Origin: a virus
Lineage: Duplodnaviria; Heunggongvirae; Uroviricota; Caudoviricetes
Direction: 5' to 3' (one strand)
IMG/VR virus record: IMGVR_UViG_640753025_000001
Span: 1-50,042 of that record
Length of the DNA: 50,042 bases
In this document: positions 1 through 50,042 of the stretch, in pieces
Layout of the letters: every line of letters begins with the position of its first letter
Numbering within the stretch: the first letter of the stretch is position 1
Notes under the pieces: generated by a model
The model's database searches: none
What the model was told of the DNA's origin: nothing
Seen by the model: the letters and a program-made list of their open reading frames with translations, nothing else
Program-made: the position numbers and the translations under genes

Positions 1-1254
1 ATGCTGGAACAAATGGGCATTGCCGCGAAGCAAGCCTCGTATAAATTAGCGCAACTCTCCAGCCGCGAAAAAAATCGCGTGCTGGAAAAAATCGCCGATG
101 AACTGGAAGCACAAAGCGAAATCATCCTCAACGCTAACGCCCAGGATGTTGCTGACGCGCGTGCCAATGGCCTTGGCGAAGCGATGCTTGACCGTCTGGC
201 ACTGACGCCCGCACGGCTGAAAGGCATTGCCGATGATGTGCGCCAGGTGTGTAACCTCGCCGATCCGGTGGGGCAGGTAATCGATGGCAGCGTACTGGAC
301 AGCGGCCTGCGTCTTGAGCGTCGTCGCGTACCGCTGGGGGTTATTGGCGTGATTTATGAAGCGCGCCCGAACGTGACGGTTGATGTCGCTTCGCTGTGCC
401 TGAAAACCGGTAATGCGGTGATCCTGCGCGGTGGCAAAGAAACGTGTCGCACTAACGCTGCAACGGTGGCGGTGATTCAGGACGCCCTGAAATCCTGCGG
501 CTTACCGGCGGGTGCCGTGCAGGCGATTGATAATCCTGACCGTGCGCTGGTCAGTGAAATGCTGCGTATGGATAAATACATCGACATGCTGATCCCGCGT
601 GGTGGCGCTGGTTTGCATAAACTGTGCCGTGAACAGTCGACAATCCCGGTGATCACAGGTGGTATAGGCGTATGCCATATTTACGTTGATGAAAGTGTAG
701 AGATCGCTGAAGCATTAAAAGTGATCGTCAACGCGAAAACTCAGCGTCCGAGCACATGTAATACGGTTGAAACGTTGCTGGTGAATAAAAACATCGCCGA
801 TAGCTTCCTGCCCGCATTAAGCAAACAAATGGCGGAAAGCGGCGTGACATTACACGCAGATGCAGCTGCACTGGCGCAGTTGCAGGCAGGCCCTGCGAAG
901 GTGGTTGCTGTTAAAGCCGAAGAGTATGACGATGAGTTTCTGTCATTAGATTTGAACGTCAAAATCGTCAGCGATCTTGACGATGCCATCGCCCATATTC
1001 GTGAACACGGCACACAACACTCCGATGCGATCCTGACCCGCGATATGCGCAACGCCCAGCGTTTTGTTAACGAAGTGGATTCGTCCGCTGTTTACGTTAA
1101 CGCCTCTACGCGTTTTACCGACGGCGGCCAGTTTGGTCTGGGTGCGGAAGTGGCGGTAAGCACACAAAAACTCCACGCGCGTGGCCCAATGGGGCTGGAA
1201 GCACTGACCACTTACAAGTGGATCGGCATTGGTGATTACACCATTCGTGCGTAA
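1..1254 (+). CDS. proA: gamma-glutamyl phosphate reductase
   Basis: 417-aa ORF recognised as enterobacterial ProA; lies directly upstream of thrW as in E. coli. Confidence 0.93.
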
Positions 1255-1368
1255 ATAAAACCGGGTGATGCAAAAGTAGCCATTTGATTCACAAGGCCAT
1301 TGACGCATCGCCCGGTTAGTTTTAACCTTGTCCACCGTGATTCACGTTCGTGAACATGTCCTTTCAGG

Positions 1369-1444
1369 GCCGATATAGCTCAGTTGGTAGAGCAGCGCAT
1401 TCGTAATGCGAAGGTCGTAGGTTCGACTCCTATTATCGGCACCA
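1369..1444 (+). tRNA. thrW: tRNA-Thr (anticodon CGU), thrW-type
   Basis: 76-nt sequence GCCGATATAGCTCAGTTGGTAGAGCAGCGCATTCGTAATGCGAAGGTCGTAGGTTCGACTCCTATTATCGGCACCA with encoded CCA end. Confidence 0.9.
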
Positions 1445-1447
1445 TTT
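1399..1447. repeat. attL core: 49-bp direct repeat covering the tRNA 3' end
   Basis: ATTCGTAATGCGAAGGTCGTAGGTTCGACTCCTATTATCGGCACCATTT is repeated exactly at 43256..43304; flanks diverge on both sides. Confidence 0.8.
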
Positions 1448-1458
1448 AAATCAATAAG

Positions 1459-2619
1459 TTACCTCGCATTTAAGTAAACCACGTTCTCCTCTTGTGCCGT
1501 ATTTGTGCCATTGCGACTTATAATCGCATCGATTTTGCTTGCGTGCTCGGTGAGATGCCCGGCTGAAAGGTGGGCGTATCTTTGAACCATTTCGAGAGTT
1601 TCCCATCCTCCCATCTCTTTAAGTGCAAGAAGAGAGACACCAGACTGAACCAGCCAGCTTGCCCAGGTATGCCTCAGGTCATGGAAGCGGAAGTTGCTAA
1701 TGCCTGCCCGCTTTAACGCTCCCTTCCATGCCTTGTTGCTGTCGGTTCTCATCTTCCTTACCGCTGCTGTTTTTGTTCCGTCGCTTCGGTAGGCAGGTTT
1801 GGTGTGGACAAACACCCATCTCTTATGGAGACCCTGCTGTTTTCTTAATATCTGGCATGCGGTTTCGTTAAGAGGAACTCCGATCGCATTGCCAGCTTTT
1901 GTTTCATCAGGGTGCATCCATGCCATTTTCTTATCCAGATCGACCTGTGACCACTCAAGGTCTGTAACGTTGGAACGGCGAAGGCCTGTCGTGATTGCAA
2001 ACATGACCACAGGGAAGAAATGAGGAGCAATTTCTGCAAACAGGCGCTTCGATTCCTCCTCTGTAAGCCATCTGATTCGTCCATTCTTAACGCGTGGTGT
2101 TGATATTTTGGGCGCCCTGTCAAGCCATCCCCATTCAACAGCCATATTGAGAATAGCGCGAAGTATTGCCAGATGCCGCGTCTTCGTTCCTTTGCTTGCC
2201 AGCTTTGGTTTATACTCCGGCACTGGCTTGCCAAGCCGCAAACACCTGTCCCGGCTCATTTCCCAGTTCAGGCGATGGCGGCGGTTTTCCATCCCGTCTA
2301 CCGCCTCCATTATTTTTTCTGTTGTTATGTCTGAGAGAATGGTTTCTCTGAAGTGCAACATCCAGAACGATATAATGCTCTTGTCATCATCAATGGACTT
2401 CTTATCCGATTTCTCACGCAGCCACCGTATGCAGGCTTCCTTGAATAGCTTTTTCGGTGATTCCCCGAGATTTTTTACTCTCCACGCTTCTGCTTTCAGA
2501 CGATCGTGAAGTTCTTGCGCTTGCCTTTTGTCCGATGTTTCAAGAGAGCGTCTAACTCTTGATCCATCTGGCGCGACGAAATCGCAGTGCCACGTGCCAC
2601 CGCGTAGTTTGATTGACAT
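1459..2619 (-). CDS. int: tyrosine integrase, P22 Int-like
   Basis: 386-aa ORF with HDLRHTW and RYAHL catalytic region; 3' end 12 bp from attL. Confidence 0.9.
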   Translation of the reverse strand: MSIKLRGGTWHCDFVAPDGSRVRRSLETSDKRQAQELHDRLKAEAWRVKNLGESPKKLFKEACIRWLREKSDKKSIDDDKSIISFWMLHFRETILSDITTEKIMEAVDGMENRRHRLNWEMSRDRCLRLGKPVPEYKPKLASKGTKTRHLAILRAILNMAVEWGWLDRAPKISTPRVKNGRIRWLTEEESKRLFAEIAPHFFPVVMFAITTGLRRSNVTDLEWSQVDLDKKMAWMHPDETKAGNAIGVPLNETACQILRKQQGLHKRWVFVHTKPAYRSDGTKTAAVRKMRTDSNKAWKGALKRAGISNFRFHDLRHTWASWLVQSGVSLLALKEMGGWETLEMVQRYAHLSAGHLTEHASKIDAIISRNGTNTAQEENVVYLNAR

Positions 2620-2843
2620 GCTTTAACCTCCTGCACATCAACCGCATTCACCGCGCTATTGTGTCTCACAGACTTAAGCGCCGCAATGCAGTCTGACTTG
2701 CAAATGCGATATGGACTTTTAGGTTTATCTGGATTTATCTTTGCGGCCTGAAGTCGTCCACTTCGTATCCACTGTGTGATAGTGCCTTTGTCTACCTTCA
2801 GATACGACGCAGCTTCTTCACGAGTGAAGATTTCTTCTTCCAC
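2496..2843 (-). CDS. xis: excisionase-like protein
   Basis: 115-aa ORF upstream of and overlapping int start; N-terminus MEEEIFTREEAASYLKV typical of P22-type Xis. Confidence 0.7.
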   Translation of the reverse strand: MEEEIFTREEAASYLKVDKGTITQWIRSGRLQAAKINPDKPKSPYRICKSDCIAALKSVRHNSAVNAVDVQEVKACQSNYAVARGTAISSRQMDQELDALLKHRTKGKRKNFTIV

Positions 2844-2928
2844 CTGGAATCTCCATTTGTTGGATTGACATTATTGCGGTAGGTCTGGATATCTTGAGAA
2901 ATGAACAGGCCTCATCGAGTGTGAGGCG

Positions 2929-3273
2929 TTAGTCCTTGCGTAGCTCGCTGATTCTTCTGTAAGTCTGTGGTGCTTTGTTTCCGTGTATCTTCATTTCAGA
3001 CTTCAACAGAGCAACGAGGGAATCCCATTCGTTGAGGATGCCTTTGAATGTCGGAACGCGCTTTGCAACCTTGTCGAATGAATCTCTGATTTCTGGAATC
3101 TGCTCAACAAGTGCAACGCATCGCCGGAAGTCTGCTGCGTCATGGGGAGCGCCGAAGTGATGACCATAGATATTCTTTTTCAGTCCACATGCGATTGAGG
3201 CAAGAGTTGCGCTACTGATGCCAACATCGCCAGTCGATTGCCATTTCAAAACCTTCATAGCCAAATCTGACAT
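2929..3273 (-). CDS. hypothetical phage protein
   Basis: 114-aa ORF, co-oriented with the early-left operon. Confidence 0.5.
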   Translation of the reverse strand: MSDLAMKVLKWQSTGDVGISSATLASIACGLKKNIYGHHFGAPHDAADFRRCVALVEQIPEIRDSFDKVAKRVPTFKGILNEWDSLVALLKSEMKIHGNKAPQTYRRISELRKD

Positions 3274-3460
3274 TTCTTGTCTCCATAAAACAAAACCCGC
3301 CGTAGCGAGTTCAGATAAAAGAAATCCCCGCGAGTGCGAGGATTGTTAGTTGCTATCTGCTGCTTCCTTGGTCATTACCATATCCACCCAATTTCACCAG
3401 ACATGATTCTCGCAATCACTATTATCACCAAAGTGATAATCACAACTTTAACTGGCGGCA

Positions 3461-4102
3461 TCATTCACCATCCTGCTCCGGCGGTTCTGGCAGCGGCATC
3501 CAGTGAGTTACGTCATCCAAGATATTTCCTGATAAATACGTGAAAGCTCTATATTTTTTGTAATCAATTGGATTTACAACCCAGTTCCAATATGCGGCCA
3601 CGATTTCACCTTGACTAAATGCCAGTAACATTTTGGTGTCTTCCGGCATTCGATCACTACAGCTTATCCAACTACCCGGAGTTACCGGAGAGTTGCCGCG
3701 TTCTTTAATGTGCAAGCGAGGCTCACCATCTTTTGGTTCAGGCCACTGGCGTTCCATGTTGATCTTCAATTTATTTTCCATAGCAGCGGTAATTTCAGCA
3801 TCACTGATACCAGCACGGCGCTGTGCATCCCACAACAGAAACTGCATATCAGCCCACTCGCTAAGATCGTCTGGTTCGGCTGCGGCTTCCAGTGCCTCTT
3901 TTGAGAGATGTTTCAGCGGACCAATGGGGCCAACGCAGCCAAATGTGGAGTCAGACCATTTGGCATGCTCGTGGCGAATCTGTTCGCGTTCCAGTGATGC
4001 CAGTGCAATTCGTGCCAGTTCCATTTGTTCGCCACGAGTAAGTCCGTTATCAAGCGGATTTTTAATGAATAATTTGATACGTTCTTTGGTTATAGCGCTC
4101 AT
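3461..4102 (-). CDS. phage protein, DUF551-like C-terminus
   Basis: ORF with AAGGAG RBS before ATG at 4102 (MSAITKE); C-terminal WMPLPEPP motif recalled from DUF551 proteins. Confidence 0.5.
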   Translation of the reverse strand: MSAITKERIKLFIKNPLDNGLTRGEQMELARIALASLEREQIRHEHAKWSDSTFGCVGPIGPLKHLSKEALEAAAEPDDLSEWADMQFLLWDAQRRAGISDAEITAAMENKLKINMERQWPEPKDGEPRLHIKERGNSPVTPGSWISCSDRMPEDTKMLLAFSQGEIVAAYWNWVVNPIDYKKYRAFTYLSGNILDDVTHWMPLPEPPEQDGE

Positions 4103-4103
4103 A

Positions 4104-4796
4104 TCACTCTCCTTTGATGCGAATGCCAGCGGTGCGGGAATCATTCCATCGCTTTACTTCTTCACGAATTACGTCAATGCATTCTTTCGAATCCATTAGG
4201 TAATCTTCATCAAAAAGACGTTCCTGTTCGTTTTCTATCGCAACAATGATTGCTTCAACTAACTTTTGTGCCTGAGAATCACTTTCTAACTCTGCTATGC
4301 GCTTCTCTGCGGCTTCCAACTTCTCGCGCATATCGTCAACGTACTCGACCAGAGATCCGCCAGCAGGAATTTCGCACTCCTCGACCAGTTGGAAGTAGAT
4401 ATCAGCTGCGGCCCGTGTGTTGCTATGCCTAGCGTCGCCCATCTCACCTTCACGAAGAGCATCGCGTTCGGCGGTAAGATTGGCTATTTTGCTGTCTTTG
4501 CCTTCCAGCTCAACTCTCAGCTTCCCAACCGTAAGAGCAATATCCTCGTTCTCCTGGTCACGGCGTTTGATGTATTGCTGGTTTCTTTCCCGTTCATCCA
4601 GTAGTGCCAGCACGGTTTCTGGTCCGGCCAGAAATTTGAAGGCGTTGAGCGCATCAATATCCACACCGTAATCTTTAAGTTCCTGTTCACTTAACAAATC
4701 ATCATCAGCTGGCAACATTAACAGGCGTTCCATTGCTGGAATTGCACGTTCCGCCGCCTCACGTAGTGCCTGATAGTCAATTGTCATACTCGCCAT
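4104..4796 (-). CDS. Ea22-like coiled-coil protein
   Basis: 230-aa acidic ORF rich in heptad-like E/L/K segments; position matches lambdoid ea22; start may be 4787. Confidence 0.5.
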   Translation of the reverse strand: MASMTIDYQALREAAERAIPAMERLLMLPADDDLLSEQELKDYGVDIDALNAFKFLAGPETVLALLDERERNQQYIKRRDQENEDIALTVGKLRVELEGKDSKIANLTAERDALREGEMGDARHSNTRAAADIYFQLVEECEIPAGGSLVEYVDDMREKLEAAEKRIAELESDSQAQKLVEAIIVAIENEQERLFDEDYLMDSKECIDVIREEVKRWNDSRTAGIRIKGE

Positions 4797-5428
4797 CCCT
4801 CACAGTTGTAATCACTACAGCCTTCAAAATCATATGGGCTGTACTGCCAGGTGATTTTTCCGCAATGCGGACAATTCCAACGCACCTTCCCGCTTCGCGA
4901 CTTCTTTCTTCTGTTCTGCTCTTTCAACCAGTCAGGCATGACCAAACCTGCGCCCTGAACCATTGTTCTGCGGTTAAAGTTATTGATATTGAACGTCCGG
5001 CGCTTTGCTGCATCAGCAATGGAAAATGGCAACCAAACTATTCCTGGTTCGTTTTTGTTGGCGACGCTAAAGATGGTCGCTTTACTGAAGTCATCTGTTG
5101 GCAATCCACCGTGTTGAAGCCAGTAAACATCGTTGCCGTTCCAGCTACCTTTTTTGTAGGCCACATACGCAGTGCAATCTGACTCAATCAGGCTTTCTGT
5201 GGGGATGTACTGGCAATCAACGTGCCACACAGCCATTGCATCCACGCTATCAGCGCAAACAGGCTGATCGATATCTCGTCCACAATTCCAGGCTTTTTGG
5301 GCTTCTTCCAGCGTGTAAACATGAGCGCGATCGATATCAGAACTGTAACCATTGCCGTTATGGCAATGGAATGAGGCGTTATTACCCACAGTTTCACGCA
5401 AGCACATCATGTAAAAGCGGTTATTCAC
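4784..5428 (-). CDS. hypothetical Cys-rich phage protein
   Basis: 214-aa ORF with C-terminal CPHCG...CSDYNCEGW cysteine cluster; GTG start after AAAGGAGG. Confidence 0.5.
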
Positions 5429-5592
5429 TGGTTGCCTCCTTTACGCCACATCGCATTCAGATATTTGTTTTGATTTACTGATGGAAAAGAATTTCTCTTA
5501 AGCAATTCCTCTCTCGATGGCATTGGCTTTACGCGTTGGCGAATAATCATTTCTGCCGGAAGAATGCCGGGATTGTATGCAAGTCCTCTCAT
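5425..5592 (-). CDS. small hypothetical protein (55 aa)
   Basis: ATG at 5592 preceded by AAAGAGGAA RBS; below the ORF-track size cutoff. Confidence 0.3.
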
Positions 5593-5608
5593 GGTAAATT
5601 CCTCTTTG

Positions 5609-5923
5609 TTAATTTATTCGTATGCCTGCTCTTTCTTCATCGAGTTTTTTTAGCTTGTATCGCATAGCCCTTACTGAATAAATTGAGCGGCAGGTTGCAA
5701 TTGCTATTTCTTCTGCGGAGAACTTACCGAAAAGTGATACTTCGGCTCTTGTCCATCGTCTTCCACGAAGTCGGCTAACAATGTCAGCGCCAATCCTTGT
5801 TGCTTTCGCCATTACTGCTTTTTCAGTCCTTTCCAGTTTTTCAGCGATAACTTCAACTGGCATTGTCGCCGCTACTTCGCGTAAGAAATCGACTTCCCAT
5901 TTCTCCCATGGATTCTTTTTCAT
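5609..5923 (-). CDS. hypothetical phage protein
   Basis: 104-aa basic ORF in early-left operon. Confidence 0.5.
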
Positions 5924-6325
5924 AGGCGATACCGTTATTTGATAAGAAGTGAAGGTTTCCCAACTTTGAGTTGAGCGCCGGGGATATTTATTCCTGCTTT
6001 TAGTTGGTGTTTGATTGCCAGTTTGTCGGCTTTAATTGTTGTTTCAAACTCAACGTATTCTGGAGGAAGGGCGCTTGAGTCGATGATTTCTACAGTTTCT
6101 GACGGTTTGCGGATTGTTACCTGGTGAATACCTGCTCGAATCTTTTTCTTTCCAACCATTTCAAGCGATGACGCTATATACGTCATAATGCTATCAATCT
6201 TATTTTGAATTACTGCTGCTCTTTCATTCAGTGACTTTGCCTCTTCCTTGAGGCGTTCAGCATAACCATGAATCGCCACGGGTTTAACAGACACCTCAGA
6301 GTCATTTAAGATGGCTTAAAGAGAG

Positions 6326-6610
6326 GTGCCCATGAGCGGTAAGCGTTATCCCGAAGAGTTTAAAACTGAAGCAGTCAAACAGGTTGTTGATCGCGGTTAT
6401 TCTGTTGCCAGCGTTGCAACACGTCTCGATATCACCACCCACAGCCTTTATGCCTGGATAAAGAAGTACGGTCCGGATTCTTCCACTAATAAAGAACAGT
6501 CAGATGCTCAGGCCGAGATCCGCCGTCTCCAGAAAGAGCTGAAACGGGTTACCGACGAACGGGACATATTAAAAAAAGCCGCGGCGTACTTCGCAAAGCT
6601 GTCCGACTGA
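6326..6610 (+). CDS. IS3-family transposase OrfA (HTH)
   Basis: 94-aa ORF; A-run (TTAAAAAAAGCC) near 3' end consistent with a -1 frameshift site. Confidence 0.9.
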   Translation: MPMSGKRYPEEFKTEAVKQVVDRGYSVASVATRLDITTHSLYAWIKKYGPDSSTNKEQSDAQAEIRRLQKELKRVTDERDILKKAAAYFAKLSD

Positions 6611-6666
6611 GGTACGCCTTTATCCGTGACAACTCCTGTTGCTGGCCTGTTCGCCTGCTCTGTCGG

Positions 6667-7479
6667 GTGCTGGATGTTCATCCCAGTGGTTTTTACGCCT
6701 GGCTTCAGCAGCCGCATTCACAACGCCATCAGGCAGACCTGAGACTGACAGGACAGATTAAACAGTTCTGGCTGGAATCGGGATGCGTCTATGGTTATCG
6801 CAAAATCCATCTGGATTTGCGTGACAGCGGGCAACAGTGCGGAGTAAACAGAGTCTGGAGACTGATGAAACGTGTCGGAATAAAGGCTCAGGTCGGATAC
6901 CGAAGCCCGCGGGCACGTAAAGGCGAGGCCAGTATCGTGTCACCCAACAGGCTCCAGCGACAGTTCAATCCGGATGCTCCTGATGAGCGTTGGGTAACGG
7001 ACATAACCTACATCAGGACCCACGAAGGCTGGCTGTATCTTGCCGTTGTTGTTGATCTGTTCTCACGCAAAATTATCGGCTGGTCCATGCAATCCCGGAT
7101 GACAAAGGACATTGTCCTGAACGCACTGCTGATGGCTGTATGGCGGCGTAATCCCGAAAAACAGGTGCTGGTTCATTCGGATCAGGGCAGTCAGTACACA
7201 AGCCATGAGTGGCAGTCGTTCCTGAAATCACACGGCCTGGAGGGTAGCATGAGCCGTCGCGGTAACTGCCATGATAATGCGGTTGCAGAAAGTTTTTTCC
7301 AGTTGTTGAAACGTGAACGGATAAAGAAAAAGATCTACGGAACGCGGGAAGAAGCCCGCAGTGATATTTTTGATTACATCGAAATGTTTTATAACAGTAA
7401 GCGTCGGCATGGTTCTAGCGAACAGATGTCACCGACAGAATATGAAAACCAGTATTATCAACGGCTCGGAAGTGTCTAG
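6667..7479 (+). CDS. IS3-family transposase OrfB (DDE catalytic domain)
   Basis: 270-aa ORF from first Met; expected expression as OrfAB fusion by frameshift. Confidence 0.9.
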   Translation: MLDVHPSGFYAWLQQPHSQRHQADLRLTGQIKQFWLESGCVYGYRKIHLDLRDSGQQCGVNRVWRLMKRVGIKAQVGYRSPRARKGEASIVSPNRLQRQFNPDAPDERWVTDITYIRTHEGWLYLAVVVDLFSRKIIGWSMQSRMTKDIVLNALLMAVWRRNPEKQVLVHSDQGSQYTSHEWQSFLKSHGLEGSMSRRGNCHDNAVAESFFQLLKRERIKKKIYGTREEARSDIFDYIEMFYNSKRRHGSSEQMSPTEYENQYYQRLGSV

Positions 7480-7632
7480 ATTATCCGTGGCGATTCACCA
7501 GACTCATTTTTAATAATGGCAAGAAGTTGCTCTATTTTATCGGTAAATTCTCCTTCCATGCCTTCTATTGTGTCAGCAATCATCTCTGGCTCTAAATCTG
7601 AATCCATCAATTTTGCGTATTCATTGGCAATT

Positions 7633-8535
7633 TCATACAGTTTGCTCACTGGCAACCTCCAGTTTCGCTTTGCATTCTGCGTAAATGGCTTGTATGTTCT
7701 GCTGCAATTTCATTCCAGATGTCAGGCGATATGCTTCTGCAAAATATCTCTTCAAATCATCCATGTTTTCAGCCTGAGTCATTTCATCACAAAGAAGTTG
7801 TGCTTTTTCCATTATTTCCTGCTGGCGTTTCCGTTCATCTTCGCGGATATCTTCCTCTGATTTGTGCGGCATAACTGGTTCCTGATGCATACCTTCATCT
7901 TCGTTAAGCAGGTGAATGGCATTATCCAGTCGCTGGGCTTTAGGCCAGTATTTGCTGGCGCGTTTAACTATTGTTTTACGTGCCATCTCTTCCCAGAATG
8001 TTTTCCACGGTCCATTCTTTGCCTTGCTCGTTGCTTCCACAGCTTTAATTTCTGCCAGACTCATTTCTTCAGTCAGGTAGTCACCATCTGCTGTTTTAAC
8101 CGTACAATAACCACCAACAATAGAGCCTCGCTCACCAAATGCGTTGTATTTGTGGGTTGGTGCTGAATCAAGGCCATTTGATTCATAGGTGTCGTTTGAG
8201 TACACCAGTTTGCATTGCCCCCACTTAATTGATCCTGTCGATTGCGCAAGATGAAGTAACCCCATGTAACTGATATCAAGGCAAACCATGCCGTCGCGCG
8301 GAACCAGATAAGCCAGTTTGCTAGCCGGGTTTAAGGTGATACCGATCGCCGCAACATTGATGATGGCGTTCTGTGCGCTGGTTGGATTTGCCAGTGCCGT
8401 TTTAGCCAGGTAATCATTTTTCTGGAAATACTGAATTGCAAACTGGCTTTCCTTAGCCCATGTCACCGTCTGTTCAGTCAATGCTCCGCAGAATAACTGC
8501 TCCTGCTGTTTAACGAATTCAACGATATTGCTCAT
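7633..8535 (-). CDS. recT: recombinase RecT
   Basis: 300-aa ORF recognised as RecT family single-strand annealing protein. Confidence 0.88.
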   Translation of the reverse strand: MSNIVEFVKQQEQLFCGALTEQTVTWAKESQFAIQYFQKNDYLAKTALANPTSAQNAIINVAAIGITLNPASKLAYLVPRDGMVCLDISYMGLLHLAQSTGSIKWGQCKLVYSNDTYESNGLDSAPTHKYNAFGERGSIVGGYCTVKTADGDYLTEEMSLAEIKAVEATSKAKNGPWKTFWEEMARKTIVKRASKYWPKAQRLDNAIHLLNEDEGMHQEPVMPHKSEEDIREDERKRQQEIMEKAQLLCDEMTQAENMDDLKRYFAEAYRLTSGMKLQQNIQAIYAECKAKLEVASEQTV

Positions 8536-8843
8536 GCTGCTTCTCCATAAATGTGTCTGCGTTTGAATATTGCGAAGGCATATTCAGCCTTAACTCTTTC
8601 GTTTATTGCATCCCAGAACCATTCAGCGGCTTTTTCCTGATAGTTACAGTCATCATCTTCCAGCCAGTCGATAGCGTCCTTAGTGTGTTCATCTGGTTTA
8701 TATGAGCGAAGCATTTCGCTTATTGGGTCGCAACGTTTGCAGAGACGATCAACTTCACTGTTGATTCGTTCGTAATCTTCATCAGTAAAACTTGCGATTA
8801 TTTGCGATATTTCACGCTTATCATTCAGAGTCAGAATCATCAT
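8532..8843 (-). CDS. hypothetical phage protein
   Basis: 103-aa ORF overlapping recT start by 4 nt. Confidence 0.5.
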   Translation of the reverse strand: MMILTLNDKREISQIIASFTDEDYERINSEVDRLCKRCDPISEMLRSYKPDEHTKDAIDWLEDDDCNYQEKAAEWFWDAINERVKAEYAFAIFKRRHIYGEAA

Positions 8844-8924
8844 CTTTCTCCTGTTCTTTGTGCTGATTGAGCATTTTGTTCATCTGACGAATGAATTCTT
8901 CGTCTGACCAGTTATCTGTAAAAC

Positions 8925-9095
8925 TCATGGACGGCCTTGTTGTTTCAAAATATCCCAAATCTTTTCGAGCAAGCTTTTCATTCTTGGTTGTTTAAAGTCT
9001 GCTCCGGTTAGAATGTTTTTTCGTGAATGCTGTACCGATAAAATCGGGTTGAAAGGGCGAACCGATGCCGCCCCTGCAATAGCGAACTGTTGCAT
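8925..9095 (-). CDS. small hypothetical protein
   Basis: ATG at 9095 (MQQFAIAG) preceded by AAGGAG; ORF-track version extends further upstream. Confidence 0.35.
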   Translation of the reverse strand: MQQFAIAGAASVRPFNPILSVQHSRKNILTGADFKQPRMKSLLEKIWDILKQQGRP

Positions 9096-9170
9096 AGGAT
9101 GCTCCTTCTGTTTGATTGCATAACGAAAACGCCTCGAGTGAAGCGTTATTGGTATGCGGTAAAGCCGCAC

Positions 9171-9539
9171 TCAGGCGGCCTTGATAGTCATATCATCTGA
9201 ATCAAATATTCCTGATGTATCGATATCGGTAATTCTTATTCCTTCACTACCATCCATTGGAGGCCATCCTTCCTGACCATTTCCATCATTCCAGTCGAAC
9301 TCACACACAACACCATATGCATTTAAGTCGCTTGAAATTGCTATAAGCAGAGCATGTTGCGCTAGCATGATTAATACAGCATTTAATACAGAGCCGTGTT
9401 TTTTGAGTCTGTATTCAGAGTCTGACCAGAAATTATTAATCTGGTGAAGTTTTTCCTCTGTCATTACGTCATGGTCGATTTCAATTTCTATTGATGCTTT
9501 CCAGTCGTAATCAATGATGTATTTTTTGATGTTTGACAT
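9171..9539 (-). CDS. hypothetical phage protein
   Basis: 122-aa ORF. Confidence 0.5.
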   Translation of the reverse strand: MSNIKKYIIDYDWKASIEIEIDHDVMTEEKLHQINNFWSDSEYRLKKHGSVLNAVLIMLAQHALLIAISSDLNAYGVVCEFDWNDGNGQEGWPPMDGSEGIRITDIDTSGIFDSDDMTIKAA

Positions 9540-9721
9540 CTGTTCATATCCTCATAGATAAAAAATTGCACTCACATTGGAGGGCAAAGAAGATTTCCAA
9601 TAATCAGAACAAGTCGGCTCCTGTTTAGTTACGAGCGACATTGCTCCGTGTATTCACTCGTTGGAATGAATACACAGTGCAGTGTTTATTCTGTTGTTTA
9701 TGCCAAAAATGAAGGCCACCA

Positions 9722-9973
9722 TCAGGCAGCCTTGTTGTAAATGTTGCAGGTATCAAGTAAGTAATTAGATGGAGCGCCATAAATTATGAATTCATCGTTT
9801 GTCGGGTCCATCTCCATCTCTTGGCCTATTGCCATTCTTGCGTCAGTGTCATCAGCGGCGAAGCATAAAACAGCCCACGCACCCATTGTTTTAAAAAGAA
9901 CTGCAATTGGCTGTGGTTTTACTGAATTTGCGTTAGCGCGAAAATCATAAATCGCACTTTCATGAAATTCCAT
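9722..9973 (-). CDS. hypothetical phage protein
   Basis: 83-aa ORF. Confidence 0.45.
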   Translation of the reverse strand: MEFHESAIYDFRANANSVKPQPIAVLFKTMGAWAVLCFAADDTDARMAIGQEMEMDPTNDEFIIYGAPSNYLLDTCNIYNKAA

Positions 9974-10083
9974 ATATCACCTCAAATAAGTGGTTTGCTA
10001 CCTAATTTCATTTTCTGGCGACCAACACAAGTCACGCCCATTTCACTGCGTGGCTTGCGGTAGTAAATTAAGTTTGTTCAGAC

Positions 10084-10106
10084 AATAAAAAACCCACCGA
10101 AGTGGG
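10084..10106 (-). terminator. rho-independent terminator (tL-like)
   Basis: On minus strand: GC stem CCCAC/GTGGG with TTCG loop followed by T-run, just downstream of ORF 10107..10451. Confidence 0.5.
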
Positions 10107-10451
10107 CTATGACCATTTTTTATTTGGATTTCGTTGGTGAGCGTGATTAACAACTCTGTGCATGACATCCTCATATTTTTCATCTTCAATTTTTTCGACA
10201 TCGCGAGGAAATGGTGTTGCTAATGCTTTGTCAACTTTGTCCATTGGTTCTTCATTAATCTTATATTCAGGACCGTCATCTATAGCATTAAATCCAGGTG
10301 TTACACCGTTTTTTAATGCATATGCTATCCTTTTTTCCCATCTCGCTATTCTCCTCCTGTCTCGAGATGTAAGACCTCTATCAGATACTTTTCTGTTTTG
10401 TCCGCGGTCAGGATTAACATAAATAGTCTTTTTCACCATAAGCATACTCAA
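10107..10451 (-). CDS. hypothetical phage protein
   Basis: 114-aa ORF downstream of N. Confidence 0.5.
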   Translation of the reverse strand: MSMLMVKKTIYVNPDRGQNRKVSDRGLTSRDRRRIARWEKRIAYALKNGVTPGFNAIDDGPEYKINEEPMDKVDKALATPFPRDVEKIEDEKYEDVMHRVVNHAHQRNPNKKWS

Positions 10452-10753
10452 TAAGCACCGTACGGTAGTTTACTGTACAATTTTATTTTTTGGACTGCAT
10501 GTATTTTGTTTCCTAATGGGTTTGAATCTTTGTAATAAATACTTCTATTTTTTCGAACGACTTCTTCTTTCTTCTTGCAGCAAAGGCTTCCTAGTGATGC
10601 TGCTTTGTCTGCTCTGACGCAACCAGAGAGCTTTAGCGCAATTTTTCGCGCCAGTGCTTCATTACTGCGTCGCTCGGCAATAAGTTCTGCTCTGCGAGCT
10701 TTGTAGCGGCTTTTTGCCGTACCTTTGGATTCTTTCCAGACAATGGTTACCAT
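10448..10753 (-). CDS. N: N-like transcription antiterminator
   Basis: ATG at 10753 after AAGGAG; arginine-rich motif KSRYKARRAELIAERR near N-terminus; first gene of the leftward operon after nutL. Confidence 0.6.
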   Translation of the reverse strand: MVTIVWKESKGTAKSRYKARRAELIAERRSNEALARKIALKLSGCVRADKAASLGSLCCKKKEEVVRKNRSIYYKDSNPLGNKIHAVQKIKLYSKLPYGAY

Positions 10754-10863
10754 GATGGTCTCCTTTAAGTGGCTTTGGCGCATGACGCGTCGAGGTGCTT
10801 ATCTTCTCGATCGCTGTCTTGCAGCTGCAATTCGCGCCATCCCCAAAACCACTCAAGTTCTGG

Positions 10864-10903
10864 TCTCAACGGTTAGGTTGAGAGTCCGTCGATGTTAAAG
10901 AGC
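10864..10903 (-). promoter_or_regulatory. nutL-like site (boxA + boxB hairpin)
   Basis: Minus-strand GCTCTTTAAC (boxA) then hairpin TCTCAAC-CTAACC-GTTGAGA; loop CTAACC shared with nutR candidate. Confidence 0.45.
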
Positions 10904-11040
10904 CTGCCAATCTGTTCCGTTTGGCTTCCAGCGTCCTGCTGATGGCTTAAATTTAAGACTTCTTAATTTATTGGTCAAGTGCATTTTTGAAGAAAACTTA
11001 ATTTTATGGGCGTGAATTTAGTTTGTCTTTGATTTTTAAC

Positions 11041-11067
11041 GGGAAATAAAAAAGGGGCGAAAGCCCC
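11041..11067 (-). terminator. rho-independent terminator after repressor gene
   Basis: Hairpin GGGGCGAAAGCCCC with minus-strand T-run directly after the repressor stop. Confidence 0.6.
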
Positions 11068-11718
11068 TTAAGGAAGGTTTGCTAGCTTGGCATCAACGAC
11101 AACGCCAATGATTTTACAGTTCCCATTGATTTCAATCATTGGGTATTGTGGATTGAGTGGTTTCAGGAATTTTCTACCGGCATCAATAACTAACTTTTTG
11201 AATGTCGCCTCGTTTTCTCCTTCAAGTTTGGCGACTACCAGCTTTCCATTACGTGGTTCGACTTCTGGGTCGACGAGAATAATCATCCCCTCAGGAATAC
11301 TCAGTCCTGCCGGGGCAGTCATTGAATCGCCTTTAACGTCGAGCCAAAAAGAGTCTTCAGAACAATCTACCGTTGTGTCGTACCAGTTATCTATTGCACG
11401 CCTATGATATGGCTCTACAGCTTCCATCCAACATCCTGCGCTTACCCAACTAATTAGAGGATACGAACCTCTTGGATCATGCCTGCTGTGATAGGCAATG
11501 TTTGAAAGACTATCCTCTCCTTTCAACAGGTAATCAGGGGAGCACTGCAAAGCCTTGGCTAAGGCCAATAGGTTTTCGCCATTGGGCTCAGTTTCAGATC
11601 GCTCCCATTGGGAAATAGCAACATTAGACACGCCAACCATCTTGCCAAGGGCAGCCTGCCTAATCTTGAGTTCTTTTCTGCGAGCGCGAATACGCTCACC
11701 CATCAGTTGTGTATTCAT
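11068..11718 (-). CDS. c2: prophage repressor, P22 C2 / lambda CI type (HTH + S24 peptidase)
   Basis: 216-aa ORF; N-terminal HTH, C-terminal S24 domain with intact KGDSM Ser and FKKL Lys; recalled as near-identical to P22 C2. Confidence 0.88.
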   Translation of the reverse strand: MNTQLMGERIRARRKELKIRQAALGKMVGVSNVAISQWERSETEPNGENLLALAKALQCSPDYLLKGEDSLSNIAYHSRHDPRGSYPLISWVSAGCWMEAVEPYHRRAIDNWYDTTVDCSEDSFWLDVKGDSMTAPAGLSIPEGMIILVDPEVEPRNGKLVVAKLEGENEATFKKLVIDAGRKFLKPLNPQYPMIEINGNCKIIGVVVDAKLANLP

Positions 11719-11798
11719 AGTTAAGACATCTTAAATAAACTTGACTTAAGATTCCTTTGGTGGATAATTTAAGTGTTCTTTAATTTCGGAGCGAGTCT
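11719..11798. promoter_or_regulatory. divergent repressor/cro promoter-operator region
   Basis: TTGACT-N17-GATAAT promoter towards cro; several TTAAG/CTTAA half-site-like repeats; individual operators not resolved. Confidence 0.5.
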
Positions 11799-11984
11799 AT
11801 GTACAAAAAAGATGTTATTGACCACTTCGGAACCCAGCGTGCTGTTGCTAAAGCACTAGGCATTAGCGATGCAGCAGTCTCTCAGTGGAAAGAAGTTATC
11901 CCAGAGAAAGACGCCTATCGATTGGAAATCGTTACAGCTGGCGCCCTGAAGTATCAAGAAAGTGCTTACCGCCAAGCGGCATAA
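11799..11984 (+). CDS. cro: Cro
   Basis: 61-aa HTH protein divergent from the repressor. Confidence 0.85.
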   Translation: MYKKDVIDHFGTQRAVAKALGISDAAVSQWKEVIPEKDAYRLEIVTAGALKYQESAYRQAA

Positions 11985-11990
11985 GCAAAT

Positions 11991-12031
11991 TGCTCTTTAA
12001 CAGTTCTGGCCTTTCACCTCTAACCGGGTGA
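11991..12031 (+). promoter_or_regulatory. nutR-like site (boxA + boxB hairpin)
   Basis: TGCTCTTTAACAG (boxA) then hairpin TCACC-TCTAACCG-GGTGA just after cro. Confidence 0.45.
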
Positions 12032-12099
12032 GCAAACATCAGCGGCAAATCCATTGGGTGTGCCGCTATAACTCAATATCAATATAGGAAAATTAACAA

Positions 12100-12396
12100 A
12101 TGGCACAAGCAAGCTACAGCAAGCCAACACAGCGAGAAATTGATCGCGCTGAAACAGATTTACTCATCAACCTGTCAACGCTTACCCAGCGCGGTCTGGC
12201 AAAGATGATTGGCTGTCATGAATCGAAGATAAGCAGAACGGACTGGAGATTTATTGCTTCGGTCTTGTGTGCTTTCGGAATGGCATCAGACATCAGTCCG
12301 ATTAGCAGGGCTTTTAAGTATGCGCTTGATGAAATCACAAAGAAAAAATCCCCGGCTGCCACCGAGGATTTTAAGCAAATTGATATGCAATTCTGA
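12100..12396 (+). CDS. CII-like (P22 c1-type) transcriptional activator
   Basis: 98-aa HTH ORF in cII position. Confidence 0.65.
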
Positions 12397-12428
12397 GGGA
12401 ATTACTGGATCAATCCACAGGAGTAATT

Positions 12429-12575
12429 ATGACAAAACAACTCAGTCCTTACCAGGACAAAATTCACAAACACATACTACGTGATCGCTTCCTGTCCAGC
12501 TTCAAGCAGCCTGGTCGATTCCGGGCTGAGTTGGAAAAAGTGAAGCTGATGCAGAAGGAGAAAGGTCATGAGTAA
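12429..12575 (+). CDS. small hypothetical protein (48 aa)
   Basis: ATG at 12429 after AGGAG; stop overlaps O start; below ORF-track cutoff. Confidence 0.4.
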
Positions 12576-13467
12576 CATATCTAATCTAGCCGAAGCCAGA
12601 GAGGCCAGAAGGCTACAACAACCGCATCAAAGCAGCGGTAAGGGGTATGCCTTGCTGCACCGTAAAATTATGGATGTGCCGTTTTACAAGGACGCAGAAG
12701 CAGCGCATCTGTGGGTTCACTTAATCCTCAAAGCAAAGCATACGCCTGAGTATGTAATGACTGACGCAGGAGAAATTCTGGTAGGCAGAGGGAAGCTACT
12801 TGGCGGTAGAAACTCTCTGGCGTTTGAAACAGGACTCAAACCAGATCGCGTTCAGTACCTGCTTAGAAAGTTCAAAAAACTCGGCATGATTGACTGGGTT
12901 TCACACGGTAAATTCTCAGTTTTCTCGGTAGAGAAATATGACGATTATCAGTCAAATTTTGTACCAGCAGATTACCAGCAAATTACCACCTCAAAGCCAG
13001 CAATACCATTGCCTGTAAGCAATACTGTACCAGCAGATTACCAGCAAATTACCACAGATAAAGAATATAATAATATTATCTCTAATACTGACGTATTAGA
13101 GAGTGCCACAGCAGACAAAAAGTCTGACAAGAAAAAACCTTCCGTCAGCTGTCAGGATGTAGTCGATGCTTACCACGAAATCCTTCCTGAAGCGCCAAGA
13201 ATCCGCGCACTGAATGACAAGCGTAAAAACCAGATCCGAACGTTCTGGCGCAAAGCCGGAGTGATAACCCGCCAGCTTGACGGGCATGGGTTCACGATGC
13301 AGGACTGGAGAAATTATTTGAGCTACGTAGGCGAAAATTGCCGATGGATGTTCGAAGAACGCCCAAACCATCAACGCGGAACCGTCTGGCACAAAAAGGG
13401 ATTTGATTTCCTGCTTAACGATAATACCTACCTGAAAGTTCGTGAGGGTGAACACGATGACCGATAA
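12568..13467 (+). CDS. replication initiator (O-like) with internal iterons
   Basis: 299-aa ORF immediately upstream of helicase; contains repeated peptide [10 protein letters not shown] from the DNA iterons. Confidence 0.75.
12961..13055 (+). repeat. origin iterons: two 29-bp direct repeats
   Basis: GTACCAGCAGATTACCAGCAAATTACCAC at 12961..12989 and 13027..13055, each with internal ATTACCA repeat, followed by AT-rich stretch. Confidence 0.55.
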
Positions 13468-14893
13468 TTTTTATGCGCCGCCCCATAGCATCGAGGCAGA
13501 GCAGGCGGTGATTGGTGGATTGCTTCTGGATGATGACAGCAGTGAGCGCGTCCAGAAAGTTCTGGCGATGCTGAAGCCTGATTCATTTTACAGCCGACCA
13601 CACAAAATCATTTTCGAAGAAATAACCAGAATGCACCGGGAGCAAAAGCCAGTAGATGGCCTGACGCTTTTCGATGAACTGGAGCGTAAATCGTTAACGG
13701 CGTCTGTTGGCGGTTTTGCTTATATCGCTGAGATCGCAAAGAACACGCCAAGCGCCGCAAACATCGTTGCCTATGCAATGCAGGTTCGCGAAACCGCAAT
13801 GGAACGCTACGCCATCAACCGCATGACTGAAGCGACGGAATTGCTCTATTCCCGCAACGGAATGACTGCAACGCAGAAGTACGAAGCTATTCAGGCGATT
13901 TTCACGCAACTGACAGACCATGCAAAAACCGGATCGCGTCGCGGCCTTCGCTCATTTGGTGAGGTCATGGAAGACTGGGTTAGCGACCTTGAGAAGCGAT
14001 TTGACCCGTCAGGCGAACAACGAGGAATGAGCACAGGGATCCCATCTCTGGACAGGATGCTGTCACCGAAAGGTCTGGTGAAAGGCTCTCTGTTCGTCAT
14101 TGGCGCTCGCCCTAAGATGGGGAAAACGACGCTATACAGCCAGATGGCAATCAACTGCGCAGTGCATGAGAAAAAGCCCGCTCTGATGTTCAGTCTTGAA
14201 ATGCCTGGCGACCAGATACTGGAAAAGCTGGTAGGACAGAAGTCAGGTGTTAACCCGAATATTTTTTACCTTCCGGCGACAAATGACGCCGATGACGGCT
14301 ATCAGGGTGATTACGATGGTGACTTCAACAGGGCGATCGAAACAGCCAATCGCTTGAGTGAAATCGACATGCTTTACATCGACGACACGCCGGGATTATC
14401 TCTGGCTCAAATCGTCAGCGAAAGCCGTCGAATCAAGCGAGAAAAAGGATGTGTTGGCATGATTCTGGTCGATTACCTGACACTAATGACCGCTGAGAAG
14501 GCCGATCGCAACGACCTTGCTTACGGCATGATCACCAAAGGACTGAAGAACCTTGCCAAAGAGCTTGATTGCGTTGTTGTGCTTCTGACACAGCTTAACC
14601 GCGCACTGGAAAGCCGAACCAATAAACGCCCATTACCAAGTGACTCACGAGATACAGGGCAGATTGAACAGGATTGCGATTATTGGGTGGGGATCCATCG
14701 TGAAGGTGCTTTTGATGACAGTGTTCCACCTGGTGAAACCGAACTAATCCTTCGTCTCAATCGTCATGGCAATACCGGCACGGTGTATTGCATTCAGGCA
14801 AATGGCGCTATTTATGACACAGACCAACAGTCTGCTGAAATGCGCCGCCGTGAACGCGAGGAACCGCAATCCAAGAAGAAAGGAGGATTCTGA
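13457..14893 (+). CDS. replicative DNA helicase, DnaB-like
   Basis: Walker A GARPKMGKT and DnaB-type C-terminal domain; ATG at 13457 overlaps O stop. Confidence 0.9.
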   Translation: MTDNFYAPPHSIEAEQAVIGGLLLDDDSSERVQKVLAMLKPDSFYSRPHKIIFEEITRMHREQKPVDGLTLFDELERKSLTASVGGFAYIAEIAKNTPSAANIVAYAMQVRETAMERYAINRMTEATELLYSRNGMTATQKYEAIQAIFTQLTDHAKTGSRRGLRSFGEVMEDWVSDLEKRFDPSGEQRGMSTGIPSLDRMLSPKGLVKGSLFVIGARPKMGKTTLYSQMAINCAVHEKKPALMFSLEMPGDQILEKLVGQKSGVNPNIFYLPATNDADDGYQGDYDGDFNRAIETANRLSEIDMLYIDDTPGLSLAQIVSESRRIKREKGCVGMILVDYLTLMTAEKADRNDLAYGMITKGLKNLAKELDCVVVLLTQLNRALESRTNKRPLPSDSRDTGQIEQDCDYWVGIHREGAFDDSVPPGETELILRLNRHGNTGTVYCIQANGAIYDTDQQSAEMRRREREEPQSKKKGGF

Positions 14894-14969
14894 TGACCAT
14901 CTACATCACTGAGCTAATAACAGGCCTGCTGGTAATCGCAGGCCTTTTTATTTGGGGGAGAGGGAAGTC

Positions 14970-15410
14970 ATGAAAAAACTAACCTTTGAAATTCGATCTC
15001 CGGCACATCAGCAAAACGCTATTCACGCAGTACAGCAAATCCTTCCAGACCCAACCAAACCAATCGTAGTAACCATTCAGGAGCGCAACCGCAGCTTAGA
15101 CCAAAATCGGAAGCTTTGGGCTTGCCTTGGTGACGTTTCGCGTCAGGTTGAATGGCATGGTCGCTGGCTGGATGCAGAAAGCTGGAAGTGCGTTTTTACA
15201 GCAGCATTAAAGCAGCAGGACGTTGTTCCTAACCTTGCCGGGAATGGCTTTGTGGTAATAGGCCAGTCAACCAGCAGGATGCGTGTAAGCGAATTTGCGG
15301 AGCTATTAGAGCTTATACAGGCATTCGGTACAGAGCGTGGCGTTAAGTGGTCAGACGAAGCGCGACTGGCTCTCGAATGGAAAGCGCGATGGGGAGATCG
15401 GGCAGCATGA
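14970..15410 (+). CDS. ninB: NinB
   Basis: ATG at 14970 ([20 protein letters not shown]); recognised as lambdoid NinB. Confidence 0.8.
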
Positions 15411-15580
15411 TGCGATGTTATCGGTGCGGTGAATGCAAAGAAGATAACCGCTTCCGACCAAATCAACCTTACTGGAATCGATGGTGTCTCCGGTGTGAAA
15501 GAACACCAACAGGGGTGTTGCCACTACCGCAGGAAAAGGAGGACGTGTGGCGAGACAGCGACGAAGTATCACCGACATAA
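15407..15580 (+). CDS. small Cys-rich (zinc-ribbon-like) nin-region protein, NinD-like
   Basis: 57-aa [13 protein letters not shown]...CLRC with two CxxC pairs; start overlaps ninB stop. Confidence 0.45.
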
Positions 15581-15723
15581 TCTGCGAAAACTGCAAATAC
15601 CTTCCAACGAAGCGCTCCAGAAATAAATGCAAGCCAATCCCAAAAGAATCTGACGTAAAAACCTTCAATTACACAGCTCACCTGTGGGATATCCGGTGGC
15701 TAAGATATCGTGCGAGGAAATGA
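15547..15723 (+). CDS. ninE: NinE
   Basis: GTG start after AGGAGGA; 58 aa (V)[29 protein letters not shown]...; missed by ORF track (non-ATG start). Confidence 0.65.
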
Positions 15724-16085
15724 CAATGGATTATTCACAGTTAAGTGATTTTGAAATTAACGTGGCGGTATTCGAAGCCATTCATAACGGATCACCGGAT
15801 TACAAAGAAGGTGAGAATGGCGATATGGTGTTTGTCTCATTTGAGGGAGACATTGTAAACGGAGACGCAGTTGAAGTAGAAGTTGAGCGCGGATCCTTTA
15901 ACCCATGCGCAAACCCAGCAGACGCATGGCCGATTATTGAAAAATACAGGATTAGCATTATCAATCTCGATGAAGACGAGTGGGGTGCACGCGGTGTGGC
16001 CTACTGTAAATCTAAGCGAGCTATACATGAAAATCCCCTCCGCTCCGCCATGATTGTCTTTCTCATGATGCAGAGAATCCAATAA
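15720..16085 (+). CDS. hypothetical nin-region protein
   Basis: ATG at 15720 overlapping ninE stop (MTMDYSQ...). Confidence 0.55.
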
Positions 16086-16261
16086 TGATTAGCCCATCCC
16101 AATCCATTCAATACCAGAAAGAAAGCGTCGAGCGGGCTTTAACGTGCGCTAACTGCGGTCAGAAGCTGCATGTGCTTGAAGTTCACGTGTGTGAGCACTG
16201 CTGCGCAGAACTGATGAGCGATCCGAATAGCTCAATGTACGAGGAAGAAGACGATGAGTGA
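16085..16261 (+). CDS. ninF: NinF
   Basis: 58-aa [40 protein letters not shown]...; below ORF-track cutoff. Confidence 0.65.
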   Translation: MISPSQSIQYQKESVERALTCANCGQKLHVLEVHVCEHCCAELMSDPNSSMYEEEDDE

Positions 16262-16523
16262 TTTCTCTGAGCTTATTTCCTTCAAAAAAGACAGAGAAGA
16301 AATGCGGACTGAATCTGTCTATTACGTTCAACACCGGAATAAACGCTCGGTGCTTGATCAGGAGCTGGTTATTACCGGAGACCTGGCATTCAGAACATAT
16401 AAGGCCAGCATGGAAATGAAGGATTTACCTAAATGTGGTTCTGAAAGAGAAGCCGCGTTAAAGCTGGCAGAGTGGATGCAGAGAATGGCTGCTGCAATTG
16501 AGAATTACTGGAGTGAACCATAA
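16254..16523 (+). CDS. hypothetical nin-region protein
   Basis: 89-aa ORF, ATG overlapping ninF stop. Confidence 0.55.
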   Translation: MSDFSELISFKKDREEMRTESVYYVQHRNKRSVLDQELVITGDLAFRTYKASMEMKDLPKCGSEREAALKLAEWMQRMAAAIENYWSEP

Positions 16524-16813
16524 TGGCTAACCTACGCAAAGAAGCGCGCGGCAGAGAATGCCAGGTACGTATTTACGGCGTATGCAATGGCAATCCTGAA
16601 ACTACAGTTCTGGCACATTACCGGATGGCTGGAATTTGCGGAACGGGAATGAAGCCTGACGACCTGATCGGCGCATGGGCTTGTAGCGCGTGTCACGATG
16701 AAATCGACCGACGCACCCATAATCTCGACAACAAAGACGCCAGACTTTACCACCTCGAAGGCGTGATCAGGACGCAGGCGATACTGCTGAAGGAGGGGAA
16801 GATTAAGCCATGA
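16523..16813 (+). CDS. Cys-rich nin-region protein (putative zinc-binding)
   Basis: 96-aa ORF with CxVxxYGVC...CxxCH cysteine pattern. Confidence 0.55.
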   Translation: MANLRKEARGRECQVRIYGVCNGNPETTVLAHYRMAGICGTGMKPDDLIGAWACSACHDEIDRRTHNLDNKDARLYHLEGVIRTQAILLKEGKIKP

Positions 16814-17172
16814 ACGAATATCAGTTTGTGCTTCCATACCCGCCGTCGGTGAACACCTACTGGCGAAGACGGGGAAGCCAATACTACATCAGCGCTAAAG
16901 GCCAGAAATACCGAAAAGATGTACAGCAAATAATCCGCCAACTCAAGTTAGACATTTTCACCAAATCAAGACTCCGCATCAAAGTCATCGCAGACGTTCC
17001 AGACTCCCGCCGCCGCGACCTCGACAACATCCTGAAAGGTTTACTCGACTCCCTTATCCACGCCGGATTTGCGGAAGACGACGAGCAATTCGATGACATT
17101 CGCGTAATTCGTGGCGTGAAAGTACCAGGCGGAAGGCTTGGAATAAAAATCACCGAACTGGAGAACGCATGA
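16810..17172 (+). CDS. rusA: Holliday junction resolvase RusA
   Basis: 120 aa with RRRDLDN motif and overall collinearity with RusA. Confidence 0.88.
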   Translation: MNEYQFVLPYPPSVNTYWRRRGSQYYISAKGQKYRKDVQQIIRQLKLDIFTKSRLRIKVIADVPDSRRRDLDNILKGLLDSLIHAGFAEDDEQFDDIRVIRGVKVPGGRLGIKITELENA

Positions 17173-17357
17173 ACGCCACAATTCAAACGATACCAGAGCT
17201 TCTTATCCAGACACGAGGCAATCAGACCGAAGTGGCGAGGATGCTTTCCTGCGCAAGAGGAACAGTGCTCAAGTACAACCGAGACAGCAAAGGCGAGCGT
17301 CACGTAATAGTTAACGGCGTCCTGATGGTCAAACAGGGCAAAAGGGGAAGGCCATGA
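17169..17357 (+). CDS. ninH: NinH-like protein
   Basis: 62-aa ORF between rusA and Q. Confidence 0.55.
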   Translation: MNATIQTIPELLIQTRGNQTEVARMLSCARGTVLKYNRDSKGERHVIVNGVLMVKQGKRGRP

Positions 17358-17977
17358 GACTCGAAAGCGTAGCTAAATTTCATTCGCCAAAAAGCCCGAT
17401 GATGAGCGACTCACCACGGGCTACGGCTTCTGACTCTCTTTCCGGTACTGATGTGATGGCTGCTATGGGGATGGCGCAATCACAAGCCGGATTCGGAATG
17501 GCTGCATTCTGCGGTAAGCATGAACTCAGCCAGAACGACAAACAAAAGGCTATCAACTATCTGATGCAATTTGCACACAAGGTATCGGGGAAATACCGTG
17601 GTGTGGCAAAGCTCGAAGGAAATACTAAGGCAAAGGTGCTGCAAGTGCTCGCAACATTCGCTTATGCGGATTATTGCCGTAGTGCCGCGACGCCGGGCGC
17701 AAGATGCAGAGATTGTCACGGTACAGGCCGTGCGGTTGATATAGCAAAAACAGAGCAGTGGGGGAGAGTTGTTGAGAAAGAGTGCGGAAGATGCAAAGGC
17801 GTCGGCTATTCAAGGATGCCAGCAAGCGCCGCATATCGCGCTGTAACGATGCTAATCCCAAATCTTACTCAACCCACCTGGTCACGCACTGTTAAGCCGC
17901 TGTATGACGCTCTGGTGGTGCAATGCCACAAAGAAGAGTCAATCGCAGACAACATTTTGAATGCGGTCACACGTTAG
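17354..17977 (+). CDS. Q: late-gene antiterminator Q (lambda type)
   Basis: 207-aa ORF recognised as lambda Q, with zinc-finger CRDCHGTG...CGRCKG. Confidence 0.9.
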   Translation: MRLESVAKFHSPKSPMMSDSPRATASDSLSGTDVMAAMGMAQSQAGFGMAAFCGKHELSQNDKQKAINYLMQFAHKVSGKYRGVAKLEGNTKAKVLQVLATFAYADYCRSAATPGARCRDCHGTGRAVDIAKTEQWGRVVEKECGRCKGVGYSRMPASAAYRAVTMLIPNLTQPTWSRTVKPLYDALVVQCHKEESIADNILNAVTR

Positions 17978-18019
17978 CAGCATGATTGCCACGGATGGCA
18001 ACATATTAACGGCATGATA

Positions 18020-18048
18020 TTGACTTTTTGAATAAAGTTGGGTAAATT
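18020..18048 (+). promoter_or_regulatory. late promoter pR' (start of 6S RNA / qut region)
   Basis: TTGACT (18020..18025) - 17 bp - TAAATT (18043..18048); region recalled as lambda pR'. Confidence 0.6.
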
Positions 18049-18191
18049 TGACCCAACGATGGGTTAATTCGCTCGTTGTGGTAGTGAGATGAAAAGAGGC
18101 GGCGCTTACTACCGATTCCGTCTAGTTGGTCACTTCGACGTATCGTCTGGAACTCCAACCATCGCAGGCTGAGAGGTCTGCAAAATGCAAT

Positions 18192-18248
18192 CCCGAAACA
18201 GTTCGCAGGTAATAGTTAGAGCCTGCATAACGGTTTCGGGATTTTTTA
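18192..18248 (+). terminator. tR' terminator (end of 6S RNA)
   Basis: Long hairpin CCCGAAAC...GTTTCGGG followed by ATTTTTTAT. Confidence 0.75.
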
Positions 18249-18799
18249 TATCTGCACAACAGGTAAGAGCATTAAAGAACTGGCAAAGAGCTTAACGGTC
18301 TGCGAAAGCATTTCTTAGTGGCACAACTGGCCGGTACAACTGAGTGCTCTTTCCGGTGTGGTGAATGCGCAGGCTGATGCGCGCAGGAGAGCTTCGGAAG
18401 AACAAGGTGCCTGTATACAAGCCGGAGATCAGCGCCGGCCACCACAGCCAAATCCACCCAGAGCAAAACCGTTGTTCATCCTTACCATTCCCTCAGTATT
18501 TTGGGCTACAACCCTCAGCCCATTTTTTAAAGCGTACTTCCACCAAGAACCAGACCTAACCAACTCATTGCTGACACTCTGTGGATACGGTTGTCTAGTG
18601 CGCTTTAAAAAAGAAAACCCAGCATCAATGGCTGGGCTTCGTGATATGAGCGGCATGTATTGTTGGCGCAATCCACGCCTGATTTGCTCATGAATGCGGT
18701 CACGAACAAACCCGTTACAAATCAACCGTAACCCGGATTTGTTCGAGCGACCATATCCATAATTCCTAATTTGAACAGATCCCCTTCTGGGGGTAAGAC

Positions 18800-19123
18800 A
18801 TGAAGATGCCAGAAAAACATGACCTGTTAGCCGCCATTCTCGCGGCAAAGGAACAAGGCATCGGGGCAATCCTTGCGTTTGCAATGGCGTACCTTCGCGG
18901 CAGATATAATGGCGGTGCGTTTACAAAAACAGTAATCGACGCAACGATGTGCGCCATTATCGCCTGGTTCATTCGTGACCTTCTCGACTTCGCCGGGCTA
19001 AGTAGCAATCTCGCTTATATAACGAGCGTGTTTATCGGCTACATCGGTACTGACTCGATTGGTTCGCTTATCAAACGCTTCGCTGCTAAAAAAGCCGGAG
19101 TAGAAGATGGTGGAAATCAATAA
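18800..19123 (+). CDS. S: holin S (lambda type, dual start)
   Basis: 107-aa ORF beginning MKMPEKHD (Met1/Met3 dual-start); recognised as lambda S. Confidence 0.93.
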
Positions 19124-19583
19124 TCAACGTAAGGCGTTCCTCGATATGCTGGCGTGGTCAGAGGGAACTGATAACGGACGTCAGAAAACCAGGAATCATG
19201 GTTATGACGTCATTGTTGGCGGAGAGCTATTCACTGATTACTCCGATCACCCTCGCAAACTTGTCACGCTAAACCCCAAACTCAAATCAACAGCAGCCGG
19301 GCGTTACCAGCTTCTTTCCCGTTGGTGGGATGCCTATCGTAAGCAGCTTGGCCTGAAAGACTTCTCTCCCAAAAGCCAGGACGCTGTGGCATTGCAGCAG
19401 ATTAAGGAGCGTGGCGCTTTGCCGATGATTGATCGCGGTGATATCCGTCAGGCTATCGACCGTTGCAGCAATATCTGGGCTTCACTGCCGGGCGCTGGTT
19501 ATGGTCAGTTCGAGCATAAAGTTGACAGCCTGATTGCAAAATTCAAAGAGGCTGGCGGAACGGTCAGAGAGATTGAGGTATGA
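19107..19583 (+). CDS. R: endolysin R (lytic transglycosylase)
   Basis: 158-aa ORF recognised as lambda R. Confidence 0.93.
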
Positions 19584-20017
19584 GCAGATTAACCGCGATT
19601 ATCTCCGCTCTGATTATCTGCATCATCGTCTGTCTGTCATGGGCTGTTAATCATTACCGTGATAACGCCATCGCCTACAAAGACCAGCGCGATAAAGCCA
19701 CATCCATCATCGCTGATATGCAGAAGCGTCAACGTGATGTAGCAGAACTCGACGCAAGATATACAAAGGAACTTGCTGATGCTAACGCGACTATCGAAAG
19801 TCTCCGTGCTGATGTTTCTGCTGGGCGTAAGCGCCTGCAAGTCGCCGCCACCTGTGCAAAGTCAACGACCGGAGCCAGCAGCATGGGCGATGGAGAAAGC
19901 CCAAGACTTACAGCAGATGCTGAACTCAATTATTACCGTCTCCGAAGTGGAATCGACAGGATAACCGCGCAGGTTAACTACCTGCAGGAATACATCAGGA
20001 CGCAATGCCTGAAATAA
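19580..20017 (+). CDS. Rz: spanin inner-membrane subunit Rz
   Basis: 145 aa, N-terminal TM segment then coiled coil. Confidence 0.88.
19773..19964 (+). CDS. Rz1: spanin outer-membrane lipoprotein Rz1 (embedded in Rz)
   Basis: 63-aa ORF in +1 frame inside Rz; lipobox LLGVSAC then Pro-rich segment. Confidence 0.8.
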
Positions 20018-20048
20018 TTTTTTTGCAAATCACAAAGTCCATTTAATG

Positions 20049-20076
20049 AGCCTCGCGGTGCGGGGCTTTTTTATAT
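20049..20076 (+). terminator. rho-independent terminator after lysis cassette
   Basis: Hairpin AGCCTCGC-GGT-GCGGGGCT followed by TTTTTT. Confidence 0.55.
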
Positions 20077-20216
20077 CTGAGTTTCACAGCGCATCTCACG
20101 CGCATATTAACGAGAGCCTTTCAGTAAGCGAGCCTGAGAAAAGCCGTTATAGGTGGCGACCTCTCTCGGGCGGCTTTTCTGTGAGACAGGCTCACTTTCT
20201 AAAAGGTAAAGACGCT

Positions 20217-20735
20217 ATGAATCATCAATTGGCTAATCTCGATTTCCGGGACATGGTGGTTGTTTCTGGTGATCGCGTGATCACAACCTCCCGCAAGGTA
20301 GCAGCTTACTTCGACAAGCAGCATCACCACATCATTCAGAAAATCGAAAAGCTAGACTGTTCGGATGAATTTCTAACCAGCAACTTTTCGCGGGTTACCT
20401 ATGAACACAAGGGTAATCAGTATGTTGAATATGAAATTTCCAAAGACGGCGCGATGTACATCATCATGTCGTTTACCGGCAAAAAAGCTGCCGCCATCAA
20501 AGAGGCGTTTATCAAAGCATTTAATTGGATGCGTGACAGGCTGATGGAGTTGGCTCACTCATACCAAAGAGAGCACAACGAGTTAATGCTGGAGTTCATG
20601 AAGGAAAAGGATGTTGCCAGTATGTCAGGACGCTTGCTGAGCCGCTGGGGCAGGATCAAAAAACCGCAACTCATAGCAAGAATCGAAAGGCTTGAGCAGC
20701 AGGCGCAAATATCGATCCCCGGACTGCCAAAGTGA
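20217..20735 (+). CDS. rha: Rha-family phage regulatory protein
   Basis: ATG at 20217; N-terminal VVVSGDRVITTSRKVAAYFDKQHHHIIQKIEKL matches the Rha pattern as I recall it. Confidence 0.65.
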   Translation: MNHQLANLDFRDMVVVSGDRVITTSRKVAAYFDKQHHHIIQKIEKLDCSDEFLTSNFSRVTYEHKGNQYVEYEISKDGAMYIIMSFTGKKAAAIKEAFIKAFNWMRDRLMELAHSYQREHNELMLEFMKEKDVASMSGRLLSRWGRIKKPQLIARIERLEQQAQISIPGLPK

Positions 20736-21089
20736 CCATTCCAAAGCCCATCTACAGGTGGGCTTGATAATGAAACCGTGATTTACATCCCTCACAATCC
20801 AGGTATGTAAAAGCTGGATCATGCGAGAACGGATTTAACTAAATCTGTGCGCCACCAGTTAACGGCAGTACCACGAAACAACCCAAGCCAGTAAGTGGGG
20901 AAATAACACTGGCAGCCACTGAAAGATGAACCCCCTGCCTTATGGCAAAAAAGATTCTTTGTGTTGGCGGACTGATGGAAAGACATCGGTTATTGCAGAG
21001 GCCATTCAATGAGTGGTCTCGACAATGGCTTATACCATACACGGGATAACTTAACTGATATCCCTTTTAACGGATAAACGGAGCCAATA

Positions 21090-21332
21090 ATGGCAGAGAT
21101 TATTCCCATGACTGAAGAACAGAAATTCCAGTTAGAGATTTACAAACTGGTCATGAACCAGAACGCAGCCGCAGAAGAAGCATTTCAGTTCATTGGCACT
21201 GACGAGCTGAAGCTTGAGCTATTCAAAATTCACTTCCAGTCAGGTGGCGCTAATTCAGATATCACGACCCGCACTATCGAAGCGGTGCGTAAATCGAAGG
21301 AAGCGTTAGACCTGTTCACTACCGGAGCATAA
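21090..21332 (+). CDS. hypothetical protein upstream of terminase
   Basis: 80-aa ORF. Confidence 0.45.
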   Translation: MAEIIPMTEEQKFQLEIYKLVMNQNAAAEEAFQFIGTDELKLELFKIHFQSGGANSDITTRTIEAVRKSKEALDLFTTGA

Positions 21333-21334
21333 AC

Positions 21335-21775
21335 ATGGCGCGCCCAACAAAGTATCAAGAGGCGTATGCCGAACAGGCACGCAAACTGTGCTTGCTGGGC
21401 TACACCGATGCAGAGCTTGCTGATTTCTTCGAAGTCAGTGAGTCAACTATTAACAAGTGGAAGCTTGATTATCCTGAGTTTTCGGAGTCCATAAAAAAGG
21501 GTAAGGCCGTCGCTGATGCAGAAGTTAGTGACCGTCTTTATCAACGCGCTATGGGCTTCGTGGCTCCAGACATCGATATTCGTGTTATTGAAAACAGAAT
21601 TGTCGAAACTCCGCTTGAGAAGTATTACCCGCCTGATACAACCGCCGCCATCTTCTGGCTTAAGAACCGACAGAAGGATAAATGGCGCGACAAGGTTGAT
21701 CACGAGCTAACAGGCAAAGACGGCGGCGCAATCCAGATTGAAACATCACCGATGAGCACTCTATTCGGAAAATGA
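21335..21775 (+). CDS. terminase small subunit
   Basis: 146-aa ORF with HTH-like N-terminus, overlapping start of large terminase. Confidence 0.8.
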   Translation: MARPTKYQEAYAEQARKLCLLGYTDAELADFFEVSESTINKWKLDYPEFSESIKKGKAVADAEVSDRLYQRAMGFVAPDIDIRVIENRIVETPLEKYYPPDTTAAIFWLKNRQKDKWRDKVDHELTGKDGGAIQIETSPMSTLFGK

Positions 21776-23187
21776 CCTCGATTAATCCTATCTTTGAACC
21801 GTTCATTGAGGCGCATCGCTACAAAGTCGCCAAAGGCGGTCGAGGTAGCGGTAAGTCATGGGCAATTGCGAGGCTGCTTGTTGAAGCGGCGCGTCGGCAG
21901 CCAGTGCGTATTCTTTGCGCTCGTGAACTGCAAAACAGTATCAGCGATTCGGTAATCCGGTTGCTTGAAGATACCATCGAGCGTGAAGGGTATTCGGCTG
22001 AGTTTGAAATTCAGCGTTCCATGATTCGTCATCTCGGAACGAATGCTGAATTCATGTTCTACGGCATCAAAAACAACCCGACGAAGATTAAATCGCTCGA
22101 AGGCATTGATATCTGCTGGGTGGAAGAAGCGGAAGCGGTAACGAAGGAATCATGGGATATCCTGATACCAACCATCCGTAAGCCGTTCTCTGAAATATGG
22201 GTGAGCTTTAACCCGAAGAACATACTCGACGATACCTATCAGCGATTCGTTGTAAATCCTCCCGATGATATTTGCCTGCTGACGGTGAACTACACCGACA
22301 ACCCGCACTTTCCTGAAGTTCTCCGTCTGGAGATGGAAGAGTGTAAACGCAGAAACCCGACACTGTATCGTCACATCTGGCTTGGTGAGCCAGTAAGCGC
22401 AAGTGATATGGCAATCATCAAACGTGAATGGCTTGAAGCCGCAACCGATGCGCACAAGAAACTCGGATGGAAAGCGAAAGGCGCTGTTGTCTCTGCACAT
22501 GATCCATCAGATACAGGGCCAGATGCTAAAGGTTACGCATCGCGCCACGGTTCGGTAGTTAAGCGCATTGCCGAAGGTCTGCTGATGGACATCAACGATG
22601 GTGCTGACTGGGCTACTTCGCTGGCGATTGAAGACGGCGCTGACCACTACCTGTGGGATGGTGATGGTGTTGGTGCCGGGCTACGCAGACAGACAACGGA
22701 AGCGTTCTCCGGCAAGAAAATCACCGCCACGATGTTCAAGGGCAGCGAATCGCCATTCGATGAAGATGCACCGTATCAGGCCGGAGCATGGGCCGATGAA
22801 GTCGTACAGGGCGACAACGTTCGCACTATTGGCGATGTATTCCGCAATAAGCGAGCGCAATTCTATTACGCGCTGGCTGACAGGCTGTATCTGACATATC
22901 GGGCGGTTGTTCATGGTGAGTATGCAGACCCCGACGACATGCTGAGTTTCGACAAAGAAGCGATAGGCGAGAAGATGCTGGAGAAGCTGTTTGCAGAACT
23001 GACGCAGATTCAGCGCAAATTCAATAACAACGGGAAGCTGGAGCTAATGACTAAGGTCGAAATGAAGCAGAAGCTCGGTATTCCATCTCCTAACCTGGCT
23101 GATGCGCTGATGATGTGTATGCATTGCCCGGAGTCGGCTGCGCAACCCGACTATTCCAGTTACTCAATTCCTTGTGGTGTAGGTTGA
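21772..23187 (+). CDS. terminase large subunit
   Basis: Walker A GGRGSGKS near N-terminus, C-terminal nuclease region. Confidence 0.93.
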   Translation: MTSINPIFEPFIEAHRYKVAKGGRGSGKSWAIARLLVEAARRQPVRILCARELQNSISDSVIRLLEDTIEREGYSAEFEIQRSMIRHLGTNAEFMFYGIKNNPTKIKSLEGIDICWVEEAEAVTKESWDILIPTIRKPFSEIWVSFNPKNILDDTYQRFVVNPPDDICLLTVNYTDNPHFPEVLRLEMEECKRRNPTLYRHIWLGEPVSASDMAIIKREWLEAATDAHKKLGWKAKGAVVSAHDPSDTGPDAKGYASRHGSVVKRIAEGLLMDINDGADWATSLAIEDGADHYLWDGDGVGAGLRRQTTEAFSGKKITATMFKGSESPFDEDAPYQAGAWADEVVQGDNVRTIGDVFRNKRAQFYYALADRLYLTYRAVVHGEYADPDDMLSFDKEAIGEKMLEKLFAELTQIQRKFNNNGKLELMTKVEMKQKLGIPSPNLADALMMCMHCPESAAQPDYSSYSIPCGVG

Positions 23188-23188
23188 T

Positions 23189-25387
23189 ATGGCAGAAAAA
23201 AAGATGACTGACTGGCATCGCAAGGTGCTGTGCAACTTTGATAATGCCTGGTCAGCAACGCAGGATATGCGTGAGCAGATTATTGAGGCTCAACGTTTCG
23301 TCAGGGTGTCCGGCGCACAGTGGGAAGGCAGCACAAACGCTGGTTACTCATTTGATGAAGGCAGGTTTGAGCATTATCCGCGTTTTGAACTGAATAAGAT
23401 TGCCCGTGAATGTGATCGCATCATTGGCGAGTATCGACAGAATCGCATCAGCGTTAAATTCAGGCCGAAGGACGATAAGGCATCGGAAGCGTTAGCCGAA
23501 AAGATGAACGGCAAATTCCGCGCTGACTATCAGGAAACATCCGGTGGCGAAGCGTGTGATAACGCATTTGATGATGCCGTAACGGGTGGATTCGGTTGTT
23601 TCCGCATGTGTGCCGATTACGAAGATGAAATGGATCCGAGTAACGAGCAGCGACGCATCAGCCTTCTTCCTGTTTACGACCCAGCGACATGCGTCTTCTT
23701 CGATCAGGACAGCAAGCAATATGACCGTTCTGATGCTATGTGGGCTATGGAAATGTTCTCCATGACGCCTAAAGCGTTCGAGGCTGAATACCCTGATTCC
23801 ATCGCGGCAAGCCTTTCTCGTGATGACACTGGTACTCAGTATGACTGGTCAACGCCCGATGCCATCTATGTTGGACGCTACTACGAAGTTCGCATAGAGA
23901 AGGTGAAGCTCACGGCGTGGCGCAACCCTGTTAGCGGAGAAACGGCAATTTATGATGAAGAGCAAATCAAAGATATTGTCGACGAGCTGACCGATGGTGC
24001 ATTCGAACTGATTGGCGAGCGAACGGTGAAGAAGCGCCGCGTTTATTGCGGTCTTCTGTCTGGCGCTGAATGGCTGGAAGAACCTAAGCGTATTCCGGGC
24101 GAACATATTCCTCTCATCCCGGTATATGGGCGTCGCTCATTTGTTGATAATCAGGAGCGAATCGAAGGCCACGCAGCAAAAGCGATGGATGCACAGCGTC
24201 TTGAGAACCTGATGGTTTCCATGATTGCAGATAACGCTACTCAGGCTGGCGGTGATGGCATTCCTGTAGTTGATGTTGACATGATTCCTGGTCCTCTCGC
24301 CACTCATTGGGCGGAGCGCAACAAAAAGCGCCCGGCGTTCCTGCCGATGGTCAGTCTGAAAAACAAAAACGGAGATATTACTGCGCAGGCTCAGGTCAGC
24401 AGTTATACGCCTCCGACACAAATGCCTCCAGCTCTTGCCGGGCTATTGCAGTACACCGGAACGGCTATTCAGCAAATTACAGGTGCGTCGCAGATTGAGA
24501 ACATGCCGAGCAACGTCGCCACCGATACCGTTGATAGCATCTTTAACCGGATGGACACGCAGTCCTATATCTACATGGACAACATGGCTAAATCCATGCG
24601 TCGCGCTGGCGTTGTGTGGCTTTCTATGGCGCGTGAGGTCTATGGCAGTGATACGCCGATGCGTATCGTTAATGAGGACGGCAGCGATGACGTGGCGTTG
24701 ATGACTGGTGAAGTGGTTGACCGTCAGACAGGGCAGGTTATCGCGCTTAACGACCTTTCGCAGGGTAACTATGAAGTGACTGTCGATGTCGGTCAGTCGT
24801 TCGCTACTCGCCGTGATGCAACGGTTAAGTCGTTACTTTCCATGCTGGCACTTATCCCACCAGGAACGCCGAAGCACGATCTTGTATCGTCGATGATTCT
24901 CGACAATATGGACGGCGAAGGGATGGACGACCTTAAAGAATACAACCGCAATCAGTTGCTTCTGTCTGGCGTTATCAAGCCGAGAACGCCTGAAGAACAG
25001 CAGATGGTTGAACAGGCGAAACAACAACAGGCCAGTCAGCCAGATCCGGCTATGGTTGCTGCGCAAGGTCAGCTTCTTGCTGGTCAGGCTGAATTGCAGA
25101 AAGCGCAGAACGAGCAGGCAGCCATTCAGGTTAAAGCATTCCAGGCACAGACTGATGCTCAGGTTGCAGCGGCAAACGTTGTGAAAATCCTCGCATCTGC
25201 CGATAGCCAGCAGAAATCTGATATCCGCGAGGCTCTGAAACTGCTCGGACAGTTCCAGCAACAGCAAGGAGATAATGCCCGTGCTGATGCAGAGCTTGTC
25301 CTGAAAAGTCAGGCACAGGGCCATGCGCAGCGCATGGACATCAGCAGCATCCTGCAAAAATCAACTCAGCAACAACCACAGCAGTAA
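23189..25387 (+). CDS. portal protein (P22 gp1-like)
   Basis: 732 aa; collinear with P22 portal as recalled, including Q/A-rich C-terminal barrel. Confidence 0.93.
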   Translation: MAEKKMTDWHRKVLCNFDNAWSATQDMREQIIEAQRFVRVSGAQWEGSTNAGYSFDEGRFEHYPRFELNKIARECDRIIGEYRQNRISVKFRPKDDKASEALAEKMNGKFRADYQETSGGEACDNAFDDAVTGGFGCFRMCADYEDEMDPSNEQRRISLLPVYDPATCVFFDQDSKQYDRSDAMWAMEMFSMTPKAFEAEYPDSIAASLSRDDTGTQYDWSTPDAIYVGRYYEVRIEKVKLTAWRNPVSGETAIYDEEQIKDIVDELTDGAFELIGERTVKKRRVYCGLLSGAEWLEEPKRIPGEHIPLIPVYGRRSFVDNQERIEGHAAKAMDAQRLENLMVSMIADNATQAGGDGIPVVDVDMIPGPLATHWAERNKKRPAFLPMVSLKNKNGDITAQAQVSSYTPPTQMPPALAGLLQYTGTAIQQITGASQIENMPSNVATDTVDSIFNRMDTQSYIYMDNMAKSMRRAGVVWLSMAREVYGSDTPMRIVNEDGSDDVALMTGEVVDRQTGQVIALNDLSQGNYEVTVDVGQSFATRRDATVKSLLSMLALIPPGTPKHDLVSSMILDNMDGEGMDDLKEYNRNQLLLSGVIKPRTPEEQQMVEQAKQQQASQPDPAMVAAQGQLLAGQAELQKAQNEQAAIQVKAFQAQTDAQVAAANVVKILASADSQQKSDIREALKLLGQFQQQQGDNARADAELVLKSQAQGHAQRMDISSILQKSTQQQPQQ

Positions 25388-25477
25388 TTAACCCATAACG
25401 TGCAATGGCTGTCTTTATGAGGCCTGGCACCCTATTGCCTTCCGATGGGCTGAACATCGAGTAAACAGGGGTAACAA

Positions 25478-26371
25478 ATGGACCAGATGGCAGAAAACAC
25501 ACCAGAAGTTGAAATCGAAACCGACGCGTCAGAGCAGATTCCTGATGATGTCGAACTGGCTGAAGAAGTCGAAACAGAAGATGGCAGTGAGTCCTCCGGC
25601 AATGATGCAGAGGAAGCTACTGAAACTGATGACGACGAATCAGAACAGGAATTCTACTTTGGTGACGAAAAGCTGGATTCGCCAACCAGCGAAGATGGCG
25701 CAGAGCATGGACTGGTAAAACACCTGCGCAAGACGATTAAAGAGAAAGACCGCGAGCTGAAAGAGCTGATGCGTCAGTCCCAGAAACCCGTCGAGCAGCA
25801 GCCGGTAATCACTCAACCACCGCGAATGCCAAAACTGGACGATGAGGACATCGGTTTCGATGAAGAAATCTACCAGCAACGCATGGCTAAGTGGGCAGAG
25901 GATAACGGCAAGTACCAGCAACAGGAGATGGCTCGCAAGCAGAAGGAGCAGGAGCTTCAGGCTGCCTATCAAGAGCGATTATCCAAATATCAGCAACGTG
26001 TTAAGGCTCTCAAAGTTCCTGGCTATCAGGAAGCTGAGCAGGCCGTACTCGAGGAAATCCCCATCGAGACACAAAACGCGATCCTGTTTGAGTCAGAGAA
26101 GCCGGAAATCGTTGTTCTGGCACTCGGTCGCAACGCTGAACTGCGCAAGCAACTGGCAGAAGCTACCAACCCCGTAGCAATTGGTCGTCTTCTGGAACGT
26201 ATCGAATCGAAGGCCAGAATCATGCCAAAAGCAAAAACCACGGCAGCCACAACCCCGACAGTTAAGGGGAGCAACGGCGCAGTAATCAATAACCTCGACA
26301 AACTGAAAGCCAAGGCGCTGGAAACTGGTGACTGGACGCCGTATTTCGCCGCTAAAAAGGCAAAAAAATAA
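25478..26371 (+). CDS. scaffolding protein (P22 gp8-like)
   Basis: 297-aa acidic, helix-rich ORF between portal and coat. Confidence 0.8.
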   Translation: MDQMAENTPEVEIETDASEQIPDDVELAEEVETEDGSESSGNDAEEATETDDDESEQEFYFGDEKLDSPTSEDGAEHGLVKHLRKTIKEKDRELKELMRQSQKPVEQQPVITQPPRMPKLDDEDIGFDEEIYQQRMAKWAEDNGKYQQQEMARKQKEQELQAAYQERLSKYQQRVKALKVPGYQEAEQAVLEEIPIETQNAILFESEKPEIVVLALGRNAELRKQLAEATNPVAIGRLLERIESKARIMPKAKTTAATTPTVKGSNGAVINNLDKLKAKALETGDWTPYFAAKKAKK

Positions 26372-26389
26372 CCTATCGGAGCATTAAGC

Positions 26390-27643
26390 ATGGCTAACCA
26401 ATTAGCAAAAGACCTTGAAATCATGTTCGAAAACTACGTTGAAGGCTTTGAGGCCGCCTGCGTAGTTTCCCGTAACGCTAAAAAATTCCGTCCCGGTGAT
26501 ACAGCAATGCAGCGAGCAGGTGATGTTCTGTATCGTCCGCAGCATTACCACATGAACATTGAGGAAGGCCTCGATCTCAGCAGCAAAACGCCAACAGCAC
26601 TGGTTCAGCGCCTTGTTCCTTCTGTGTTCAAGGAGCCGAAAAACATTCTGTACACTCTGGATGCGCGTGAAATGCGTGACCCGGAACATAAAACTGAAGC
26701 TGGTCGCGCCGCAGGTATGCGCCTTGCTGCACAGATTGACTCTGACCTGATTTCCATGGTTACGCAGCGTGCTACTAACGTGATCACGATGGCTGACTCA
26801 ACCACAGGTTCACAGGGCCGTGATTTGTGGAACTGTGCGGCAGGTATTGATGCCACCATGACGGCGATTGGTGTACCTCAGGGTATCAACCGTCGCTCTT
26901 TCTGGAACCCCTTCAACTACAAAGACCTTGCTGGCGAGCTTGGTCACCGTGCCTATGCTCAGGGCACAACCCTGACAGCATACGAAAAAGCGCAAATCCC
27001 TCCGGTTGCGTCCTTCGATAGCTACAAGACCGATATTTCTGGTCGTGTTCCGAAGGGTACAGCAACTTCCATTACGCTGGCAGCAGCACCTGCGCACAAG
27101 GTTGAAGCCAAAGATGCTAACGATATGCCAGTGGATAACCGACAGGGGACCATTACGGTATCTGCTGAAGGTTTGCAGGTTGGCGATGCGTTTACCATCG
27201 CAGGGGTGAATTCTGTACACCAGATCACCAAAGATACCACCGGGCAGCCGCAGGTATTCCGCGTTCTGGCAGTAAGCGGAACGACAGTAACTATCTCCCC
27301 GAAAATTCTGCCGCCTGACAACGCGGATGTCGCCAGCCGACCATATGCAAACGTTGATGCTAATGCGGCAAGTAGCGCAGCAATCACCATTCTCAACAAA
27401 AATGCCGCACCGGCTAACCTGTTCTGGGCTGATGGTTCTGTTGAACTGATGTACGGCAAGCTGGCGTTCCCGACTGGTCAGGGTCCACAGGTAATGACAG
27501 CAACCACCGAGCAGGGCGCTACGCTGATCATGTCTTACGCCTTCGACCACATCAAAGGTGTAACCACTGCGCGTTTCACCACCCTGTACGGTTGCTCTGT
27601 ACTTGTTCCTGAATATACGGGCATCGTTATTGCCGGGCAGTAA
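26390..27643 (+). CDS. major capsid (coat) protein (P22 gp5-like)
   Basis: 417-aa ORF in coat position and of P22 coat size. Confidence 0.85.
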   Translation: MANQLAKDLEIMFENYVEGFEAACVVSRNAKKFRPGDTAMQRAGDVLYRPQHYHMNIEEGLDLSSKTPTALVQRLVPSVFKEPKNILYTLDAREMRDPEHKTEAGRAAGMRLAAQIDSDLISMVTQRATNVITMADSTTGSQGRDLWNCAAGIDATMTAIGVPQGINRRSFWNPFNYKDLAGELGHRAYAQGTTLTAYEKAQIPPVASFDSYKTDISGRVPKGTATSITLAAAPAHKVEAKDANDMPVDNRQGTITVSAEGLQVGDAFTIAGVNSVHQITKDTTGQPQVFRVLAVSGTTVTISPKILPPDNADVASRPYANVDANAASSAAITILNKNAAPANLFWADGSVELMYGKLAFPTGQGPQVMTATTEQGATLIMSYAFDHIKGVTTARFTTLYGCSVLVPEYTGIVIAGQ

Positions 27644-27684
27644 TTTTGGTGGGGCTTCGGCCCCATTTTTATTGGGAGAAGACA

Positions 27685-27873
27685 ATGGCACGAACAATGC
27701 TCTATAAGCCTGGCAACATGATCACCTGTGGTCAGTTTGCTGTCGATTACATCATTGTTGATGACGAAGAAGTTAAATCTCACCTGAAAAAAGGTTGGGT
27801 AAAAACTCCTGAAGAAACCGCAACGAAGCAAAAAGTGGCTAAGGCGGAAGAAGATGGCGAAAACGAAGGGTGA
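27685..27873 (+). CDS. small hypothetical protein after coat
   Basis: 62-aa ORF from ATG at 27685. Confidence 0.4.
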   Translation: MARTMLYKPGNMITCGQFAVDYIIVDDEEVKSHLKKGWVKTPEETATKQKVAKAEEDGENEG

Positions 27874-28315
27874 TCTCGTTCTAAAGGCTTTACGAAAAGC
27901 CGGGCTGTATTCCAATGCCACGTTGACAGATGCTGACCCTCAGGCAATTGAAGATGCCATTAATGACCTCGAAGACATGATGGCAGCATGGCAGGCGAAA
28001 GGTATCGAGCTTGGGTATCAGTTTGCTGATACAGAAAACGGCATCATGCCGTTACCTGACGATGATTCAGGTATCCCTGCATGGGCAAATGATGGCGTCG
28101 CTTTGAAACTCGCTGTGCAAGTGTGCATGGATAACGTCATTCAGCCGTCAGACGCTCTCCTTACCGCTGCTGACAGTGCATATCAAACAATCTGTATCGC
28201 TTTAACCAAAATACCACCACTTGAGCGGCGAAATGATATGCCTCGCGGTAGTGGTAACAAAAGCGCGTTTACGTGGAATCGGTTTTACATCGAGAAAGAT
28301 GATCCGAGTACGTGA
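27854..28315 (+). CDS. head completion / tail adaptor protein (P22 gp4-like)
   Basis: 153 aa; KGDLV..ALRKAG N-terminus resembles P22 gp4. Confidence 0.8.
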   Translation: MAKTKGDLVLKALRKAGLYSNATLTDADPQAIEDAINDLEDMMAAWQAKGIELGYQFADTENGIMPLPDDDSGIPAWANDGVALKLAVQVCMDNVIQPSDALLTAADSAYQTICIALTKIPPLERRNDMPRGSGNKSAFTWNRFYIEKDDPST

Positions 28316-28324
28316 GGTGAATAA

Positions 28325-29743
28325 ATGCCGATTCAGCAACTTCCGCTTATGAAAGGTGTCGGCAAAGACTTCCGAAACGCCGACTATATCGACTATCTGC
28401 CAGTGAATATGCTGGCTACACCCAAAGAAATCCTGAACAGCAGCGGATATCTTCGCTCATTCCCGGGCATTGCCAAACGCTCTGATGTGAACGGCGTATC
28501 TCGCGGCGTCGAGTACAACATGGCGCAGAGTGCTGTTTATCGCGTATGTGGTGGCAAGCTGTATAAGGGCGAAAGTGAAGTCGGTGACGTCGCCGGAAGT
28601 GGTCGCGTATCAATGGCGCATGGTCGAACATCTCAGGCTGTAGGCGTTAATGGTCAACTGGTCGAGTATCGCTATGATGGTACGGTTAAAACCGTCTCAA
28701 ACTGGCCTACAGACAGCGGATTCACACAGTACGAGTTAGGTTCAGTTCGCGATATTACGCGCTTACGTGGGCGTTATGCGTGGTCAAAAGACGGCACTGA
28801 TTCATGGTTTATCACTGACCTTGAAGACGAATCGCATCCTGACCGATACAGCGCACAATATCGTGCTGAGTCTCAGCCTGACGGCATCATTGGCATCGGA
28901 ACATGGCGAGACTTCATCGTCTGCTTTGGTTCATCGACGATTGAATATTTCTCCCTGACTGGTGCAACCACCGTTGGTGCAGCTTTGTATGTCGCACAGC
29001 CATCACTGATGGTGCAAAAAGGCATCGCCGGGACTTACTGCAAAACGCCATTCGCTGATTCTTATGCGTTCATCAGCAATCCGGCAACTGGTGCGCCGTC
29101 TGTATACATCATCGGCTCCGGTCAGGTATCACCAATCGCTAGCGCGAGCATTGAGAAAATCCTCCGCTCCTACACTGCTGATGAACTGGCTGATGGTGTG
29201 ATGGAATCGCTGCGATTTGATGCTCATGAGTTGCTGATTATCCACCTTCCGCGCCATGTTCTCGTGTACGACGCATCTTCAAGCGCCAATGGTCCGCAAT
29301 GGTGTGTGTTGAAAACTGGCCTGTATGACGATGTGTACCGCGCTATCGACTTCATTTACGAAGGCAATCAGATAACGTGCGGCGATAAGCTGGAATCGGT
29401 GACCGGGAAATTGCAGTTCGACATCAGCAGCCAGTACGACAAGCAACAGGAACACCTGCTGTTTACTCCGTTGTTCAAAGCGGATAACGCCAGATGCTTC
29501 GATCTGGAGGTGGAATCATCCACTGGCGTAGCTCAGTACGCCGACCGCCTGTTCCTCTCTGCAACCACTGACGGCATAAATTACGGACGTGAGCAGATGA
29601 TTGAACAGAATGAACCGTTCGTTTACGACAAACGTGTTTTGTGGAAGCGAGTAGGGCGCATCAGGAAAAATGTCGGCTTCAAATTGCGCGTTATCACGAA
29701 GTCACCTGTCACTCTGTCTGGCTGCCAGATAAGGATTGAGTAA
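28325..29743 (+). CDS. tail hub protein (P22 gp10-like)
   Basis: 472 aa, same length and position as P22 gp10. Confidence 0.85.
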
Positions 29744-30696
29744 TGGCGGATTCGAATCTCAATGTGCCGGTAATCATTCAGGCTACACGGCTCGACACAT
29801 CAGTCCTTCCACGCAATATCTTCTCGCAGTCGTATCTGCTGTACGTTATCGCACAGGGCACTGATGTTGGTAACGTGGCTAACAAAGCCAACGAGGCCGG
29901 ACAGGGCGCTTATGATGCACAGGTCAGGAACGATGAGCAGGATGTCACCCTTGCAGACCATGAATCCAGAATTGAAGCTGCTGAAGCAACTCTCATCAAT
30001 CATGAACATAGAATTGCAGCAGCGGAAAGCACTCTTGCAGAACATGAAACAAGGATTACGGATGCTGAAACAGAGCTGGCTGATCACGAGACGCGAATTG
30101 CTGCCAATGAATCTGAGTTAGCAAACCATGATGCGCGCATAACTCAGAATACAGCCGATATCGACGCACTTGATACCAGGCTCACAGCGGCAGAGGGAAG
30201 TATTTCGACGCTACAAAGCACAGTTGGTGATCACTCAACAAGAATATCTGCGCTTGAGTATGCCACCACTCGCAAGAAATCAGAGGTTGTTTACTCTGGC
30301 GTATCTGTAACCATCCCGACAGCGCCGACCAACCTTGTTAGCCTGCTGAAAACGCTCACTCCGTCATCCGGCACGTTGGCACCATTCTTCGACACCGTTA
30401 ACAACAAGATGGTTGTGTTCAACGAGAACAAAACCCTGTTCTTCAAGCTGTCGATTGTCGGGACGTGGCCCAGTGGAACCGCCAACAGGTCAATGCAGCT
30501 AACCTTTTCCGGCTCTGTTCCTGACACACTGGTAAGCAGTCGCAACTCGGCGACAACGACCGATAACATCCTGTTAGCTACGTTCTTCAGCGTGGATAAA
30601 GACGGCTTTCTTGCCACAAATGGCAGCACGTTAACCATTCAGTCGAATGGTGCGGCGTTTACTGCCACAACCATCAAGATAATCGCGGAGCAGTAA
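29743..30696 (+). CDS. tail needle (P22 gp26-like) with extended C-terminal knob
   Basis: 317 aa; heptad array [49 protein letters not shown] then ~170-aa C-terminal domain. Confidence 0.8.
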
Positions 30697-31151
30697 TGAT
30701 TCAGTTCAAACCAACGCGAAACATCGACCTGATAGAAGCCGTGGGAAATCACCCCGACATTATCACCGGGAGCAACAACGGTGATGGATACGACTACAAG
30801 CCTGAATGCCGTTACTTCGAGGTGAACGTGCACGGGCAGTTCGGCGGCATTGTTTACTATCAGGAGATTCAGCCGCTGACATTCGATTGCCACGCCATGT
30901 ACCTGCCAGAGGTTCGTGGATTCAGCAAGGAAATCGGGCTGGCGTTCTGGCGATACATTCTGACTAACACCACCGTTCAGTGCGTAACATCGTTCGCTGC
31001 ACGCAAATTCCGCCACGGTCAGATGTACTGCGCAATGATTGGCCTTAAGCGTGTAGGAACAATCAAGAAATACTTCAAAGGCGTGGATGACGTGACTTTT
31101 TACAGCGCCACACGCGAAGAACTAATCGACTTCCTGAATCACGGGAGATAG
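30696..31151 (+). CDS. gp14-like head/tail assembly protein
   Basis: 151-aa ORF in gp14 position. Confidence 0.6.
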   Translation: MIQFKPTRNIDLIEAVGNHPDIITGSNNGDGYDYKPECRYFEVNVHGQFGGIVYYQEIQPLTFDCHAMYLPEVRGFSKEIGLAFWRYILTNTTVQCVTSFAARKFRHGQMYCAMIGLKRVGTIKKYFKGVDDVTFYSATREELIDFLNHGR

Positions 31152-31153
31152 CC

Positions 31154-31846
31154 ATGTTATATGCATTTAAGCTGGGCAGAAAACTGCGCGGCGAGGAACC
31201 TTATTGCCCTGAAAAAGGCGGGAAAGGTGGCAGTTCTGATAAAAGCGCAAAGTATGCAGCAGAAGCTCAGAAGTATGCCGCAGACCTGCAAAATCAGCAG
31301 TTCAACACCATCATGAACAACCTGAAGCCGTTTACTCCTCTGGCTGATAAGTATGTCGGCAGCCTCGAGAACTTATCGTCTCTGGAAGGGCAAGGTCAGG
31401 CACTTAACCAGTATTACAACTCTCAGCAGTATAAAGACCTTGCAGGTCAGGCTCGCTATCAGAGTCTGGCGGCAGCGGAAGCAACAGGTGGATTGGGTTC
31501 CACCGCAACCAGTAATCAGTTAGCAGCAATCGCACCAACGCTTGGTCAGCAATGGCTATCTGGACAAATGAACAATTACAACAACCTGGCAAATATCGGT
31601 CTTGGCGCTCTTCAGGGGCAGGCAAACGCCGGGCAAACATATGCCAACAACATGAGTCAGATTTCACAGCAAAGCGCGGCGCTGGCTGCGGCAAACGCCA
31701 ACCGACCGTCAGCATTGCAGCAGGGTGTTAGTGGTGCTGCATCCGGTGCGCTTTTGGGTGGTGGCATAGCCAGTGCTCTCGAGCTATCAACTCCGTGGGG
31801 TGCTGGTATTGGTGCTGGTCTTGGTCTGCTTGGTTCACTGTTTTAA
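31154..31846 (+). CDS. ejection protein (P22 gp7-like)
   Basis: 230 aa, Gly/Ala-rich C-terminus. Confidence 0.75.
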   Translation: MLYAFKLGRKLRGEEPYCPEKGGKGGSSDKSAKYAAEAQKYAADLQNQQFNTIMNNLKPFTPLADKYVGSLENLSSLEGQGQALNQYYNSQQYKDLAGQARYQSLAAAEATGGLGSTATSNQLAAIAPTLGQQWLSGQMNNYNNLANIGLGALQGQANAGQTYANNMSQISQQSAALAAANANRPSALQQGVSGAASGALLGGGIASALELSTPWGAGIGAGLGLLGSLF

Positions 31847-31856
31847 GGGGTAATCA

Positions 31857-33242
31857 ATGGCTACGTGGCAACAGGGTATTAATTCTGGTGGGTTTCTTGC
31901 TGGCATCGGTGCGCAAAATGAGAATGCGCCAAAGGCAAGCGACATTAACGCAACGCTTGGTCTGATCCGCGAAAACAATGAACTGGCTCGCTCAGGTGCA
32001 AATAACGTTGGTCTGACCGCGTTACGTGGTCTGGCTGGAGTTGCTGATATTTACAAGCAGGAACAGCAACAGAAAGCGATTAATGCGTTCAATAAGGTTC
32101 ATGCTGATGCATGGGCTTCTGGTGATCCATCGGGACTATTTAAGTTTGCCCAGGAAAATCCAGCGTTTGTTGCACAGGCACAACAGGCGTTTTCTGGTCT
32201 TAATGATCAGCAACGCAACGATATGGGCGATTTAGCCATGAGGGCTAACGTCGCTCTTTCTCAGGGACCGGAAGCCTACAGTAAATTCATTACTGACAAC
32301 AAGGACAGGTTAAATCGCGTTGGTGCTAATGCTGACTGGATGATTCAGACAGGTATCCAGAATCCAGAGCAGCTATCACACATGCTGACTACTATGTCTC
32401 TCGGTGCGCTTGGACCAGAAAAGGCGTTTGCTGTTCAGGATAAGATGGCTGGTCGTGAAATTGACCGAGGCAGGCTGGCAGAGACAATCCGCAGCAATCA
32501 GGCTGGCGAGGCACTTCAGGCGAGAGGGCAAAACCTTTCCTATCAGTCAGCAATGACTGGACACGGACTTGCAGCAGAAAGACTGGCACTTGATAAGCAG
32601 AAATTCGGTTTTGAAGTACAACAGGCACAAAAGAAGGCCGATGAACTTATTAATGCTGCGCCAAAACTATCCGTGAACATGGAAAAGGCTATAGAAAAAT
32701 CAGCAGGTGATGCGGCAGCTAGTCGTAATGCTGCCGATTCAATGACAACGCTTGCTGACACGCTTGAGAAGGAGAAGCCAACTCCTGGTTTGTTCGGTAA
32801 CGCTGAAAATATGTTCACTAAGCTTACGGGGCAAGATAACTACCTCCGAGATATGCGGATTAGATTCAACCAACTAGCCAATGCGCAGGCAACCAAGCTT
32901 CTCCCCCCCGGCCCTGCATCAGATAAGGATATTGAGTTTGCAAGGAAAGGCATTCCAAGCGAAACGGATAATCCAATGGTCATGGCTCGATGGTTAAGGG
33001 GTATGGCAAAAATGGAAAGTAATAACGCGAAGTTCAACGAGTTTAGGTCAGAGTGGATGAGTGCAAATGGCAGCCCAGGACAATCTGATCGCAACCGAAA
33101 CATCATGGGGATGGATGTTAAGAAGGGTGAATCATTGAACTCTGCGGCAAAACGTTTTCTTTCCTCAAGTTATGGCGATAGCCAACCTCAACAGCAATTG
33201 TCCGATGACGAATTAATTAGCAAATATCTCGGAGGGCAGTAA
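31857..33242 (+). CDS. ejection protein (P22 gp20-like)
   Basis: 461-aa ORF in gp20 position. Confidence 0.75.
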
Positions 33243-35068
33243 TGGCCTATAGTCGTGAACAGTTGATGACGGCGTTAAGGAATGCTGATGCTGCCGGCGA
33301 TACTGAGGGGGCACGTCGCATTGCTCAGATGCTGTCTTCTGGTGATCAATCCACTCAAAACCAATCGCAGCCAGAAGAACAATCTCTGGTGGGAAAAGCT
33401 ACTGACTGGCTCACTGGTGGTCAAAGTGCAGGGCAAATTGCAGAACAGGCTGGCCGTGGTCTGGTAAACATACCATTTGACGTATTGCAGGGTGGCGCAA
33501 GTCTGATTAATGCAATCAGCCAGGGTCTTGGTGGCCCCAAGGTTTTGGATGATGTTTATCGTCCAGTAGATCGACCAACAGACCCTTATGCGCAAGCTGG
33601 AGAAACAATTGGCGGGTATTTAGTTCCAGGAGTTGGAACGGCAGGAAGCATGGCTATTGGATCACTGGCAGAGGCCGCAAATCAGAAAGGCGATTTCGCA
33701 CAAAATGCAGCCAAAAATGCCGGAGTTAACCTTGCCGCTCAGGGTGTTCTTTCCGCAGCAGCAAAGGGAATAGGGCGTGGAATAACGGCTATAAAAGGTG
33801 ATATTGCGCCAGAAGTGGCGAAGAAAATTGCCACATCAGAATCGATGGGCGTGACACCAATGACATCTGATGTTATCCCGCCGAAAAATGCTTTCACTCG
33901 TGGCCTTACTCAGGATGCCGAGGGGGCTTTGCTCGGGACAGGCTCAAAGAGAGCGGAGCAATATGCAACGCGTAGTAAACTGGTAAGCAATTATTTTGAC
34001 CGTTTTGGTGAGTACAACCCTGATGATGTGGTGAAATCTCTTACCACCACGTTAAGGGGGCGGAAGGATGCCGCTGGCGCTGTTATCAATGACGTCACCA
34101 ATAAAATGGGTAATGCCGCAGTTGATACCACAAATACCATGAATGCTCTGAATACAGCGATCGCAAGACAGGAACGGCTTGGGACGTCTGCCAATCAAAG
34201 CCTGCTTACATCCTTGCGTAACCTACGTGAAGAATTAGCAAACCCTGCAACTGATTTGGATGTTACGTTTGATCTCTTGCGTCAGCACAGAACAGCATTT
34301 AGATCTAATGTTCAGGGAGATGCTATGGTCTTCCCCAACCAGGCAAAAGCAGCTACCAATATGGTAGAGAATGCAATGTCAAAAGACCTTCGTAACGCAG
34401 TTGCTAAAAACCTCGGTGCATCAGACGCAGCAAAATACCTTAAAGCAAATTCCGATTATGCAAACGTTTATAATAAGGTGCTTAATAAAAACATTGCCAA
34501 CAAGCTCAACAAGGCAAGCAGTGAAGCCAGTCCTGAACTTATAAATACCGTTGTATTAAGCAGAAAACCATCTGACGTGAAACGAATCTGGAGCGCACTG
34601 GATGATAAAGGGAAAGATGCTATGCGTGCAGCTTACGTCAGCAAAATAGCGGAAAAGGCCGGCGACTCTCCAGCCAAGTTCATCACTGAAGTTAATAAGC
34701 TGAAATCTCAGTCAGGAGGTGAAATTTACAACACTATTTTTTCTGGAAAGCACATGAAAGAACTTGATGCTCTTAATGAAGTTCTACAGCAAACAGCAAG
34801 GTCAGACACCGCAAATGTAGTAACTCAGACGGGGCAATCGCAAGCCAACAGGATAAGGACGATTGGCGCAACTGCGACTCTTGGCGTATCAATGGGGCTT
34901 GAGGCTGGTTTCGGTGCAATGATGCGCTTGTATGAGTCCAAAGCAGCAAGGAATGCGCTCTTACGTCTGGCAAACACTAAAGCTGGAACGCCAGCCTATG
35001 AAAGAGCGCTGAATAACGCCGCAAATGCCATCAGACCAATACTTGCCAATGATGCAACTGATCGCTAA
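33242..35068 (+). CDS. ejection protein (P22 gp16-like)
   Basis: 608-aa ORF in gp16 position. Confidence 0.8.
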
Positions 35069-35089
35069 GGGTTGATGTCATGGATGTTG

Positions 35090-35728
35090 TTAATTGCGAA
35101 TGGAATCGCGGAACTCTTTGCTTGATAGAAAAGGATCTGTTCTCCTTAACTCATCATAGTTTTTATTAAACTTTCTTGCTTCACCTGGGTATCTGTTGAA
35201 CAAAACATTGCAGAAAAAAGAGAGCAATAACTCACATATGAATGCTAATACCCTGAAAAATAAAGGTATAAAAAGAAGGGAAGGTTCATTGAAGTCTCTA
35301 TTCCAAACAAAATAGACAATCATCCCGACATACCAAATTGATATCCCTATACTGATGATTGTTCCAACAGAGGTAACTACGATCCCGATTAAGTCGGACA
35401 GTCTGTTTGCCAGTAACTCATTTGAGTATCTTGCAATCATATACCGCCAACATTTTGCAATATCATCCTGATCTGTAGAGTCTTCTGGAATAGCTAGGCT
35501 TCTACATATTGAAGTAGCTCTTTTTTTCTCAACTCTTTTTGAGATCCATCCATTAAAGAGATACATCAACACCTGCGTTGCTATTCCTGCACCAAGTGAT
35601 ATCAAAGACATCCCCAAAAATCTCCATCCTGGAGATAGTGACTGGTACTGCCAAACAAAAAAAATTAAAAAACCCAATGAGCCTATGACATAGGCTGATG
35701 TATCGCTATATATATCTATTTTTTTCAT
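35090..35728 (-). CDS. membrane protein in sieA position (putative superinfection exclusion)
   Basis: ATG at 35728 (MKKIDIYSD) after AAGGAG; about four hydrophobic segments; AT-rich gene between gp16 and the immI-like region. Confidence 0.55.
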   Translation of the reverse strand: MKKIDIYSDTSAYVIGSLGFLIFFVWQYQSLSPGWRFLGMSLISLGAGIATQVLMYLFNGWISKRVEKKRATSICRSLAIPEDSTDQDDIAKCWRYMIARYSNELLANRLSDLIGIVVTSVGTIISIGISIWYVGMIVYFVWNRDFNEPSLLFIPLFFRVLAFICELLLSFFCNVLFNRYPGEARKFNKNYDELRRTDPFLSSKEFRDSIRN

Positions 35729-35792
35729 TGAGTAGCCACTCCTTAGTTTTGAGCAGAACACCGGATGATAATGTGTCGCTTCCTAAAGGATA

Positions 35793-36434
35793 TCAAAGCA
35801 ACGGGATTTCAAGGTAAACTGCGGTTGCCAAAATACTAACATCTTCATTTCTAACAAGAATATTAGGATACATTGGGTTTAGGGATACTAAGTTTGTCTC
35901 TATTTCACCAATGTAAACCTGCTTGAAGCTCAATATTTGCTCTTTATCCAATGATGCTATTACATAATCTTTGCTTTTAGCTTTTACTAGAGGGCTGAAC
36001 GTGACAACTGATCCTCTGGGAAAGCTAATACCTGAACTTGTAGTCATAGCTTCACCTTCAATAGTCAATGCAAATGCAGAGTCACCAACATTGTATATTG
36101 CCGGATGAAATCTAGACGATGAATGTTCACCTGTGTTTAGGTAATGCATAACTTCATCTAGTTTGAGGATTGGTATTTGCTTTACCAGAACGTCAGGCAT
36201 GACGTTTTTTGTTCCAGGCCCCTGACCTTCACCCAGAGCTAACCACTCAGCCGTAGTGCCTAATGCGTTGGCTAATGCCTGCAATACACGAAGCCGTGGT
36301 TTAGCCTCACCACCCTCGTATGCAGCTATTTGACGTTGAACAACACCAGCTAATTTTGACAACTGCGCCTGCGTCATACCCCTGGACTGTCTTGCCAGAG
36401 ATACTCTTGATGGGAATTGATCGTCAAAATTCAT
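35793..36434 (-). CDS. second CI-like repressor (HTH + S24-like domain, Ser to Ala at nucleophile)
   Basis: 213 aa; HTH GMTQAQLSKLAGV; C-terminal domain aligns to CI/C2 but has GEAM (Ala129, codon 36048..36050) where CI/C2 have GNSM/GDSM. Confidence 0.8.
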   Translation of the reverse strand: MNFDDQFPSRVSLARQSRGMTQAQLSKLAGVVQRQIAAYEGGEAKPRLRVLQALANALGTTAEWLALGEGQGPGTKNVMPDVLVKQIPILKLDEVMHYLNTGEHSSSRFHPAIYNVGDSAFALTIEGEAMTTSSGISFPRGSVVTFSPLVKAKSKDYVIASLDKEQILSFKQVYIGEIETNLVSLNPMYPNILVRNEDVSILATAVYLEIPLL

Positions 36435-36455
36435 TAGTTCACCATAAAAAATTCA

Positions 36456-36484
36456 TTGACTCATACTGAGTGTGAGTGAATAAT
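36456..36484 (+). promoter_or_regulatory. Pant-like promoter for arc-ant operon
   Basis: TTGACT - 17 bp - AATAAT; spacer holds tandem TGAGTGTGAGTG. Confidence 0.5.
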
Positions 36485-36532
36485 CAAACTACAAAAAGTG
36501 AGATTATGAGTTTTTCAAAAACAGGAGTGCAT

Positions 36533-36706
36533 AATGACTGAAAAGATATCTTCCATCAAGCCGCGTCAGGTTCGTTTTACAGAAAAGGTTGATTCACATA
36601 TCCGCGAATCAGCAAAAAGATGCCATAGGTCAATTCAGGCAGAGATAGCTTATCGAATGGAGTTATTGATGAAACTTGAGGCAAAGGGCGATGTTGTCAT
36701 CCAATA
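36533..36706 (+). CDS. arc: Arc-like ribbon-helix-helix repressor
   Basis: 57 aa; RQVRFTEKVDSHIRESAKRCHRSIQAEIAYRM fits Arc/Mnt pattern; below ORF-track cutoff. Confidence 0.65.
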
Positions 36707-36780
36707 AAAATAGTGAAGCCCGGCAGTGCGCGAACACAAACCGGGCCTCTATGTCAGTAACCGTATGCAAGGAAACTAAC

Positions 36781-37407
36781 ATGAATATTGTAGCAAAATC
36801 AGATTACAACTTCCACGGAGTTGAGTTGGTGCCCACCCGTGATATGCATGGTGTTTGGTTTACATCATCTAATATTGCATCTGCACTTAAATATGCAAAT
36901 AGCCGTGCAGTAACAATGATTTATAACAAGTATAGCGATGAGTTTAGCGCCGGAATGACTCAGGTACTCGAAGTGAGTACCTCAGGAAATTATCGCAAAA
37001 AAGTGCGAGTTTTCTCACTACGCGGTGCCCACCTAATCGCGATGTTTGCTCGCACTCCGGTAGCCAAAGAGTTCCGCCGCTGGGTGCTGGATATTTTGGA
37101 TCGGCAGGCAGAATGCTCACCGATTGCAAAACAGTTTACTGACGAAGAACTGGTTAATCTCTGCTACTTACAATTGTGGATGGAGAAGAGTCAACAAATG
37201 TGCAAACACATCTACCCAGGAATGAAGCAAATTGGTTCTGAGCTTTCAGGAAGAATTTACGATATTGCATATGAGACTCGCTATATGTCAGAAGAAACCA
37301 AGAAATCACTTCTTCGTGAAATGAAGAATCTTGATACCAACAATTTTGTCGTAAAGAACGCTCAGCCAATGCTGACAAAACTGCGCGGCGAGGAATGGAT
37401 TCATTGA
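36781..37407 (+). CDS. ant: antirepressor (Bro-N domain)
   Basis: ATG at 36781 after AAGGAA; N-terminal domain (HGVELVPTRDMHGVWFTS...) resembles phage antirepressor N-domain. Confidence 0.7.
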   Translation: MNIVAKSDYNFHGVELVPTRDMHGVWFTSSNIASALKYANSRAVTMIYNKYSDEFSAGMTQVLEVSTSGNYRKKVRVFSLRGAHLIAMFARTPVAKEFRRWVLDILDRQAECSPIAKQFTDEELVNLCYLQLWMEKSQQMCKHIYPGMKQIGSELSGRIYDIAYETRYMSEETKKSLLREMKNLDTNNFVVKNAQPMLTKLRGEEWIH

Positions 37408-38143
37408 TTGGTGCGCCGGACGGCGCAAAAAGAAAACCGCCAGTGTGCTGCTGGCGGCCTATGTCACACCCTTACTACCACATAAGGAATGCCTAATGAC
37501 TTTGAAGAATGTAGCAAACATCGGATCCGTTGTCACGGATAAAACCATTGACAGCCAAAGTCTTCTGATGATGGTTAATGAAGCTCGCAAGTTATGTGGA
37601 GAGCCATCAGTACGTAACAACAAATTCATCGAGAAAATTGAGGATGAATTGGAGGGCGAGACCTACACAAAAAGTGTAGGTCGGAAAAACGGGGCTGACA
37701 TTGATGTTATCTCCATGACTATCAAGCAGGCGCTTCGTGTTGCTGCTCGCGAATCTAAAGCAGTTCGCCGAACACTTGTAGACAAACTTGAAAGTATGCA
37801 AGAAGCGCACATTAAAAGCGGTAAATCGTCGAGTGGACTTGTTGAGTATCGCCAGGCTCGAACATTGAAAATGACGGTTGAAGCTGTTACCAATCTGTTA
37901 GATTTGATGCCAAATCTTGCGCCGGAAGCAAAGCAGACTGCGGCAGCAAGCATAATCAACCCGATAGTTGGTTTTAATGCAATACCTCTTCCAGCAATAG
38001 AAGAGCATTACTACTCAGCAGGGGAGGTTGCAGAGCAGCTTGGAGTAACGGCAAACAAGATTGGTCGCATTGCTAACGCAAACAACTGAATCGCCACGGG
38101 TTTAACAGACACCTCAGAGTCATTTAAGATGGCTTAAAGAGAG

Positions 38144-38428
38144 GTGCCCATGAGCGGTAAGCGTTATCCCGAAGAGTTTAAAACTGAAGCAGTCAAACAG
38201 GTTGTTGATCGCGGTTATTCTGTTGCCAGCGTTGCAACACGTCTCGATATCACCACCCACAGCCTTTATGCCTGGATAAAGAAGTACGGTCCGGATTCTT
38301 CCACTAATAAAGAACAGTCAGATGCTCAGGCCGAGATCCGCCGTCTCCAGAAAGAGCTGAAACGGGTTACCGACGAACGGGACATATTAAAAAAAGCCGC
38401 GGCGTACTTCGCAAAGCTGTCCGACTGA
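38144..38428 (+). CDS. IS3-family transposase OrfA
   Basis: Identical protein to 6326..6610. Confidence 0.9.
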   Translation: MPMSGKRYPEEFKTEAVKQVVDRGYSVASVATRLDITTHSLYAWIKKYGPDSSTNKEQSDAQAEIRRLQKELKRVTDERDILKKAAAYFAKLSD

Positions 38429-38484
38429 GGTACGCCTTTATCCGTGACAACTCCTGTTGCTGGCCTGTTCGCCTGCTCTGTCGG

Positions 38485-39297
38485 GTGCTGGATGTTCATC
38501 CCAGTGGTTTTTACGCCTGGCTTCAGCAGCCGCATTCACAACGCCATCAGGCAGACCTGAGACTGACAGGACAGATTAAACAGTTCTGGCTGGAATCGGG
38601 ATGCGTCTATGGTTATCGCAAAATCCATCTGGATTTGCGTGACAGCGGGCAACAGTGCGGAGTAAACAGAGTCTGGAGACTGATGAAACGTGTCGGAATA
38701 AAGGCTCAGGTCGGATACCGAAGCCCGCGGGCACGTAAAGGCGAGGCCAGTATCGTGTCACCCAACAGGCTCCAGCGACAGTTCAATCCGGATGCTCCTG
38801 ATGAGCGTTGGGTAACGGACATAACCTACATCAGGACCCACGAAGGCTGGCTGTATCTTGCCGTTGTTGTTGATCTGTTCTCACGCAAAATTATCGGCTG
38901 GTCCATGCAATCCCGGATGACAAAGGACATTGTCCTGAACGCACTGCTGATGGCTGTATGGCGGCGTAATCCCGAAAAACAGGTGCTGGTTCATTCGGAT
39001 CAGGGCAGTCAGTACACAAGCCATGAGTGGCAGTCGTTCCTGAAATCACACGGCCTGGAGGGTAGCATGAGCCGTCGCGGTAACTGCCATGATAATGCGG
39101 TTGCAGAAAGTTTTTTCCAGTTGTTGAAACGTGAACGGATAAAGAAAAAGATCTACGGAACGCGGGAAGAAGCCCGCAGTGATATTTTTGATTACATCGA
39201 AATGTTTTATAACAGTAAGCGTCGGCATGGTTCTAGCGAACAGATGTCACCGACAGAATATGAAAACCAGTATTATCAACGGCTCGGAAGTGTCTAG
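38485..39297 (+). CDS. IS3-family transposase OrfB
   Basis: Identical protein to 6667..7479. Confidence 0.9.
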   Translation: MLDVHPSGFYAWLQQPHSQRHQADLRLTGQIKQFWLESGCVYGYRKIHLDLRDSGQQCGVNRVWRLMKRVGIKAQVGYRSPRARKGEASIVSPNRLQRQFNPDAPDERWVTDITYIRTHEGWLYLAVVVDLFSRKIIGWSMQSRMTKDIVLNALLMAVWRRNPEKQVLVHSDQGSQYTSHEWQSFLKSHGLEGSMSRRGNCHDNAVAESFFQLLKRERIKKKIYGTREEARSDIFDYIEMFYNSKRRHGSSEQMSPTEYENQYYQRLGSV

Positions 39298-39471
39298 ATT
39301 ATCCGTGGCGATTCAAACCTCAAAACTGAGCAGTACGGGAAGTTCTTCCTGGATAAATCGGCGCATTCCAGCAAACAGGTAGAGGCGTTCCGTTACAATT
39401 CTGAAGGCGTTAAAGCACTACAACACCTGCTACATGGCTCAAATGTGGCGTAACATTTTATAATGAAAACT

Positions 39472-39497
39472 AAACCCGCTTAATCGCGGGTTTTTTC
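39472..39497 (+). terminator. rho-independent terminator ending the arc-ant operon
   Basis: Hairpin AAACCCGC-TTAATC-GCGGGTTT followed by TTTTC. Confidence 0.65.
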
Positions 39498-39767
39498 TTT
39501 CCTTAGAATTTCAGCCGCAACTTCTTTTACTCGTTCCGAGATTAATGAGGCCAGCCTCTCTTCTTCATCACGATACCCGCTTACAGGTGATGGTTTGGAG
39601 AGTGATTCTTCCATCGTAGCCACAATTTCAGAATTGATAGACCTGTTATTCATTTTTGCACGCTGCTTAATCTTAGCGTGCAACTCGTGTGTAAGCCTCA
39701 AGTGGAACTGCGCCTCATCGTATTTGCTGTACATCATCAATGCCTCACCAAATGGGTGGAATGGCAT
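39480..39767 (-). CDS. mnt: Mnt-like ribbon-helix-helix repressor
   Basis: 95-aa ORF; LRLTHELHAKIKQRAKMNNRSINSEIVATMEESLSKPSPVSGYRDEEERLA matches the P22 Mnt pattern as recalled; true start may be an internal Met. Confidence 0.65.
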   Translation of the reverse strand: MPFHPFGEALMMYSKYDEAQFHLRLTHELHAKIKQRAKMNNRSINSEIVATMEESLSKPSPVSGYRDEEERLASLISERVKEVAAEILRKEKTRD

Positions 39768-39867
39768 CGTAACCTACTGGATAAATCAACAATCGTACCA
39801 TTTCGGTATGTAACTATAGCTTACCGCAGCTCTGCTGTGGGGACTAATTGCGCCAGGAGCACATCAA

Positions 39868-41778
39868 ATGACTGACACCAATTACCTGATCTCTATGCCG
39901 TCTACACCTTTTTCGGCGCCACGAGCATTTAAATCAGTGGCGAACGGGAAAATCTATATCGGAAACCCTGACACTGACCCGGTAAATCCTGCTAACCAAA
40001 TTCCGGTATATGCCGTTAATGAGAATGGATCCGAGGTTCAGGTTTCTCAGCCAATCATCATTAACGCTGGAGGCTTCCCTGTTTATAACGGGCAGATTAT
40101 GAAGTTCATCACCAAACAGAACTTCAGCATGGCGGTGTATGATGCATATGGGGCGCAGCAGTTTTACTGGATTAATGTTGCAAATATGGACCCAAACTCT
40201 GCGTATCTGGAAGCGGTTAATGATGTTCTTGCAATGCTGGGCTCAAGCGATGGCGCAAAACTGATAGGTGGAATGAGCTTTCTTACAGCGGAAATGTACT
40301 CTCATCTTGTTGAAGGGATGGACTGGAGGAAAGCAATTCAAGCTGCTATAGACCAAGCTCACCAGAACTATTTAGCCGGAAGCGGCCCAACCAATATTCT
40401 CATTGGAGGTGAATTCTCCGTTACTCTCAATCCTAATTCAACTTTGATACCTGGTGAGGTTGCTGCGGGTCGAGGTGCGCTGTGTATGCGTAGTGGTGTA
40501 ACACTGATGGGCGGCGGAGCAATCACGCTTGATGGCAATTTTACTGGCTCAGCCAGCGGCGCAATCATTACAAACTGGGAAGGCGCCGCCGATAACTGCA
40601 AGATTCAGGGGATCACGCTTAACGGCAGCCGTGGCACCGCTGCCGGAACGGGGATTACCTGCATTAATATCTTGGACTCGGATAATGTCACTATTGATAA
40701 CGTTAAGGCGATAGATAGCACTTCTGGAGGGATTTATTTACGCCGAGCTAACAATACGGTTTATGGCTGTTCTAACTCAAGAATTATGAACTGCTACGTT
40801 CACAACGTTGAATATATTGGCATTCAGTGTGAACGCCCCAACGGGATGACCATTACGGGATGTGCCGTAGCCTCCTGCGGTGATAATGGCATTGATATCT
40901 TTGGTAACGTAACTGACGAATCTGGACAGGGAGTTGCGGAGGATGTTGTTGTTAGTAATAACACTATCCGTGATGTAAGCGTAGGAGTGTTCATCGAATC
41001 ATGCGGAAACGTGGCAATATCTTCGTGCCGTATTTCAGGATTTAGTAACTCTGGTGTTTTCTTTAACCGGATAAATACAGCTGCGTATAATTGTTCTGTA
41101 ATTGGATGCACGATAACAGGGGCGGATATTACCTCCAGCCAGGGCATCCGCTGGAAGAATGCAGTTGGTTACACTCGCGTTTATAACAACACACTAAAAA
41201 ACTGTATTGACTCCTTTGTGACAACTGGAGGGATGATTTACGTTGATATTGGGGTGAATAACCATGAAAGCATTGGCAGGTGTTTTCTTTACGTTCCCAA
41301 AAAATCTAACGGATGTGTCTATACAAGAATGGTTCAGCAGGTCTACAACGGAGTTCAGACAGATGGCATACCGTACAACACGACACCTCGTGGTTGGCCA
41401 TCCGCAAACAACACTAGGTACTATCGCTGTTCATTCACCGCGCCGTACATGATGTATTCCGCTACGACTGGGGAAGATAACCTCATTCGGGCTACAGGCA
41501 ATTTGCCATTCAACAGTGGCTGGGGGCCTGCTTACTCGCTATACAATACGATTGTTTCTGGAGAAACAGTAATAGCCATGGGGAGCTCGCTACTGTCTGC
41601 CGGTGAATACATGCTAATAAACGGTTATTATTATTTAGTTTATAGCGTCACATCATCCTATGCTGTAGTAAGGAAATGGGATGTATCCAGTCAGGACTAT
41701 ATTGCCGGAGACTACACATCTTATTTAAATAGCGCATACGCATATTCCATCTTCAGAGCTGCTTGGGGAACACTATGA
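39868..41778 (+). CDS. tailspike protein (P22-type head-binding domain + divergent receptor-binding domain)
   Basis: 636 aa; N-terminal ~110 aa (FKSVANGKIYIGNPDTDPVNPANQIPVY) collinear with P22 gp9; remainder Gly/Asn/Ser/Thr-rich with repeated short strands. Confidence 0.88.
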   Translation: MTDTNYLISMPSTPFSAPRAFKSVANGKIYIGNPDTDPVNPANQIPVYAVNENGSEVQVSQPIIINAGGFPVYNGQIMKFITKQNFSMAVYDAYGAQQFYWINVANMDPNSAYLEAVNDVLAMLGSSDGAKLIGGMSFLTAEMYSHLVEGMDWRKAIQAAIDQAHQNYLAGSGPTNILIGGEFSVTLNPNSTLIPGEVAAGRGALCMRSGVTLMGGGAITLDGNFTGSASGAIITNWEGAADNCKIQGITLNGSRGTAAGTGITCINILDSDNVTIDNVKAIDSTSGGIYLRRANNTVYGCSNSRIMNCYVHNVEYIGIQCERPNGMTITGCAVASCGDNGIDIFGNVTDESGQGVAEDVVVSNNTIRDVSVGVFIESCGNVAISSCRISGFSNSGVFFNRINTAAYNCSVIGCTITGADITSSQGIRWKNAVGYTRVYNNTLKNCIDSFVTTGGMIYVDIGVNNHESIGRCFLYVPKKSNGCVYTRMVQQVYNGVQTDGIPYNTTPRGWPSANNTRYYRCSFTAPYMMYSATTGEDNLIRATGNLPFNSGWGPAYSLYNTIVSGETVIAMGSSLLSAGEYMLINGYYYLVYSVTSSYAVVRKWDVSSQDYIAGDYTSYLNSAYAYSIFRAAWGTL

Positions 41779-42026
41779 CTTACATGAAAGGTGATTACAT
41801 ATCGACGAACTCTCGCTATGGCGAATCGAAGGTAGGATGTTTTGCCTACATAGATGACACCGTGAAAGATGGAGATCTTTATATCAGTGCTATCGGAATT
41901 TATGATGGAGAGGGCAAGGAAAATAAAATATTCGATTTCAACGTAGTAACTCTCAGTGGAGAACCTGATGATGTGTTTTCTTTGGCTAAAGAAACATACC
42001 TGAGCAATTTCTCAATAATTGATTAA
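41775..42026 (+). CDS. small hypothetical protein translationally coupled to tailspike
   Basis: ATG at 41775 overlaps tailspike TGA (ATGA); 83 aa. Confidence 0.45.
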   Translation: MTYMKGDYISTNSRYGESKVGCFAYIDDTVKDGDLYISAIGIYDGEGKENKIFDFNVVTLSGEPDDVFSLAKETYLSNFSIID

Positions 42027-42207
42027 TAATCACCACTAGGCTTTGATGGCAGAGCATTTAAACCAATGAACCTTCCAGTGCCGTAGCCAATACTTCAACA
42101 GATGGAATTCATTGGCTGAACGCCAACAAAGTCATATGATTCAGTAACATTTCCGGTTACTACCATTGATAGTCGCAACATCTATTGATCTTCCCTTACA
42201 GTAAAAC

Positions 42208-42227
42208 TACTGTATATAAAAACAGTA
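42208..42227 (+). promoter_or_regulatory. LexA (SOS) box
   Basis: TACTGTATATAAAAACAGTA fits CTGT-N8-ACAG; 18 bp upstream of ATG 42246. Confidence 0.7.
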
Positions 42228-42245
42228 ATCATCAGAGGGAAGATC

Positions 42246-42485
42246 ATGCACCGTCAGTCAGACATCTATCAGGCTTTCCGCGAGTCGGTATTGCGCAACT
42301 CCAAAGGCTACCAGTATCTGCATACAAAGGATTTTGTGTCAGCGCTGCTCCGGCGTGGGCTGCACTTTACCGACTCAGAGGCTAATGCGTGGATATCTAG
42401 AGAGCAGACGTACTTTGTCGACAAAACCACCGACCATAGCGAAAACCGTTTGTGGATGATGGCTAACATGGGGAGGGTTTTGTAA
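42246..42485 (+). CDS. hypothetical protein, first gene of LexA-box operon
   Basis: 79-aa ORF after AGAGGGAAG; stop overlaps next start (TAATG). Confidence 0.55.
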   Translation: MHRQSDIYQAFRESVLRNSKGYQYLHTKDFVSALLRRGLHFTDSEANAWISREQTYFVDKTTDHSENRLWMMANMGRVL

Positions 42486-42802
42486 TGGGCTTTCCTTCAC
42501 CCGCAGCGGACTACGTCGAGCAGCGACTGTCCGTTAACTCGATATGCAATGTTGGTCCTAACACCCGCGTTTTCGAAAGGGATGGCGGTTATGTTGTGCT
42601 GGATATCTCCCTGAAGCCAAAGCAGGGTAGTCAGGTTCTGATCCAGCACGGCGGCGGGACTGAGCTTGCCACGTTGAGAGGGAGGGCCCTGATTACTGAA
42701 GACGGCGAAGCGATTGAAGGCGAGGCCCTGGATGATATCACTGTCGCCGGCGTGGTGACACACACCATCATCGATGTGAGAAGTGACAGCGTAGCGGTAT
42801 AA
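42485..42802 (+). CDS. UmuD'-like protein (S24 fold, no Ser/Lys dyad, starts at the UmuD' N-terminus)
   Basis: 105 aa starting MGFPSPAADYVEQR, the segment just after the UmuD Cys-Gly cleavage site; GDSM Ser and catalytic Lys positions not conserved. Confidence 0.6.
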   Translation: MGFPSPAADYVEQRLSVNSICNVGPNTRVFERDGGYVVLDISLKPKQGSQVLIQHGGGTELATLRGRALITEDGEAIEGEALDDITVAGVVTHTIIDVRSDSVAV

Positions 42803-42833
42803 GGCAGGCTTTTTAGTGGCCTGCCGCTTTTGA

Positions 42834-43064
42834 TTACTGTGTCTTTTCGTCCAGCCAGTCCGCCCACCACTGCATCATTTCTCTGCGTTTATCGAGATAC
42901 TGAGCATGGTTGTATATTCCACGCACAGATCCGCCGTTGGCATGAGCGAGTTGCACTTCGATAGTTTCGTGATGCACCAAGTGATCAAAGTAATGAAATT
43001 TAACATCCAAGCCTCCATCGATCGATACTTGCGGTAGTTGATAAGGAAAAACTATGGTACACAA
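42834..43064 (-). pseudogene. C-terminal fragment of a P4-type tyrosine integrase
   Basis: EVQLAHANGGSVRGIYNHAQYLDKRREMMQWWADWLD aligns with the C-terminus of the intact integrase at 43465..44673; no N-terminal/catalytic part. Confidence 0.6.
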
Positions 43065-43255
43065 AGCGTTGCACTGGATTGCAAGGCTTTGTGCTCTTCT
43101 GTGGATGTGTGGCTACATGTTTGAAGATCGTTGTGCCGAATTTGTGACATACACATGACAACATCATGCATCAACTTTCTGTTTGTGCCATCAACTATAG
43201 CTTAGTGAATGCGGTTAATGCTTGCTAAAACAGATAGTTATGATTGGTGCTACAG

Positions 43256-43304
43256 ATTCGTAATGCGAAGGTCGTAGGTTCGACTCCTATTATCGGCACC
43301 ATTT
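43256..43304. repeat. attR core: 49-bp direct repeat (displaced 3' part of thrW)
   Basis: Exact copy of 1399..1447. Confidence 0.8.
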
Positions 43305-43464
43305 CAAACTCTTCCCAAGTCTACCGAAATCAACTAAAAGCTCGTATACTGCGGTTTCTGGCCCGTATCTTATCTCCTGTTATCAACTAGACTCAACCGA
43401 AATCAAGTCGCAGTTGGGGGCATAAGTGGGGGCATTTTGTGTTCGGTCTAGGGAGATGCCCCCA

Positions 43465-44673
43465 ATGAAACTTAATGCGCGACAGGTAGACGCAGCTAAA
43501 CCCAGAGAGAAAGCCTATAAGCTGGCAGATGGTGCTGGTTTGTATCTTGAGGTTGTTCCCTCTGGTTCCAGATACTGGCGGATGAAATATCGCTTCAATG
43601 GAAAAGAGAAGCGTATGGCCTTTGGTGTCTATCCGGCAGTGTCCCTTGCACAAGCGAGGGCACTGCGTGACGACGCCAAGAAAAAGCTTGCCGAAGGTAT
43701 CGATCCATCGCTTGCCAAGAAAGAAGAAAAGCTGGTTCGAGATGTGCAGCTAAATAATACGTTTCAGGCTGTGGCACTTGAATGGCATGGAACGAAGGTG
43801 AGCCGATGGTCAGAAGGTTATGCCTCGGACATTATCGAAGCCTTTAATAAAGATATTTTTCCCTATATTGGCCAACAACCGGTGAATGAAATCAAACCGC
43901 TGGTTCTGCTTAATGTGCTGCGTCGAATTGAAAGCCGTGGCGCGACAGAGAAGGCCAAGAAGGTTCGCCAGCGTTGCAGCGAAGTCTTTCGTTACGCCAT
44001 CGTAACCGGTCGTGCGGAATACAATCCTGCAGCGGATCTTACCAGCGCGATGTCAGGGCATGAATCGAAGCATTATCCCTTCCTTACTGTTGAGGAGTTA
44101 CCAGACTTTTTTAAAGCTCTCGCAGGCTACACAGGAAGCCCGTTAGTTGTTCTTGCGGCACGTCTGCTGATCCTCACGGGAGTTCGCACTGGCGAACTCC
44201 GAGGTGCTTTCTGGAGTGAGTTTGATCTTGAAAAAGCGGTGTGGGAGATACCTGCCGAGCGTATGAAGATGAAACGGCCTCACCTTGTCCCCCTCTCTAC
44301 CCAAGCGCTGGAAATCGTACAGCAACTCAAAGTGATGTCAGGGCAATATCCACTGGTGTTCCCGGGACGTAATGATCCCCGCAAGACGATGAGTGAAGCG
44401 AGTATTAATCAGGTTTTTAAGCGGATTGGATATACGGGGAGGGTAACGGGGCATGGTTTCCGTCACACGATGAGTACGATTTTGCATGAGGAAGGTTTCA
44501 ATACAGCGTGGATTGAAACCCAGCTGGCTCACGTTGATAAAAATGCGATTCGTGGGACGTATAACCATGCGTTGTATTTGGAAGGACGTAGGGAGATGAT
44601 GCAGTGGTATGCGGACTATATAAACGCTAATCATAATTCATGTATTTCTTTGCTGGTGAACGCTACAAAGTAG
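43465..44673 (+). CDS. int: tyrosine integrase, P4 type
   Basis: ATG at 43465 after GGGAGA; catalytic HGFRHT and RGTYNHALY regions; begins 160 bp after the tRNA 3' repeat, reading away from it. Confidence 0.9.
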   Translation: MKLNARQVDAAKPREKAYKLADGAGLYLEVVPSGSRYWRMKYRFNGKEKRMAFGVYPAVSLAQARALRDDAKKKLAEGIDPSLAKKEEKLVRDVQLNNTFQAVALEWHGTKVSRWSEGYASDIIEAFNKDIFPYIGQQPVNEIKPLVLLNVLRRIESRGATEKAKKVRQRCSEVFRYAIVTGRAEYNPAADLTSAMSGHESKHYPFLTVEELPDFFKALAGYTGSPLVVLAARLLILTGVRTGELRGAFWSEFDLEKAVWEIPAERMKMKRPHLVPLSTQALEIVQQLKVMSGQYPLVFPGRNDPRKTMSEASINQVFKRIGYTGRVTGHGFRHTMSTILHEEGFNTAWIETQLAHVDKNAIRGTYNHALYLEGRREMMQWYADYINANHNSCISLLVNATK

Positions 44674-44914
44674 ATTTGACGTGATGATAGGATTGATTAG
44701 GAAAATGACCTAAAACCGTATATTTTGATACTTAAGTTTAAACATTAGCCCTATATCCGATCGCCCTTTGTTACCTACACTTCTATCTTTTTTAGGTTCT
44801 AGGGCTGAAAGATTTGAAGATAAGTTTATAAATATCAATAGATTACATGATTGTGTTGGTTCTTGGGTAGCCGTAACGCCTAGGGCGGTAGCGTACTTAA
44901 GATGAGTATAAAAA

Positions 44915-46123
44915 ATGAACAGTAACTATATGCCATTCACACAACGAGATAGTCTCGGAAGATACTATACAAAAGAATCCATAAGTGCATTATTGGTTTC
45001 TCAGATGAAAGCTGAAAAAGTCAATAATATTATTGATTTAGCTTCTGGTGAGGGGAGCTTAACCTATGCTGCTTTAGACCGATGGAAGAATGCAGAAGCA
45101 TATTCTTTGGATATAGAATCTCGGATGTCAAAAAAAGTATGTGATAATCTTACTCATATTGTAACAGATGCCCTTGTTCATTCATTTCCTGAAATGCTTG
45201 CCCGACATCAAGGAAATTTTGATGTTGCAGTATGTAATCCTCCATTCACTCTCCCTGAATGGAGGGATGATTATTTTAAAATCATTAGTGAGATTGGCGC
45301 AGATAAATATATATCTGTCTCAAAATATGTCCCAGCAGAGATAATATTTATATCTCAAGTCATCAGGTTTCTTAAAAAGGGCGGTGAGGCTGGAATAATT
45401 TTACCTGATGGTATATTTACAGCAAGAAAGTTTATAGGTTTAAGACGATATTTATTGAATGAACATTCAATTACAAAAGTCATTGAATTGCCTAGGAATA
45501 TCTTCAAAAGGACAGAGGCTAAAACACATATTTTAATTTTTAATAAAAAAATTATGCCTCATCATAAAATACAATTACATTGTATAACTAAAGATGGGGA
45601 ATTGTCGCCTCCTGTTTTAATTAGAAAAGAAGATGCGGTTGAGAGAATGGACTACTCTTATCATTATAATAAAAATGAAGGTAAAGGGTTTAGCACAATA
45701 GGGATGCTTAAAAATATTTCAATTTTTAGAGGTAGGTTTAATTCAAAGGAAATTACGGAACATGTTTTTCATACGACAAAATTTAGTGGTGATGAAAAGT
45801 ACATTAAATTCCACTGCAACTCTGTAGAAGAATTGAAGCCATCAAAATTAGATGTCATTGCTAAGCCTGGTGATATATTAATAGCAAGAGTTGGGCGAAA
45901 TTTTCATAAAAAAATATTGTTTGTTGAGAGCGGCTATTCTTATATCAGTGACTGTATTTTTCTGATACGAGCCTCTGGTGGAGATAAGAAAAAACTATTT
46001 GATTTTCTTTGTTCTCAAGATGGGCAAGAGGAATTATCTCGAGCGAGTAGTGGTGTAGCCGCACAACATATTACAATGGATGCATTAAAAAAAATACATC
46101 TTGTAAGGATTAAACATGACTGA
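44915..46123 (+). CDS. N6-adenine DNA methyltransferase, gamma class
   Basis: 402 aa; GRYYTKESI (motif X-like), IIDLASGEGSLT (AdoMet motif I), CNPPF (motif IV, 45236..45247); ~160-aa C-terminal putative recognition domain; AT-rich. Confidence 0.8.
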   Translation: MNSNYMPFTQRDSLGRYYTKESISALLVSQMKAEKVNNIIDLASGEGSLTYAALDRWKNAEAYSLDIESRMSKKVCDNLTHIVTDALVHSFPEMLARHQGNFDVAVCNPPFTLPEWRDDYFKIISEIGADKYISVSKYVPAEIIFISQVIRFLKKGGEAGIILPDGIFTARKFIGLRRYLLNEHSITKVIELPRNIFKRTEAKTHILIFNKKIMPHHKIQLHCITKDGELSPPVLIRKEDAVERMDYSYHYNKNEGKGFSTIGMLKNISIFRGRFNSKEITEHVFHTTKFSGDEKYIKFHCNSVEELKPSKLDVIAKPGDILIARVGRNFHKKILFVESGYSYISDCIFLIRASGGDKKKLFDFLCSQDGQEELSRASSGVAAQHITMDALKKIHLVRIKHD

Positions 46124-47822
46124 TGTGGAATTAGATAGTAATTTTCTTATCGAGGAACGAGCTGATTATATTGATGAGGATACGATAAAAAATAATACTA
46201 TCAGATCTGGAGAGTTTTTCGATATTATACATAATGCTCTTATATCCCCAGGCATCAAACTTATAGTTGGTCCTAGGGGATGTGGTAAAACACATTTGAT
46301 GCGTTATGCTTGGGTTGAATGTAAAAACGATGATAACGCACCATTACCACTCTATGTTTCTTTTAATAAATATTTTAAGTTAGAGCCGCTTTTAAAAAAT
46401 AAACCAAATGCAATTGATCTCTTTCATAAATGGGTATTAGCAAAGATACTACTCTCTGCTTATGAAATTGCTTGCGATATTGAAGATTCTGAATATCTTG
46501 ATTTGTCAACGATACTCATAGCGGATAAAGAGTTCCTAATTAATTTAATCGTAAGGCTTGAGCAGGGTCTTTCGCCATCATTAGAACAAGAAAACATTGT
46601 TCAATTGATCAGTGTTTCTTCTGTCATATCCTCGTTGAGTTCACTATGTGATTGGCTTGAACGTAAAAGAGTCATTATTTTATTAGACGATGCAGCAATA
46701 AGCTTAACTCCTGAATATCTTTACGAGTTTTTTGATATTGTACGTAGTCTAAAAACCTCAAAAATAGCTTTAAAGGCATCGGTTTATCCTGGAACAACCG
46801 AATATGGCCCAAGGTTTCATGTTGCTCATGATGCTGAAACAATTGATGCTTGGATTTCGGTACAGCACCCTAATTATTCCTCAGTGATGGATGCTATAGC
46901 GCAGGCAAGGTTTCCTGGGTATGATGGCATTCCGGATGACTTGAAAGAGTTATTTAAATTCTCAGCATTTGGTATTCCACGTTCTTTTTTGATGATGTTA
47001 AGAGATTATCAAACAACTTTAAGTCAGACAACTCAGCAAAAATTTAATAAAATAATTGAAAGGTATGTTGAGCTTAGACTCAGCGAATACAGTTCACTAA
47101 AAGATAAGCTACCTCGATTGTTTGACATTGTTTCATTAGGTGAATCACTTTTATTAAAAGTAGTCGAATTACTCAAGGAAAGTAACTCCCAATATAAAGA
47201 AGAGAAACAAGTCATAATCGGTATAGAGAAAAATGATAATGTTTATTTTTCTCGACTCACTAAGCTATTAATTGAAACAGGGCTTTTTTATAATCTTCCT
47301 GATATTTCTCATGGTGATGGGCGTACTTATGAAAGATATATACCTCATTATGCTTTATTAATAAAGGAAAGAGTGTTTAACGAAGGAAGTAGAGGTTTTT
47401 CTCCTTCTCAGATTATTCAAAAAATACTAAGAAAGAATGCTAAGCATCCTGTCAGAAGAAACATTTCATCATTATTCAATGCTGAGCAACTTGCGAGACT
47501 TAAACTAACTTTACCTCCATGCAATAACTGCAAGACTCCGCGATTGACTGACAATCAAAAATTTTGCCATCATTGTGGGAATCAATTGATTGATGAGTCG
47601 GCCTATAATCAGTGCATGTCTATTCCACTGTCAAAAGTACCACATCTAACATCTTGGCAAATGCAAAAACTATCTGGGCTGGAAAAAGTAAAAACTATAG
47701 GAGATGTATTGTCTTTACAAGACCCTGGGAGTGAGTTAAGAAAAATTCACAGAATAGGACCCAAAATTGCCAATAAAATTATGGACAAAGTGTTATTACA
47801 TGTTGAAGAGTTTTTGTCTTAA
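46116..47822 (+). CDS. P-loop ATPase with C-terminal zinc ribbon and helix-hairpin-helix
   Basis: 568 aa; Walker A GPRGCGKTH (46269..46295), Walker B-like VIILLDDA, CNNCKTP...CHHCGNQL (from ~47519), HhH IHRIGPKIANKI; start overlaps MTase stop. Confidence 0.7.
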   Translation: MTDVELDSNFLIEERADYIDEDTIKNNTIRSGEFFDIIHNALISPGIKLIVGPRGCGKTHLMRYAWVECKNDDNAPLPLYVSFNKYFKLEPLLKNKPNAIDLFHKWVLAKILLSAYEIACDIEDSEYLDLSTILIADKEFLINLIVRLEQGLSPSLEQENIVQLISVSSVISSLSSLCDWLERKRVIILLDDAAISLTPEYLYEFFDIVRSLKTSKIALKASVYPGTTEYGPRFHVAHDAETIDAWISVQHPNYSSVMDAIAQARFPGYDGIPDDLKELFKFSAFGIPRSFLMMLRDYQTTLSQTTQQKFNKIIERYVELRLSEYSSLKDKLPRLFDIVSLGESLLLKVVELLKESNSQYKEEKQVIIGIEKNDNVYFSRLTKLLIETGLFYNLPDISHGDGRTYERYIPHYALLIKERVFNEGSRGFSPSQIIQKILRKNAKHPVRRNISSLFNAEQLARLKLTLPPCNNCKTPRLTDNQKFCHHCGNQLIDESAYNQCMSIPLSKVPHLTSWQMQKLSGLEKVKTIGDVLSLQDPGSELRKIHRIGPKIANKIMDKVLLHVEEFLS

Positions 47823-47892
47823 TTTTGATGGCATGTACTTGTCAATCGTGTCTTTCTTATCTGAAAAGTTTAATTTAAAAAGAGTCGGGAAA

Positions 47893-48870
47893 ATGGAACT
47901 AGAATCAAAAGAGGATTATGAAGAGACCACTCATCATAATGTGGCGTCCTCAGTTGTCACTGCAACCCATGATAACTTAGATGGAAGAGAGTTTTTTGAA
48001 CTATGTAGTAATCCAGCTCTAGTTTTTTCGTTTGAGACACACAAAAAATTTAATGAGTTACCTGTTGATAGCAAGGAATCCCCGTTAGATCTTTTTATAG
48101 CTAATACAAAGCAACTTCACTTGTTAAGATCTGGTGATATTTCAAACACATTAAGCCATCTGTTGTTATTAGGTTATGTGTCTGCAGCCGAAAGTTATTT
48201 GCGAGCTCTTATCAGAAATCTAATTAATCATGATGAATATATACAGTCTATAGTTTCTGATAAGGCCGTTAGTTATGCAGCGGCACAACACCATAAAAAG
48301 GAGTTATTACCAGAAGCTTTACTTGAGGACTTTTCATTGGCAAGCCCTTATAATGTTTTTGAAACATTAAAGGACATTATTGGAATGAAAGGACAACGAC
48401 CAATCGAAATGATGAAATGCTCAAGCGAATTCATGAAAGTTTGCGAGTTAAGGCATTGTTGTGTTCATCGATTTGGTAAGTTGGGTTCGAAAAATGCAAT
48501 CCGACTAGGATTGGCTGAACATATGAAGCACTTAGAAAAACCGATAATACTCAATAATGATGATCTCGAGCAAATCGCATTTATTGTTGAGAATTTTATT
48601 AGAACTTTGAATAATACCGTTTTCAAATTTATAATTAATCGTACAGTTGAGAACAAAAATAAGGAAAAAGGAGGGGAAAGACTATATGATTCTGAATGGA
48701 CATGGGTGTTTGAAAAAGATATAAGTCGATACGAAAAGTATTATTCAATATTTAGTGCCAAAAACGATACCCTTCCCGGATTATCATTACAGGATTCATA
48801 TCAACTTTTTGTTAATGCATATAAGCCTAAACTTCCTGCAAGAAAAAATAAAAAAACTGAAGAAAATTAA
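47893..48870 (+). CDS. hypothetical protein with Rx4H (HEPN-like) motif
   Basis: 325 aa from ATG 47893; RHCCVH at 48451..48468; AT-rich; alternative in-frame starts at 47767 and 47833. Confidence 0.5.
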   Translation: MELESKEDYEETTHHNVASSVVTATHDNLDGREFFELCSNPALVFSFETHKKFNELPVDSKESPLDLFIANTKQLHLLRSGDISNTLSHLLLLGYVSAAESYLRALIRNLINHDEYIQSIVSDKAVSYAAAQHHKKELLPEALLEDFSLASPYNVFETLKDIIGMKGQRPIEMMKCSSEFMKVCELRHCCVHRFGKLGSKNAIRLGLAEHMKHLEKPIILNNDDLEQIAFIVENFIRTLNNTVFKFIINRTVENKNKEKGGERLYDSEWTWVFEKDISRYEKYYSIFSAKNDTLPGLSLQDSYQLFVNAYKPKLPARKNKKTEEN

Positions 48871-49070
48871 CGCCACTACTATCTGAAAATATTAGTAATT
48901 TTTACTTGAAATGGCAGGGCGTTATTTTTTTTGATTGAATATGGGTAATGTTAAATATCTAATCATTTGAAACTTCTAGCTATATTAATAAATGTAATGT
49001 GTGAATGATGATGGTGCTTGCTTTAACTATAGATTGTTATTCCATATAGAAATTAGGTAATGACTCCAAC

Positions 49071-49574
49071 TTATTGATAGTGTTTTATGTTCAGATAATG
49101 CCCGATGACCTTGTCATGCAGCTCCACCGATTTTGAGAACGACAGTGACTTCCGTCCCAGCCTTGCCAGATGTTGTCTCAGATTCAGATTATGTCGCTCA
49201 ATGCGCTGAGTGTAACGCTTGCTGATAACGTGCAGCTTTCCCTTCAGGCGTGATTCATACAGCGGCCAGCCATCCGTCATCCATACCACGACCTCAAAGG
49301 CCGACAGCAGGCTCAGAAGACGCTCCAGTGTGGCCAGAGTGCGTTCACCGAAGACGTGCGCCACAACCGTCCTCCGTATCCTGTCATACGCGTAAAACAG
49401 CCAGCGCTGACGTGATTTAGCACCGACGTAGCCCCACTGTTCGTCCATTTCAGCGCAGACAATCACATCACTGCCCGGTTGTATGCGCGAGGTTACCGAC
49501 TGCGGCCTGAGTTTTTTAAGTGACGTAAAACCGTGTTGAGGCCAACGCCCATAATGCGTGCACTGGCGCGACAT
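49071..49574 (-). CDS. insB: IS1 InsB (expressed as InsAB' by frameshift)
   Basis: 167-aa ORF recognised as IS1 InsB. Confidence 0.9.
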
Positions 49575-49768
49575 CCGACGCCATTCATGGCCATATCAAT
49601 GATTTTCTGGTGCGTACCGGGCTGAGAGGCGGTGTAAGTGAACTGTAGTTGCCATGTTTTACGGCAATGAGAGCAGAGATAGCGCTGATGTCCGGCAGTG
49701 CTTTTGCCGTTACGCACCACGCCTTCAGTAGCGGAGCAGGAAGGACATCTGATGGAAATGGAAGCCAC
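49493..49768 (-). CDS. insA: IS1 InsA
   Basis: 91-aa ORF recognised as IS1 InsA. Confidence 0.9.
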
Positions 49769-49823
49769 GCAAGCACCTTAAAATCACCATCATACACTAA
49801 ATCAGTAAGTTGGCAGCATTACC

Positions 49824-50042
49824 CAAAATCAACAAGCTCAGTTTCATCCAGCTCAACAAATTCAAGTATTTTTTCTTTCGCATTTTTTCTTTCGCATCGG
49901 CATCGCGGTTTTGTTTTTTCAAATACGTCTGAAAATACTCACATGCTTTCGCAAAACTCATTGTGTAAATCATTGCCGCATATCGTAGTGCCTGTAACTC
50001 CATATGCGTCCCCGTTTCATCACGTTTTAATTCGATAACCAC
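49824..50042 (-). pseudogene. partial ORF running into IS1, unknown function
   Basis: Minus-strand frame enters from beyond the window edge and continues across the IS1 end at 49823. Confidence 0.3.

Follow-up and report, generated by a model that had tools for sequence, protein, structure and literature searches.

The thrW locus of E. coli HS carries, with a probability of about 0.88, two independent integrative elements in tandem, a P22-like prophage followed by a truncated defence island. The window analysed here, a stretch of 50,042 nucleotides, is 100 % identical to the E. coli HS sequence NZ_CP185286.1. The elements are considered to be independent because the arms of the phage are those of the attP of phage HK446 and because the right flank is the thrW junction of strain JNE170426, which has no phage there. 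Tandem occupancy of thrW had been proposed in a sequence-only reading of the window, and these two comparisons now support it at the level of individual bases. The arrangement itself is ordinary and largely known, thrW being a known integration hotspot. In tandem arrays of this kind, successive integrations regenerate the tRNA, and partial copies of the tRNA separate the elements.

The sequence-only reading had bounded a 41.9-kb P22-like prophage by the full tRNA-Thr and a 49-bp repeat of its 3′ end. ARAGORN, the exact repeat, and the gene content all agree with this, and every coordinate that had been given stands (Table 1). The 49-mer, ATTCGTAATGCGAAGGTCGTAGGTTCGACTCCTATTATCGGCACCATTT, is present in exactly two copies in the window and did not turn up in any of 100 dinucleotide shuffles; the start-to-start spacing of the copies, 41,857 bp, is the length of the prophage. 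The 3′ end of the prophage integrase gene is 15 bp from the tRNA, and the insertion of this Int/Xis module at the 3′ end of thrW is flanked by the direct repeat of the tRNA end. The int-xis-attP module (window 1399–2900) has 98–99 % identity to HK446, mEp213, mEpX2, and HK75, a group in which attP is annotated as thrW/ptwF-like. In HS, the right arm of attL and the left arm of attR correspond to both arms of the HK446 attP, and to the right of the attR core the DNA is identical to that following the intact thrW in JNE170426. Unrelated prophages in other tandem arrays share the attP arm from about 43048–43060 onward. The phage integrated by recombination between its attP and the last 49 bp of thrW, so that the tRNA is whole at attL while attR retains only the 49-bp fragment; the 3′ part of thrW is regenerated from phage DNA.

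Table 1. Features of the thrW locus of E. coli HS, in window coordinates.
Feature	Coordinates	Strand	Basis and remarks
proA (glutamate-5-semialdehyde dehydrogenase), chromosomal left flank	1..1254	+	RefSeq annotation, identical HS record
thrW, tRNA-Thr(CGT), intact	1369..1444	+	ARAGORN (sole tRNA called); Rfam tRNA 71.8 bits
Prophage attL core, 49 bp	1399..1447	+	Exact repeat; HK446 attP match starts exactly at 1399
Prophage tyrosine integrase, SfX/P22 type	1459..2613	-	Pfam Phage_integrase 1e-34
Excisionase (HTH_17)	2496..2843	-	Pfam; HK446 counterpart annotated excisionase
IS3-family copy 1, 1229 bp	6269..7497	+	Exact 1229-bp repeat; NCBIfam transpos_IS3, 5e-101
CI-like repressor, LexA family (SOS-inducible immunity)	11068..11718	-	Annotation; fits phiHS4 description (bioRxiv 10.64898/2026.05.19.726188)
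Small terminase	21335..21775	+	phrog_309 terminase small subunit, 2e-68
P22-type virion module	21772..35068	+	Annotation: large terminase, portal, scaffold, coat, gp4, gp10, needle with knob, ejection proteins
immI-like accessory region: SieA-like protein, repressor, two anti-repressors, Arc	35090..39767		PHROGs; annotation
IS3-family copy 2, identical to copy 1	38087..39315	+	Target duplication AAC (3 bp); splits anti-repressor gene
Tailspike	39868..41778	+	Annotation; PHROGs tail spike/fiber families
Two small accessory genes (phrog_3893; UmuD-like)	42246..42802	+	Also at ends of Klebsiella lambdoid phages
Relic, C-terminus of a different P4-type integrase, inside phage right arm	42834..43064	-	48 % identity to island integrase C-terminus, E 4e-17
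SfX/P22-type attP arm (attR left arm)	43048..43255	+	Common to SfX and HK446 attP
Prophage attR core, partial thrW copy	43256..43304	+	Also serves as island attL
Island integrase, P4/CP4 type, 402 aa, intact ORF	43465..44673	+	Arm-DNA-bind_3, Phage_int_M, Phage_integrase
N6-adenine DNA methyltransferase with own target-recognition region	44915..46123	+	Pfam N6_Mtase and Eco57I; PADLOC MTase_II 8e-237
ORC/Cdc6-like P-loop ATPase with zinc ribbon	46116..47822	+	Pfam PF24389, Zn_ribbon_3; NCBIfam Sll1717-family ATPase
HEPN-fold protein (predicted RNase)	47800..48870	+	Invariant R218-x4-H223 motif
IS1, 768 bp	49056..49823	-	Recognisable terminal inverted repeats; without target duplication
Island continuation	49824..50042		HS genome extension (L002)

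Comparison with other strains addresses the order of the insertions. In JNE170426 the same island, with IS1 at the same position, lies directly at an intact thrW, and in many other listed genomes the island integrase region adjoins an annotated tRNA-Thr at 100 % identity. The island is found in essentially unchanged form in twelve other strains (98.2–98.7 % identity over at least 88 % of the query), and different phages precede related islands in HCP8S3_I1 and ZF8-1, in which the tandem-array pattern recurs. Strains with an empty thrW, the comparison proposed in the sequence-only reading, are available: the site is empty in 948 out of 5,426 complete genomes, and the empty site constructed in silico is 100 % identical in ATCC 8739, for example. 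The 17-nt TCCTATTATCGGCACCA, the core used by the P4-type island, is included in the attL core. The much shorter island core (about 17–19 nt) is nested in the 49-bp repeat, one sequence acting as both phage attR and island attL. Most probably the island integrated first, and the phage entered afterwards, separating it from the tRNA. The opposite order, in which the island later integrated into the tRNA fragment of an existing phage attR, is unlikely. That copy does contain the full 17-nt island core and is therefore a possible target for a P4-type integrase; however, the twelve strains, the phage-free thrW of JNE170426, and the variety of phages preceding members of this island family elsewhere all argue against it, and the phage-last order needs fewer events. 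In contrast with the usual tandem arrays, the cores are nested (49 nt and about 17 nt) in one tRNA end and the inner element has very probably been immobilised by an IS-associated deletion.

The same comparisons leave almost no room for the phage and the island being a single composite, either a phage with the defence island as cargo or one 65-kb island. A 65-kb composite is larger than the packaging capacity expected of a phage of about 42 kb. The phage and the island are contiguous and have an att sequence in common, and the prophage is reported to mobilise the adjacent chromosome. Against this, the island is present without a phage at thrW in JNE170426, as is the integrase region in many genomes, joining the two phage arms restores an ordinary attP like that of HK446, the same island in HCP8S3_I1 is preceded by unrelated phages, and a cured strain has been obtained (bioRxiv 10.64898/2026.05.19.726188).

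Between the repeats, the gene content is that of a P22-like prophage, which starts on the left with int/xis and has an early region of lambdoid type, a cluster of P22-type head, needle, and ejection genes, and a tailspike. The virion genes are in the canonical order (terminases, gp26 needle, ejection proteins, tailspike). The early region is annotated with a LexA-family CI, Cro, CII, replication genes, nin genes, and a Q-like antiterminator, and is accompanied by an immI-type region with Arc, anti-repressor, and SieA. In its virion gene order, immI and lambdoid early regions, integrase with excisionase, and 49-bp core, the prophage resembles the thrW phages P22, Sf6, and HK620, its integration module being of the SfX type found in HK446, mEp213, and HK75. 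Unlike the P22-like thrW phages, it has accessory genes interrupted by two IS3-family insertions and, beside attP, a P4-type integrase relic. Coverage by any one phage record was at most 59 % for each half of the prophage.

Most likely, this prophage is phiHS4, which has been published. The best PDB match of the tail-needle knob is 4k6b, ‘HS1 knob domain’ (1.3e-90), the needle and knob also matching 3rwn, and HS is described as having a single P22-like prophage, in a preprint in which neither coordinates nor thrW are mentioned (bioRxiv 10.64898/2026.05.19.726188). This P22-like prophage is reported to be induced by mitomycin (SOS), to produce podovirus particles, to have been cured, and to mobilise adjacent chromosome, and phiHS4 formed no plaques on any tested host (bioRxiv 10.64898/2026.05.19.726188). 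With both of its att sites, the prophage should be able to excise; the induction, virion production, and curing are those of the literature, and apply here through its probable identity with phiHS4.

The P4-type integrase relic in the right arm of the phage shares 78 % identity with the integrase encoded by Klebsiella phage RCIP0114, and the gene order hypothetical–hypothetical–integrase is common to both. The relic is what remains of an older integration module. It is highly improbable that the fragment, an integrase C-terminus annotated as a pseudogene, instead represents the decayed trace of a third element that had integrated between the phage and the repeat, since the SfX-type attP arm lies to its right and the fragment is therefore within the DNA that excises with the phage. 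The gene order in RCIP0114 and a similar integrase relic in another P22-like prophage, that of ZF8-1, also argue against a third element.

Beyond attR, the sequence-only reading placed a P4-type integrase 160 bp from the repeat and reading away from it, as is the case (the core ends at 43304 and the gene starts at 43465). All three integrase domains are recognised by Pfam (Arm-DNA-bind_3/DUF4102, 3.5e-29; central, 4.5e-34; catalytic, 6.8e-23), PRK09692 matches at 1.9e-90, and CP4-like and CPS-53 integrase domains are matched in the PDB. The protein, WP_000772656.1, is identical in JNE170426 and also in HCP8S3_I1. Both the three-domain integrase and its position and polarity beside a copy of the tRNA 3′ end are those of a P4/CP4 island.

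The island is a defence island, containing the methyltransferase/ATPase/HEPN cassette, IS1, and a type 1 BREX system. Residues 258–400, at the C-terminus of the methyltransferase, match the NCBIfam model for the MADS5 restriction endonuclease subunit S, and the GC content of its gene is about 33 %. Across the cassette the GC fraction is 0.34, compared to about 0.54 (0.535) in proA-thrW, and this accessory cargo of foreign composition is absent from empty-site strains. The methyltransferase/ATPase/HEPN triplet is conserved and occupies the integrase-proximal slot. IS1, previously noted at 49056, was borne out by its terminal inverted repeats; to its right, 927 bp are absent relative to JNE170426.

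The far end of the island, which the sequence-only reading left open, was followed in the HS genome. Past the window there are a broken gene, brxA-brxB-brxC-pglX-pglZ-brxL, two zinc-ribbon genes, a Gp2-type gene, a third IS3 copy, and a truncated ecpA. The 3′ end of the tRNA does not recur in the 50 kb downstream, even as 10–11-mers, and HS has no distal direct repeat (attR). The absence of a repeat had been expected to make the second integrase a remnant, yet this does not follow. It is very improbable that the integrase is an orphan outside any island, as the missing repeat and the IS1, IS3 elements, and broken gene of the region might suggest. Its ORF is full length and identical to that in complete islands, the 23.1 kb to its right are co-linear with the JNE170426 island (96.8–99.9 % identity, with the same IS1), and the empty-site genomes exclude these 23 kb being ordinary core chromosome.

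The complete island of JNE170426 ends with TCCTATTATCG-CACCATT, followed by yagP′-pao-yagU-ykgJ-ecp. HS is co-linear with it to position 23459 of the genome extension, where IS3 copy 3 joins the island DNA to ecpA, the sequence resuming inside that gene at about codon 28. Compared to JNE170426, 26,222 bp are absent at the HS locus, comprising the distal 12.9 kb of the island, attR, yagP′-paoDCBA-yagU-ykgJ-ecpEDCB, and most of ecpA. The distal island and attR would appear to have been lost through a deletion with an IS3-family element at the junction. Relocation of the missing 26 kb within HS, for example by IS-mediated inversion, is considered less likely than deletion. Since the integrase is intact but has no partner att site, the island is very probably unable to excise and fixed in place.

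The two IS3-family copies within the prophage have the ends TGAATCGCCACGG...CCGTGGCGATTCA, and the element fits the IS3-family pattern of two overlapping ORFs with programmed frameshift, terminal inverted repeats, and 3-bp target duplication. Copy 1 is flanked by the 3-bp duplication CCA and interrupts a Gp157-family accessory gene, which is annotated as split and was reconstituted in silico. Likewise, reconstitution of the anti-repressor ORF split by copy 2 gives 241 aa matching phrog_1726 anti-repressor (2.4e-100). At copy 3, at the island end, there is no target duplication, the flanks GTT and CTG being different.

Like other P4/CP4 tRNA islands, the HS island has its integrase just past the tRNA end and reading away from it, a short att core, and low-GC cargo; unlike complete ones, it lacks attR and the distal module. 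The thrW islands PAI III536 and Vat/Tsh have the same insertion site (PMC7545054); the cargo of the HS island serves anti-phage defence and not virulence. The distal module of the complete island resembles the end of CP4-6, with a GTPase, Ag43, DUF932, antirestriction, and RadC-like proteins, and the CbtA toxin. Identity of the island with K-12 CP4-6 was considered and rejected, as the two have no more in common than the insertion site and, where the island is complete, the distal module. K-12 IntF has about 22 % identity to the island integrase over 147 aa of the catalytic region, and lies at the opposite end, beside ptwF, with opposite polarity and different cargo.

The six BREX genes, brxA, brxB, brxC, pglX, pglZ, and brxL, are clustered at 50526–63912 (window coordinates) in the RefSeq annotation of the genome extension, starting about 5.85 kb past the stop of the island integrase gene; PADLOC supports BrxA (3e-115) and BrxB (5e-68). 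This is the same system as BREX-Ec of E. coli HS, with no difference in the system itself, which has been cloned and is functional, methylating GGTAAG and blocking lambda (PMC6326788). A pan-genome survey places BREX only at hotspots #1 and #37, and not at #33, the yagP-proA tRNA-Thr site. The context of BREX in HS, a truncated thrW island beside an inducible prophage, may be new information.

By analogy with P22, the small terminase gene would be expected to hold pac, with packaging running rightward. Packaging of an un-excised prophage would then start within this gene (about 21.3–21.8 kb), and a first headful of about 41–43 kb would end at about 62.3–65.2 kb in window coordinates. It would hold the right half of the prophage, the attR-less island with its methylase/ATPase/HEPN cassette, and BREX, either whole or nearly so. 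We tentatively suggest, with more doubt than confidence, that lateral transduction by phiHS4 is the main remaining route for the BREX island, and that the methylase/ORC-Cdc6 ATPase/HEPN triplet is an uncharacterised RM-related defence system. If so, the tandem layout would allow a defence island that is otherwise stranded to move between strains as cargo of the phage.

Over its first 25 kb, the window matches the E. coli HS chromosome (NZ_CP185286.1, from position 1023011) at 100% identity; gene content was read from the RefSeq annotation of HS, and the HS genome served to extend the sequence past the window end. An exact 49 nt repeat at 43256-43304 is made up of the last 46 nt of thrW and the three bases that follow it, a match for which there is no chance expectation, and the two copies are spaced 41,857 bp apart, start to start. 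The exact repeat, this spacing, and the gene content bear out the sequence-only reading, in which the tRNA gene and a 49 bp repeat of its 3′ end bound a P22-like prophage of ~41.9 kb. A gene encoding a 402 aa integrase begins 160 bp past the second copy and points away from it, confirming the P4-type integrase that had been placed beyond attR, with every coordinate correct. The proposed tandem occupancy of thrW is supported by strain JNE170426, which carries a complete island directly at an intact thrW without a phage there; the right flank of HS attR (CAAACTCTTCCCAAGTC...) is identical to the DNA after thrW in that strain. An Rfam scan of the whole window detected the tRNA alone and found no regulatory RNA at the junctions. 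Tandem arrays of this kind are textbook material and the tRNA hotspot is well known; the arrangement is an ordinary outcome that alters no concept, and both elements are of well-known kinds, each already described individually in the literature. Literature searches found no paper on a thrW tandem array in HS or on the ECP status of HS.

Coordinates of features at the thrW locus of E. coli HS (window positions unless prefixed; L002, the HS genome extension past the window)
Feature	Coordinates	Strand	Length	Remarks
thrW, tRNA-Thr(CGT)	1369-1444			sole tRNA (ARAGORN); downstream of proA
IS3-family copy 1	6269-7497		1229 bp	3 bp target duplication CCA; interrupts Gp157-family gene
IS3-family copy 2	38087-39315		1229 bp	3 bp target duplication AAC; interrupts anti-repressor gene
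Integrase relic, pseudogene	42834-43064	minus		C-terminus of P4-type integrase, in phage right arm beside SfX-type attP arm
Cassette	44915-48870			three genes between island integrase and IS1; GC 0.34
IS1	49056-49823			no target duplication; 927 bp to right absent versus JNE170426
IS3-family copy 3	L002 23455-24683		1229 bp	flanks GTT / CTG, no target duplication; at deletion junction

The integrase-excisionase-attP module of the prophage is 98-99% identical to those of the siphoviruses HK446, mEp213, mEpX2, and HK75, where the annotation describes attP as thrW- and ptwF-like. The match to the HK446-type module starts precisely with the repeat, at 1399, and side-by-side comparison shows that the two arms of HK446 attP are the right arm of HS attL and the left arm of HS attR. 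Because the arms are those of HK446 attP and the right flank is that of JNE170426, recombination between attL and attR would restore a normal attP and the thrW-island junction. At the sequence level, this att anatomy is the signature of simple integrase-mediated insertion.

The integrase relic shares 48% identity with the island integrase and 78% with its counterpart in Klebsiella phage RCIP0114. Gene order in that phage is the same as around the relic: two small genes, then an integrase that reads inward. The SfX-type attP arm is common to other tandem arrays from ~43048-43060 onward and the relic lies to the left of it, therefore the relic belongs to the phage. That it might represent a third integrated element was rejected on this position and on the gene order seen in RCIP0114. 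Judged by homology and location, the relic is the trace of an earlier integration module and evidence for a past module swap.

The prophage opens with integrase and excisionase genes on the minus strand, adjoining the tRNA, followed by a lambdoid early region (RecT, LexA-family CI repressor, Cro, CII, replication genes, nin genes, and Q-like antiterminator), lysis genes, a P22-type virion module (small and large terminase, portal, scaffold, coat, gp4, gp10, needle with knob, and ejection proteins), an immI-like region (SieA-like protein, anti-repressors, and Arc), and the tailspike. The best PDB match of the needle knob is 4k6b, with the entry name 'HS1 knob domain'. HS has a single P22-like prophage, named phiHS4 (2026 preprint, bioRxiv 10.64898/2026.05.19.726188), which is most likely the prophage described here. 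It is inducible with mitomycin C, yields podovirus particles, can readily be cured, and gave no plaques on the hosts tried; it mobilises adjacent chromosome via lateral transduction, the side not being stated and no link to BREX being made (bioRxiv 10.64898/2026.05.19.726188). The same preprint makes no mention of thrW, a tRNA, or an integrase. Two 35 bp direct repeats, 66 bp apart at 12955-13055, lie within a gene upstream of the DnaB-like helicase gene; this gene is in the replication-initiator position and is annotated only as hypothetical, and the repeats are probably origin iterons. Between the Q-like antiterminator and the holin, 822 bp (17978-18799) are without an annotated gene, and no tRNA or Rfam families were found there.

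The island integrase is built like P4/CP4-type integrases, with Arm-DNA-bind_3, Phage_int_M, and Phage_integrase domains. Its protein (WP_000772656.1) and the same following genes sit right behind the intact thrW of JNE170426, and many other complete genomes have its DNA, 100% identical, directly behind an annotated tRNA-Thr. In JNE170426 the island is ~37 kb long and runs from integrase, methyltransferase, ORC/Cdc6-like ATPase, hypothetical protein, IS1, and a broken gene, through brxA-brxB-brxC-pglX-pglZ-brxL, two zinc-ribbon genes, and a Gp2-type gene, to regulators, GTPase, Ag43, DUF932, antirestriction, RadC-like, and DUF987 genes and the CbtA toxin. It terminates in TCCTATTATCG-CACCATT, a copy of approximately the last 19 nt of thrW with one base deleted; the island att core is therefore ~17-19 nt, nested within the 49 nt core of the phage. 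Beyond it the backbone continues with yagP', paoDCBA, yagU, ykgJ, and ecpEDCBA-R.

The sequence-only reading had proposed, as a check on the far bound of the island, a search beyond 50042 for another partial copy of the tRNA 3′ end. Over 50 kb to the right of attR, HS has no such copy, nor even its 10-11-mers. The HS sequence stays co-linear with that of JNE170426 as far as L002 23459 (window-equivalent 66448), where the third IS3 copy follows, and then picks up within ecpA, at 27548 of the JNE170426 locus (L004). At this junction HS is without 26,222 bp that are present in JNE170426: 12.9 kb at the distal end of the island, the island attR, and 13.3 kb of backbone. Thus, by this comparison, the HS island has lost its distal end and attR at this locus, yet it retains 23.1 kb and an intact integrase gene. 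With no distal bound, it would probably be unable to excise.

The K-12 element CP4-6 occupies the same insertion site as the HS island. However, its integrase, IntF, is only 22% identical over 147 aa to the island integrase, and its polarity (K-12 MG1655, 262871-297205) is opposite to that in HS and JNE170426, with the toxin-antitoxin end beside thrW and IntF beside ptwF, reading inward. Identity of the HS island with CP4-6 was rejected on these differences in integrase and polarity. Just after the distal repeat, ~70 bp are similar to the 3′ end of an integrase gene of SfX/P22 type, both in K-12 after ptwF (L005, the MG1655 locus, 36762-36830) and in JNE170426 (L004 14217-14290). These ~70 bp are also present in the backbone of empty-site strains and look like an old prophage scar.

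Comparison with an empty thrW, as envisaged from the sequence alone, used a site assembled in silico from the K-12 thrW and ptwF flanks and sought in 5,426 complete genomes. ATCC 8739 has the empty site at 100% identity, and 948 of the 5,426 have it at a coverage of at least 80%; in the large majority, therefore, thrW is occupied or rearranged. It is a known integration hotspot (PMC7545054), listed as hotspot #33 in PMC10121019. Essentially the same island is found in 12 other strains. JNE170426 has IS1 at the same position as HS and thrW without phage; HCP8S3_I1 carries the same island, decayed there by IS1, behind an unrelated myovirus-type prophage that shares the attP arm; and ZF8-1 has a P22-like prophage ahead of a P4-satellite-like element. 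Arrival of the island first and of the phage second would be the most economical history.

The BREX system of HS methylates GGTAAG, blocks lambda, and has been studied experimentally (PMC6326788). A pan-genome survey placed BREX at hotspots #1 and #37 only (PMC10121019); the cluster described here (L002 7537-20923, spanning window coordinates 50526-63912) is at the yagP-proA tRNA-Thr site (hotspot #33) in HS and about a dozen other complete genomes. If a P22-like start and direction hold, packaging would begin in the small terminase gene and head rightward, and the first in situ headful of 41-43.4 kb would end at ~62.3-65.2 kb (window coordinates), so that the island would be carried along, with BREX either complete or nearly so. 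The reference E. coli BREX system comes from HS, a model gut commensal; it is on a truncated island that is probably unable to excise and that directly follows, in the expected direction of packaging, a P22-like prophage reported to be inducible and to perform lateral transduction. This proximity bears on the reading of prophage-cured and BREX-deleted strains, and on the possible spread of BREX.

The three IS3-family copies are identical and in direct orientation within ~65 kb; homologous recombination among them could remove either 31.8 kb from within the prophage or the entire stretch from prophage to BREX. After in silico removal of the IS, the anti-repressor is a 241 aa ORF that matches phrog_1726 at 2.4e-100. 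Both interrupted prophage genes are accessory, consistent with the reported inducibility of the prophage. The 927 bp loss beside IS1 cuts short a gene that lies upstream of brxA in divergent orientation and was already frameshifted.

Of the three cassette products, one is an N6-adenine methyltransferase that has its own recognition region, another an ORC/Cdc6-like P-loop ATPase bearing a zinc ribbon, and the third a 356 aa HEPN-fold protein with an invariant R-x4-H motif. For the last, no usable family match was found in PADLOC, Pfam, or NCBIfam and no match in a PDB sequence search; PADLOC does not recognise the cassette as a system. The cassette is conserved and is syntenic beside integrases in Stenotrophomonas and Pseudomonas, and one homologue (P0038) is fused to methyltransferase domains. 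Within pglX, L002 13974-15302 has no nucleotide match between HS and JNE170426, the islands being otherwise 97-99.9% identical; this may be an exchanged recognition region of the BREX methyltransferase, implying a different target motif.

Follow-up and report, generated by a model that had tools for sequence, protein, structure and literature searches.

The window, a stretch of 50,042 bp, is 100% identical to the genome of E. coli HS (NZ_CP185286.1) and is also present in CP000802.1. Its host element is the P22-like prophage φHS4 of this commensal strain, which is integrated at thrW and spans 41,857 bp from one att site to the other. Two copies of an insertion sequence (IS), named A and B in the following, are located within the prophage. 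The relevant features are listed with their coordinates in the window, their strand and a description.

1399..1450, + strand: attL, the 3' end of tRNA-Thr(CGT) (thrW, 1369-1444), repeated at attR
5935..6268, − strand: 3' fragment of an interrupted Sipho_Gp157 / 'Mu Gam-like end protection' gene
6266..6268 and 7498..7500: left and right target-site duplication of copy A, CCA (from flank comparison and the single CCA in the ETEC1701 empty site)
6269..7497, + strand: IS copy A, a complete 1229-bp ISEhe3-like element of the IS3 family, with orfA at 6332-6610, the A7G slippery site at 6571-6578 and the end of orfB (−1 frame) at 7479
7498..7649, − strand: 5' fragment of the same Gp157 gene, directly downstream of recT
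7633-8535, − strand: recT
7498..38086: φHS4 interior between copies A and B, 30,589 bp, in canonical P22-like order
37496..38086, + strand: 5' part (197 codons) of an anti-repressor-family gene (phrog_1726)
38084..38086 and 39316..39318: left and right target-site duplication of copy B, AAC (from flank comparison and single-AAC empty sites)
38087..39315, + strand: IS copy B, same sequence as A, with orfA at 38150-38428, the A7G site at 38389-38396 and the end of orfB at 39297
39319..39453, + strand: orphaned 3' part of the same anti-repressor-family gene, 44 codons plus stop
43256..43307, + strand: attR, repeating 52 nt of the thrW 3' end with 51/52 identity

The prophage interior runs from recT through immunity, replication, nin, lysis, head/DNA-transfer and sieA to the anti-repressor genes, and the gene set of the whole prophage is P22-like with a coat protein of the P22 family, gp4, gp10, gp16, SieA, P22_AR_C, Arc and a tailspike with head-binding domain. 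An Rfam search found the tRNA alone. According to a preprint (bioRxiv 10.64898/2026.05.19.726188), φHS4 is inducible by mitomycin C and packaged in podovirus particles with a genome of about 41.9 kb, and the virions form no plaques on HS, cured HS, K-12 or ECOR1-72, for which its authors offer receptor loss or DuoHS as explanations. The φHS4 of the preprint is the same element as the one in our window, being P22-like, about 41.9 kb in size, inducible by mitomycin C and equipped with a CI repressor with a LexA-like domain. Insertion sequences are masked there for coverage, and the searchable text and supplements mention neither IS3 insertions nor disrupted genes nor a 60-kb deletion. For P22 a headful of 43,400 ± 650 bp has been measured (PMC8402733). 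The idea that the ISs render the genome oversized is unsupported, as with a P22-like headful a prophage of 41,857 bp would still have about 1.5 kb left for terminal redundancy.

By its sequence features the inserted element is a complete, ISEhe3-like insertion sequence of the IS3 family. Its length of 1229 bp and its TG...CA ends are within the range of this family (about 1.2–1.5 kb with imperfect terminal inverted repeats); the left inverted repeat (IRL) reads TGAATCGCCACGG..., and the complement of the right one (IRR) is identical to it at 13 of 13 terminal bases; over 38 nt the two repeats are about 74% complementary. OrfA (92 aa) carries HTH_Tnp_1 (PF01527, 1.8e-19), OrfB carries HTH_21 (PF13276) and rve (PF00665, DDE, retroviral-integrase-like; 1.4e-33), and the match to NF033516 (transpos_IS3) reaches 338.6 bits at a cutoff of 160. 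A −1 shift at the A7G site leads to a predicted OrfAB of 382 aa, and the programmed frameshift is annotated by RefSeq for the element; a PDB sequence search with OrfAB returned nothing informative. The element shares with IS911, IS3 and IS2 the HTH of OrfA, the rve/DDE core, the short target duplications and an A-rich heptamer at which a −1 frameshift is predicted to fuse OrfA and OrfB. By analogy to these elements the OrfAB transposase would copy the IS out as a circle and paste it into a new site, a pathway that is known for IS911, IS3 and IS2 but is carried over to the HS element by homology.

ISEhe3 was first described on Pantoea agglomerans pPATH (ISfinder accession AF327445, cited in PMC10425158) and belongs to the IS51 group of the IS3 family with a duplication of 3–4 bp (PMC10425158). 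Our element resembles it in length class, TG...CA ends, two-ORF frameshift layout and 3-bp duplication, but differs in sequence, as the full-length alignment (1228–1229 bp) to a copy annotated ISEhe3 in Shigella phage SfIV, which is not the ISfinder reference, shows only 88.8% identity. The identity of plasmid copies ranges from 87% to 100%. Isoforms of a named IS conventionally share at least 95% nucleotide identity with the ISfinder reference, and the element may be a formally distinct named relative of ISEhe3 rather than an isoform. Identical copies are also present in many unrelated E. coli strains, and about 12 chromosomal matches to the IS are found in E. coli HS.

Copies A and B agree at 1229 of 1229 bases by alignment as well as by string comparison, and when they are aligned together with 30 nt of flanking DNA the identity stops exactly at both element borders. 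Both are located on the + strand with 31,818 bp from start to start and a gap of 30,589 bp, in agreement with the initial annotation, which had described two identical copies in direct orientation. It had also claimed that CCA and AAC are differing 3-bp duplications left by two separate transposition events, and both claims are borne out. A random match of 3-bp flanks has a probability of 1/64 per copy, and stronger evidence comes from uninterrupted sites in relatives: E. coli ETEC1701 has the reconstructed empty site A with a single CCA and no mismatch along 1,200 bp, and empty site B with a single AAC is contiguous in the strains GF4 and 30821_1#330. Excising the IS and one triplet restores an ORF of 160 aa at site A and of 241 aa at site B, and both triplets fit the short target duplication (3–5 bp) of the IS3 family. 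As each copy has its own 3-bp duplication and relatives carry the site with one triplet only, each copy is a simple and independent insertion. Among 5,426 complete E. coli genomes the IS junctions (left flank of A with IS, IS with right flank of B) are confined to three HS records, and both insertions are private to HS. With high confidence we thus read the structure as two separate simple insertions of an ISEhe3-like element into φHS4, each duplicating 3 bp and each being a substrate for deletion.

Both insertions are located within genes. The 5' fragment of the Gp157 gene runs on into copy A and meets a stop after six foreign codons, and copy A disables a Gp157/Gam-like accessory gene of the early-left operon beside recT. 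The match of the reconstructed Gp157 to Pfam Phage_Mu_Gam is below the cutoff, so that the term 'Gam-like' follows the PHROG label only, and a PDB sequence search with the reconstructed protein gave nothing informative. Copy B truncates the second of two anti-repressor-like genes in the immI region, which now ends on a TGA stop supplied by the opening three bases of the IS. The two IS sites account for all pseudogenes except a small DUF550 fragment toward the int end. Neither IS has struck an essential morphogenetic, replication or lysis gene, which fits the published inducibility and virion production of φHS4.

The identical direct copies bracket a segment of 30,589 bp, and in this geometry the structure is indeed 'composite-transposon-like', as had been suggested. 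The likeness does not extend to the junctions, as the outer flanks (CCA left of A, AAC right of B) form no duplication and each IS has its own one instead. Moreover, what lies between the copies is the colinear inner part of a P22-like prophage with int/xis and the tailspike outside the pair, removal of a single IS restores each interrupted gene, and in 5,426 genomes the block is found at no other location and its junctions only in HS assemblies. An origin as a composite transposon, with A, B and the 30.6 kb between them arriving as one unit, is already refuted and has next to no probability; future mobilisation as a unit is conceivable but would need the IRL of A and the IRR of B to act together across 33 kb. 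IS copies are also a classic source of misassembly and short-read Logan contigs end exactly at the IS border, yet the same junctions are present in the independent complete assemblies CP000802.1, NZ_CP185286.1 and NZ_CM173443.1, the left junction of A is also found in NZ_CP092639.1, and the truncated anti-repressor allele ending on the TGA of the IS occurs in contigs of at least five sequencing runs (six places listed). That the IS placement is an assembly artefact is therefore just as improbable. Hardly more credit is due to the derivation of one copy from the other by rearrangement, be it segmental duplication, intramolecular replicative transposition or recombination between prophages. The copies are identical and near each other on the chromosome, as such a derivation would have it, but IS×IS recombination and replicative events within one molecule result in mismatched flanks. 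The derivation is refuted by the matched 3-bp duplications of A and B and by the empty site that relatives carry for each. A third copy, C, exemplifies the appearance of a rearranged one, as unlike A and B it has the flanks GTT and CTG, which are contiguous in no genome.

A further explanation accepts the two insertions and regards them as selected, since losing Gp157 and/or the second anti-repressor might tame the prophage by less spontaneous induction or non-infectious virions. The targets, a recombination/end-protection accessory gene and a gene of the anti-repressor family, would suit this explanation, as would the failure of the virions to form plaques on HS, cured HS, K-12 or ECOR1-72. 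On the other hand both insertions are private to HS, harmless IS insertions persist anyway with accessory genes as the expected survivors, and receptor loss or DuoHS, as offered by the authors of the preprint, may account for the absent plaques otherwise. We consider selection unlikely, even if it is clearly less remote than the three alternatives discussed above.

Because they are identical and direct, copies A and B are 1.2-kb substrates for homologous recombination. A crossover between them would delete the DNA from the 5' fragment of the Gp157 gene and recT onward up to the second anti-repressor gene. The remnant would comprise 10,039 bp, in which attL, int, xis and the early-left accessory genes precede the IS and arc, the tailspike and attR follow it. 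The endpoints foreseen by the initial annotation, loss of recT to ant with int/xis and the tailspike end retained, are thus essentially right by the gene map. Its proposed survey for the deleted form had a different outcome: using 1 kb left of A, the IS and 1 kb right of B as query and a match covering at least 80% of it as threshold, no A×B recombinant was detected in 5,426 complete E. coli genomes, and the recorded event is one between A and C. Copy C (NZ_CP185286.1, 1089454-1090682) is identical and direct and is found beyond the window, at 60 kb downstream of A. Its flanks show no target duplication and are contiguous in no genome, and it lies where an older deletion joined a yagK-like gene to a truncated ecpA. 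That three of about 12 copies are located within 61.4 kb, compared to about 0.115 such triples expected by chance, is at most suggestive of local hopping or clustering and is not significant.

In the genome of one HS stock (NZ_CP092639.1) the left flank of A is followed by one IS and then by the right flank of C, and 5 kb to either side are identical. This chromosome is 61,772 bp shorter, has 10 instead of 12 IS matches and lacks the 60,176 bp from the start of copy A to that of copy C (1029278 to 1089453 in NZ_CP185286.1). The lost DNA comprises the BREX-1 system in full, the neighbouring island and most of φHS4. Judging from this one deposited assembly it is an exact A×C recombinant, and a crossover between copies A and C accounts for the 60-kb loss, with RecA-dependent recombination as the probable route. 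Deletions between direct IS copies and IS copies within prophages are textbook phenomena. The hybrid IS of NZ_CP092639.1 and its loss of 60,176 bp are just like such IS×IS deletions in enterobacterial chromosomes, whereas the A×B event itself differs in being unobserved among the 5,426 genomes. With A, B and C in direct orientation the region is deletion-prone.

In summary the feature is real and of an ordinary, well-known kind, and the elements and the resulting pseudogenes are already known from the RefSeq annotation. The knock-out of Gp157, possibly together with 2,464 bp of added DNA that would consume roughly 60% of the spare headful capacity of the prophage, could be the reason why induced φHS4 forms no plaques on any host tested. 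Similarly, the thrW region could be a hot spot of recurrent deletions owing to the three identical direct copies A, B and C, and if this is true HS subpopulations or stocks without φHS4 and BREX would arise, as seen with NZ_CP092639.1. Taken jointly, a biological relevance of the insertions via plaque failure and such a hot spot is doubtful, although we rate it slightly above selection. For those working with φHS4 it matters that the native φHS4 prophage is not wild type, its Gp157/Gam-like gene and one of its anti-repressor genes being disrupted by IS copies. As NZ_CP092639.1, which serves as HS reference in several studies, has lost 60 kb including BREX-1, HS stocks are not equivalent in phage-defence work.

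Two insertion sequences (IS) of the IS3 family, both ISEhe3-like, lie within φHS4, the P22-like prophage integrated at thrW in E. coli HS:

6269-7497, plus strand, copy A of the IS
38087-39315, plus strand, copy B of the IS
6332-6610, plus strand, orfA of copy A (92 aa, HTH_Tnp_1)
6571-6578, plus strand, A7G slippery run of copy A, where a -1 shift would give a 382-aa OrfAB

An alignment of window positions 6239-7527 and 38057-39345 showed identity over 6269-7497 and 38087-39315 with the likeness ending abruptly at both borders, and by direct string comparison 1229 of 1229 bases are the same, so that the coordinates, sameness and common orientation described in the initial annotation were exact. 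A repeat finder returned the pair as direct repeats spaced 31,818 bp apart, with terminal inverted repeats in each copy. The element is 1229 bp long with TG...CA ends, the terminal 13 bases being the same in both inverted repeats, and the -1 frame downstream of orfA encodes HTH_21 and rve integrase-core domains (NCBIfam transpos_IS3, 338.6 bits vs a cutoff of 160); RefSeq labels the transposase gene as IS3-family with programmed frameshift. Judged from the sequence, all testable defining features of the IS3 family are present and both copies are complete and potentially active. By analogy with established IS3-family biology, OrfAB would be made by -1 frameshifting and transposition would follow a copy-out/paste-in route via a circle. 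The closest named relative that we reached is an ISEhe3-annotated copy in Shigella phage SfIV (88.8% identity over the full length), and ISEhe3 itself is assigned to the IS51 group of the IS3 family with a 3-4 bp duplication (PMC10425158). Many chromosomes and plasmids of E. coli carry copies identical to A and B, and plasmids across the Enterobacterales carry relatives at 87-100%. As identical copies are that widespread, the identity of A and B neither dates nor orders their insertions, nor does it single out the donor among roughly 12 copies.

Copy A is flanked on both sides by CCA and copy B by AAC. As a 3-bp match occurs by chance with a probability of 1/64 per copy, we built the hypothetical empty sites, each with 600 bp on either side of one triplet, and looked for them in 5,426 complete E. 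coli genomes. E. coli ETEC1701 has empty site A at 100% identity across all 1,200 bases, with one CCA at the junction (...CATAACCAGACTC...), and uninterrupted at about 98% in many other strains, while empty site B is uninterrupted at 93-97% in several strains, with one AAC at the junction in GF4 and 30821_1#330 (...GCAAACAACCTCAAAAC...). Once the IS and one triplet are taken out, the reading frame is whole again, with 160 aa at site A and 241 aa at site B. The triplets are thus genuine duplications, as had been proposed, and copies A and B are untouched simple insertions independent of each other. The ETEC1701 sequence giving the exact empty site A (22417-23645 of locus L004) belongs to a lambdoid prophage at another locus, adjoining ybhC; its recT-Gp157 module is 100% identical to that of φHS4 and its own early-left operon carries a different IS3-family element.

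Starting at position 1023010, E. coli HS NZ_CP185286.1 matches the window at 100% identity, and the window contains the complete prophage:

1399-1450 and 43256-43307, 52-nt att repeats, 3' end of tRNA-Thr(CGT), bounding a prophage of 41,857 bp

The gene order is canonical P22-like, namely int, xis, early-left accessory genes, recT, cI, cro, cII and replication, followed by nin, Q, lysis, terminase, portal, scaffold and P22-type coat, and finally gp4, gp10, needle, ejection proteins, sieA, immI and tailspike. Copy A splits a 160-aa Sipho_Gp157 gene (PF05565, 1.2e-36; PHROG 253 'Mu Gam-like end protection') that follows directly on recT in the leftward-transcribed early operon. Copy B cuts, behind codon 197, a gene of the anti-repressor family (241 aa; phrog_1726, 2.4e-100), the stop codon of the truncated gene being TGA, the first three bases of the IS; this allele is also present in the original HS genome CP000802.1. 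The target of copy B is the second of two anti-repressor-like genes, and the first one (Bro-N and P22_AR_C domains) is intact. A 2026 preprint (bioRxiv 10.64898/2026.05.19.726188) gives the prophage the name φHS4 and a size of about 41.9 kb. According to this preprint, mitomycin C induces φHS4, which is then packaged in podovirus particles, cured derivatives are readily recovered, and no plaques form on HS, cured HS, K-12 or ECOR1-72; its authors masked the insertion sequences for coverage, and its searchable text does not discuss them. Neither IS interrupts an essential gene, in agreement with the published inducibility, and loss of the Gam-like gene possibly contributes to the non-plaquing. 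We also considered an oversize genome. The prophage measures 41,857 bp with both ISs and 39,393 bp without them, and the P22 headful was measured as 43,400 ± 650 bp (PMC8402733), so that about 1.5 kb of terminal redundancy would be left if φHS4 packages a P22-like amount, and it is not obviously oversize.

Several other features were seen in the prophage and next to it. Two clusters of 11-bp iteron-like repeats (TACCAGCAnAT; 12955-13059, 66 bp apart) lie inside a replication-initiator-like gene (12568-13467) and likely mark a lambdoid-type origin. In the immI region (35090-36434, minus strand) there are a SieA-family gene and, in the place of mnt of P22, another LexA-like repressor gene (HTH_3 and Peptidase_S24), the second of the prophage, and an Arc-family gene (39480-39767, minus strand) adjoins the tailspike gene. 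A DUF550 fragment in the early-left accessory region (3977-4102, minus strand) is the sole prophage pseudogene that does not originate from the two IS insertions. Directly after attR another integrase gene (43466-44674) stands at the head of a tandem thrW island (window 43426-48870; 1537-14923 of locus L003), which also has genes for an HsdM-family methyltransferase and a zinc-ribbon protein as well as a hypothetical gene; IS1 comes next, and the brxA-L BREX-1 operon follows outside the window. An integrase gene fragment at the right end of φHS4 (42834-42968, minus strand) forms with the island integrase gene an inverted repeat (42857-42923 and 44551-44617; 67 nt, 75% complementary), a scar that earlier tandem integrations probably left at thrW. 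At the right window edge an IS1 copy (49071-49768, minus strand) adjoins a frameshifted pseudogene.

The pair had been called composite-transposon-like, which holds for the geometry, as direct copies bracket DNA, but not beyond it. The outer flanks differ (CCA and AAC), and the duplications surround the individual ISs, none the whole unit. The bracketed DNA is colinear mid-prophage with the prophage ends outside the pair, and the unit was not found at other sites, the junctions left of A and right of B occurring only in three HS records among the 5,426 genomes. The initial annotation had also proposed a recT-to-ant deletion sparing int/xis and the tailspike. These endpoints fit the computed outcome, in which a crossover between A and B (A×B) would delete 31,818 bp and leave a remnant of 10,039 bp in which a single IS separates attL, int, xis, the early-left accessory genes and the 3' fragment of the Gp157 gene from the 3' fragment of the anti-repressor gene, arc, tailspike and attR, but the recombinant junction was found in 0 of the 5,426 genomes at ≥80% coverage.

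The same search revealed a different junction involving copy C, a third identical IS:

1089454-1090682 of NZ_CP185286.1 (17455-18683 of L003), same orientation as A, copy C
21001-22229 of locus L002, IS coordinates that likewise belong to the finding of copy C and the A×C recombinant

Copy C starts 60,176 bp downstream of the start of copy A, just before a truncated ecpA. In NZ_CP092639.1 (HS, Zurich) the left flank of copy A is followed by one IS and then by the truncated fimbrial gene ecpA and ecpR. As 5 kb on each side of this IS are identical to the left flank of A and the right flank of C, respectively, this sister stock is an A×C recombinant, which has lost φHS4 from recT through attR together with the thrW island beside it and all of the BREX-1 system. 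The chromosome has 4,581,764 bp vs 4,643,536 bp in full-length HS, 1,596 bp of the difference lying beyond the A×C loss, and 10 vs 12 IS matches, the loss of two matches fitting the event. A collapse of the assembly is conceivable, but the deposited complete chromosome lacks 60 kb and the hybrid junction is clean, most simply explained by a real 60-kb deletion. We infer that it arose by homologous recombination between the 1.2-kb repeats.

Copy C is flanked by GTT and CTG and thus has no duplication, and its contiguous flanks were found in no E. coli genome searched. On its left lies a yagK-like island gene ('inovirus Gp2') and on its right ecpA-ecpR with ecpA truncated, so that copy C marks an older deletion, associated with the IS, in which ecpA-E and adjoining DNA were lost. 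The difference from this rearranged-looking copy reinforces that A and B, each with its own matched triplet and with empty sites in relatives, stem from two separate transposition events and not from a rearrangement; in this the initial annotation was right, as it was overall. Three of about 12 copies fall within 61.4 kb where 0.115 such triples are expected by chance, a clustering that is not statistically compelling.

In summary, elements of this kind are thoroughly known, the reference genome has been public since 2007-2008, and RefSeq already annotates both elements and both pseudogenes. The present analysis identifies the IS (ISEhe3-like), the prophage (φHS4) and the target genes, rejects composite transposition, finds no A×B form in the genomes searched and documents the A×C deletion. 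Copy C shows that at least once before, in HS ancestry, this IS had reshaped the region. For those who work with HS stocks it is of modest practical interest that the A×C deletion removes BREX in one stock, NZ_CP092639.1, which several recent preprints take as the HS reference.

What the first reader, a model, noticed from the sequence alone, without database searches (positions are those of the whole stretch)
5935..7649. IS copy 1 cleanly interrupts the Gp157-like gene next to recT
Removing the IS and one CCA restores a continuous ~160-aa frame that starts at GTG 7649 (GGAGG RBS) overlapping the recT stop. In situ the frame hits a stop a few codons into the IS. The RecT partner gene is therefore inactivated, and no exonuclease of lambda Exo/RecE size is present next to recT.
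Basis: seen in the sequence. Interest (0 to 1): 0.4.

Follow-up and report, generated by a model that had tools for sequence, protein, structure and literature searches.

The report
IS-disrupted Gp157 gene beside recT
A common 1.2-kb insertion sequence has recently and cleanly split the small Gp157-family gene that follows recT in the P22-like prophage of E. coli HS, an ordinary pseudogene that public annotation already marks.

Summary
A 1229-bp IS3-family element (6269-7497) sits in the gene after recT. It has 13-bp perfect terminal inverted repeats and a 3-bp target duplication (CCA at 6266-6268 and 7498-7500). Removing the IS and one CCA gives a 160-aa ORF from GTG 7649. That ORF matches Pfam Sipho_Gp157 over its full length and is 483/483 nt identical to an intact gene in E. 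coli ETEC1701.

The window is E. coli HS, in the P22-like prophage at thrW. RefSeq already annotates two Gp157 pseudogene fragments around an IS3 transposase. Only HS assemblies carry the insertion; 291 other complete E. coli genomes hold the full-length gene.

The interpretation needs correcting. The lack of an exonuclease is native to this module: the viable phage HK140 and three Serratia prophages have the same nuclease-free cassette, and six more phage records annotate the RecT-Gp157 pair. A 2025 survey classes HK140's module as an annealase plus a MuGam-type anti-RecBCD protein with no nuclease. What was probably lost is therefore end protection, not resection. My own tests of Mu Gam homology were inconclusive. 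A 2026 preprint shows the prophage still induces and forms virions. Low interest.

The parts
8532..8843 (-). First gene of the conserved cassette: an acidic 103-aa protein of unknown function, translationally coupled to recT
   Evidence: PHROG 3486, E 1.6e-58. It has no Pfam or NCBIfam hit. A gene of about the same size sits in the same position in ETEC1701 and HK140 (309 nt) and in Serratia prophages (100 aa).
7633..8535 (-). recT, intact 300-aa single-strand annealing protein
   Evidence: Pfam RecT 115.9 bits and PHROG 148 E 1.9e-91. It carries the same protein accession, WP_000065850.1, as the copy in ETEC1701.
7476..7649 (-). In-situ N-terminal stub of the Gp157 gene: GTG 7649, 51 native codons, then 6 IS-encoded codons (ESPRII) and TAG
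   Evidence: Translation. PGAP marks it as a pseudogene fragment 'siphovirus Gp157 family protein, missing C-terminus'.
7498..7500 (.). Right copy of the 3-bp target-site duplication (CCA on + strand, TGG in gene sense)
6269..7497 (+). IS3-family insertion sequence, 1229 bp, with its transposase antisense to the prophage early-left operon
   Evidence: It has 13-bp perfect terminal inverted repeats. It encodes orfA (HTH_Tnp_1, ORF 6326-6610) and orfB (rve, ORF 6667-7479). The NCBIfam IS3 transposase model scores 338.6 bits against a cut-off of 160. The slippery run AAAAAAAG starts at 6571, and PGAP annotates a 'programmed frameshift'. An identical copy lies at 38087-39315.
6266..6268 (.). Left copy of the 3-bp target-site duplication (CCA)
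5935..6267 (-). C-terminal remnant of the Gp157 gene (codons 51-160 plus stop). It lies inside a 119-codon ORF that opens at GTG 6294 within the IS end.
   Evidence: tblastn aligns residues 51-160 at 100% identity. PGAP marks it as a pseudogene fragment 'missing N-terminus'.
5609..5923 (-). Last gene of the cassette: a 104-aa protein directly downstream of the interrupted gene and therefore exposed to any polar effect of the IS
   Evidence: PHROG 11492 and PHROG 323 ('transcriptional regulator, D5-like'). A gene of 95-120 aa sits in the same position in HK140, ETEC1701 and Serratia prophages. It is weakly similar to Mu gp9, the gene next to Mu gam.

Best explanation
An IS3-family insertion sequence transposed into codon 50/51 of the Gp157-family gene that follows recT in the early-left (pL) operon of the P22-like prophage of E. 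coli HS. A 2026 preprint names this prophage phiHS4.

Shown:
- The insertion duplicated 3 bp.
- It leaves a 57-aa stub and a promoter-distal C-terminal remnant.
- It has not been followed by any further mutation of the gene.

The gene belongs to a four-gene cassette (103-aa protein, RecT, Gp157, ~104-aa protein) that moves as a unit among lambdoid and P22-like phages. The cassette never includes a nuclease in the copies examined.

Inferred:
- Gp157 is the module's DNA-end-binding, RecBCD-blocking component of the Mu Gam kind. It would be analogous in role to lambda Gam or P22 Abc2.
- The prophage therefore keeps its annealase but has lost protection of linear DNA ends (rolling-circle tails, injected chromosomes) against host RecBCD.
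- The expected consequence is a growth handicap like that of lambda gam or P22 abc mutants, not lethality.
For: Anatomy and clean restoration.

Family assignment:
- Pfam Sipho_Gp157 E 1.2e-36 over the full length.
- PHROG 253 'Mu Gam-like end protection' E 5.7e-53.
- The family has 12,112 cluster representatives, mostly about 160 aa long.

Intact copies and recency:
- 100% nucleotide identity to the intact ETEC1701 gene; 291 E. coli genomes carry the full-length gene.
- The insertion is found only in HS assemblies. RefSeq annotates the two pseudogene halves.

Nuclease-free cassette:
- It is present in viable phage HK140 and in three different Serratia prophages.
- Six other phage records (mEpX1, Gally, Dewey, Kapi1, vB_EcoP-683R2, vB_EcoP-611R6) annotate the RecT-Gp157 pair under the match.
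- Zheng et al. 2025 class the HK140 module as SAP-4 with MuGam anti-RecBCD and no nuclease (PMC12315714).

Partners vary: distant Gp157 relatives sit directly after an ERF-family annealase or a RecT. This fits a generic accessory role in recombination modules.

Non-lethality: phiHS4 still replicates, excises, packages DNA and forms virions after mitomycin C (bioRxiv 10.64898/2026.05.19.726188).
Against: The functional label rests mostly on others' classification.
- The Pfam Mu Gam model scored 17.3 bits, below its 28.3-bit cut-off. Only 7 of 52 relatives hit it at E <= 0.1.
- Profile-profile comparison with a shallow Mu Gam alignment gave 43% probability over 52 C-terminal columns.
- Foldseek and PDB sequence searches found nothing.
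- No experiment on any Gp157 protein was found in the papers searched.
- One distant member (L014) has no annealase in the 4 kb searched on each side.
Confidence: 0.85

Rival explanations
1. Gp157 is RecT's nuclease partner, or substitutes for an exonuclease. On this reading the IS has removed the resection step of a two-component Exo/RecT-type recombinase.
For: It is translationally coupled to recT with a 17-nt overlap and is a conserved neighbour of recT. This is the position that exo or recE genes take in other modules.
Against: - It matches no nuclease family in Pfam, PHROGs or NCBIfam.
- The confident model (pLDDT 95.7) is a 68-residue helix plus a small C-terminal domain, not a nuclease fold.
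- The literature classes it as a MuGam-type anti-RecBCD protein and notes that this annealase type works without a phage nuclease.
- It also pairs with an ERF annealase.
Confidence: 0.03
2. Gp157 has another role unrelated to RecBCD or DNA ends, for example an annealase loader or scaffold, or a phage-exclusion function. The functional loss would then differ from the one proposed.
For: My homology tests against Mu Gam were all sub-threshold or inconclusive. One source names a member (P0078) 'resistance protein'. Some members have no annealase neighbour.
Against: - The PHROG label and the independent classification by Zheng et al. agree on the Mu Gam type.
- The gene sits inside recombination modules with two unrelated annealase families.
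Confidence: 0.25
3. The gene is not really inactivated. The 119-codon ORF starting at GTG 6294 inside the IS end would yield a working N-terminally truncated protein, or rare precise IS excision would restore function in a subpopulation.
For: The ORF exists and carries native residues 51-160 in frame. The remnant has no secondary mutations, so precise excision would restore a perfect gene.
Against: - The truncation removes residues 1-50, which hold 13 of the 39 columns invariant among 52 relatives, and a third of the long helix.
- No Shine-Dalgarno sequence lies at a usable distance before GTG 6294 (sequence).
- Promoter-like sites in the region are no more frequent than in shuffles.
- All three HS assemblies keep the IS.
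Confidence: 0.04

Closest known systems
Rec module of Enterobacteria phage HK140 (gp41 RecT, gp40 'Mu Gam-like end protection'); also mEpX1, Gally and Kapi1
   Same: The same four-gene cassette is seen in the same order and early-left position in HK140. The Gp157 gene is 94-97.5% identical at the nucleotide level across the 14 phage records. The HK140 module has no nuclease and no SSB, and Zheng et al. 2025 class it as annealase SAP-4 plus MuGam anti-RecBCD.
   Different: In the window the Gp157 gene is split by an IS. The surrounding phage is P22-like (podovirus structural genes), whereas HK140 belongs to Hendrixvirinae, as its record's taxonomy line states.
Bacteriophage Mu Gam / Ku-type DNA-end-binding proteins (Pfam PF07352; solved homologue 2p2u)
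Lambda Gam and P22 Abc2 (anti-RecBCD genes of Red and Erf modules)
   Same: They have the same place and presumed role in the early-left recombination module: neutralising RecBCD so that annealase-driven recombination and rolling-circle replication can proceed.
   Different: They are unrelated in sequence and mechanism. [quoted passage not shown]
Ordinary IS3-family insertional pseudogenes in prophages
   Same: It shows TG...CA terminal repeats, a 3-bp duplication, two-ORF frameshifted transposase, and multiple identical copies in the genome. There are 12 matching places in the HS chromosome, and matches of any length in 2762 of 5426 E. coli genomes and in 2744 plasmid records.
   Different: Nothing unusual was found. 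From memory the element resembles ISEhe3 (1229 bp), but the tools name it only 'IS3 family'.

Membership tests
Siphovirus Gp157 family (Pfam PF05565) | Full-length match to the family model above the curated cut-off | tested here: met
   The restored ORF scores 126.6 bits against a 28.6-bit cut-off, over model positions 1-162 of 162. All 52 aligned relatives also match.
Siphovirus Gp157 family (Pfam PF05565) | Typical length of about 160 aa | tested here: met
   The restored ORF is 160 aa. Most close relatives are 160 aa, and most of the 150 listed distant representatives are 152-186 aa, apart from a few shorter fragments and one of 233 aa.
Mu Gam / Ku-like host-nuclease inhibitor (Pfam PF07352) | Match to the family model above the curated cut-off | tested here: not met
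   17.3 bits against a 28.3-bit cut-off, E 0.0047. Only 7 of 52 relatives hit at E <= 0.1.
Mu Gam / Ku-like host-nuclease inhibitor (Pfam PF07352) | Profile-profile homology to Mu Gam | tested here: inconclusive
   hhalign of a 143-sequence Gp157 alignment against a shallow 15-sequence Mu Gam alignment gave probability 43% and E 2.5e-4, over 52 collinear C-terminal columns. The Mu Gam profile had little diversity.
Mu Gam / Ku-like host-nuclease inhibitor (Pfam PF07352) | Fold similarity to a solved Gam structure (2p2u) | tested here: inconclusive
Mu Gam / Ku-like host-nuclease inhibitor (Pfam PF07352) | Binds dsDNA ends as a dimer and blocks RecBCD | not testable with these tools
   This needs biochemistry or genetics. 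The classification as MuGam type comes from PHROGs and Zheng et al. 2025.
IS3 family insertion sequence | DDE (rve) transposase matching the IS3 model above cut-off | tested here: met
   NCBIfam NF033516 scores 338.6 bits against a cut-off of 160. Pfam rve and HTH_21 also match.
IS3 family insertion sequence | Two overlapping ORFs joined by a programmed -1 frameshift at an A-rich slippery site | tested here: met
   orfA lies in ORF 6326-6610 and orfB in ORF 6667-7479. AAAAAAAG starts at 6571. PGAP annotates a 'programmed frameshift'.
IS3 family insertion sequence | Terminal inverted repeats ending TG...CA and a short (3-bp) target duplication | tested here: met
   The repeats are 13 bp and perfect. 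The duplications are CCA (copy 1) and AAC (copy 2).
Lambdoid Rec module of the annealase + anti-RecBCD, nuclease-free type (Zheng et al. 2025) | Contiguous cluster in the early-left operon with an annealase, an anti-RecBCD gene, and no nuclease or SSB | tested here: met
   The position is between the repressor and int. RecT is present. No nuclease or SSB family hit was found among the ORFs scanned between 3461 and 9539. The anti-RecBCD slot is filled only by the disrupted Gp157 gene.

The most novel reading that the evidence does not exclude
The IS insertions may explain why phiHS4 is inducible and makes virions yet forms no plaques on any host tested, including the cured HS strain. Two routes are possible.

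- Loss of the MuGam-type end-protection gene could leave injected, headful-packaged linear DNA and rolling-circle tails open to RecBCD.
- The two IS copies add 2,464 bp to a 41,857-bp prophage unit and may erode the terminal redundancy needed for circularisation.

The preprint does not consider the IS insertions.
Probability: 0.12. Interest if true: 0.4.

Novelty: already known. Interest (0 to 1): 0.15.

Why it matters
It matters little in general. This is one more IS-made pseudogene in a prophage, already flagged in RefSeq, in a module type described in 2025.

It has some local value for people who use E. coli HS as a gut-colonisation model.
- The resident P22-like prophage phiHS4 carries an intact RecT but a broken companion gene. 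That gives a natural knockout, with an exact intact allele available in ETEC1701, for testing what Gp157 proteins do. The family is very large (more than 12,000 cluster representatives), and I found no experimental work on it.
- The same IS copy is also an endpoint of a ~60-kb deletion in one laboratory HS lineage. That deletion removes most of the prophage and the BREX island, which matters for strain provenance.

Tried and rejected
- Sequence search of the restored protein and of a 143-sequence profile against PDB chains gave only coiled-coil noise.
- Foldseek against the PDB gave nothing significant.
- A database search with Mu Gam returned only close relatives (at least 72% identity). The Mu Gam profile was therefore too shallow for a decisive profile-profile test.
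- The promoter and terminator scan of 5800-7800 gave counts no higher than shuffles. Nothing can be said about polarity or outward transcription from the IS.
- The 214-aa downstream protein (4784-5428) was checked as a possible hidden nuclease. It has no Pfam, NCBIfam or PDB match.
- Supplementary tables of Zheng et al. are not held.
- The IS could not be named beyond 'IS3 family'.
- An assembly artefact was rejected, because three HS assemblies agree.

Full report
**1. The observation**

Read on the minus strand, recT (7633-8535) is followed by GGAGG, six bases, and GTG at 7649, which overlaps the recT stop by 17 nt.

The frame runs for 51 codons and then enters a 1229-bp element at 6269-7497.
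- The element has perfect 13-bp terminal inverted repeats (TGAATCGCCACGG).
- It is flanked by a direct 3-bp duplication, CCA at 6266-6268 and 7498-7500.
- In situ the frame reads six IS-encoded codons (ESPRII) and stops.

Deleting the element and one CCA gives a 160-codon ORF ending at 5935-5937.

A second copy of the element lies at 38087-39315. It is identical at every base and has its own duplication, AAC.

**2. What the pieces are**

The element encodes an HTH_Tnp_1 orfA and an rve-domain orfB. orfB matches NCBI's IS3 transposase model well above cut-off. The slippery run AAAAAAAG starts at 6571.

The restored 160-aa protein has two clear family matches.
- It matches Pfam Sipho_Gp157 end to end (126.6 bits against a cut-off of 28.6).
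- It matches PHROG 253, which PHROGs label 'Mu Gam-like end protection' (E 5.7e-53).

A profile search of 1.84 billion cluster representatives finds 12,112 relatives at E <= 0.001, most of them about 160 aa long.

**3. Where the window comes from, and how common the intact gene is**

The interrupted locus matches E. coli HS at 100% identity, and the window equals record NZ_CP185286.1 offset by 1,023,010. The element lies in a P22-like prophage integrated at tRNA-Thr next to proA. The prophage is bounded by 49-bp repeats at 1399-1447 and 43256-43304.

RefSeq already annotates two 'siphovirus Gp157 family protein' pseudogene fragments on either side of an 'IS3 family transposase'.

The restored gene is 483/483 identical to an intact gene in E. 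coli ETEC1701. Of the 298 complete E. coli genomes with a match, 291 hold the full-length gene, and in all 30 listed it lies next to a RecT-type recombinase gene. Only three records, all strain HS, carry the insertion.

The event is therefore recent, lineage-specific, and unaccompanied by further decay. tblastn finds no second copy in the window. No E. coli genome has more than two near-identical places, and HS's two fragments should account for its two.

**4. The missing exonuclease**

Phage HK140 carries the same ordered cassette in its early-left operon: a 103-aa protein, RecT, Gp157 and a ~104-aa protein. Nothing annotated as a nuclease lies in that operon. Six further phage records (mEpX1, Gally, Dewey, Kapi1, vB_EcoP-683R2, vB_EcoP-611R6) annotate the RecT-Gp157 pair under the match.

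Three different Serratia prophages hold the same cassette in otherwise different operons. One of them also has an HNH-type gene two genes upstream of recT.

In the window, the ORFs scanned between 3461 and 9539 have no nuclease match in Pfam, PHROGs or NCBIfam.

Zheng, Casjens, Davidson, Amundsen and Smith (Genome Res 2025, PMC12315714) surveyed 325 lambdoid phages. They state that annealase type SAP-4 functions with no phage nuclease and with a MuGam-type anti-RecBCD protein in HK140. They also count 84 Rec modules that lack a nuclease.

The absence of an Exo/RecE-size gene is thus the native design of this module, not part of the damage.

**5. What Gp157 does**

Support for an end-binding, RecBCD-blocking role comes from several sources.
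- The PHROG label and the Zheng et al. classification agree.
- The sub-threshold Pfam match to Phage_Mu_Gam is collinear (positions 29-147 of 149).
- An hhalign match to a Mu Gam profile covers 52 C-terminal columns (probability 43%, E 2.5e-4).

Evidence against a firm assignment:
- Only 7 of 52 relatives touch the Mu Gam model at E <= 0.1.
- Foldseek and PDB sequence searches are empty.

I therefore file the protein as a Gp157-family member. The Mu Gam relationship is likely but was not demonstrated here.

Context adds one useful point. Distant family members sit directly after an ERF-family annealase (4-nt overlap), after a RecT, before an SSB, or with none of these. The protein is thus an accessory of recombination modules in general rather than a RecT-specific subunit.

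**6. Consequence**

RecT is intact and carries the same protein accession as in ETEC1701. The prophage keeps annealing activity but has lost the companion function.

By analogy with lambda gam and P22 abc mutants (my knowledge), I expect reduced growth in recBCD+ hosts rather than lethality.

A 2026 preprint (bioRxiv 10.64898/2026.05.19.726188) names this prophage phiHS4.
- After mitomycin C it amplifies and is packaged.
- It forms podovirus particles, and a cured strain is readily obtained.
- It gives no plaques on cured HS, K-12 or the ECOR collection.
- The preprint does not mention the IS insertions beyond masking them for read coverage.

Whether the Gp157 knockout or the 2,464 bp of added IS DNA contributes to the plating failure is open. 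I give it a low probability.

**7. Verdict**

The finding is real and ordinary: an IS3-family insertional pseudogene, already annotated, in a described module type.

It is wrong in treating the missing exonuclease as notable.

Noticed in passing
window 38087-39315 (flanks 37496-38086 and 39319 onward): The second, identical IS copy (duplication AAC) splits a gene near the arc gene and upstream of the tailspike gene. In-silico excision restores a 241-aa ORF, whereas in situ it stops at 197 aa.
   Followed up: partly
window 6269-7497; record NZ_CP092639.1 (locus L010) and NZ_CP185286.1 1089517-1090664 (locus L011): A Zurich laboratory assembly of HS joins the Gp157 C-terminal fragment and this IS directly to a truncated fimbrial (ecp-operon) gene. 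The parent genome has a third, same-orientation IS copy about 60.2 kb away beside that gene. Recombination between the two copies has therefore deleted recT, the rest of the prophage and the BREX island in that lineage.
   Followed up: partly
window 5609-5923 (-) and phage Mu 5482-5781 (L005): The 104-aa gene just downstream of Gp157 is weakly similar to Mu gp9 (BLASTP E 5e-5, 32% identity over 44 aa). Mu gp9 lies immediately upstream of Mu gam. Mu gp9 is annotated 'transcriptional regulator, D5-like', the description of PHROG 323 that the window gene matches. This may be a conserved gene pair.
   Followed up: partly
window 8532-8843 (-): An acidic 103-aa protein (PHROG 3486, no Pfam or NCBIfam hit) is translationally coupled to recT. 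A gene of about the same size travels with the cassette in E. coli phages and Serratia prophages. Its function is unknown, and it could be another module component.
   Followed up: no
loci L013 (2-1116), L009 (3-1108), L012 (211-1128), L014: Distant Gp157 relatives follow an ERF-family annealase (4-nt overlap) or a RecT, or precede an SSB. One sits near primase- and VapE-like genes with no annealase in the 4 kb searched on each side.
   Followed up: partly
window 1399-1447 and 43256-43304: 49-bp direct repeats from the 3' part of tRNA-Thr bound the prophage. One unit is 41,857 bp, of which 2,464 bp is the two IS copies plus their duplications. For a headful packager this shrinks the terminal redundancy. 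A second integrase gene and the BREX island follow directly after the right repeat.
   Followed up: no
whole prophage, window about 1399-43304: A 2026 preprint names this prophage phiHS4. It reports mitomycin C induction, packaged DNA, podovirus particles and easy curing, but no plaques on any host tested. The IS insertions are not considered as a cause.
   Followed up: partly
window 6269-7497: The same IS is widespread. Full or partial matches occur at 12 places in the HS chromosome, in 2762 of 5426 complete E. coli genomes, and in 2744 plasmid records across Escherichia, Klebsiella, Enterobacter, Citrobacter, Pantoea and others. 706 plasmid records hold at least 80% of its length.
   Followed up: partly

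What the first reader, a model, noticed from the sequence alone, without database searches (positions are those of the whole stretch)
10864..12031. Candidate nutL and nutR sites share a CTAACC boxB loop
Both flanks of the immunity region have a boxA-like GCTCTTTAAC followed by a short hairpin whose loop contains CTAACC (nutL on the minus strand at 10864..10903, nutR at 11991..12031). This supports the N-like assignment of 10448..10753 and gives a testable RNA target.
Basis: inference. Interest (0 to 1): 0.25.

Follow-up and report, generated by a model that had tools for sequence, protein, structure and literature searches.

The report
Phage 21-type nutL and nutR sites
These two short RNA signals are the already well-studied "nut" sites of coliphage 21, present unchanged in a prophage of E. 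coli HS, where they let the phage N protein make RNA polymerase read through terminators; the finding is correct but ordinary.

Summary
GCTCTTTAAC occurs exactly twice in the 50 kb window, at 10894-10903 (minus) and 11992-12001 (plus). Each copy is followed 10-11 nt later by a 7-bp hairpin with a CTAACC loop (10864-10883 minus; 12013-12032 plus). Shuffled sequence does not reproduce this. Window 10531-12100 is 99% identical to coliphage 21, and both nut pieces are 100% identical to it. The phage 21 GenBank record annotates boxA-L, nutL, boxA-R and nutR at exactly these homologous positions. N residues 8-29 match 22/22 the phi21 N peptide of PDB 1NYB, whose boxB RNA has a CUAACC hexaloop. In 78 related loci carrying this N arm, the CTAACC boxB is always present at nutL, across several immunity types. 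Two loci share the window's repressor and boxA but have an HK620-type arm, and both of their boxBs are switched to a CGAAAT loop. The window is a P22/HK620-like prophage of E. coli HS, where RefSeq calls N "hypothetical". Side notes: N is a chimera (phi21 arm, HK620-type C-terminus), and HK022 Nun is encoded 2 nt downstream. Novelty: already known. Interest: low.

The parts
10950..10978 (-). pL promoter (TTGACC-17-TAAATT); the transcript start maps to about 10943
   Evidence: Promoter scan. The phage 21 record annotates the pL transcription start at L001 1013, which is window 10943, with OL operators just upstream.
10894..10903 (-). boxA-L (GCTCTTTAAC), the presumed NusB-NusE (S10) binding element of nutL
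   Evidence: Exact 10-mer, one of only two in the window. Annotated boxA-L in phage 21 and 'putative Nut boxA site' in mEp235 and HK629.
10864..10883 (-). boxB-L hairpin: stem TCTCAAC/GTTGAGA (7 bp), loop CTAACC
   Evidence: Fold. Annotated as the nutL stem_loop in phage 21 and 100% identical to it. Present in 78 of 78 loci with the phi21-type N arm.
10448..10753 (-). N antiterminator gene (101 aa): phi21-type residues 1-57, HK620-type C-terminus. The AAGGAG Shine-Dalgarno sequence favours the ATG at 10753 over the in-frame ATG at 10783.
   Evidence: 80% identical to phage 21 N, with all differences after residue 57. Three-module alignment. Annotated as N in mEp235. Pfam N_peptide hit below threshold.
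10667..10732 (-). Codons for N residues 8-29 (ESKGTAKSRYKARRAELIAERR), the arginine-rich motif that binds boxB
   Evidence: 22/22 identity to PDB 1NYB chain A, the phi21 N peptide in complex with boxB RNA.
11068..11718 (-). imm21 repressor (LexA/P22 C2-like, HTH_3 plus Peptidase_S24)
   Evidence: Pfam. 99% DNA identity to phage 21, DE3 and lambda imm21.
11741..11768 (+). pR promoter (TTGACT-16-GATAAT)
   Evidence: Promoter scan, 10 of 12 matches. It lies among the OR operators annotated in phage 21.
11799..11984 (+). cro (P22_Cro family)
   Evidence: Pfam PF14549, E = 5.7e-28.
11992..12001 (+). boxA-R (GCTCTTTAAC), 8 nt after the cro stop codon
   Evidence: Exact 10-mer. Annotated boxA-R in phage 21.
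12013..12032 (+). boxB-R hairpin: stem TTCACCT/GGGTGAG (7 pairs, two G.U), loop CTAACC
   Evidence: Fold. Annotated as the nutR stem_loop in phage 21, mapping to window 12014-12031, and 100% identical to it. Natural loop variants CTAACA and CTAATC occur in relatives.
12100..12396 (+). cII, the first gene beyond nutR and tR1
   Evidence: Pfam Phage_CII, E = 2.7e-33. tR1 is annotated in phage 21 at the position matching window 12079-12082.
10107..10445 (-). nun (HK022-type transcription termination and exclusion factor). Its ATG lies 2 nt after the N stop codon. It is a neighbour of the N/nut system, not a working part of it.
   Evidence: 107/109 identity to PDB 6ALG chain N; its arm is identical to 1HJI. 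Annotated as Nun in mEp235. Present downstream of N in 59 of 80 related loci.
10091..10108 (-). Intrinsic-terminator-like hairpin (AGCCCAC-TTCG-GTGGGTT plus a T-run) right after nun, a candidate first terminator for N to override in the pL operon
   Evidence: Terminator scan. Its function is inferred.

Best explanation
These are the nutL and nutR sites of the phage 21 specificity class, in a P22/HK620-like prophage of E. coli HS. After induction, RNA polymerase starts at pL (leftward) and pR (rightward) and transcribes each nut site within about 40 nt (pL) or about 240 nt (pR, after cro). In the nascent RNA, boxA (GCUCUUUAAC) is bound by host NusB-NusE(S10). The boxB hairpin with its CUAACC loop is bound by the arginine-rich N-terminal helix of the prophage's N protein (residues about 8-29). 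The shared central segment of N (residues 34-57) presumably contacts NusA, and the C-terminal segment contacts RNA polymerase. The resulting RNA-tethered complex stays on the polymerase and makes it resistant to downstream terminators: tR1 before cII, and the hairpin after nun and further terminators on the left. Shown here: sequence identity to the experimentally characterised components, their placement, and their co-inheritance with the N arm. Taken from established knowledge of lambda, phi21 and P22: the binding partners and the antitermination mechanism. Inferred: that this particular chimeric N is active in E. coli HS.
For: The boxA plus CTAACC-hairpin pair occurs only at these two places and is not expected by chance. 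Window 10531-12100 is 99% identical to phage 21, DE3 and lambda imm21, and the whole 10400-12100 stretch is 99.8% identical to mEp235. The phage 21 record annotates boxA-L, nutL, boxA-R, nutR, pL, the operators and tR1 at the homologous positions, and both nut pieces are 100% identical to it. N residues 8-29 equal the peptide of PDB 1NYB, whose RNA is the phi21 boxB with a CUAACC hexaloop (PMC12550061). pL and pR consensus promoters face the two sites. All 78 IMG/VR loci with this N arm carry the same boxB-L. The same boxB-R was found wherever a nutR was present in the fetched DNA. It occurs across nutL-nutR distances of about 1088, 1608, 2308, 2419, 2663 and 2738 nt, which means several different immunity regions, and even next to a lambda-like boxA. 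Natural swap: L075 and L076 have the same repressor (98.6%), the same boxA and the same N residues 34-101. They carry an HK620-type arm and, at both nut sites, a different boxB (CCCGC-CGAAAT-GCGGG). The divergent patch is confined to about 10641-10890 on the left and begins right after boxA-R on the right. The nutL and nutR stems share no sequence yet both pair. Across 8 boxB variants, 6 of 7 stem pairs change on both sides and 96% of cells are paired, against 25-52% for slid controls.
Against: Nothing in the data contradicts it. Limits follow. The hairpins are not thermodynamically exceptional (z = -0.28 and -0.52). Rfam has no nut family, so no curated RNA model supports it. Pfam's N_peptide model scores below its cut-off (18.4 against 27.9 bits). 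The C-terminal third of this N is not the phage 21 version that was studied, but an HK620-type version. The covariation set is small and was chosen because its members form hairpins. The primary phi21 papers could not be read in this library.
Confidence: 0.95

Rival explanations
1. The two motif pairs are chance or generic features: a boxA-like word and an unremarkable short hairpin with no regulatory role.
For: The hairpin free energies are within the range of shuffled sequence. With one mismatch allowed, the boxA word is no more frequent than chance (4 found, 2.9 expected).
Against: The exact 10-mer occurs twice against 0.12 expected, with 0 of 300 shuffles reaching two. Both copies are followed at the same spacing by the only two CTAACC-loop hairpins in the window. 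Both face away from the immunity region, downstream of pL and pR. They are conserved in 78 related loci and are annotated as nut sites in phage 21.
Confidence: 0.01
2. The sites are inactive relics. The prophage is defective, or its chimeric N (phi21 arm plus HK620-type C-terminus) no longer works, so the nut sites are present but do nothing.
For: The N C-terminus differs from the studied phage 21 protein. RefSeq labels N 'hypothetical'. Truncated relatives exist, for example L012, which lacks nutR because cro is broken.
Against: The identical chimeric N and nut arrangement occurs in the isolated, plaque-forming phages mEp235 and Kapi1. The N ORF, promoters, repressor, cro, cII and replication genes are intact. 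The HK620-type C-terminus is the one used by HK620-type N proteins. The prophage spans integrase to tailspike, with matches to complete phages.
Confidence: 0.03
3. The hairpins are targets of the neighbouring Nun protein, which arrests transcription, rather than of N.
For: Nun is encoded 2 nt downstream of N and is known to act at nut boxB RNA (PDB 1HJI is listed as NUN-PROTEIN; that its partner is lambda boxB is from my own knowledge).
Against: The Nun arm is identical to that of HK022 Nun, which recognises the lambda-type boxB and not a CUAACC hexaloop (established knowledge, not tested here). Self-targeting would block the phage's own early operons. The boxB type tracks the N arm, not Nun: L075 also has Nun but carries a different boxB, and phi21-arm loci without Nun keep the CTAACC boxB.
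Confidence: 0.01

Closest known systems
nutL and nutR of coliphage 21 (phi21), with the phi21 N peptide-boxB complex, PDB 1NYB
   Same: boxA, spacer, boxB stem and loop are identical base for base at both sites. The N arm is 22/22 identical to the peptide in the structure. Promoters, operators, repressor, cro and cII are 99% identical.
   Different: The last 40 or so residues of N are of HK620 type rather than phage 21 type. The gene after N is nun, whereas phage 21 has ral there. The rest of the prophage is a P22/HK620-like podovirus, not phage 21.
Phage lambda nutL and nutR
   Same: Same architecture and position: boxA, short spacer and boxB hairpin, one site after pL before N and one after cro before tR1 and cII. 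[quoted passage not shown]
   Different: Lambda boxA is CGCTCTTA (as quoted in the HK629 and mEp235 annotations), whereas here it is GCTCTTTAAC. Lambda boxB has a purine-rich pentaloop, not a CUAACC hexaloop (own knowledge). N sequences are barely alignable: the phage 21 record quotes BLASTp E = 9e-6 to lambda N.
HK620/N7/JEP4-type N and nut sites (seen in L075 and L076)
   Same: Identical boxA, identical leader upstream of boxA, 84% identical N residues 34-101 and, in L075/L076, the same imm21-type repressor and a downstream nun.
   Different: The N arm is MTVVITYLADDNARNRRRARRQAQ..., and boxB is CCCGC-CGAAAT-GCGGG at both sites.
Phage P22 gene 24 and its nut sites
   Same: The repressor and Cro between the nut sites are P22 C2/Cro relatives (about 84% DNA identity over 1.1 kb). 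The general nut layout is the same.
   Different: DNA similarity to P22 stops at the pL/boxA-L leader on the left (only query positions 1-57 match). N, boxB-L and boxB-R are not P22-like.
HK022 put sites and Nun
   Same: nun is 98% identical to HK022 nun. The 117 nt upstream of HK022 nun are 99% identical to the 3' end of this N gene.
   Different: HK022 has no intact N and uses cis-acting put RNA (own knowledge). In its record a 'put. nutL equivalent' occupies the place of nutL and the 5' part of N.

Membership tests
Lambdoid nut site, phage 21 specificity class | boxA element matching the Nus-factor consensus, 5' of boxB | tested here: met
   Exact GCTCTTTAAC at both sites and nowhere else in the window. 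Identical to the boxA-L and boxA-R annotated in phage 21.
Lambdoid nut site, phage 21 specificity class | boxB stem-loop a short distance (about 10 nt) 3' of boxA | tested here: met
   7-bp hairpins 10 nt (nutL) and 11 nt (nutR) after boxA. Stems differ in sequence but both pair, and 6 of 7 pairs covary across variants.
Lambdoid nut site, phage 21 specificity class | boxB loop CUAACC, as in the phi21 boxB of PDB 1NYB | tested here: met
   The loop is CTAACC at both sites. PMC12550061 describes the 1NYB RNA as a CUAACC hexaloop.
Lambdoid nut site, phage 21 specificity class | One site in the pL transcript upstream of N, and one in the pR transcript between cro and tR1/cII | tested here: met
   pL at 10978-10950 and pR at 11741-11768 by consensus scan. 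Gene order from ORFs and Pfam. Same layout as annotated in phage 21. Transcription itself was not measured.
Lambdoid nut site, phage 21 specificity class | Cognate N protein with the phi21 arginine-rich motif encoded in the same phage | tested here: met
   22/22 identity of N residues 8-29 to 1NYB chain A. Arm and boxB co-occur in 78 of 78 loci and switch together in L075 and L076.
Lambdoid nut site, phage 21 specificity class | N- and Nus-dependent antitermination at downstream terminators | not testable with these tools
   Needs reporter or in vitro transcription assays.
Lambda-type nut site (target of lambda N and HK022 Nun) | boxB with the lambda-type purine-rich pentaloop on a GC-rich 5-bp stem | tested here: not met
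   The loop is the hexamer CTAACC on 7-bp stems. The lambda loop sequence is recalled from the literature and was not retrieved here.
Any curated Rfam RNA family | Covariance-model hit at or near the gathering score | tested here: not met
   cmscan of 10300-12500 at E up to 10 gave only weak unrelated hits, none on the nut sites. Rfam appears to hold no nut or boxB model.

The most novel reading that the evidence does not exclude
The specificity determinants behave as a two-patch cassette that is exchanged in a coordinated way around an unchanged immunity region. One patch of about 250 bp holds boxB-L, the N leader and N residues 1 to about 37. It is bounded by boxA-L on one side and the conserved centre of N on the other. 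The second change begins immediately 3' of boxA-R. The invariant boxA words and the conserved N segment 34-57 act as crossover points. This lets E. coli prophages re-pair arm and boxB types (phi21 or HK620) with either C-terminal N module, often with an HK022-type Nun attached. Nun would exclude lambda-type superinfecting phages while sparing the prophage's own nut type. This would be a modest addition to the known mosaic evolution of lambdoid phages, not a new mechanism.
Probability: 0.5. Interest if true: 0.2.

Novelty: already known. Interest (0 to 1): 0.07.

Why it matters
It matters little beyond annotation. The result lets two genes that RefSeq labels "hypothetical protein" in E. coli HS (WP_000256573 and WP_000930322) be named N and Nun. 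It also lets two regulatory RNA sites be annotated by identity to phage 21. The phi21 N-boxB pair is one of the classic model peptide-RNA complexes. The survey here adds a small natural data set: loop variants CTAACA and CTAATC at nutR, closing-pair variants in L004, and a clean natural arm/boxB swap. Anyone engineering orthogonal N-boxB tethering pairs could use these.

Tried and rejected
1. Rfam scan of 10300-12500 at E up to 10 gave nothing on the nut sites, only weak unrelated hits.
2. Pfam: N matches PF25694 N_peptide below its cut-off, and Nun matches nothing. Family membership therefore rests on PDB and GenBank identity instead.
3. A gapped pattern, GCTCTTTAAC-N(8-16)-YCTAACCR, found only nutL, because the nutR spacing to that 8-mer is 17 nt. 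A custom script replaced it.
4. Thermodynamic z-scores for the hairpins were not significant, so they were dropped as evidence.
5. The primary papers were not held in the library: Cilley & Williamson 2003 (DOI and PMC1370434) and Cocozaki et al. 2008 (PMC2446750). The CUAACC loop is therefore cited through PMC12550061.
6. I looked for the printed E. coli rrn boxA consensus in PMC3177189 and PMC2800207 to support 'GCUCUUUAAC = rrn-type boxA'. The text does not hold the string, so that statement stays marked as my own knowledge.
7. I considered P22 gene 24 and its nut sites as the match, because the repressor and Cro are P22-like. This was rejected: similarity to P22 ends in the leader at boxA-L.
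8. Five loci seemed to lack nutR. Three have it with a variant boxA. One is a truncated prophage. One (L060, mEpX1) probably has its nutR beyond the 3-kb flank and remains unresolved.

Full report
**1. The observation**

I read window 10300-12400 directly.
- Minus strand, 10903 down to 10864: GCTCTTTAAC ATCGACGGAC TCTCAAC CTAACC GTTGAGA.
- Plus strand, 11992 to 12032: GCTCTTTAAC AGTTCTGGCCT TTCACCT CTAACC GGGTGAG.

- The exact 10-mer GCTCTTTAAC occurs at these two places and nowhere else on either strand.
- In 300 dinucleotide-preserving shuffles of the window the mean count is 0.12, and no shuffle has two copies.
- Of 16 CTAACC words in the window, only these two sit as a hexaloop closed by a stem of 5 pairs or more. 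Both stems have 7 pairs. The shuffle mean is 0.14, and 2 of 300 shuffles reach two.
- RNA folding returns both hairpins.
- Their free energies are ordinary for the base composition (z = -0.28 and -0.52 on 56-nt pieces). Stability alone is therefore no evidence; the case rests on the composite motif, its placement and its conservation.

**2. The surroundings**

ORFs and Pfam give a textbook lambdoid immunity region:
- a LexA/P22-C2-like repressor (11068-11718, minus);
- a P22_Cro-family cro (11799-11984, plus);
- cII (12100-12396, plus);
- then O-like and DnaB-like replication genes.

A consensus scan finds pR (TTGACT-16-GATAAT, 11741-11768, plus) and pL (TTGACC-17-TAAATT, 10978-10950, minus). 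nutL therefore lies about 40 nt into the pL transcript and 110 nt upstream of the N start codon. nutR begins 8 nt after the cro stop codon and lies before cII.

The N ORF (10448-10753, minus) has an AAGGAG Shine-Dalgarno sequence 8 nt before the ATG at 10753 (read).

**3. Identity**

- Window 10400-12100 is 99.8% identical to phage mEp235 and 99.6% to Kapi1. From 10531 rightwards it is 99.0% identical to coliphage 21, to DE3 and to lambda imm21.
- The phage 21 record OL657228 carries hand-made regulatory annotation: boxA-L, nutL stem-loop, pL start, OL1-3, OR operators, boxA-R, nutR stem-loop and tR1.
- With the offset window = L001 + 9930, these map to 10896-10903, 10864-10883, 10943, 11992-11999 and 12014-12031.
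- Alignments of 66-nt pieces around each site show 100% identity between the window and phage 21.
- N residues 8-29 (ESKGTAKSRYKARRAELIAERR) match 22/22 the only chain of PDB 1NYB that a protein search can see. That chain is the phi21 N peptide solved in complex with boxB RNA.

That condition is not met; the published boxB is the same.

From my own knowledge, not retrievable here:
- the phi21 nut sites were defined by Franklin (J Mol Biol 1985);
- arm/boxB specificity among lambda, phi21 and P22 was shown by Lazinski, Grzadzielska and Das (Cell 1989);
- the NMR structure is Cilley and Williamson (RNA 2003), which is cited in PMC6061696.

**4. Family-wide test**

I fetched 80 IMG/VR loci encoding relatives of this N and scanned them by script.

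- All 78 loci with the phi21-type arm have boxA GCTCTTTAAC followed by TCTCAAC-CTAACC-GTTGAGA at nutL. One locus, L004, has G to A next to the loop.
- Wherever a nutR lay inside the fetched DNA it has the TTCACCT-CTAACC-GGGTGAG hairpin. Natural loop variants are CTAACA (HK629, L009, L051-L057) and CTAATC (L028).
- The distance between the two boxA elements takes values near 1088, 1608, 2308, 2419, 2663 and 2738 nt. The repressor is either about 100% identical, about 40% identical or unrelated to the window's. The same nut pair therefore brackets several different immunity regions.
- In L081-L083 the nutR boxA is lambda-like (CGCTCTTTCA) while boxB is unchanged.
- Missing nutR: L012 is a truncated prophage in which cro breaks off mid-gene. 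L060 (mEpX1) probably has its nutR beyond the flank.

**5. A natural specificity swap**

L075 and L076 matched only N residues 34-101.
- They have the same repressor as the window (98.6% identity), the same boxA at both sites, the same 1087-nt spacing and a downstream nun.
- Their N arm is MTVVITYLADDNARNRRRARRQAQ..., the HK620/N7/JEP4 type.
- Both of their boxBs read CCCGC-CGAAAT-GCGGG.

A binned alignment of the window against L075 shows:
- 90-100% identity through nun and the 3' two-thirds of N;
- a divergent patch (38-57% identity) from about 10641 to 10890, covering N codons 1 to about 37, the leader and boxB-L;
- high identity again from boxA-L through pL, the repressor, cro and boxA-R;
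- an abrupt drop right after boxA-R (about 12004).

Arm and boxB therefore change together at both sites while everything between them stays the same. This is what a cognate protein-RNA pair predicts.

A four-way protein alignment shows that N has three modules:
- the arm (residues 1-33);
- a segment shared by all four proteins (LARKIALKLSGCVRADKAASLGSL, residues 34-57);
- a C-terminus that comes in a phage 21 form and an HK620 form.

The window's N combines the phi21 arm with the HK620-type C-terminus.

**6. Stem covariation**

The nutL and nutR stems share no sequence yet both form 7 pairs around the same loop.

On an ungapped alignment of eight boxB variants:
- 96.4% of cells form standard pairs;
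- 6 of 7 pairs show changes on both sides;
- partners slid by 1-3 columns give 25-52% pairing.

The set is small and was picked because its members form hairpins, so this is supporting evidence rather than independent evidence.

In L004 the G next to the loop is A at both sites. This turns U.G into U-A at nutR and breaks the C-G pair at nutL.

**7. Mechanism**

The best explanation is the standard N/nut mechanism.
- The nascent boxA RNA binds NusB-NusE.
- The boxB hairpin binds the N arm as an alpha-helix.
- N's central and C-terminal parts engage NusA and RNA polymerase.
- The RNA-looped complex travels with the polymerase. It suppresses tR1 and later terminators on the right, and the terminator-like hairpin after nun (10108-10091) and others on the left.

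The binding partners and the mechanism come from established work on lambda, phi21 and P22. Shown here are identity with the studied components, correct placement and co-inheritance. Activity in this strain is inferred.

Rivals (chance, dead relic, Nun target) are each given 3% or less, for the reasons listed under rival explanations.

**8. Context and novelty**

The window is the E. coli HS chromosome at 100% identity. It runs from proA, a tRNA-Thr gene and an integrase at the left end to an IS1, an HsdM-family methyltransferase gene and a second tyrosine-type recombinase/integrase gene at the right end.

The prophage is a P22/HK620-like podovirus:
- its early region is most like phiv205-1, Kapi1, mEp235 and HK620;
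- its late region is most like JEP4 and CUS-3.

RefSeq labels both N and Nun 'hypothetical protein' and annotates no nut sites there. The finding therefore improves this genome's annotation.

The elements themselves are already known in sequence, structure and function. I score interest at 0.07 and novelty as 'already known'.

Noticed in passing
window 10107-10445 (minus): A gene 107/109 identical to HK022 Nun (PDB 6ALG chain N; arm identical to 1HJI) starts 2 nt after the N stop codon. This prophage therefore carries both an N/nut antitermination system of phi21 type and the exclusion factor known to act at lambda-type nut sites. Nun follows N in 59 of the 80 related IMG/VR loci, with either arm type. 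RefSeq calls it 'hypothetical protein' in E. coli HS.
   Followed up: partly
window 10449-10565 (minus); L084 (HK022 X16093) 901-1017: The 117 nt directly upstream of nun in phage HK022 are 99% identical to the 3' end of this N gene. They lie just downstream of HK022's annotated 'put. nutL equivalent'. HK022, which has no N, seems to keep a 3' remnant of an HK620-type N gene. This suggests that put replaced nutL plus the 5' part of N.
   Followed up: partly
window 10448-10753 (minus): N is a three-module mosaic. Residues 1-57 are identical to phage 21 N. Residues 58-101 are HK620-type (KDSNPLGNKIHAVQKIKLYSK...). Residues 34-57 are shared by both lineages and look like a recombination linker.
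   Followed up: yes
L002 (HK629) nutR; L009, L051-L057 nutR; L028 nutR; L004 nutL and nutR: Natural variants of the phi21-type boxB: the last loop base C to A (CTAACA) in at least 9 loci, CTAATC in one, and G to A at the loop-closing position at both sites of L004. These suggest that loop position 6 tolerates change; this was not tested.
   Followed up: no
L081-L083, about 540 (minus strand of the loci): Here nutR has a lambda-like boxA (CGCTCTTTCA) combined with the phi21-type boxB, while nutL in the same loci has GCTCTTTAAC. The boxA type can therefore differ between the two sites of one phage.
   Followed up: no
window 1-2800 and 44500-50042: The left flank holds proA, a tRNA-Thr gene, then the prophage integrase. 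The right flank holds an IS1 transposase, an HsdM-family methyltransferase, a zinc-ribbon/ORC-CDC6-like ATPase gene and a second tyrosine recombinase. That suggests another mobile or defence island abutting the prophage.
   Followed up: no
window 12345-12372 (minus): A strong terminator-like hairpin (12 pairs plus a T-run) lies antisense to the 3' end of cII. It matches the position of the oop RNA annotated in HK629 ('similar to coliphage lambda oop RNA').
   Followed up: no
L012 about 1855: In this IMG/VR contig cro breaks off after ...SQWKEV into unrelated sequence, and nutR is absent. It is a truncated prophage or a chimeric assembly.
   Followed up: partly

What the first reader, a model, noticed from the sequence alone, without database searches (positions are those of the whole stretch)
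15407..16261. Several real small genes fall below or outside the ORF track (NinD-like, NinE with GTG start, NinF, Arc-like)
NinE (15547..15723, GTG start), NinF (16085..16261, 58 aa), a zinc-ribbon-like 57-aa ORF (15407..15580) and the Arc-like gene (36533..36706) were found by direct reading. The ORF track either omits them or shows only an overlapping longer frame. This shows that small or non-ATG genes in this window need manual inspection.
Basis: seen in the sequence. Interest (0 to 1): 0.25.

Follow-up and report, generated by a model that had tools for sequence, protein, structure and literature searches.

The report
Known small phage genes, correctly spotted
The short reading frames flagged here are real, conserved prophage genes (NinD, NinE, NinF and a small Arc-type regulator) that public annotation already lists, so the finding is correct but ordinary, apart from the regulator, which an older paper said this prophage lacked.

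Summary
The window is the inducible P22-like prophage phiHS4 of E. coli HS. 15407..15580 is NinD and is 100% identical to lambda NinD. 15547..15723 is NinE, with the same GTG start and Shine-Dalgarno context as lambda ninE. 16085..16261 is NinF. All three match their Pfam families end to end, show purifying selection in the claimed frame only, and sit in a chain of 11 overlapping stop/start junctions running from the helicase to Q. RefSeq already annotates all of them, so they are already known.

The "Arc-like" coordinates are one base off; the ORF is 36534..36707. It is a real 57-aa gene (pN/pS 0.115, intact in 35 of 35 related loci). It has no BLAST similarity to P22 Arc and no Pfam Arc hit. 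A family profile does reach the Arc-superfamily protein AmrZ (E = 6e-05), followed by Arc itself. The predicted fold is ribbon-helix-helix. The gene sits in the arc position upstream of ant.

A by-product: the arc-ant spacer encodes a minus-strand RNA with the two-hairpin shape of P22 sar and strong covariation. A 2008 paper said this prophage lacks arc. Overall interest is low.

The parts
14893..14973 (+). NinA-like 26-aa ORF (candidate). Not in the finding and not annotated by PGAP. It bridges the helicase stop (TGATG) and the ninB start (ATGA).
   Evidence: 24/26 residues identical to P22 NinA. PHROG 5907 match at E = 1.6e-19, full length. ORF kept at 26-27 aa in 52 of 55 loci. pN/pS is 0.175 but rests on only 12 differences. 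It overlaps a terminator, so the conservation could reflect RNA structure.
14922..14953 (+). tR2-type intrinsic terminator inside the NinA-like ORF, upstream of the nin genes.
   Evidence: 8-bp GC-rich stem followed by TTTTATTT. The sequence just upstream of ninB, running through the terminator T-tract, is identical to lambda's. P22 annotates a terminator at the equivalent place inside ninA.
14970..15410 (+). ninB (Orf recombination mediator), the upstream partner of ninD.
   Evidence: Pfam NinB E = 1.1e-54. One residue different from lambda NinB.
15407..15580 (+). ninD, 57 aa, with four Cys (CxxC-x19-CxxC). Start ATGATG, overlapping the ninB stop.
   Evidence: 100% identical to lambda NinD. 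Pfam NinD 1-57/57, E = 1.8e-41. pN/pS 0.225 against 1.18 and 1.19 in the other frames. PGAP calls the start at 15410 in one HS assembly and 15377 in the other. Lambda and P22 place it at the equivalent of 15407.
15547..15723 (+). ninE, 58 aa, very basic, GTG start. It overlaps ninD by 34 nt, and its own AAGGAGGA Shine-Dalgarno lies inside ninD codons.
   Evidence: Pfam NinE 1-58/58, E = 1.4e-43. Same GTG and upstream 25 nt as lambda ninE. In 101 IMG/VR stretches of this allele the start codon is GTG in 94 and ATG in 7. P22-type alleles and alleles without ninD use ATG at the same position. pN/pS 0.249. PGAP gives the same coordinates.
15720..16085 (+). ninX. The start is 15720 (ATGA overlap, as in P22) or 15726 (PGAP).
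   Evidence: Pfam Phage_P22_NinX E = 6.2e-18. P22 NinX starts MTMDYSQ.
16085..16261 (+). ninF, 58 aa, CxxC-x11-CxxC. TAATG overlap with the ninX stop.
   Evidence: Pfam NinF 47.3 bits against a cut-off of 27.5. PHROG 672 match 1-58/58. The four Cys are invariant down to 41% identity in ES18 gp67. pN/pS 0.336. PGAP gives the same coordinates.
35793..36434 (-). CI-like repressor (HTH + S24 domain), divergent from the Arc-like gene. The catalytic Ser is replaced by Ala.
   Evidence: Pfam HTH_3 and Peptidase_S24. It reads EGEAMT where lambda CI has EGNSMT, P22 C2 has GDSM and its own relatives have GESM or GDSM.
36456..36484 (+). Promoter-like site (TTGACT-17-AATAAT) upstream of the Arc-like gene, with palindromes ACTCA-TAC-TGAGT and ATAATC..GATTAT around it.
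   Evidence: The palindromes change together with the repressor type across loci. Function is inferred only.
36534..36707 (+).
   Evidence: Intact ATG ORF of 57 aa in 35 of 35 loci; pN/pS 0.115; 48 of 72 variable columns at codon position 3. The family profile hits AmrZ at E = 6e-05, then Arc variants. AF2 pLDDT 77, helices 17-30 and 34-51. Top Foldseek hits are Arc and AmrZ. PHROG 10182 match, full length.
36700..36783 (-). Candidate sar-like antisense RNA. The 5' hairpin is antisense to the ant RBS and ATG. The 3' GC-rich hairpin is followed by a U-run that overlaps the Arc-like stop codon.
   Evidence: Same two-hairpin fold as P22 sar in 14 variants; z = -5.5 for the window. A covariance model built from the window finds one hit per locus, and its only hit in P22 is the annotated sar (E = 0.011). 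96.4% of cells paired, 17 of 24 pairs with double changes, 0 of 500 shuffles reaching this. Rfam's sar model does not hit it.
36781..37407 (+). Antirepressor (ant-type) gene downstream of the Arc-like gene.
   Evidence: Pfam Bro-N and P22_AR_C.

Best explanation
The frames are genuine, translated small genes of a P22-like lambdoid prophage (phiHS4 of E. coli HS).

ninD, ninE and ninF belong to the classical nin region of the rightward early operon. They lie downstream of a tR2-type terminator and upstream of Q. They form part of an unbroken chain of genes whose stop and start codons overlap by 1, 4, 8 or 34 nt, so each small gene is most likely translated by coupling to its upstream neighbour. 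ninE additionally carries its own strong Shine-Dalgarno sequence inside ninD and starts at GTG, exactly as in lambda. NinD and NinF are four-cysteine, probably zinc-binding miniproteins. NinE is a very basic miniprotein. By analogy with lambda they are dispensable accessory proteins whose biochemical role is unknown. My guess is that they bind nucleic acid or partner proteins in support of the neighbouring recombination functions NinB, YbcO and RusA.

The fourth gene (36534..36707) is a diverged Arc-superfamily ribbon-helix-helix protein. It most likely dimerises, binds the divergent promoter region at 36435..36533 through its N-terminal beta-ribbon (invariant QVR), and represses its own operon, including the antirepressor gene ant. 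This is what Arc does in P22 immI. It would be helped by a sar-like antisense RNA that covers the ant ribosome-binding site.

Shown here: gene reality, family or fold assignment, synteny and RNA covariation. Inferred: translational coupling, zinc binding, DNA binding, repression of ant, and transcription of the antisense RNA.
For: Identity of the window: 100% match to the E. coli HS chromosome. The prophage is described as the inducible phiHS4.

Family matches: Pfam NinD 1.8e-41, NinE 1.4e-43, NinF 1.8e-12, all at or near full length. PHROG families also match at full length.

Reference phages: lambda and P22 annotate the same genes with the same sizes, order and 34-nt ninD/ninE overlap. NinD is identical to lambda's. 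NinE has the same GTG and Shine-Dalgarno context.

Selection: pN/pS is 0.225, 0.249 and 0.336 in the claimed frames and about 0.6 or higher in the other two frames; third-position changes are in excess.

Start site: the ninE start position alternates only between GTG and ATG across alleles.

Coupling: 11 of 11 junctions from the helicase to Q overlap.

Arc-like gene: pN/pS 0.115 and intact in 35 of 35 loci, always between a divergent CI-like repressor and a downstream cargo gene at fixed spacing. The profile hits AmrZ at 6e-05, and the other four PDB hits are Arc variants. The fold search is topped by Arc-operator complexes and AmrZ at probability 0.94-0.98. One 81%-identical homologue is named 'Arc family DNA-binding protein' by NCBI.

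sar-like RNA.

Literature: ninD, ninE and ninF are non-essential in lambda and of unknown function.
Against: No direct expression data for these genes in phiHS4 were available. In a related P22-like lysogen (Kapi1), ninE and ninF transcripts were not detected in uninduced cultures; this is expected for early lytic genes, but it is not positive evidence.

The NinD start is ambiguous among 15407, 15410 and 15377.

The Arc-like protein fails the Pfam Arc model and gives no BLASTP alignment to P22 Arc. Foldseek E-values are above 0.1 because the chain is short. The AF2 monomer does not form the beta-strand, which needs a dimer.

Cys conservation in NinD is not universal.

The biochemical functions of NinD, NinE and NinF are guesses.
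Confidence: 0.9

Rival explanations
1. The short frames are chance ORFs or annotation carry-over, and no protein is made from them.
For: ORFs of this size are abundant by chance: 44 ORFs of at least 30 aa in 4 kb. No function is known, and lambda lacking them is viable. ninE and ninF transcripts were undetected in an uninduced Kapi1 lysogen.
Against: Purifying selection is specific to the claimed frame in all four genes. The ORFs stay intact across dozens of loci and hundreds of phage records, down to 41-46% identity. The start position toggles only between ATG and GTG. Eleven consecutive stop/start overlaps occur.
Confidence: 0.02
2. The 57-aa ribbon-helix-helix protein is not an Arc-type regulator of ant. 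It is instead a ParD/CopG-type antitoxin, or an unrelated RHH regulator whose target lies elsewhere.
For: The only Pfam hit is ParD_like at E = 8e-4, below the cut-off. There is no Pfam Arc hit and no BLASTP alignment to P22 Arc. The gene downstream varies between loci and is not always ant.
Against: The gene downstream is an antirepressor (Bro-N/P22_AR_C), not a toxin. The profile's best PDB hits are AmrZ and Arc, not ParD or CopG. The Arc-operator complex tops the fold search. The spacer to the downstream gene is homologous in layout to P22's arc-sar-ant spacer. The locus lies between the gene-16 and tailspike homologues, exactly where immI lies in P22.
Confidence: 0.1
3. NinD is longer than 57 aa and starts upstream, at ATG 15377 as in one PGAP run, or at GTG 15347 as in the mechanical ORF.
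For: The frame is open back to 15347. PGAP chose 15377 in assembly GCF_057772145.1.
Against: The Pfam NinD model is 57 positions long and matches residues 1-57 from 15407. In lambda the gene follows ninC rather than ninB, so the upstream DNA is unrelated, yet the protein is identical from MMRCY onward. P22 NinD starts at the equivalent ATG with the same ATGA overlap. The extension would lie in another frame of the ninB coding sequence.
Confidence: 0.06

Closest known systems
Bacteriophage lambda ninD, ninE, ninF (nin region, NC_001416 41950..42439)
   Same: NinD protein is identical. ninE has the same GTG start, the same Shine-Dalgarno context and the same 34-nt overlap with ninD. NinF has the same Cys4 core. 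Both sets lie between the replication genes and Q, downstream of a tR2-type terminator.
   Different: NinE is 58 aa here and 60 aa in lambda. NinF starts at ATG with a different N-terminal decapeptide, whereas lambda uses GTG. ninC is absent here, so ninD follows ninB directly. ninX lies between ninE and ninF, as in P22.
Salmonella phage P22 nin region (12-ninA-ninB-ninD-ninE-ninX-ninF)
   Same: Same gene order and sizes: ninA 26 aa, ninD 57 aa, ninE 58 aa, ninF 58 aa. Same stop/start overlaps. A terminator lies inside ninA.
   Different: P22 ninE starts with ATG. P22 NinD is about 74% identical to this one. Downstream of ninF, P22 has ninG and ninY, while this prophage has an 89-aa ORF, YbcO and RusA.
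P22 immI region: Arc repressor (53 aa), sar antisense RNA, ant, and the Mnt repressor
   Same: A small ribbon-helix-helix gene lies immediately upstream of ant and is transcribed divergently from a maintenance-type repressor. The RHH-ant spacer of about 70 bp encodes a minus-strand two-hairpin RNA with a -10 element at the same position as P22 Psar (TGCTACAAT here, TGCTATACT in P22). The locus lies between the gene-16 and tailspike homologues, next to sieA.
   Different: No pairwise sequence similarity to Arc and no Pfam Arc or Rfam sar membership. The divergent repressor is a 213-aa CI/LexA-type protein with a dead S24 nucleophile, not Mnt. A separate Mnt-like gene (39480..39767) lies next to the tailspike gene. 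No operators have been identified.
AmrZ (AlgZ) of Pseudomonas aeruginosa, PDB 3qoq, an Arc-superfamily RHH transcription factor
   Same: It is the best sequence-profile match (E = 6e-05), covering the beta-strand and both helices and sharing the motif VR..E......A...HRS...EI..R.E. It is also the best TM-score match: TMt 0.74-0.75, rmsd about 1.0 A over 39 columns.
   Different: AmrZ is a chromosomal regulator of alginate synthesis and motility with a C-terminal oligomerisation extension. It has no phage, ant or sar context.

Membership tests
NinD (Pfam PF17466) | Full-length match to the family HMM above the gathering score | tested here: met
   140.4 bits against a cut-off of 35; residues 1-57 on profile 1-57. 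100% identical to lambda NinD.
NinD (Pfam PF17466) | Position directly upstream of ninE with the 34-nt out-of-frame overlap, after ninB or ninC | tested here: met
   15407..15580 against 15547..15723, the same as lambda and P22. An intact NinD frame lies upstream of NinE in 92 of 101 stretches.
Zinc ribbon (as a descriptor of NinD and NinF) | Two CxxC pairs conserved across the family | tested here: inconclusive
   NinF: all four Cys are invariant down to 41% identity. NinD: they are kept in lambda, P22 and Skatevirus, but ES18 gp65 and an Acinetobacter phage homologue each lack one Cys. NinF has only sub-threshold Pfam DZR hits.
Zinc ribbon (as a descriptor of NinD and NinF) | Bound zinc ion | not testable with these tools
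   Needs metal analysis of the purified protein.
NinE (Pfam PF05322) | Full-length match to the family HMM above the gathering score | tested here: met
   147 bits against a cut-off of 25; residues 1-58 on profile 1-58.
NinE (Pfam PF05322) | Conserved start position (GTG or ATG) preceded by GGAGG | tested here: met
   Same GTG and context as lambda. GTG in 94 and ATG in 7 of 101 stretches of this allele. ATG at the same position in P22, ES18 and alleles without ninD.
NinF (Pfam PF05810) | Match to the family HMM (CxxC...CxxC core) above the gathering score | tested here: met
   47.3 bits against a cut-off of 27.5. PHROG 672 match 1-58/58 at E = 3.8e-37.
Arc family (Pfam PF03869, Arc-like DNA-binding domain) | Match to the family HMM above the gathering score | tested here: not met
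   No Arc hit at E <= 0.01. The only hit is ParD_like at 19.8 bits, below its cut-off of 23. No BLASTP alignment to P22 Arc. PHROG 'Arc-like repressor' matches only at E = 0.0045.
Arc/MetJ ribbon-helix-helix superfamily | Beta-strand, helix A and helix B fold with detectable relationship to solved members | tested here: met
   The family profile hits AmrZ at E = 6e-05. All five PDB hits are AmrZ or Arc. AF2 gives helices 17-30 and 34-51 after an extended N-terminal segment, pLDDT 77. The Foldseek top hits are almost all RHH proteins, led by Arc and AmrZ at probability 0.94-0.98, although the E-values are 0.14 or higher.
P22 immI-type Arc (functional role) | Located just upstream of ant, divergent from a maintenance repressor, between the gene-16 and tailspike homologues | tested here: met
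   (phage JEP4 shows the same layout without the IS3).
P22 immI-type Arc (functional role) | Binds an operator overlapping Pant and represses arc-ant transcription | not testable with these tools
   Only a promoter-like site and palindromes were seen. No operator could be assigned to the RHH protein.
sar antisense RNA (Rfam RF00262) | Match to the Rfam covariance model at the gathering score | tested here: not met
   No sar hit in the window even at E <= 10. The same model scores 97.8 bits on P22 sar.
sar antisense RNA (Rfam RF00262) | Minus-strand RNA in the arc-ant spacer with a 5' hairpin antisense to the ant RBS and a 3' terminator hairpin plus U-run, supported by covariation | tested here: met
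   96.4% of cells paired; 17 of 24 pairs with compensatory changes. G-U pairs favour the minus strand. The reciprocal model hits P22 sar at E = 0.011. The alignment was fitted to the model, which inflates pairing somewhat.

The most novel reading that the evidence does not exclude
The 'ant moron' of the E. coli HS prophage (phiHS4, also called HS-1) and of phage JEP4 is not missing arc, as was inferred in 2008. It would be a complete but strongly diverged immI-type circuit with four parts:
- an Arc-superfamily RHH repressor that BLAST cannot see;
- a sar-like antisense RNA that the Rfam sar model does not recognise;
- an antirepressor;
- in place of Mnt at the divergent promoter, a CI/LexA-type repressor whose S24 catalytic serine is replaced by alanine, so that it would be SOS-insensitive and act as a maintenance repressor.

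Control of ant in this lineage would then work as in P22, using non-orthologous or unrecognisably diverged parts.
Probability: 0.55. Interest if true: 0.35.

Novelty: already known. Interest (0 to 1): 0.15.

Why it matters
For ninD, ninE and ninF the finding matters only as quality control. It shows that a 60-aa, longest-ORF track hides or misdraws about 11% of the real genes in this prophage, and that deposited phage genomes often leave NinD unannotated. Even one pipeline run on the same sequence twice gave two different NinD starts.

The Arc-type gene matters slightly more. A published comparison of P22-like phages concluded that this very prophage lacks arc and must therefore control its antirepressor differently (PMC2629481). 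The small RHH gene and the sar-shaped antisense element found here suggest that the P22 logic is in fact retained. phiHS4 is inducible and curable, so this can be tested directly.

Tried and rejected
Things that led nowhere or misled:
- Single-sequence searches for the Arc-like protein gave nothing usable. Pfam gave only a sub-threshold ParD_like hit. phmmer against the PDB gave AmrZ at E = 0.8. BLASTP against P22 Arc gave no alignment. NCBIfam gave only a far sub-threshold TprA hit.
- The exhaustive representative search added only two distant relatives at about 45% identity, plus one odd 2909-aa protein. The family is narrow, and the profile had to be built mostly from sequences at least 81% identical.
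- The first set of 80 NinE loci all had ATG starts. I rejected this as evidence against GTG because the search tool back-translates M to ATG and ranks by tblastn. A DNA pattern scan with D at the first codon position gave 94 GTG and 7 ATG.
- Rfam scans of the window found only the tRNA-Thr at gathering score, and in the spacer only a weak symR-like hit at E = 0.09.
- A MAFFT plus RNAalifold analysis of the arc-ant spacer gave a poor consensus (-1.75 kcal/mol), because indels in the hairpin misaligned it. I replaced it with per-sequence folding and a covariance-model alignment.
- I tried to assign operators by comparing loci that have different repressor types. The palindromes change with the repressor, so they probably belong to the CI-like protein. 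No RHH operator could be identified.
- I could not obtain the lambda ribosome-profiling paper or the Casjens and Hendrix lambda review. No direct translation evidence is therefore cited.
- The idea that GTG at ninE is forced by the overlapping ninD codon is rejected. An A at 15547 would give GTA, still valine.
Full report
WHAT THE WINDOW IS. The 2-kb region around the finding is 100% identical to the chromosome of E. coli HS. The RefSeq annotation shows a P22-like prophage integrated at tRNA-Thr next to proA. A 2026 preprint names it phiHS4 and shows that mitomycin C induces it and that its DNA is packaged. The finding lies in the nin region, between a DnaB-type helicase and the Q antiterminator.

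CHECK OF THE OBSERVATION. Direct translation confirms three of the four frames exactly as given:
- 15407..15580: ATG start, 57 aa.
- 15547..15723: GTG start, 58 aa.
- 16085..16261: ATG start, 58 aa.
The fourth, 36533..36706, is one base off and is full of stops as written. The ORF is 36534..36707 (ATG, 57 aa).

At the default 60-aa cut-off the mechanical ORF list omits NinE, NinF and the Arc-like ORF. It shows NinD only as a 77-aa GTG frame and NinX only as a 133-aa GTG frame, and it lists several spurious overlapping ORFs. Across the window, 7 of 63 intact annotated genes are under 60 aa and 19 of 63 start somewhere other than the mechanical longest ORF start.

ARE THEY REAL GENES? ORFs of this size are common by chance, with 44 ORFs of at least 30 aa in 4 kb. 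The case therefore rests on other evidence.

1. Family models. Pfam gives NinD at E = 1.8e-41 (1-57 of 57), NinE at 1.4e-43 (1-58 of 58) and NinF at 1.8e-12, above its cut-off. The neighbours match NinB, NinX and YbcO. Each small protein also has its own full-length PHROG family.

2. Reference phages. Lambda and P22 annotate the same genes in the same order, with the same sizes and the same 34-nt ninD/ninE overlap. NinD here is identical to lambda NinD. ninE has lambda's GTG and an identical 25-nt upstream context that includes AAGGAGGA.

3. In related IMG/VR loci, pN/pS against the window sequence is 0.225 (NinD), 0.249 (NinE) and 0.336 (NinF) in the claimed frame. In the other two frames it is 0.58 to about 2. 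Variable columns are in excess at the third codon position.

4. Breadth. tblastn finds NinD in 214 phage records, NinE in 429 and NinF in 221, down to 41-47% identity. Many records leave the NinD frame unannotated.

5. Gene chain. All 11 junctions from the helicase through a NinA-like ORF, ninB, ninD, ninE, ninX, ninF, an 89-aa ORF, ybcO, rusA and ninH to Q have overlapping stop and start codons: TGATG, ATGA, TAATG, ATGAGTGA, or the 34-nt overlap. From established knowledge of lambda, this is the 'chain of interlinked genes' described for its nin region, and it implies translational coupling.

THE GTG START OF ninE. 15547 is the first start codon after the upstream stop, and the protein has no internal methionine, so there is no alternative start. 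My first set of related loci all had ATG there. That set was biased by the way the tool builds its patterns. A pattern scan that left the first base free gave GTG in 94 and ATG in 7 of 101 stretches of this allele; 90 of the 94 GTG ORFs are intact at 58 or 60 aa. P22-type alleles, ES18 and alleles without ninD have ATG at the same position. A position that toggles only between start-capable codons is good evidence for the start site. The overlapping ninD codon does not force GTG, because GTA would also encode valine.

THE NinD START. PGAP put it at 15410 in one HS assembly and at 15377 in another assembly of the same sequence. The 15407 start is the best supported. It matches the Pfam model from position 1. 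It matches lambda, where the unrelated ninC lies upstream, and it matches P22, in each case with an ATGA overlap.

ZINC-RIBBON DESCRIPTOR. NinF's CxxC-x11-CxxC motif is invariant down to 41% identity. NinD's CxxC-x19-CxxC motif is kept in lambda, P22 and a Skatevirus homologue, but ES18 and an Acinetobacter phage each lack one Cys. NinE's single CxxC is lost in a Klebsiella phage variant. Zinc binding is therefore plausible for NinF and NinD, and it is untested.

FUNCTION OF THE nin MINIPROTEINS. The literature retrieved lists lambda ninD, ninE and ninF as non-essential and of unknown function, with only low-confidence two-hybrid partners. My proposal is that they are dispensable accessory proteins, co-expressed by coupling with the recombination genes, and that they bind nucleic acid or partner proteins. 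This is a guess.

THE ARC-LIKE GENE. It is real. All 35 related loci keep a 57-aa ATG ORF. pN/pS is 0.115 at pS 0.56, and 48 of 72 variable columns are at codon position 3.

It is not a recognisable Arc by simple tests. There is no Pfam Arc hit, only a sub-threshold ParD_like hit. There is no BLASTP alignment to P22 Arc. Single-sequence phmmer gives AmrZ at E = 0.8. Homologues are confined to Enterobacterales, and nearly all are at least 81% identical. One is named 'Arc family DNA-binding protein' by NCBI.

More sensitive tests do place it in the superfamily. A profile of the family hits AmrZ, a solved Arc-superfamily regulator, at E = 6e-05. The other four PDB hits are all Arc variants, through the beta-strand and the RS...EI..R helix-B motif. 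An AlphaFold model (pLDDT 77) has an extended N-terminal segment followed by helices 17-30 and 34-51. Its best structural matches are Arc-operator complexes and AmrZ at probability 0.94-0.98, followed almost entirely by other RHH proteins, although the E-values are weak for so short a chain.

The context is that of P22 immI. Reading along the window, the order is: ejection-protein genes, a SieA-like gene, a divergent repressor, the RHH gene, an antirepressor with Bro-N and P22_AR_C domains, a KilA-like gene cut by IS3, a Mnt-like gene, and the tailspike gene. Phage JEP4 shows the same layout without the IS3.

So the gene works like Arc and belongs to the Arc/MetJ superfamily. Membership of the Pfam Arc family was tested and not met.

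A BY-PRODUCT: A sar-LIKE ANTISENSE RNA. The 73-bp spacer between the RHH gene and ant aligns with P22's arc-ant spacer. On the minus strand, the window and 13 distinct related spacers fold into the same two hairpins as authentic P22 sar, with z = -5.5 for the window. The 5' hairpin is antisense to the ant RBS and ATG. The 3' hairpin is GC-rich and is followed by a U-run.

Rfam's sar model scores 97.8 bits on P22 but does not hit the window. A covariance model built only from the window-type sequence finds exactly one hit per locus at the same position. Its single hit in the whole P22 genome is the annotated sar, at E = 0.011.

On the resulting alignment, 96.4% of cells pair, against 75.5% in shuffles and 35-46% when the partners are slid. 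17 of 24 pairs show double compensatory changes. Many pairs are G-U, which pair only on the minus strand. The caveat is that the alignment was fitted to the model. A TGCTACAAT element aligns with P22 Psar's TGCTATACT.

COMPARISON WITH THE LITERATURE. A 2008 comparison of P22-like 'ant morons' included this prophage as 'HS-1', with its IS3. It stated that HS-1 and CUS-3 apparently lack arc, and that they must therefore control ant differently from P22. The present evidence suggests that arc and sar functions are present in diverged form. This is the only part of the finding that goes beyond existing annotation. It remains computational.

VERDICT. ninD, ninE and ninF are textbook genes that RefSeq already annotates at these coordinates, so the finding as a whole is already known and of low interest. 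The Arc-type gene is a diverged new member of a known kind, and the associated sar-like RNA is a modest lead.

Noticed in passing
window 36700..36783 (-): Candidate sar-like antisense RNA between the Arc-like gene and ant. It has the same two-hairpin shape as P22 sar and strong covariation across 15 sequences. The Rfam sar model does not recognise it and PGAP does not annotate it.
   Followed up: yes
window 35793..36434 (-): The CI/LexA-type repressor divergent from the Arc-like gene has Ala in place of the S24 catalytic Ser: it reads EGEAMT, where lambda CI has EGNSMT and P22 C2 has GDSM. The catalytic Lys position is kept. Relatives 45-48% identical in other loci keep Ser. The protein probably cannot autocleave, so it may act as an SOS-insensitive, Mnt-like maintenance repressor.
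   Followed up: partly
window 14893..14973 (+), terminator 14922..14953: A 26-aa hydrophobic NinA-like ORF, 24/26 identical to P22 NinA and matching PHROG 5907, links the helicase stop to the ninB start. It contains a tR2-type intrinsic terminator, so its conservation may reflect the RNA rather than a protein.
   Followed up: partly
window 15377/15407/15410 and 15720/15726: Two RefSeq assemblies of the identical HS sequence carry different NinD starts, 15410 and 15377. Neither matches the lambda and P22 reference start at the equivalent of 15407. NinX is annotated from 15726, whereas P22 uses the equivalent of 15720.
   Followed up: yes
window 19773..19964 (+), inside 19580..20017: An Rz1-type embedded lipoprotein ORF (LLGVSAC lipobox, proline-rich) lies in another frame of the Rz-like lysis gene, as in P22. 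PGAP does not annotate it in HS.
   Followed up: partly
window 6332..7479 and 38150..39297 (both +): Two copies of the same IS3-family element, with the same transposase accession, lie in direct orientation inside the prophage. One splits a Gp157-family gene. The other truncates the KilA-like gene downstream of ant, which is intact in phage JEP4. Recombination between the two copies would delete about 32 kb, including the structural genes.
   Followed up: no
window 39480..39767 (-): A 95-aa Mnt-like RHH gene (PHROG 795, the family of P22 Mnt, E = 3.9e-37) lies divergent from the tailspike gene. PGAP labels it 'Arc family DNA-binding protein'. The prophage therefore carries both a CI-like repressor and a Mnt-like repressor in its ant moron.
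   Followed up: partly
window 17978..18799: An 820-bp stretch between Q and the holin gene has no annotation. A lambda PR'-like promoter (TTGACT-17-TAAATT) lies at 18020..18048. Only unconvincing ORFs were seen and Rfam found nothing.
   Followed up: partly
window 43465..48870 (+): Just beyond the prophage lies a second integrase, then a methyltransferase (PADLOC Type II MTase model, E = 8e-237), a 568-aa zinc-ribbon protein with weak HEC-02A hits, and a 356-aa protein with no hit. This may be a small restriction or defence island.
   Followed up: partly
window 1459..2613 (-) and 3461..4003 (-): At the starts PGAP annotates for the integrase and for the dATP/dGTP pyrophosphohydrolase-domain gene, the sequence reads ATC and CTG. 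These are unusual start codons and may deserve a check.
   Followed up: no
protein P0031 (not in the window): The exhaustive search with the 57-aa RHH protein hit a 2909-aa protein in five separate stretches (E = 1.1e-10, 41% identity over residues 7-35). This looks like a large protein with repeats resembling the RHH N-terminus. It is unexplained.
   Followed up: no
phage records, e.g. OP265889 7313..7483, KU927492 36213..36383, MZ375349 2342..2491: Many deposited phage genomes have an intact NinD-homologous frame with no annotated gene under it.
   Followed up: partly

What the first reader, a model, noticed from the sequence alone, without database searches (positions are those of the whole stretch)
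35090..35728. AT-rich membrane protein in the sieA position
A ~212-aa protein with about four hydrophobic segments lies on the opposite strand between the gp16 ejection gene and the immI-like region, where P22 carries the superinfection-exclusion gene sieA. The gene is much more AT-rich than its neighbours, typical of a horizontally acquired moron. It is expressed from the lysogen side.
Basis: partly seen in the sequence, partly recalled or inferred. Interest (0 to 1): 0.45.

Follow-up and report, generated by a model that had tools for sequence, protein, structure and literature searches.

The report
Known SieA exclusion gene of prophage HS1

Summary
The ORF is real: 35090-35728, minus strand, 212 aa, four hydrophobic segments. 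Its GC is 36.3%, against 49.7% for the long prophage genes. It lies between the gp16-like ejection gene and an immI-like region, in a 41.9-kb P22-like prophage integrated at thrW.

It is a true but distant homologue of P22 SieA: 28% identity, PHROG "SieA-like" E=6.5e-21, and an exact FxRYPxEAxxFNK motif.

The DNA is 100% identical to the E. coli HS chromosome. Leavitt et al. 2024 (mBio, PMC10883804) cloned the HS1 prophage sieA gene ("type B SieA") with 106 bp of upstream DNA into Salmonella. It fully excluded P22, L, MG40, MG178, LP7 and three ejection-protein hybrids.

Verdict: observation confirmed, interpretation supported, already known.

- A 24-nt leader containing the Shine-Dalgarno site is shared with P22 sieA and with two unrelated cargo genes in the same slot. 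This marks a cassette-exchange joint.
- SieA belongs to a much wider family of small membrane proteins. Their conserved NRxSD and GRYPG(E/Q)A motifs are predicted to face the cytoplasm.
- Many family members lie in non-phage contexts in Beta- and Gammaproteobacteria.

The parts
35090..35728 (-). sieA (type B) coding sequence, 212 aa. Four predicted TM helices with N- and C-termini in the cytoplasm. Conserved NRLSD (108-112) and FNRYPGEARKFNK (177-189) lie at the cytoplasmic ends of TM3 and TM4.
   Evidence: ORF. Homology to P22 SieA. Hydropathy, positive-inside loops and motif. AF2 model, pLDDT 75. 100% identity to E. coli HS. Published function of HS1 sieA (PMC10883804).
35739..35762 (-). Conserved 24-nt leader GGTGTTCTGCTCAAAACTAAGGAG, ending in the Shine-Dalgarno site AAGGAG (35744-35739). 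It is shared with P22 sieA and with unrelated cargo genes in the same slot, so it is a probable recombination joint of the cassette.
   Evidence: Sequence. Five-way alignment of HS1, UTAK-8, Z0117EC0117, 980-2 and P22.
35768..35796 (-). Promoter-like site: TTGATA, 17 nt, CATTAT. The -35 hexamer overlaps the stop codon of the upstream gene and aligns with the -35 (TTGGTA) of the annotated P22 PsieA. It lies inside the 106 bp that sufficed for function in the published construct.
   Evidence: Consensus scan, 9/12 match. The region's count of such sites is not above chance. Alignment to the P22 upstream region. Construct description in PMC10883804. This assignment is inferred, not demonstrated.
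33242..35068 (+). gp16-like ejection (DNA transfer) protein gene, convergent with sieA with 21 nt between the stop codons. Context only. In incoming phages, gp16 is one of the two proteins where SieA-escape mutations map.
   Evidence: PHROG 770, E=4e-263. RefSeq 'DNA transfer protein'. PMC10883804.
31857..33242 (+). gp20-like ejection protein gene (context).
   Evidence: RefSeq 'DNA transfer protein', with gene order as in P22.
35793..36434 (-). Upstream neighbour on the same strand: a 213-aa HTH_3 + Peptidase_S24-like (CI-like) protein in the place where P22 has mnt. It is divergent from the arc-like/ant genes. sieA starts 64 nt downstream of its stop codon, and no terminator was predicted between them, so read-through transcription into sieA is possible.
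   Evidence: Pfam. Terminator scan. Alignment to lambda CI.
1399..1450 (+). attL of prophage HS1, at the 3' end of thrW (tRNA-Thr CGT, 1369-1444). proA lies at 1-1254.
43256..43307 (+). attR: a 52-nt direct repeat of attL (51/52 identical). Together they bound a 41.9-kb prophage that contains sieA.

Best explanation
This is the sieA gene of the P22-like prophage HS1 of E. coli HS, a 'type B' SieA.

The gene is probably transcribed in the lysogen from its own weak promoter just upstream, and possibly also by read-through from the repressor-like gene above it. Both points are inferred.

Its product is a four-helix inner-membrane protein with both termini in the cytoplasm (predicted). When a P22-like phage adsorbs, SieA prevents the ejected proteins gp20 and gp16 from forming or operating the DNA conduit across the periplasm and inner membrane. 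The superinfecting DNA therefore never reaches the cytoplasm.

The evidence differs by step:
- Exclusion by this very gene is shown experimentally, by plaque assays in Salmonella.
- Inner-membrane location, the block of K+ release and DNA entry, and escape mutations in the C-terminal parts of gp16 and gp20 are shown for the P22 homologue only. They are inferred here by homology and by the identical exclusion spectrum.

The gene is an AT-rich, self-contained cassette (moron). It sits at a conserved exchange site between gene 16 and the immI region.
For: Sequence identity with the tested gene:
- Window 34900-36500 is 100% identical to the E. coli HS chromosome, and the gene occurs once there.
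- The prophage sits at thrW next to proA. This fits the low locus-tag number EcHS_A0321 given in the paper.

Published experiment (PMC10883804):
- HS1 sieA plus 106 bp upstream, in single copy in Salmonella galK, reduced P22 from 5e10 to below 1e4 PFU/mL.
- It fully excluded L, MG40, MG178, LP7 and hybrids carrying L, Sf6 or CUS-3 ejection proteins.
- The HK620 hybrid escaped partially (about 10% plating efficiency).

Homology to P22 SieA.

Type-B hallmarks described in the paper are found here:
- An N-terminal extension of about 30 aa (HS1 residue 44 aligns with P22 residue 14).
- An extra TM segment.
- The exact FxRYPxEAxxFNK motif.

Topology: loops 60-111 and 178-212 carry 10 and 9 Lys+Arg. 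The two short loops 29-36 and 143-149 carry 1 each.

Cassette behaviour and shared leader. AT-richness extends to third codon positions.
Against: - Nothing in the sequence contradicts this reading.
- I could not retrieve CP000802 itself. The equation with EcHS_A0321 therefore rests on 100% identity to two other HS assemblies, single copy, and map position.
- The published assay was in Salmonella, not in E. coli HS against its natural phages.
- In that construct the gene lay in the gal operon orientation, so the own-promoter claim is not proven.
- The promoter-like site is only a 9/12 match, and such sites are not enriched in the region.
- How SieA recognises highly divergent gp16/gp20 proteins is unresolved in the paper itself.
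Confidence: 0.95

Rival explanations
1. Same protein and same phenotype, but an indirect mechanism. SieA does not recognise the variable ejection proteins. Instead it uses its conserved cytoplasm-facing motifs (NRxSD, GRYPGEA) to bind or disable a conserved host inner-membrane or cytoplasmic factor that the P22-type ejectosome needs. The gp16/gp20 escape mutations would then bypass that factor.
For: - Conservation is concentrated on the predicted cytoplasmic face. Across 99 family members, N108, R109, D112, R179 and P181 are 95-100% conserved and A184 is 85% conserved. The predicted periplasmic loops are only 7-8 residues long.
- Two SieAs that are 24-28% identical give the same exclusion spectrum against phages whose gp16 proteins are 22-26% identical. 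The authors call this hard to explain by direct binding.
- Relatives with the same motifs occur in non-phage contexts in other proteobacteria.
Against: - Escape mutations map to gp16 and gp20, and high multiplicity of infection partly overcomes exclusion. The authors read both as direct titration.
- gp16 is itself membrane-inserted and could contact the TM helices or cytoplasmic face of SieA directly.
- No host partner is known.
Confidence: 0.15
2. The protein's natural role in E. coli HS is something other than exclusion, such as membrane homeostasis, another lysogenic-conversion trait or abortive infection. On this view the exclusion seen in Salmonella is a side effect.
For: - Distant relatives are encoded among housekeeping genes: NAD synthase, KdsB-like, IlvD, a TonB receptor and TauD.
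- Some relatives are fused to protease, Sel1 or DnaJ domains.
- Every database record calls the protein 'hypothetical'.
Against: - Exclusion was by at least six orders of magnitude from a single chromosomal copy, with no added inducer.
- The gene keeps the sieA position, leader and motif of P22 sieA. The natural exclusion role of P22 sieA is classical.
- In the paper, SieA did not affect other phage types or the growth of the host.
Confidence: 0.03
3. The ORF is a chance open frame in AT-rich spacer DNA, not a gene.
For: None beyond its atypical composition.
Against: - There are 189 member sequences in its 90%-identity cluster, from E. coli, Salmonella and Klebsiella.
- Homologues at 53-82% identity show conserved motifs and substitution patterns.
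- There is significant homology to P22 SieA.
- A functional experiment exists.
Confidence: 0.01

Closest known systems
Prophage HS1 SieA (type B), E. coli HS locus EcHS_A0321; Leavitt et al., mBio 2024 (PMC10883804)
   Same: It is the same gene. The DNA is 100% identical to the HS chromosome. It is single copy, lies between genes 16 and 9 of the thrW-integrated P22-like prophage, and shows the type-B N-terminal extension and the motif.
   Different: Nothing detected. RefSeq and other databases still label it 'hypothetical protein'.
Phage P22 SieA (type A, 162/164 aa)
   Same: - Homologous: 28% identity over 148 aa.
- Same position and orientation next to gene 16.
- Same AT-richness (GC 0.337).
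- Same leader and Shine-Dalgarno sequence, and the same C-terminal motif.
- Same three core TM segments.
- Same published exclusion spectrum.
   Different: - HS1 SieA has about 30 extra N-terminal residues forming a fourth TM helix, and about 16 extra C-terminal residues.
- Its upstream neighbour is a CI-like HTH/S24 gene rather than orf59a/mnt.
Phage HK97 gp15 and phage T4 Imm (inner-membrane proteins that block DNA entry of superinfecting phage)
   Same: They work alike in outline. Each is a small phage-encoded inner-membrane protein that blocks genome translocation after adsorption. This comparison rests on established knowledge, not on a test made here.
   Different: No sequence or fold relationship was seen. 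PHROGs gave only the SieA-like family, and Foldseek against viral and PDB structures gave nothing significant. The target machinery differs: tape measure/PtsG for HK97, against the gp7/gp20/gp16 ejectosome here.
Uncharacterised ~170-aa three-TM proteins of Beta- and Gammaproteobacteria with NRxSD and LTGRYPG(E/Q)A motifs
   Same: - Significant homology: phmmer E down to 1e-12 against 1.8 billion proteins, 23-31% identity, similar to the level between HS1 and P22 SieA.
- Same TM layout and same two motifs.
   Different: - They are not next to P22-like virion genes. Their neighbours are mostly housekeeping genes.
- The motif reads (T)GRYPG(E/Q)AxxxRK rather than F(G/N)RYPGEAxxFNK.
- Their function is unknown.

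Membership tests
SieA superinfection-exclusion proteins of P22-like phages (types A/B/C of Leavitt et al. 2024) | Detectable sequence homology to P22 SieA | tested here: met
   BLASTP gives 28% identity over 148 aa, E=8e-25 pairwise. tblastn against 50,697 phage records gives E=1e-11, and all 38 matching records are Salmonella/Enterobacteria P22-like phages; where the feature under the match is named it is sieA/superinfection exclusion. PHROG 7745 scores E=6.5e-21.
SieA superinfection-exclusion proteins of P22-like phages (types A/B/C of Leavitt et al. 2024) | Conserved motif FxRYPxEAxxFNK near the C-terminus, on the cytoplasmic side | tested here: met
   FNRYPGEARKFNK lies at residues 177-189, immediately after the last TM segment. 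The tail is rich in Lys/Arg.
SieA superinfection-exclusion proteins of P22-like phages (types A/B/C of Leavitt et al. 2024) | Gene located between the homologues of P22 genes 16 and 9 in a P22-like (pro)phage, on the strand opposite to the late operon | tested here: met
   The gp16-like gene is at 33242-35068 (+), sieA at 35090-35728 (-), and the tailspike gene at 39868-41778 (+). The prophage is bounded by att repeats at thrW.
SieA superinfection-exclusion proteins of P22-like phages (types A/B/C of Leavitt et al. 2024) | Integral membrane protein with three core TM segments. Type B adds an N-terminal extension of about 30 aa with one more TM segment. | tested here: met
   There are four hydrophobic segments. 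HS1 residue 44 aligns with P22 residue 14. AF2 helices are 6-25, 33-78, 105-143 and 149-177. This is prediction only.
SieA superinfection-exclusion proteins of P22-like phages (types A/B/C of Leavitt et al. 2024) | Localisation in the inner (not outer) membrane | not testable with these tools
   Shown by fractionation for FLAG-tagged P22 SieA only (PMC10883804). Inferred here.
SieA superinfection-exclusion proteins of P22-like phages (types A/B/C of Leavitt et al. 2024) | Expression alone blocks infection (DNA injection) by P22-like phages and not by other phage types | not testable with these tools
   Published for HS1 sieA by plaque assays (PMC10883804, Table 4 and text). DNA-entry and K+ assays and the test against other phage types were done with P22 SieA.
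SLATT (SMODS and SLOG-associating 2TM effector) domains | Significant sequence or fold similarity to SLATT families | tested here: not met
   SLATT proteins appear four times among the Foldseek BFVD hits, but with E of 2.4 to 6.4 and probability 0.15 or less. There is no Pfam SLATT hit at E<=0.1. Fused relatives carry Trypsin_2, Sel1 or DnaJ domains, not SMODS/SLOG.

The most novel reading that the evidence does not exclude
SieA is a phage-captured branch of a widespread proteobacterial family of small inner-membrane proteins. Their only strongly conserved residues (NRxSD, GRYPG(E/Q)A) are predicted to face the cytoplasm. Exclusion would then work through a conserved host partner or a general membrane-gate function, not through direct recognition of the hypervariable ejection proteins. 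The chromosomal relatives could be unrecognised anti-injection defence genes. The gene16-immI slot, with its conserved leader, could be a general docking site for such cargo, including the 62-aa and roughly 125-aa alternatives seen here.
Probability: 0.15. Interest if true: 0.5.

Novelty: already known. Interest (0 to 1): 0.12.

Why it matters
For the scan, this is a positive control. A reader working from sequence alone correctly identified a superinfection-exclusion gene from position, membrane character and composition.

Biologically, the gene's function was published in 2024. Its main practical value is annotation: RefSeq and every other source still call it 'hypothetical protein'.

Three side observations could help with the open question the authors raise, namely how very different SieAs block very different ejection proteins:
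- the shared leader at a cargo-exchange slot;
- conservation that is confined to the predicted cytoplasmic side;
- a much wider family outside phages.

None of these changes the verdict.

Tried and rejected
- The local Pfam-A, NCBIfam and PADLOC libraries gave no hit for the protein. The big protein collection does carry a precomputed PF26849.1 for all close homologues, but I could not look up what that family is.
- I built an AF2 model from 11 type-B sequences (pLDDT 75, pTM 0.56). Foldseek searches against BFVD and PDB returned nothing at E<=0.001. A sequence search of PDB found nothing at or below E=0.65 (five chlorophyll a-b binding protein chains at E=0.65-0.82). The recurrent weak SLATT hits were rejected as not significant.
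- The upstream in-frame GTG at 35761 (223 aa) was rejected as the start codon. It lies in the conserved leader and has no Shine-Dalgarno site.
- The terminator scan found no convincing terminator between the repressor-like gene and sieA, or after sieA. The listed stem-loops lie inside coding sequence.
- A related-loci scan with a 60-sequence superfamily alignment failed because no stretch was conserved enough. It was repeated with 18 closer sequences.
- The 2026 bioRxiv preprint on the P22 translocation channel mentions SieA but could not be opened.
- The 122-aa protein occupying the slot in strain Z0117EC0117 was checked and is unrelated to SieA.

Full report
**Observation**

The ORF is present as described. 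It runs 35090-35728 on the minus strand, with an ATG start, and encodes 212 aa. The mechanical ORF extends to an in-frame GTG at 35761.

The ATG is the likely start for three reasons:
- AAGGAG lies 10 nt upstream of it.
- RefSeq annotates 212 aa.
- The GTG lies in a leader that is conserved upstream of unrelated genes.

Hydropathy shows four hydrophobic segments, at about residues 10-28, 37-59, 110-143 and 148-178.

The gene's GC is 0.363 and its GC3 is 0.352. Fourteen long prophage ORFs average GC 0.497 +/- 0.021 and GC3 0.507 +/- 0.06. The AT-richness is therefore real and is not only an effect of amino-acid composition.

The gene is convergent with the gp16-like ejection gene (33242-35068 +; PHROG 770, E=4e-263). 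Upstream of it lies an immI-like set:
- an HTH_3 + Peptidase_S24-like protein, 35793-36434 (-);
- an Arc-like 57-aa protein, 36534-36707 (+);
- Ant, with Bro-N + P22_AR_C domains, 36781-37407 (+);
- a second antirepressor, cut by an IS3-family element.

**Where the window comes from**

The window starts with proA (1-1254) and thrW (tRNA-Thr CGT, 1369-1444), followed by an integrase gene. A 52-nt direct repeat at 1399-1450 and 43256-43307 bounds a 41.9-kb P22-like prophage.

Region 34900-36500 is 100% identical to the chromosome of E. coli strain HS in two assemblies. The gene occurs once in that genome.

**Identity**

The protein is a distant but clear homologue of P22 SieA:
- PHROG 7745 'superinfection exclusion SieA-like', E=6.5e-21.
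- tblastn against phage records finds only Salmonella/Enterobacteria P22-like phages, and the named features under the matches are sieA/superinfection exclusion, at 27.7% identity and E=1e-11.
- Pairwise BLASTP gives 28% identity over 148 residues.

Leavitt et al. [quoted passage not shown] They name the SieA of prophage HS1 of E. coli HS (EcHS_A0321) as the type B example. The type B features they list are all found here:
- an N-terminal extension of about 30 aa (HS1 residue 44 aligns with P22 residue 14);
- an additional TM segment;
- the motif FxRYPxEAxxFNK, which reads FNRYPGEARKFNK at residues 177-189.

They cloned this gene with 106 bp of upstream DNA into Salmonella galK. It fully excluded P22, L, MG40, MG178 and LP7, and P22 hybrids carrying the L, Sf6 or CUS-3 ejection proteins. 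The HK620 hybrid plated at about 10%.

I could not open CP000802 itself. The identification rests on 100% identity to HS, single copy, and the thrW map position, which fits the low locus-tag number.

**Anatomy and topology (predicted)**

Lys+Arg counts per loop are:

| Region | Residues | Lys+Arg |
|---|---|---|
| N-terminus | 1-10 | 2 |
| Loop | 29-36 | 1 |
| Loop | 60-111 | 10 |
| Loop | 143-149 | 1 |
| C-tail | 178-212 | 9 |

This gives an N-in, C-in, four-TM topology with two very short periplasmic loops.

AlphaFold2, run with 11 type-B sequences, gives an all-helical model (pLDDT 75, pTM 0.56). Its helices are 6-25, 33-78, 87-101, 105-143, 149-177, 181-197 and 204-211.

Within type B, sequence conservation is highest in the cytoplasmic loop (KCWRYMIARYS, NRLSD), in the C-tail, and in the short loop LSPGWRF.

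No structural relative was found in BFVD or PDB, and no sequence relative in PDB.

**Expression signals and cassette nature**

A promoter-like site (TTGATA, 17 nt, CATTAT; 35796-35768) lies inside the 106 bp used in the published construct. It is only a 9/12 match, and such sites are not enriched in the region.

Aligning the upstream regions gave two results:
- The -35 hexamer lines up with the -35 hexamer (TTGGTA) of the annotated P22 PsieA.
- A 24-nt leader ending in the Shine-Dalgarno site, GGT(G/A)T(T/C)CTGC(T/A)(C/A)AAAACTAAGGAG, is nearly identical in HS1 and P22. This holds even though the two proteins are only 28% identical.

The same leader precedes different cargo in other E. coli prophages:
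- In strain UTAK-8 the slot, between the same flanking gene types (a gp16-like gene and an identical HTH/S24 gene), holds only an unannotated 62-aa hydrophobic ORF.
- In Z0117EC0117 it holds an unrelated protein of about 125 aa with a signal-peptide-like N-terminus.
- In strain 980-2 the same sieA lies next to an Arc/Mnt-type remnant instead of the HTH/S24 gene.

All of these cargos are AT-rich. This is the behaviour of a moron cassette at a fixed exchange joint.

The type B gene is rare. It is present in 20 of 5426 complete E. coli genomes, and every copy is annotated 'hypothetical protein'. The 90%-identity cluster has 189 members, from E. coli, Salmonella and Klebsiella. Type-B homologues down to 53% identity occur in Salmonella, Yersinia and Serratia.

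**Mechanism**

Shown for this gene: exclusion of P22-like phages from a single chromosomal copy.

Shown for P22 SieA, and inferred here:
- exclusive inner-membrane location;
- a block of K+ release and of DNA entry;
- no effect on other phage types;

The best-supported model is that SieA in the inner membrane interferes with assembly or function of the gp20/gp16 conduit.

My analysis adds one point. The residues conserved across the whole superfamily (N108, R109, D112, R179, P181, A184) sit at the cytoplasmic ends of TM3 and TM4. Almost nothing is exposed to the periplasm. This points to an interaction within the bilayer or at the cytoplasmic face, most plausibly with membrane-inserted gp16. 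An indirect route through a host factor remains possible (rival 1).

**Wider family (side result)**

An exhaustive phmmer search found 127 cluster representatives (50% identity) at E<=1e-3. Most are 160-180 aa, and 115 of them also match P22 SieA.

They share NRxSD and (T/F)(G/N)RYPG(E/Q)A. A few are fused to Trypsin_2, Sel1 or DnaJ domains.

Eighteen loci were recovered from GTDB genomes: Polaromonas, Variovorax, Pseudomonas, Methylophilaceae, Moritella and others.
- HS1 SieA matches all 18 at 21-31% identity.
- No P22-like virion gene lies within 6 kb of any of them.
- The neighbours tested are NAD synthase, a KdsB-like cytidylyltransferase, IlvD, a TonB-dependent receptor and TauD. One locus carries a primase/DUF3987 gene.

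The 2024 paper reported sieA-like genes only in P22-like prophages of nine enterobacterial genera, so this breadth appears not to have been described there. The function of these relatives is unknown.

**Comparison and verdict**

The gene meets every SieA membership feature that can be tested by sequence. The functional features are covered by publication for this exact gene. It is already known. Interest is low for the finding itself, and the side observations are modest leads.

Noticed in passing
window 35793-36434 (-): In the place where P22 has mnt, divergent from arc-like/ant, there is a 213-aa CI-like protein (HTH_3 + Peptidase_S24). In the alignment to lambda CI, the catalytic serine motif GNSM reads GEAM (Ser149 becomes Ala), while the lysine region (FKK becomes FKQ) is kept. 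The S24 domain may therefore be a non-cleaving dimerisation module, giving an SOS-insensitive maintenance repressor for ant. The identical protein (WP_001008290.1) occurs in other E. coli prophages with or without sieA.
   Followed up: partly
L021 741-929 (-) (E. coli UTAK-8) and L022 789-1157 (-) (E. coli Z0117EC0117): These are alternative cargo genes in the sieA slot, behind the same leader and Shine-Dalgarno site. One is an unannotated 62-aa hydrophobic ORF. The other is an unrelated protein of about 125 aa with a signal-peptide-like start when read from the upstream GTG. Both are AT-rich and of unknown function.
   Followed up: partly
L003-L020 (GTDB genomes); proteins P0027-P0153: A SieA-like superfamily (NRxSD + GRYPG(E/Q)A motifs, about 170 aa) is widespread in Beta- and Gammaproteobacteria. 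Its members lie among housekeeping genes and are not in P22-like prophages. Some are fused to Trypsin_2, Sel1 or DnaJ domains.
   Followed up: partly
window 6269-~7480 and 38087-~39297: There are two identical copies of an IS3-family element inside the prophage (ORFB at 6667-7479 and 38485-39297). The second truncates the second antirepressor gene (37496-38089; a pseudogene in RefSeq). The prophage may be defective.
   Followed up: no
window 43426-49574: Immediately beyond attR lies a second, P4-type integrase gene (43426-44673), followed by very low-GC cargo (about 0.30):
- a type II N6-adenine methyltransferase, 44915-46123 (PADLOC MTase_II, E=8e-237);
- an ORC/CDC6-like ATPase, 46116-47822;
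- an unknown 367-aa protein, 47767-48870;
- an IS1 transposase, 49071-49574.
This is a tandem island at thrW and a possible defence cassette.
   Followed up: partly
window 12955-12989 and 13021-13055: There are two 35-nt direct repeats, 66 nt apart (AAT..TGTACCAGCAGATTACCAGCAAATTACCAC), inside the ORF 12568-13467. They look like iterons of a lambdoid replication origin within the initiator gene.
   Followed up: no
NZ_CP146561.1 and NZ_CP146567.1 (E. coli B1.H1.18 / B1.H1.1, 39.9-kb 'plasmids'): The type B sieA gene (99.7% identical) lies on two 39.9-kb records filed as plasmids. Their size suggests circularised P22-like phage genomes rather than plasmids.
   Followed up: no
window 35090-35728 (-) and its homologues: The large protein collection lists a precomputed Pfam family PF26849.1 for all type-B homologues. 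The local Pfam-A copy gives no hit for this protein, so the family's name could not be checked.
   Followed up: no
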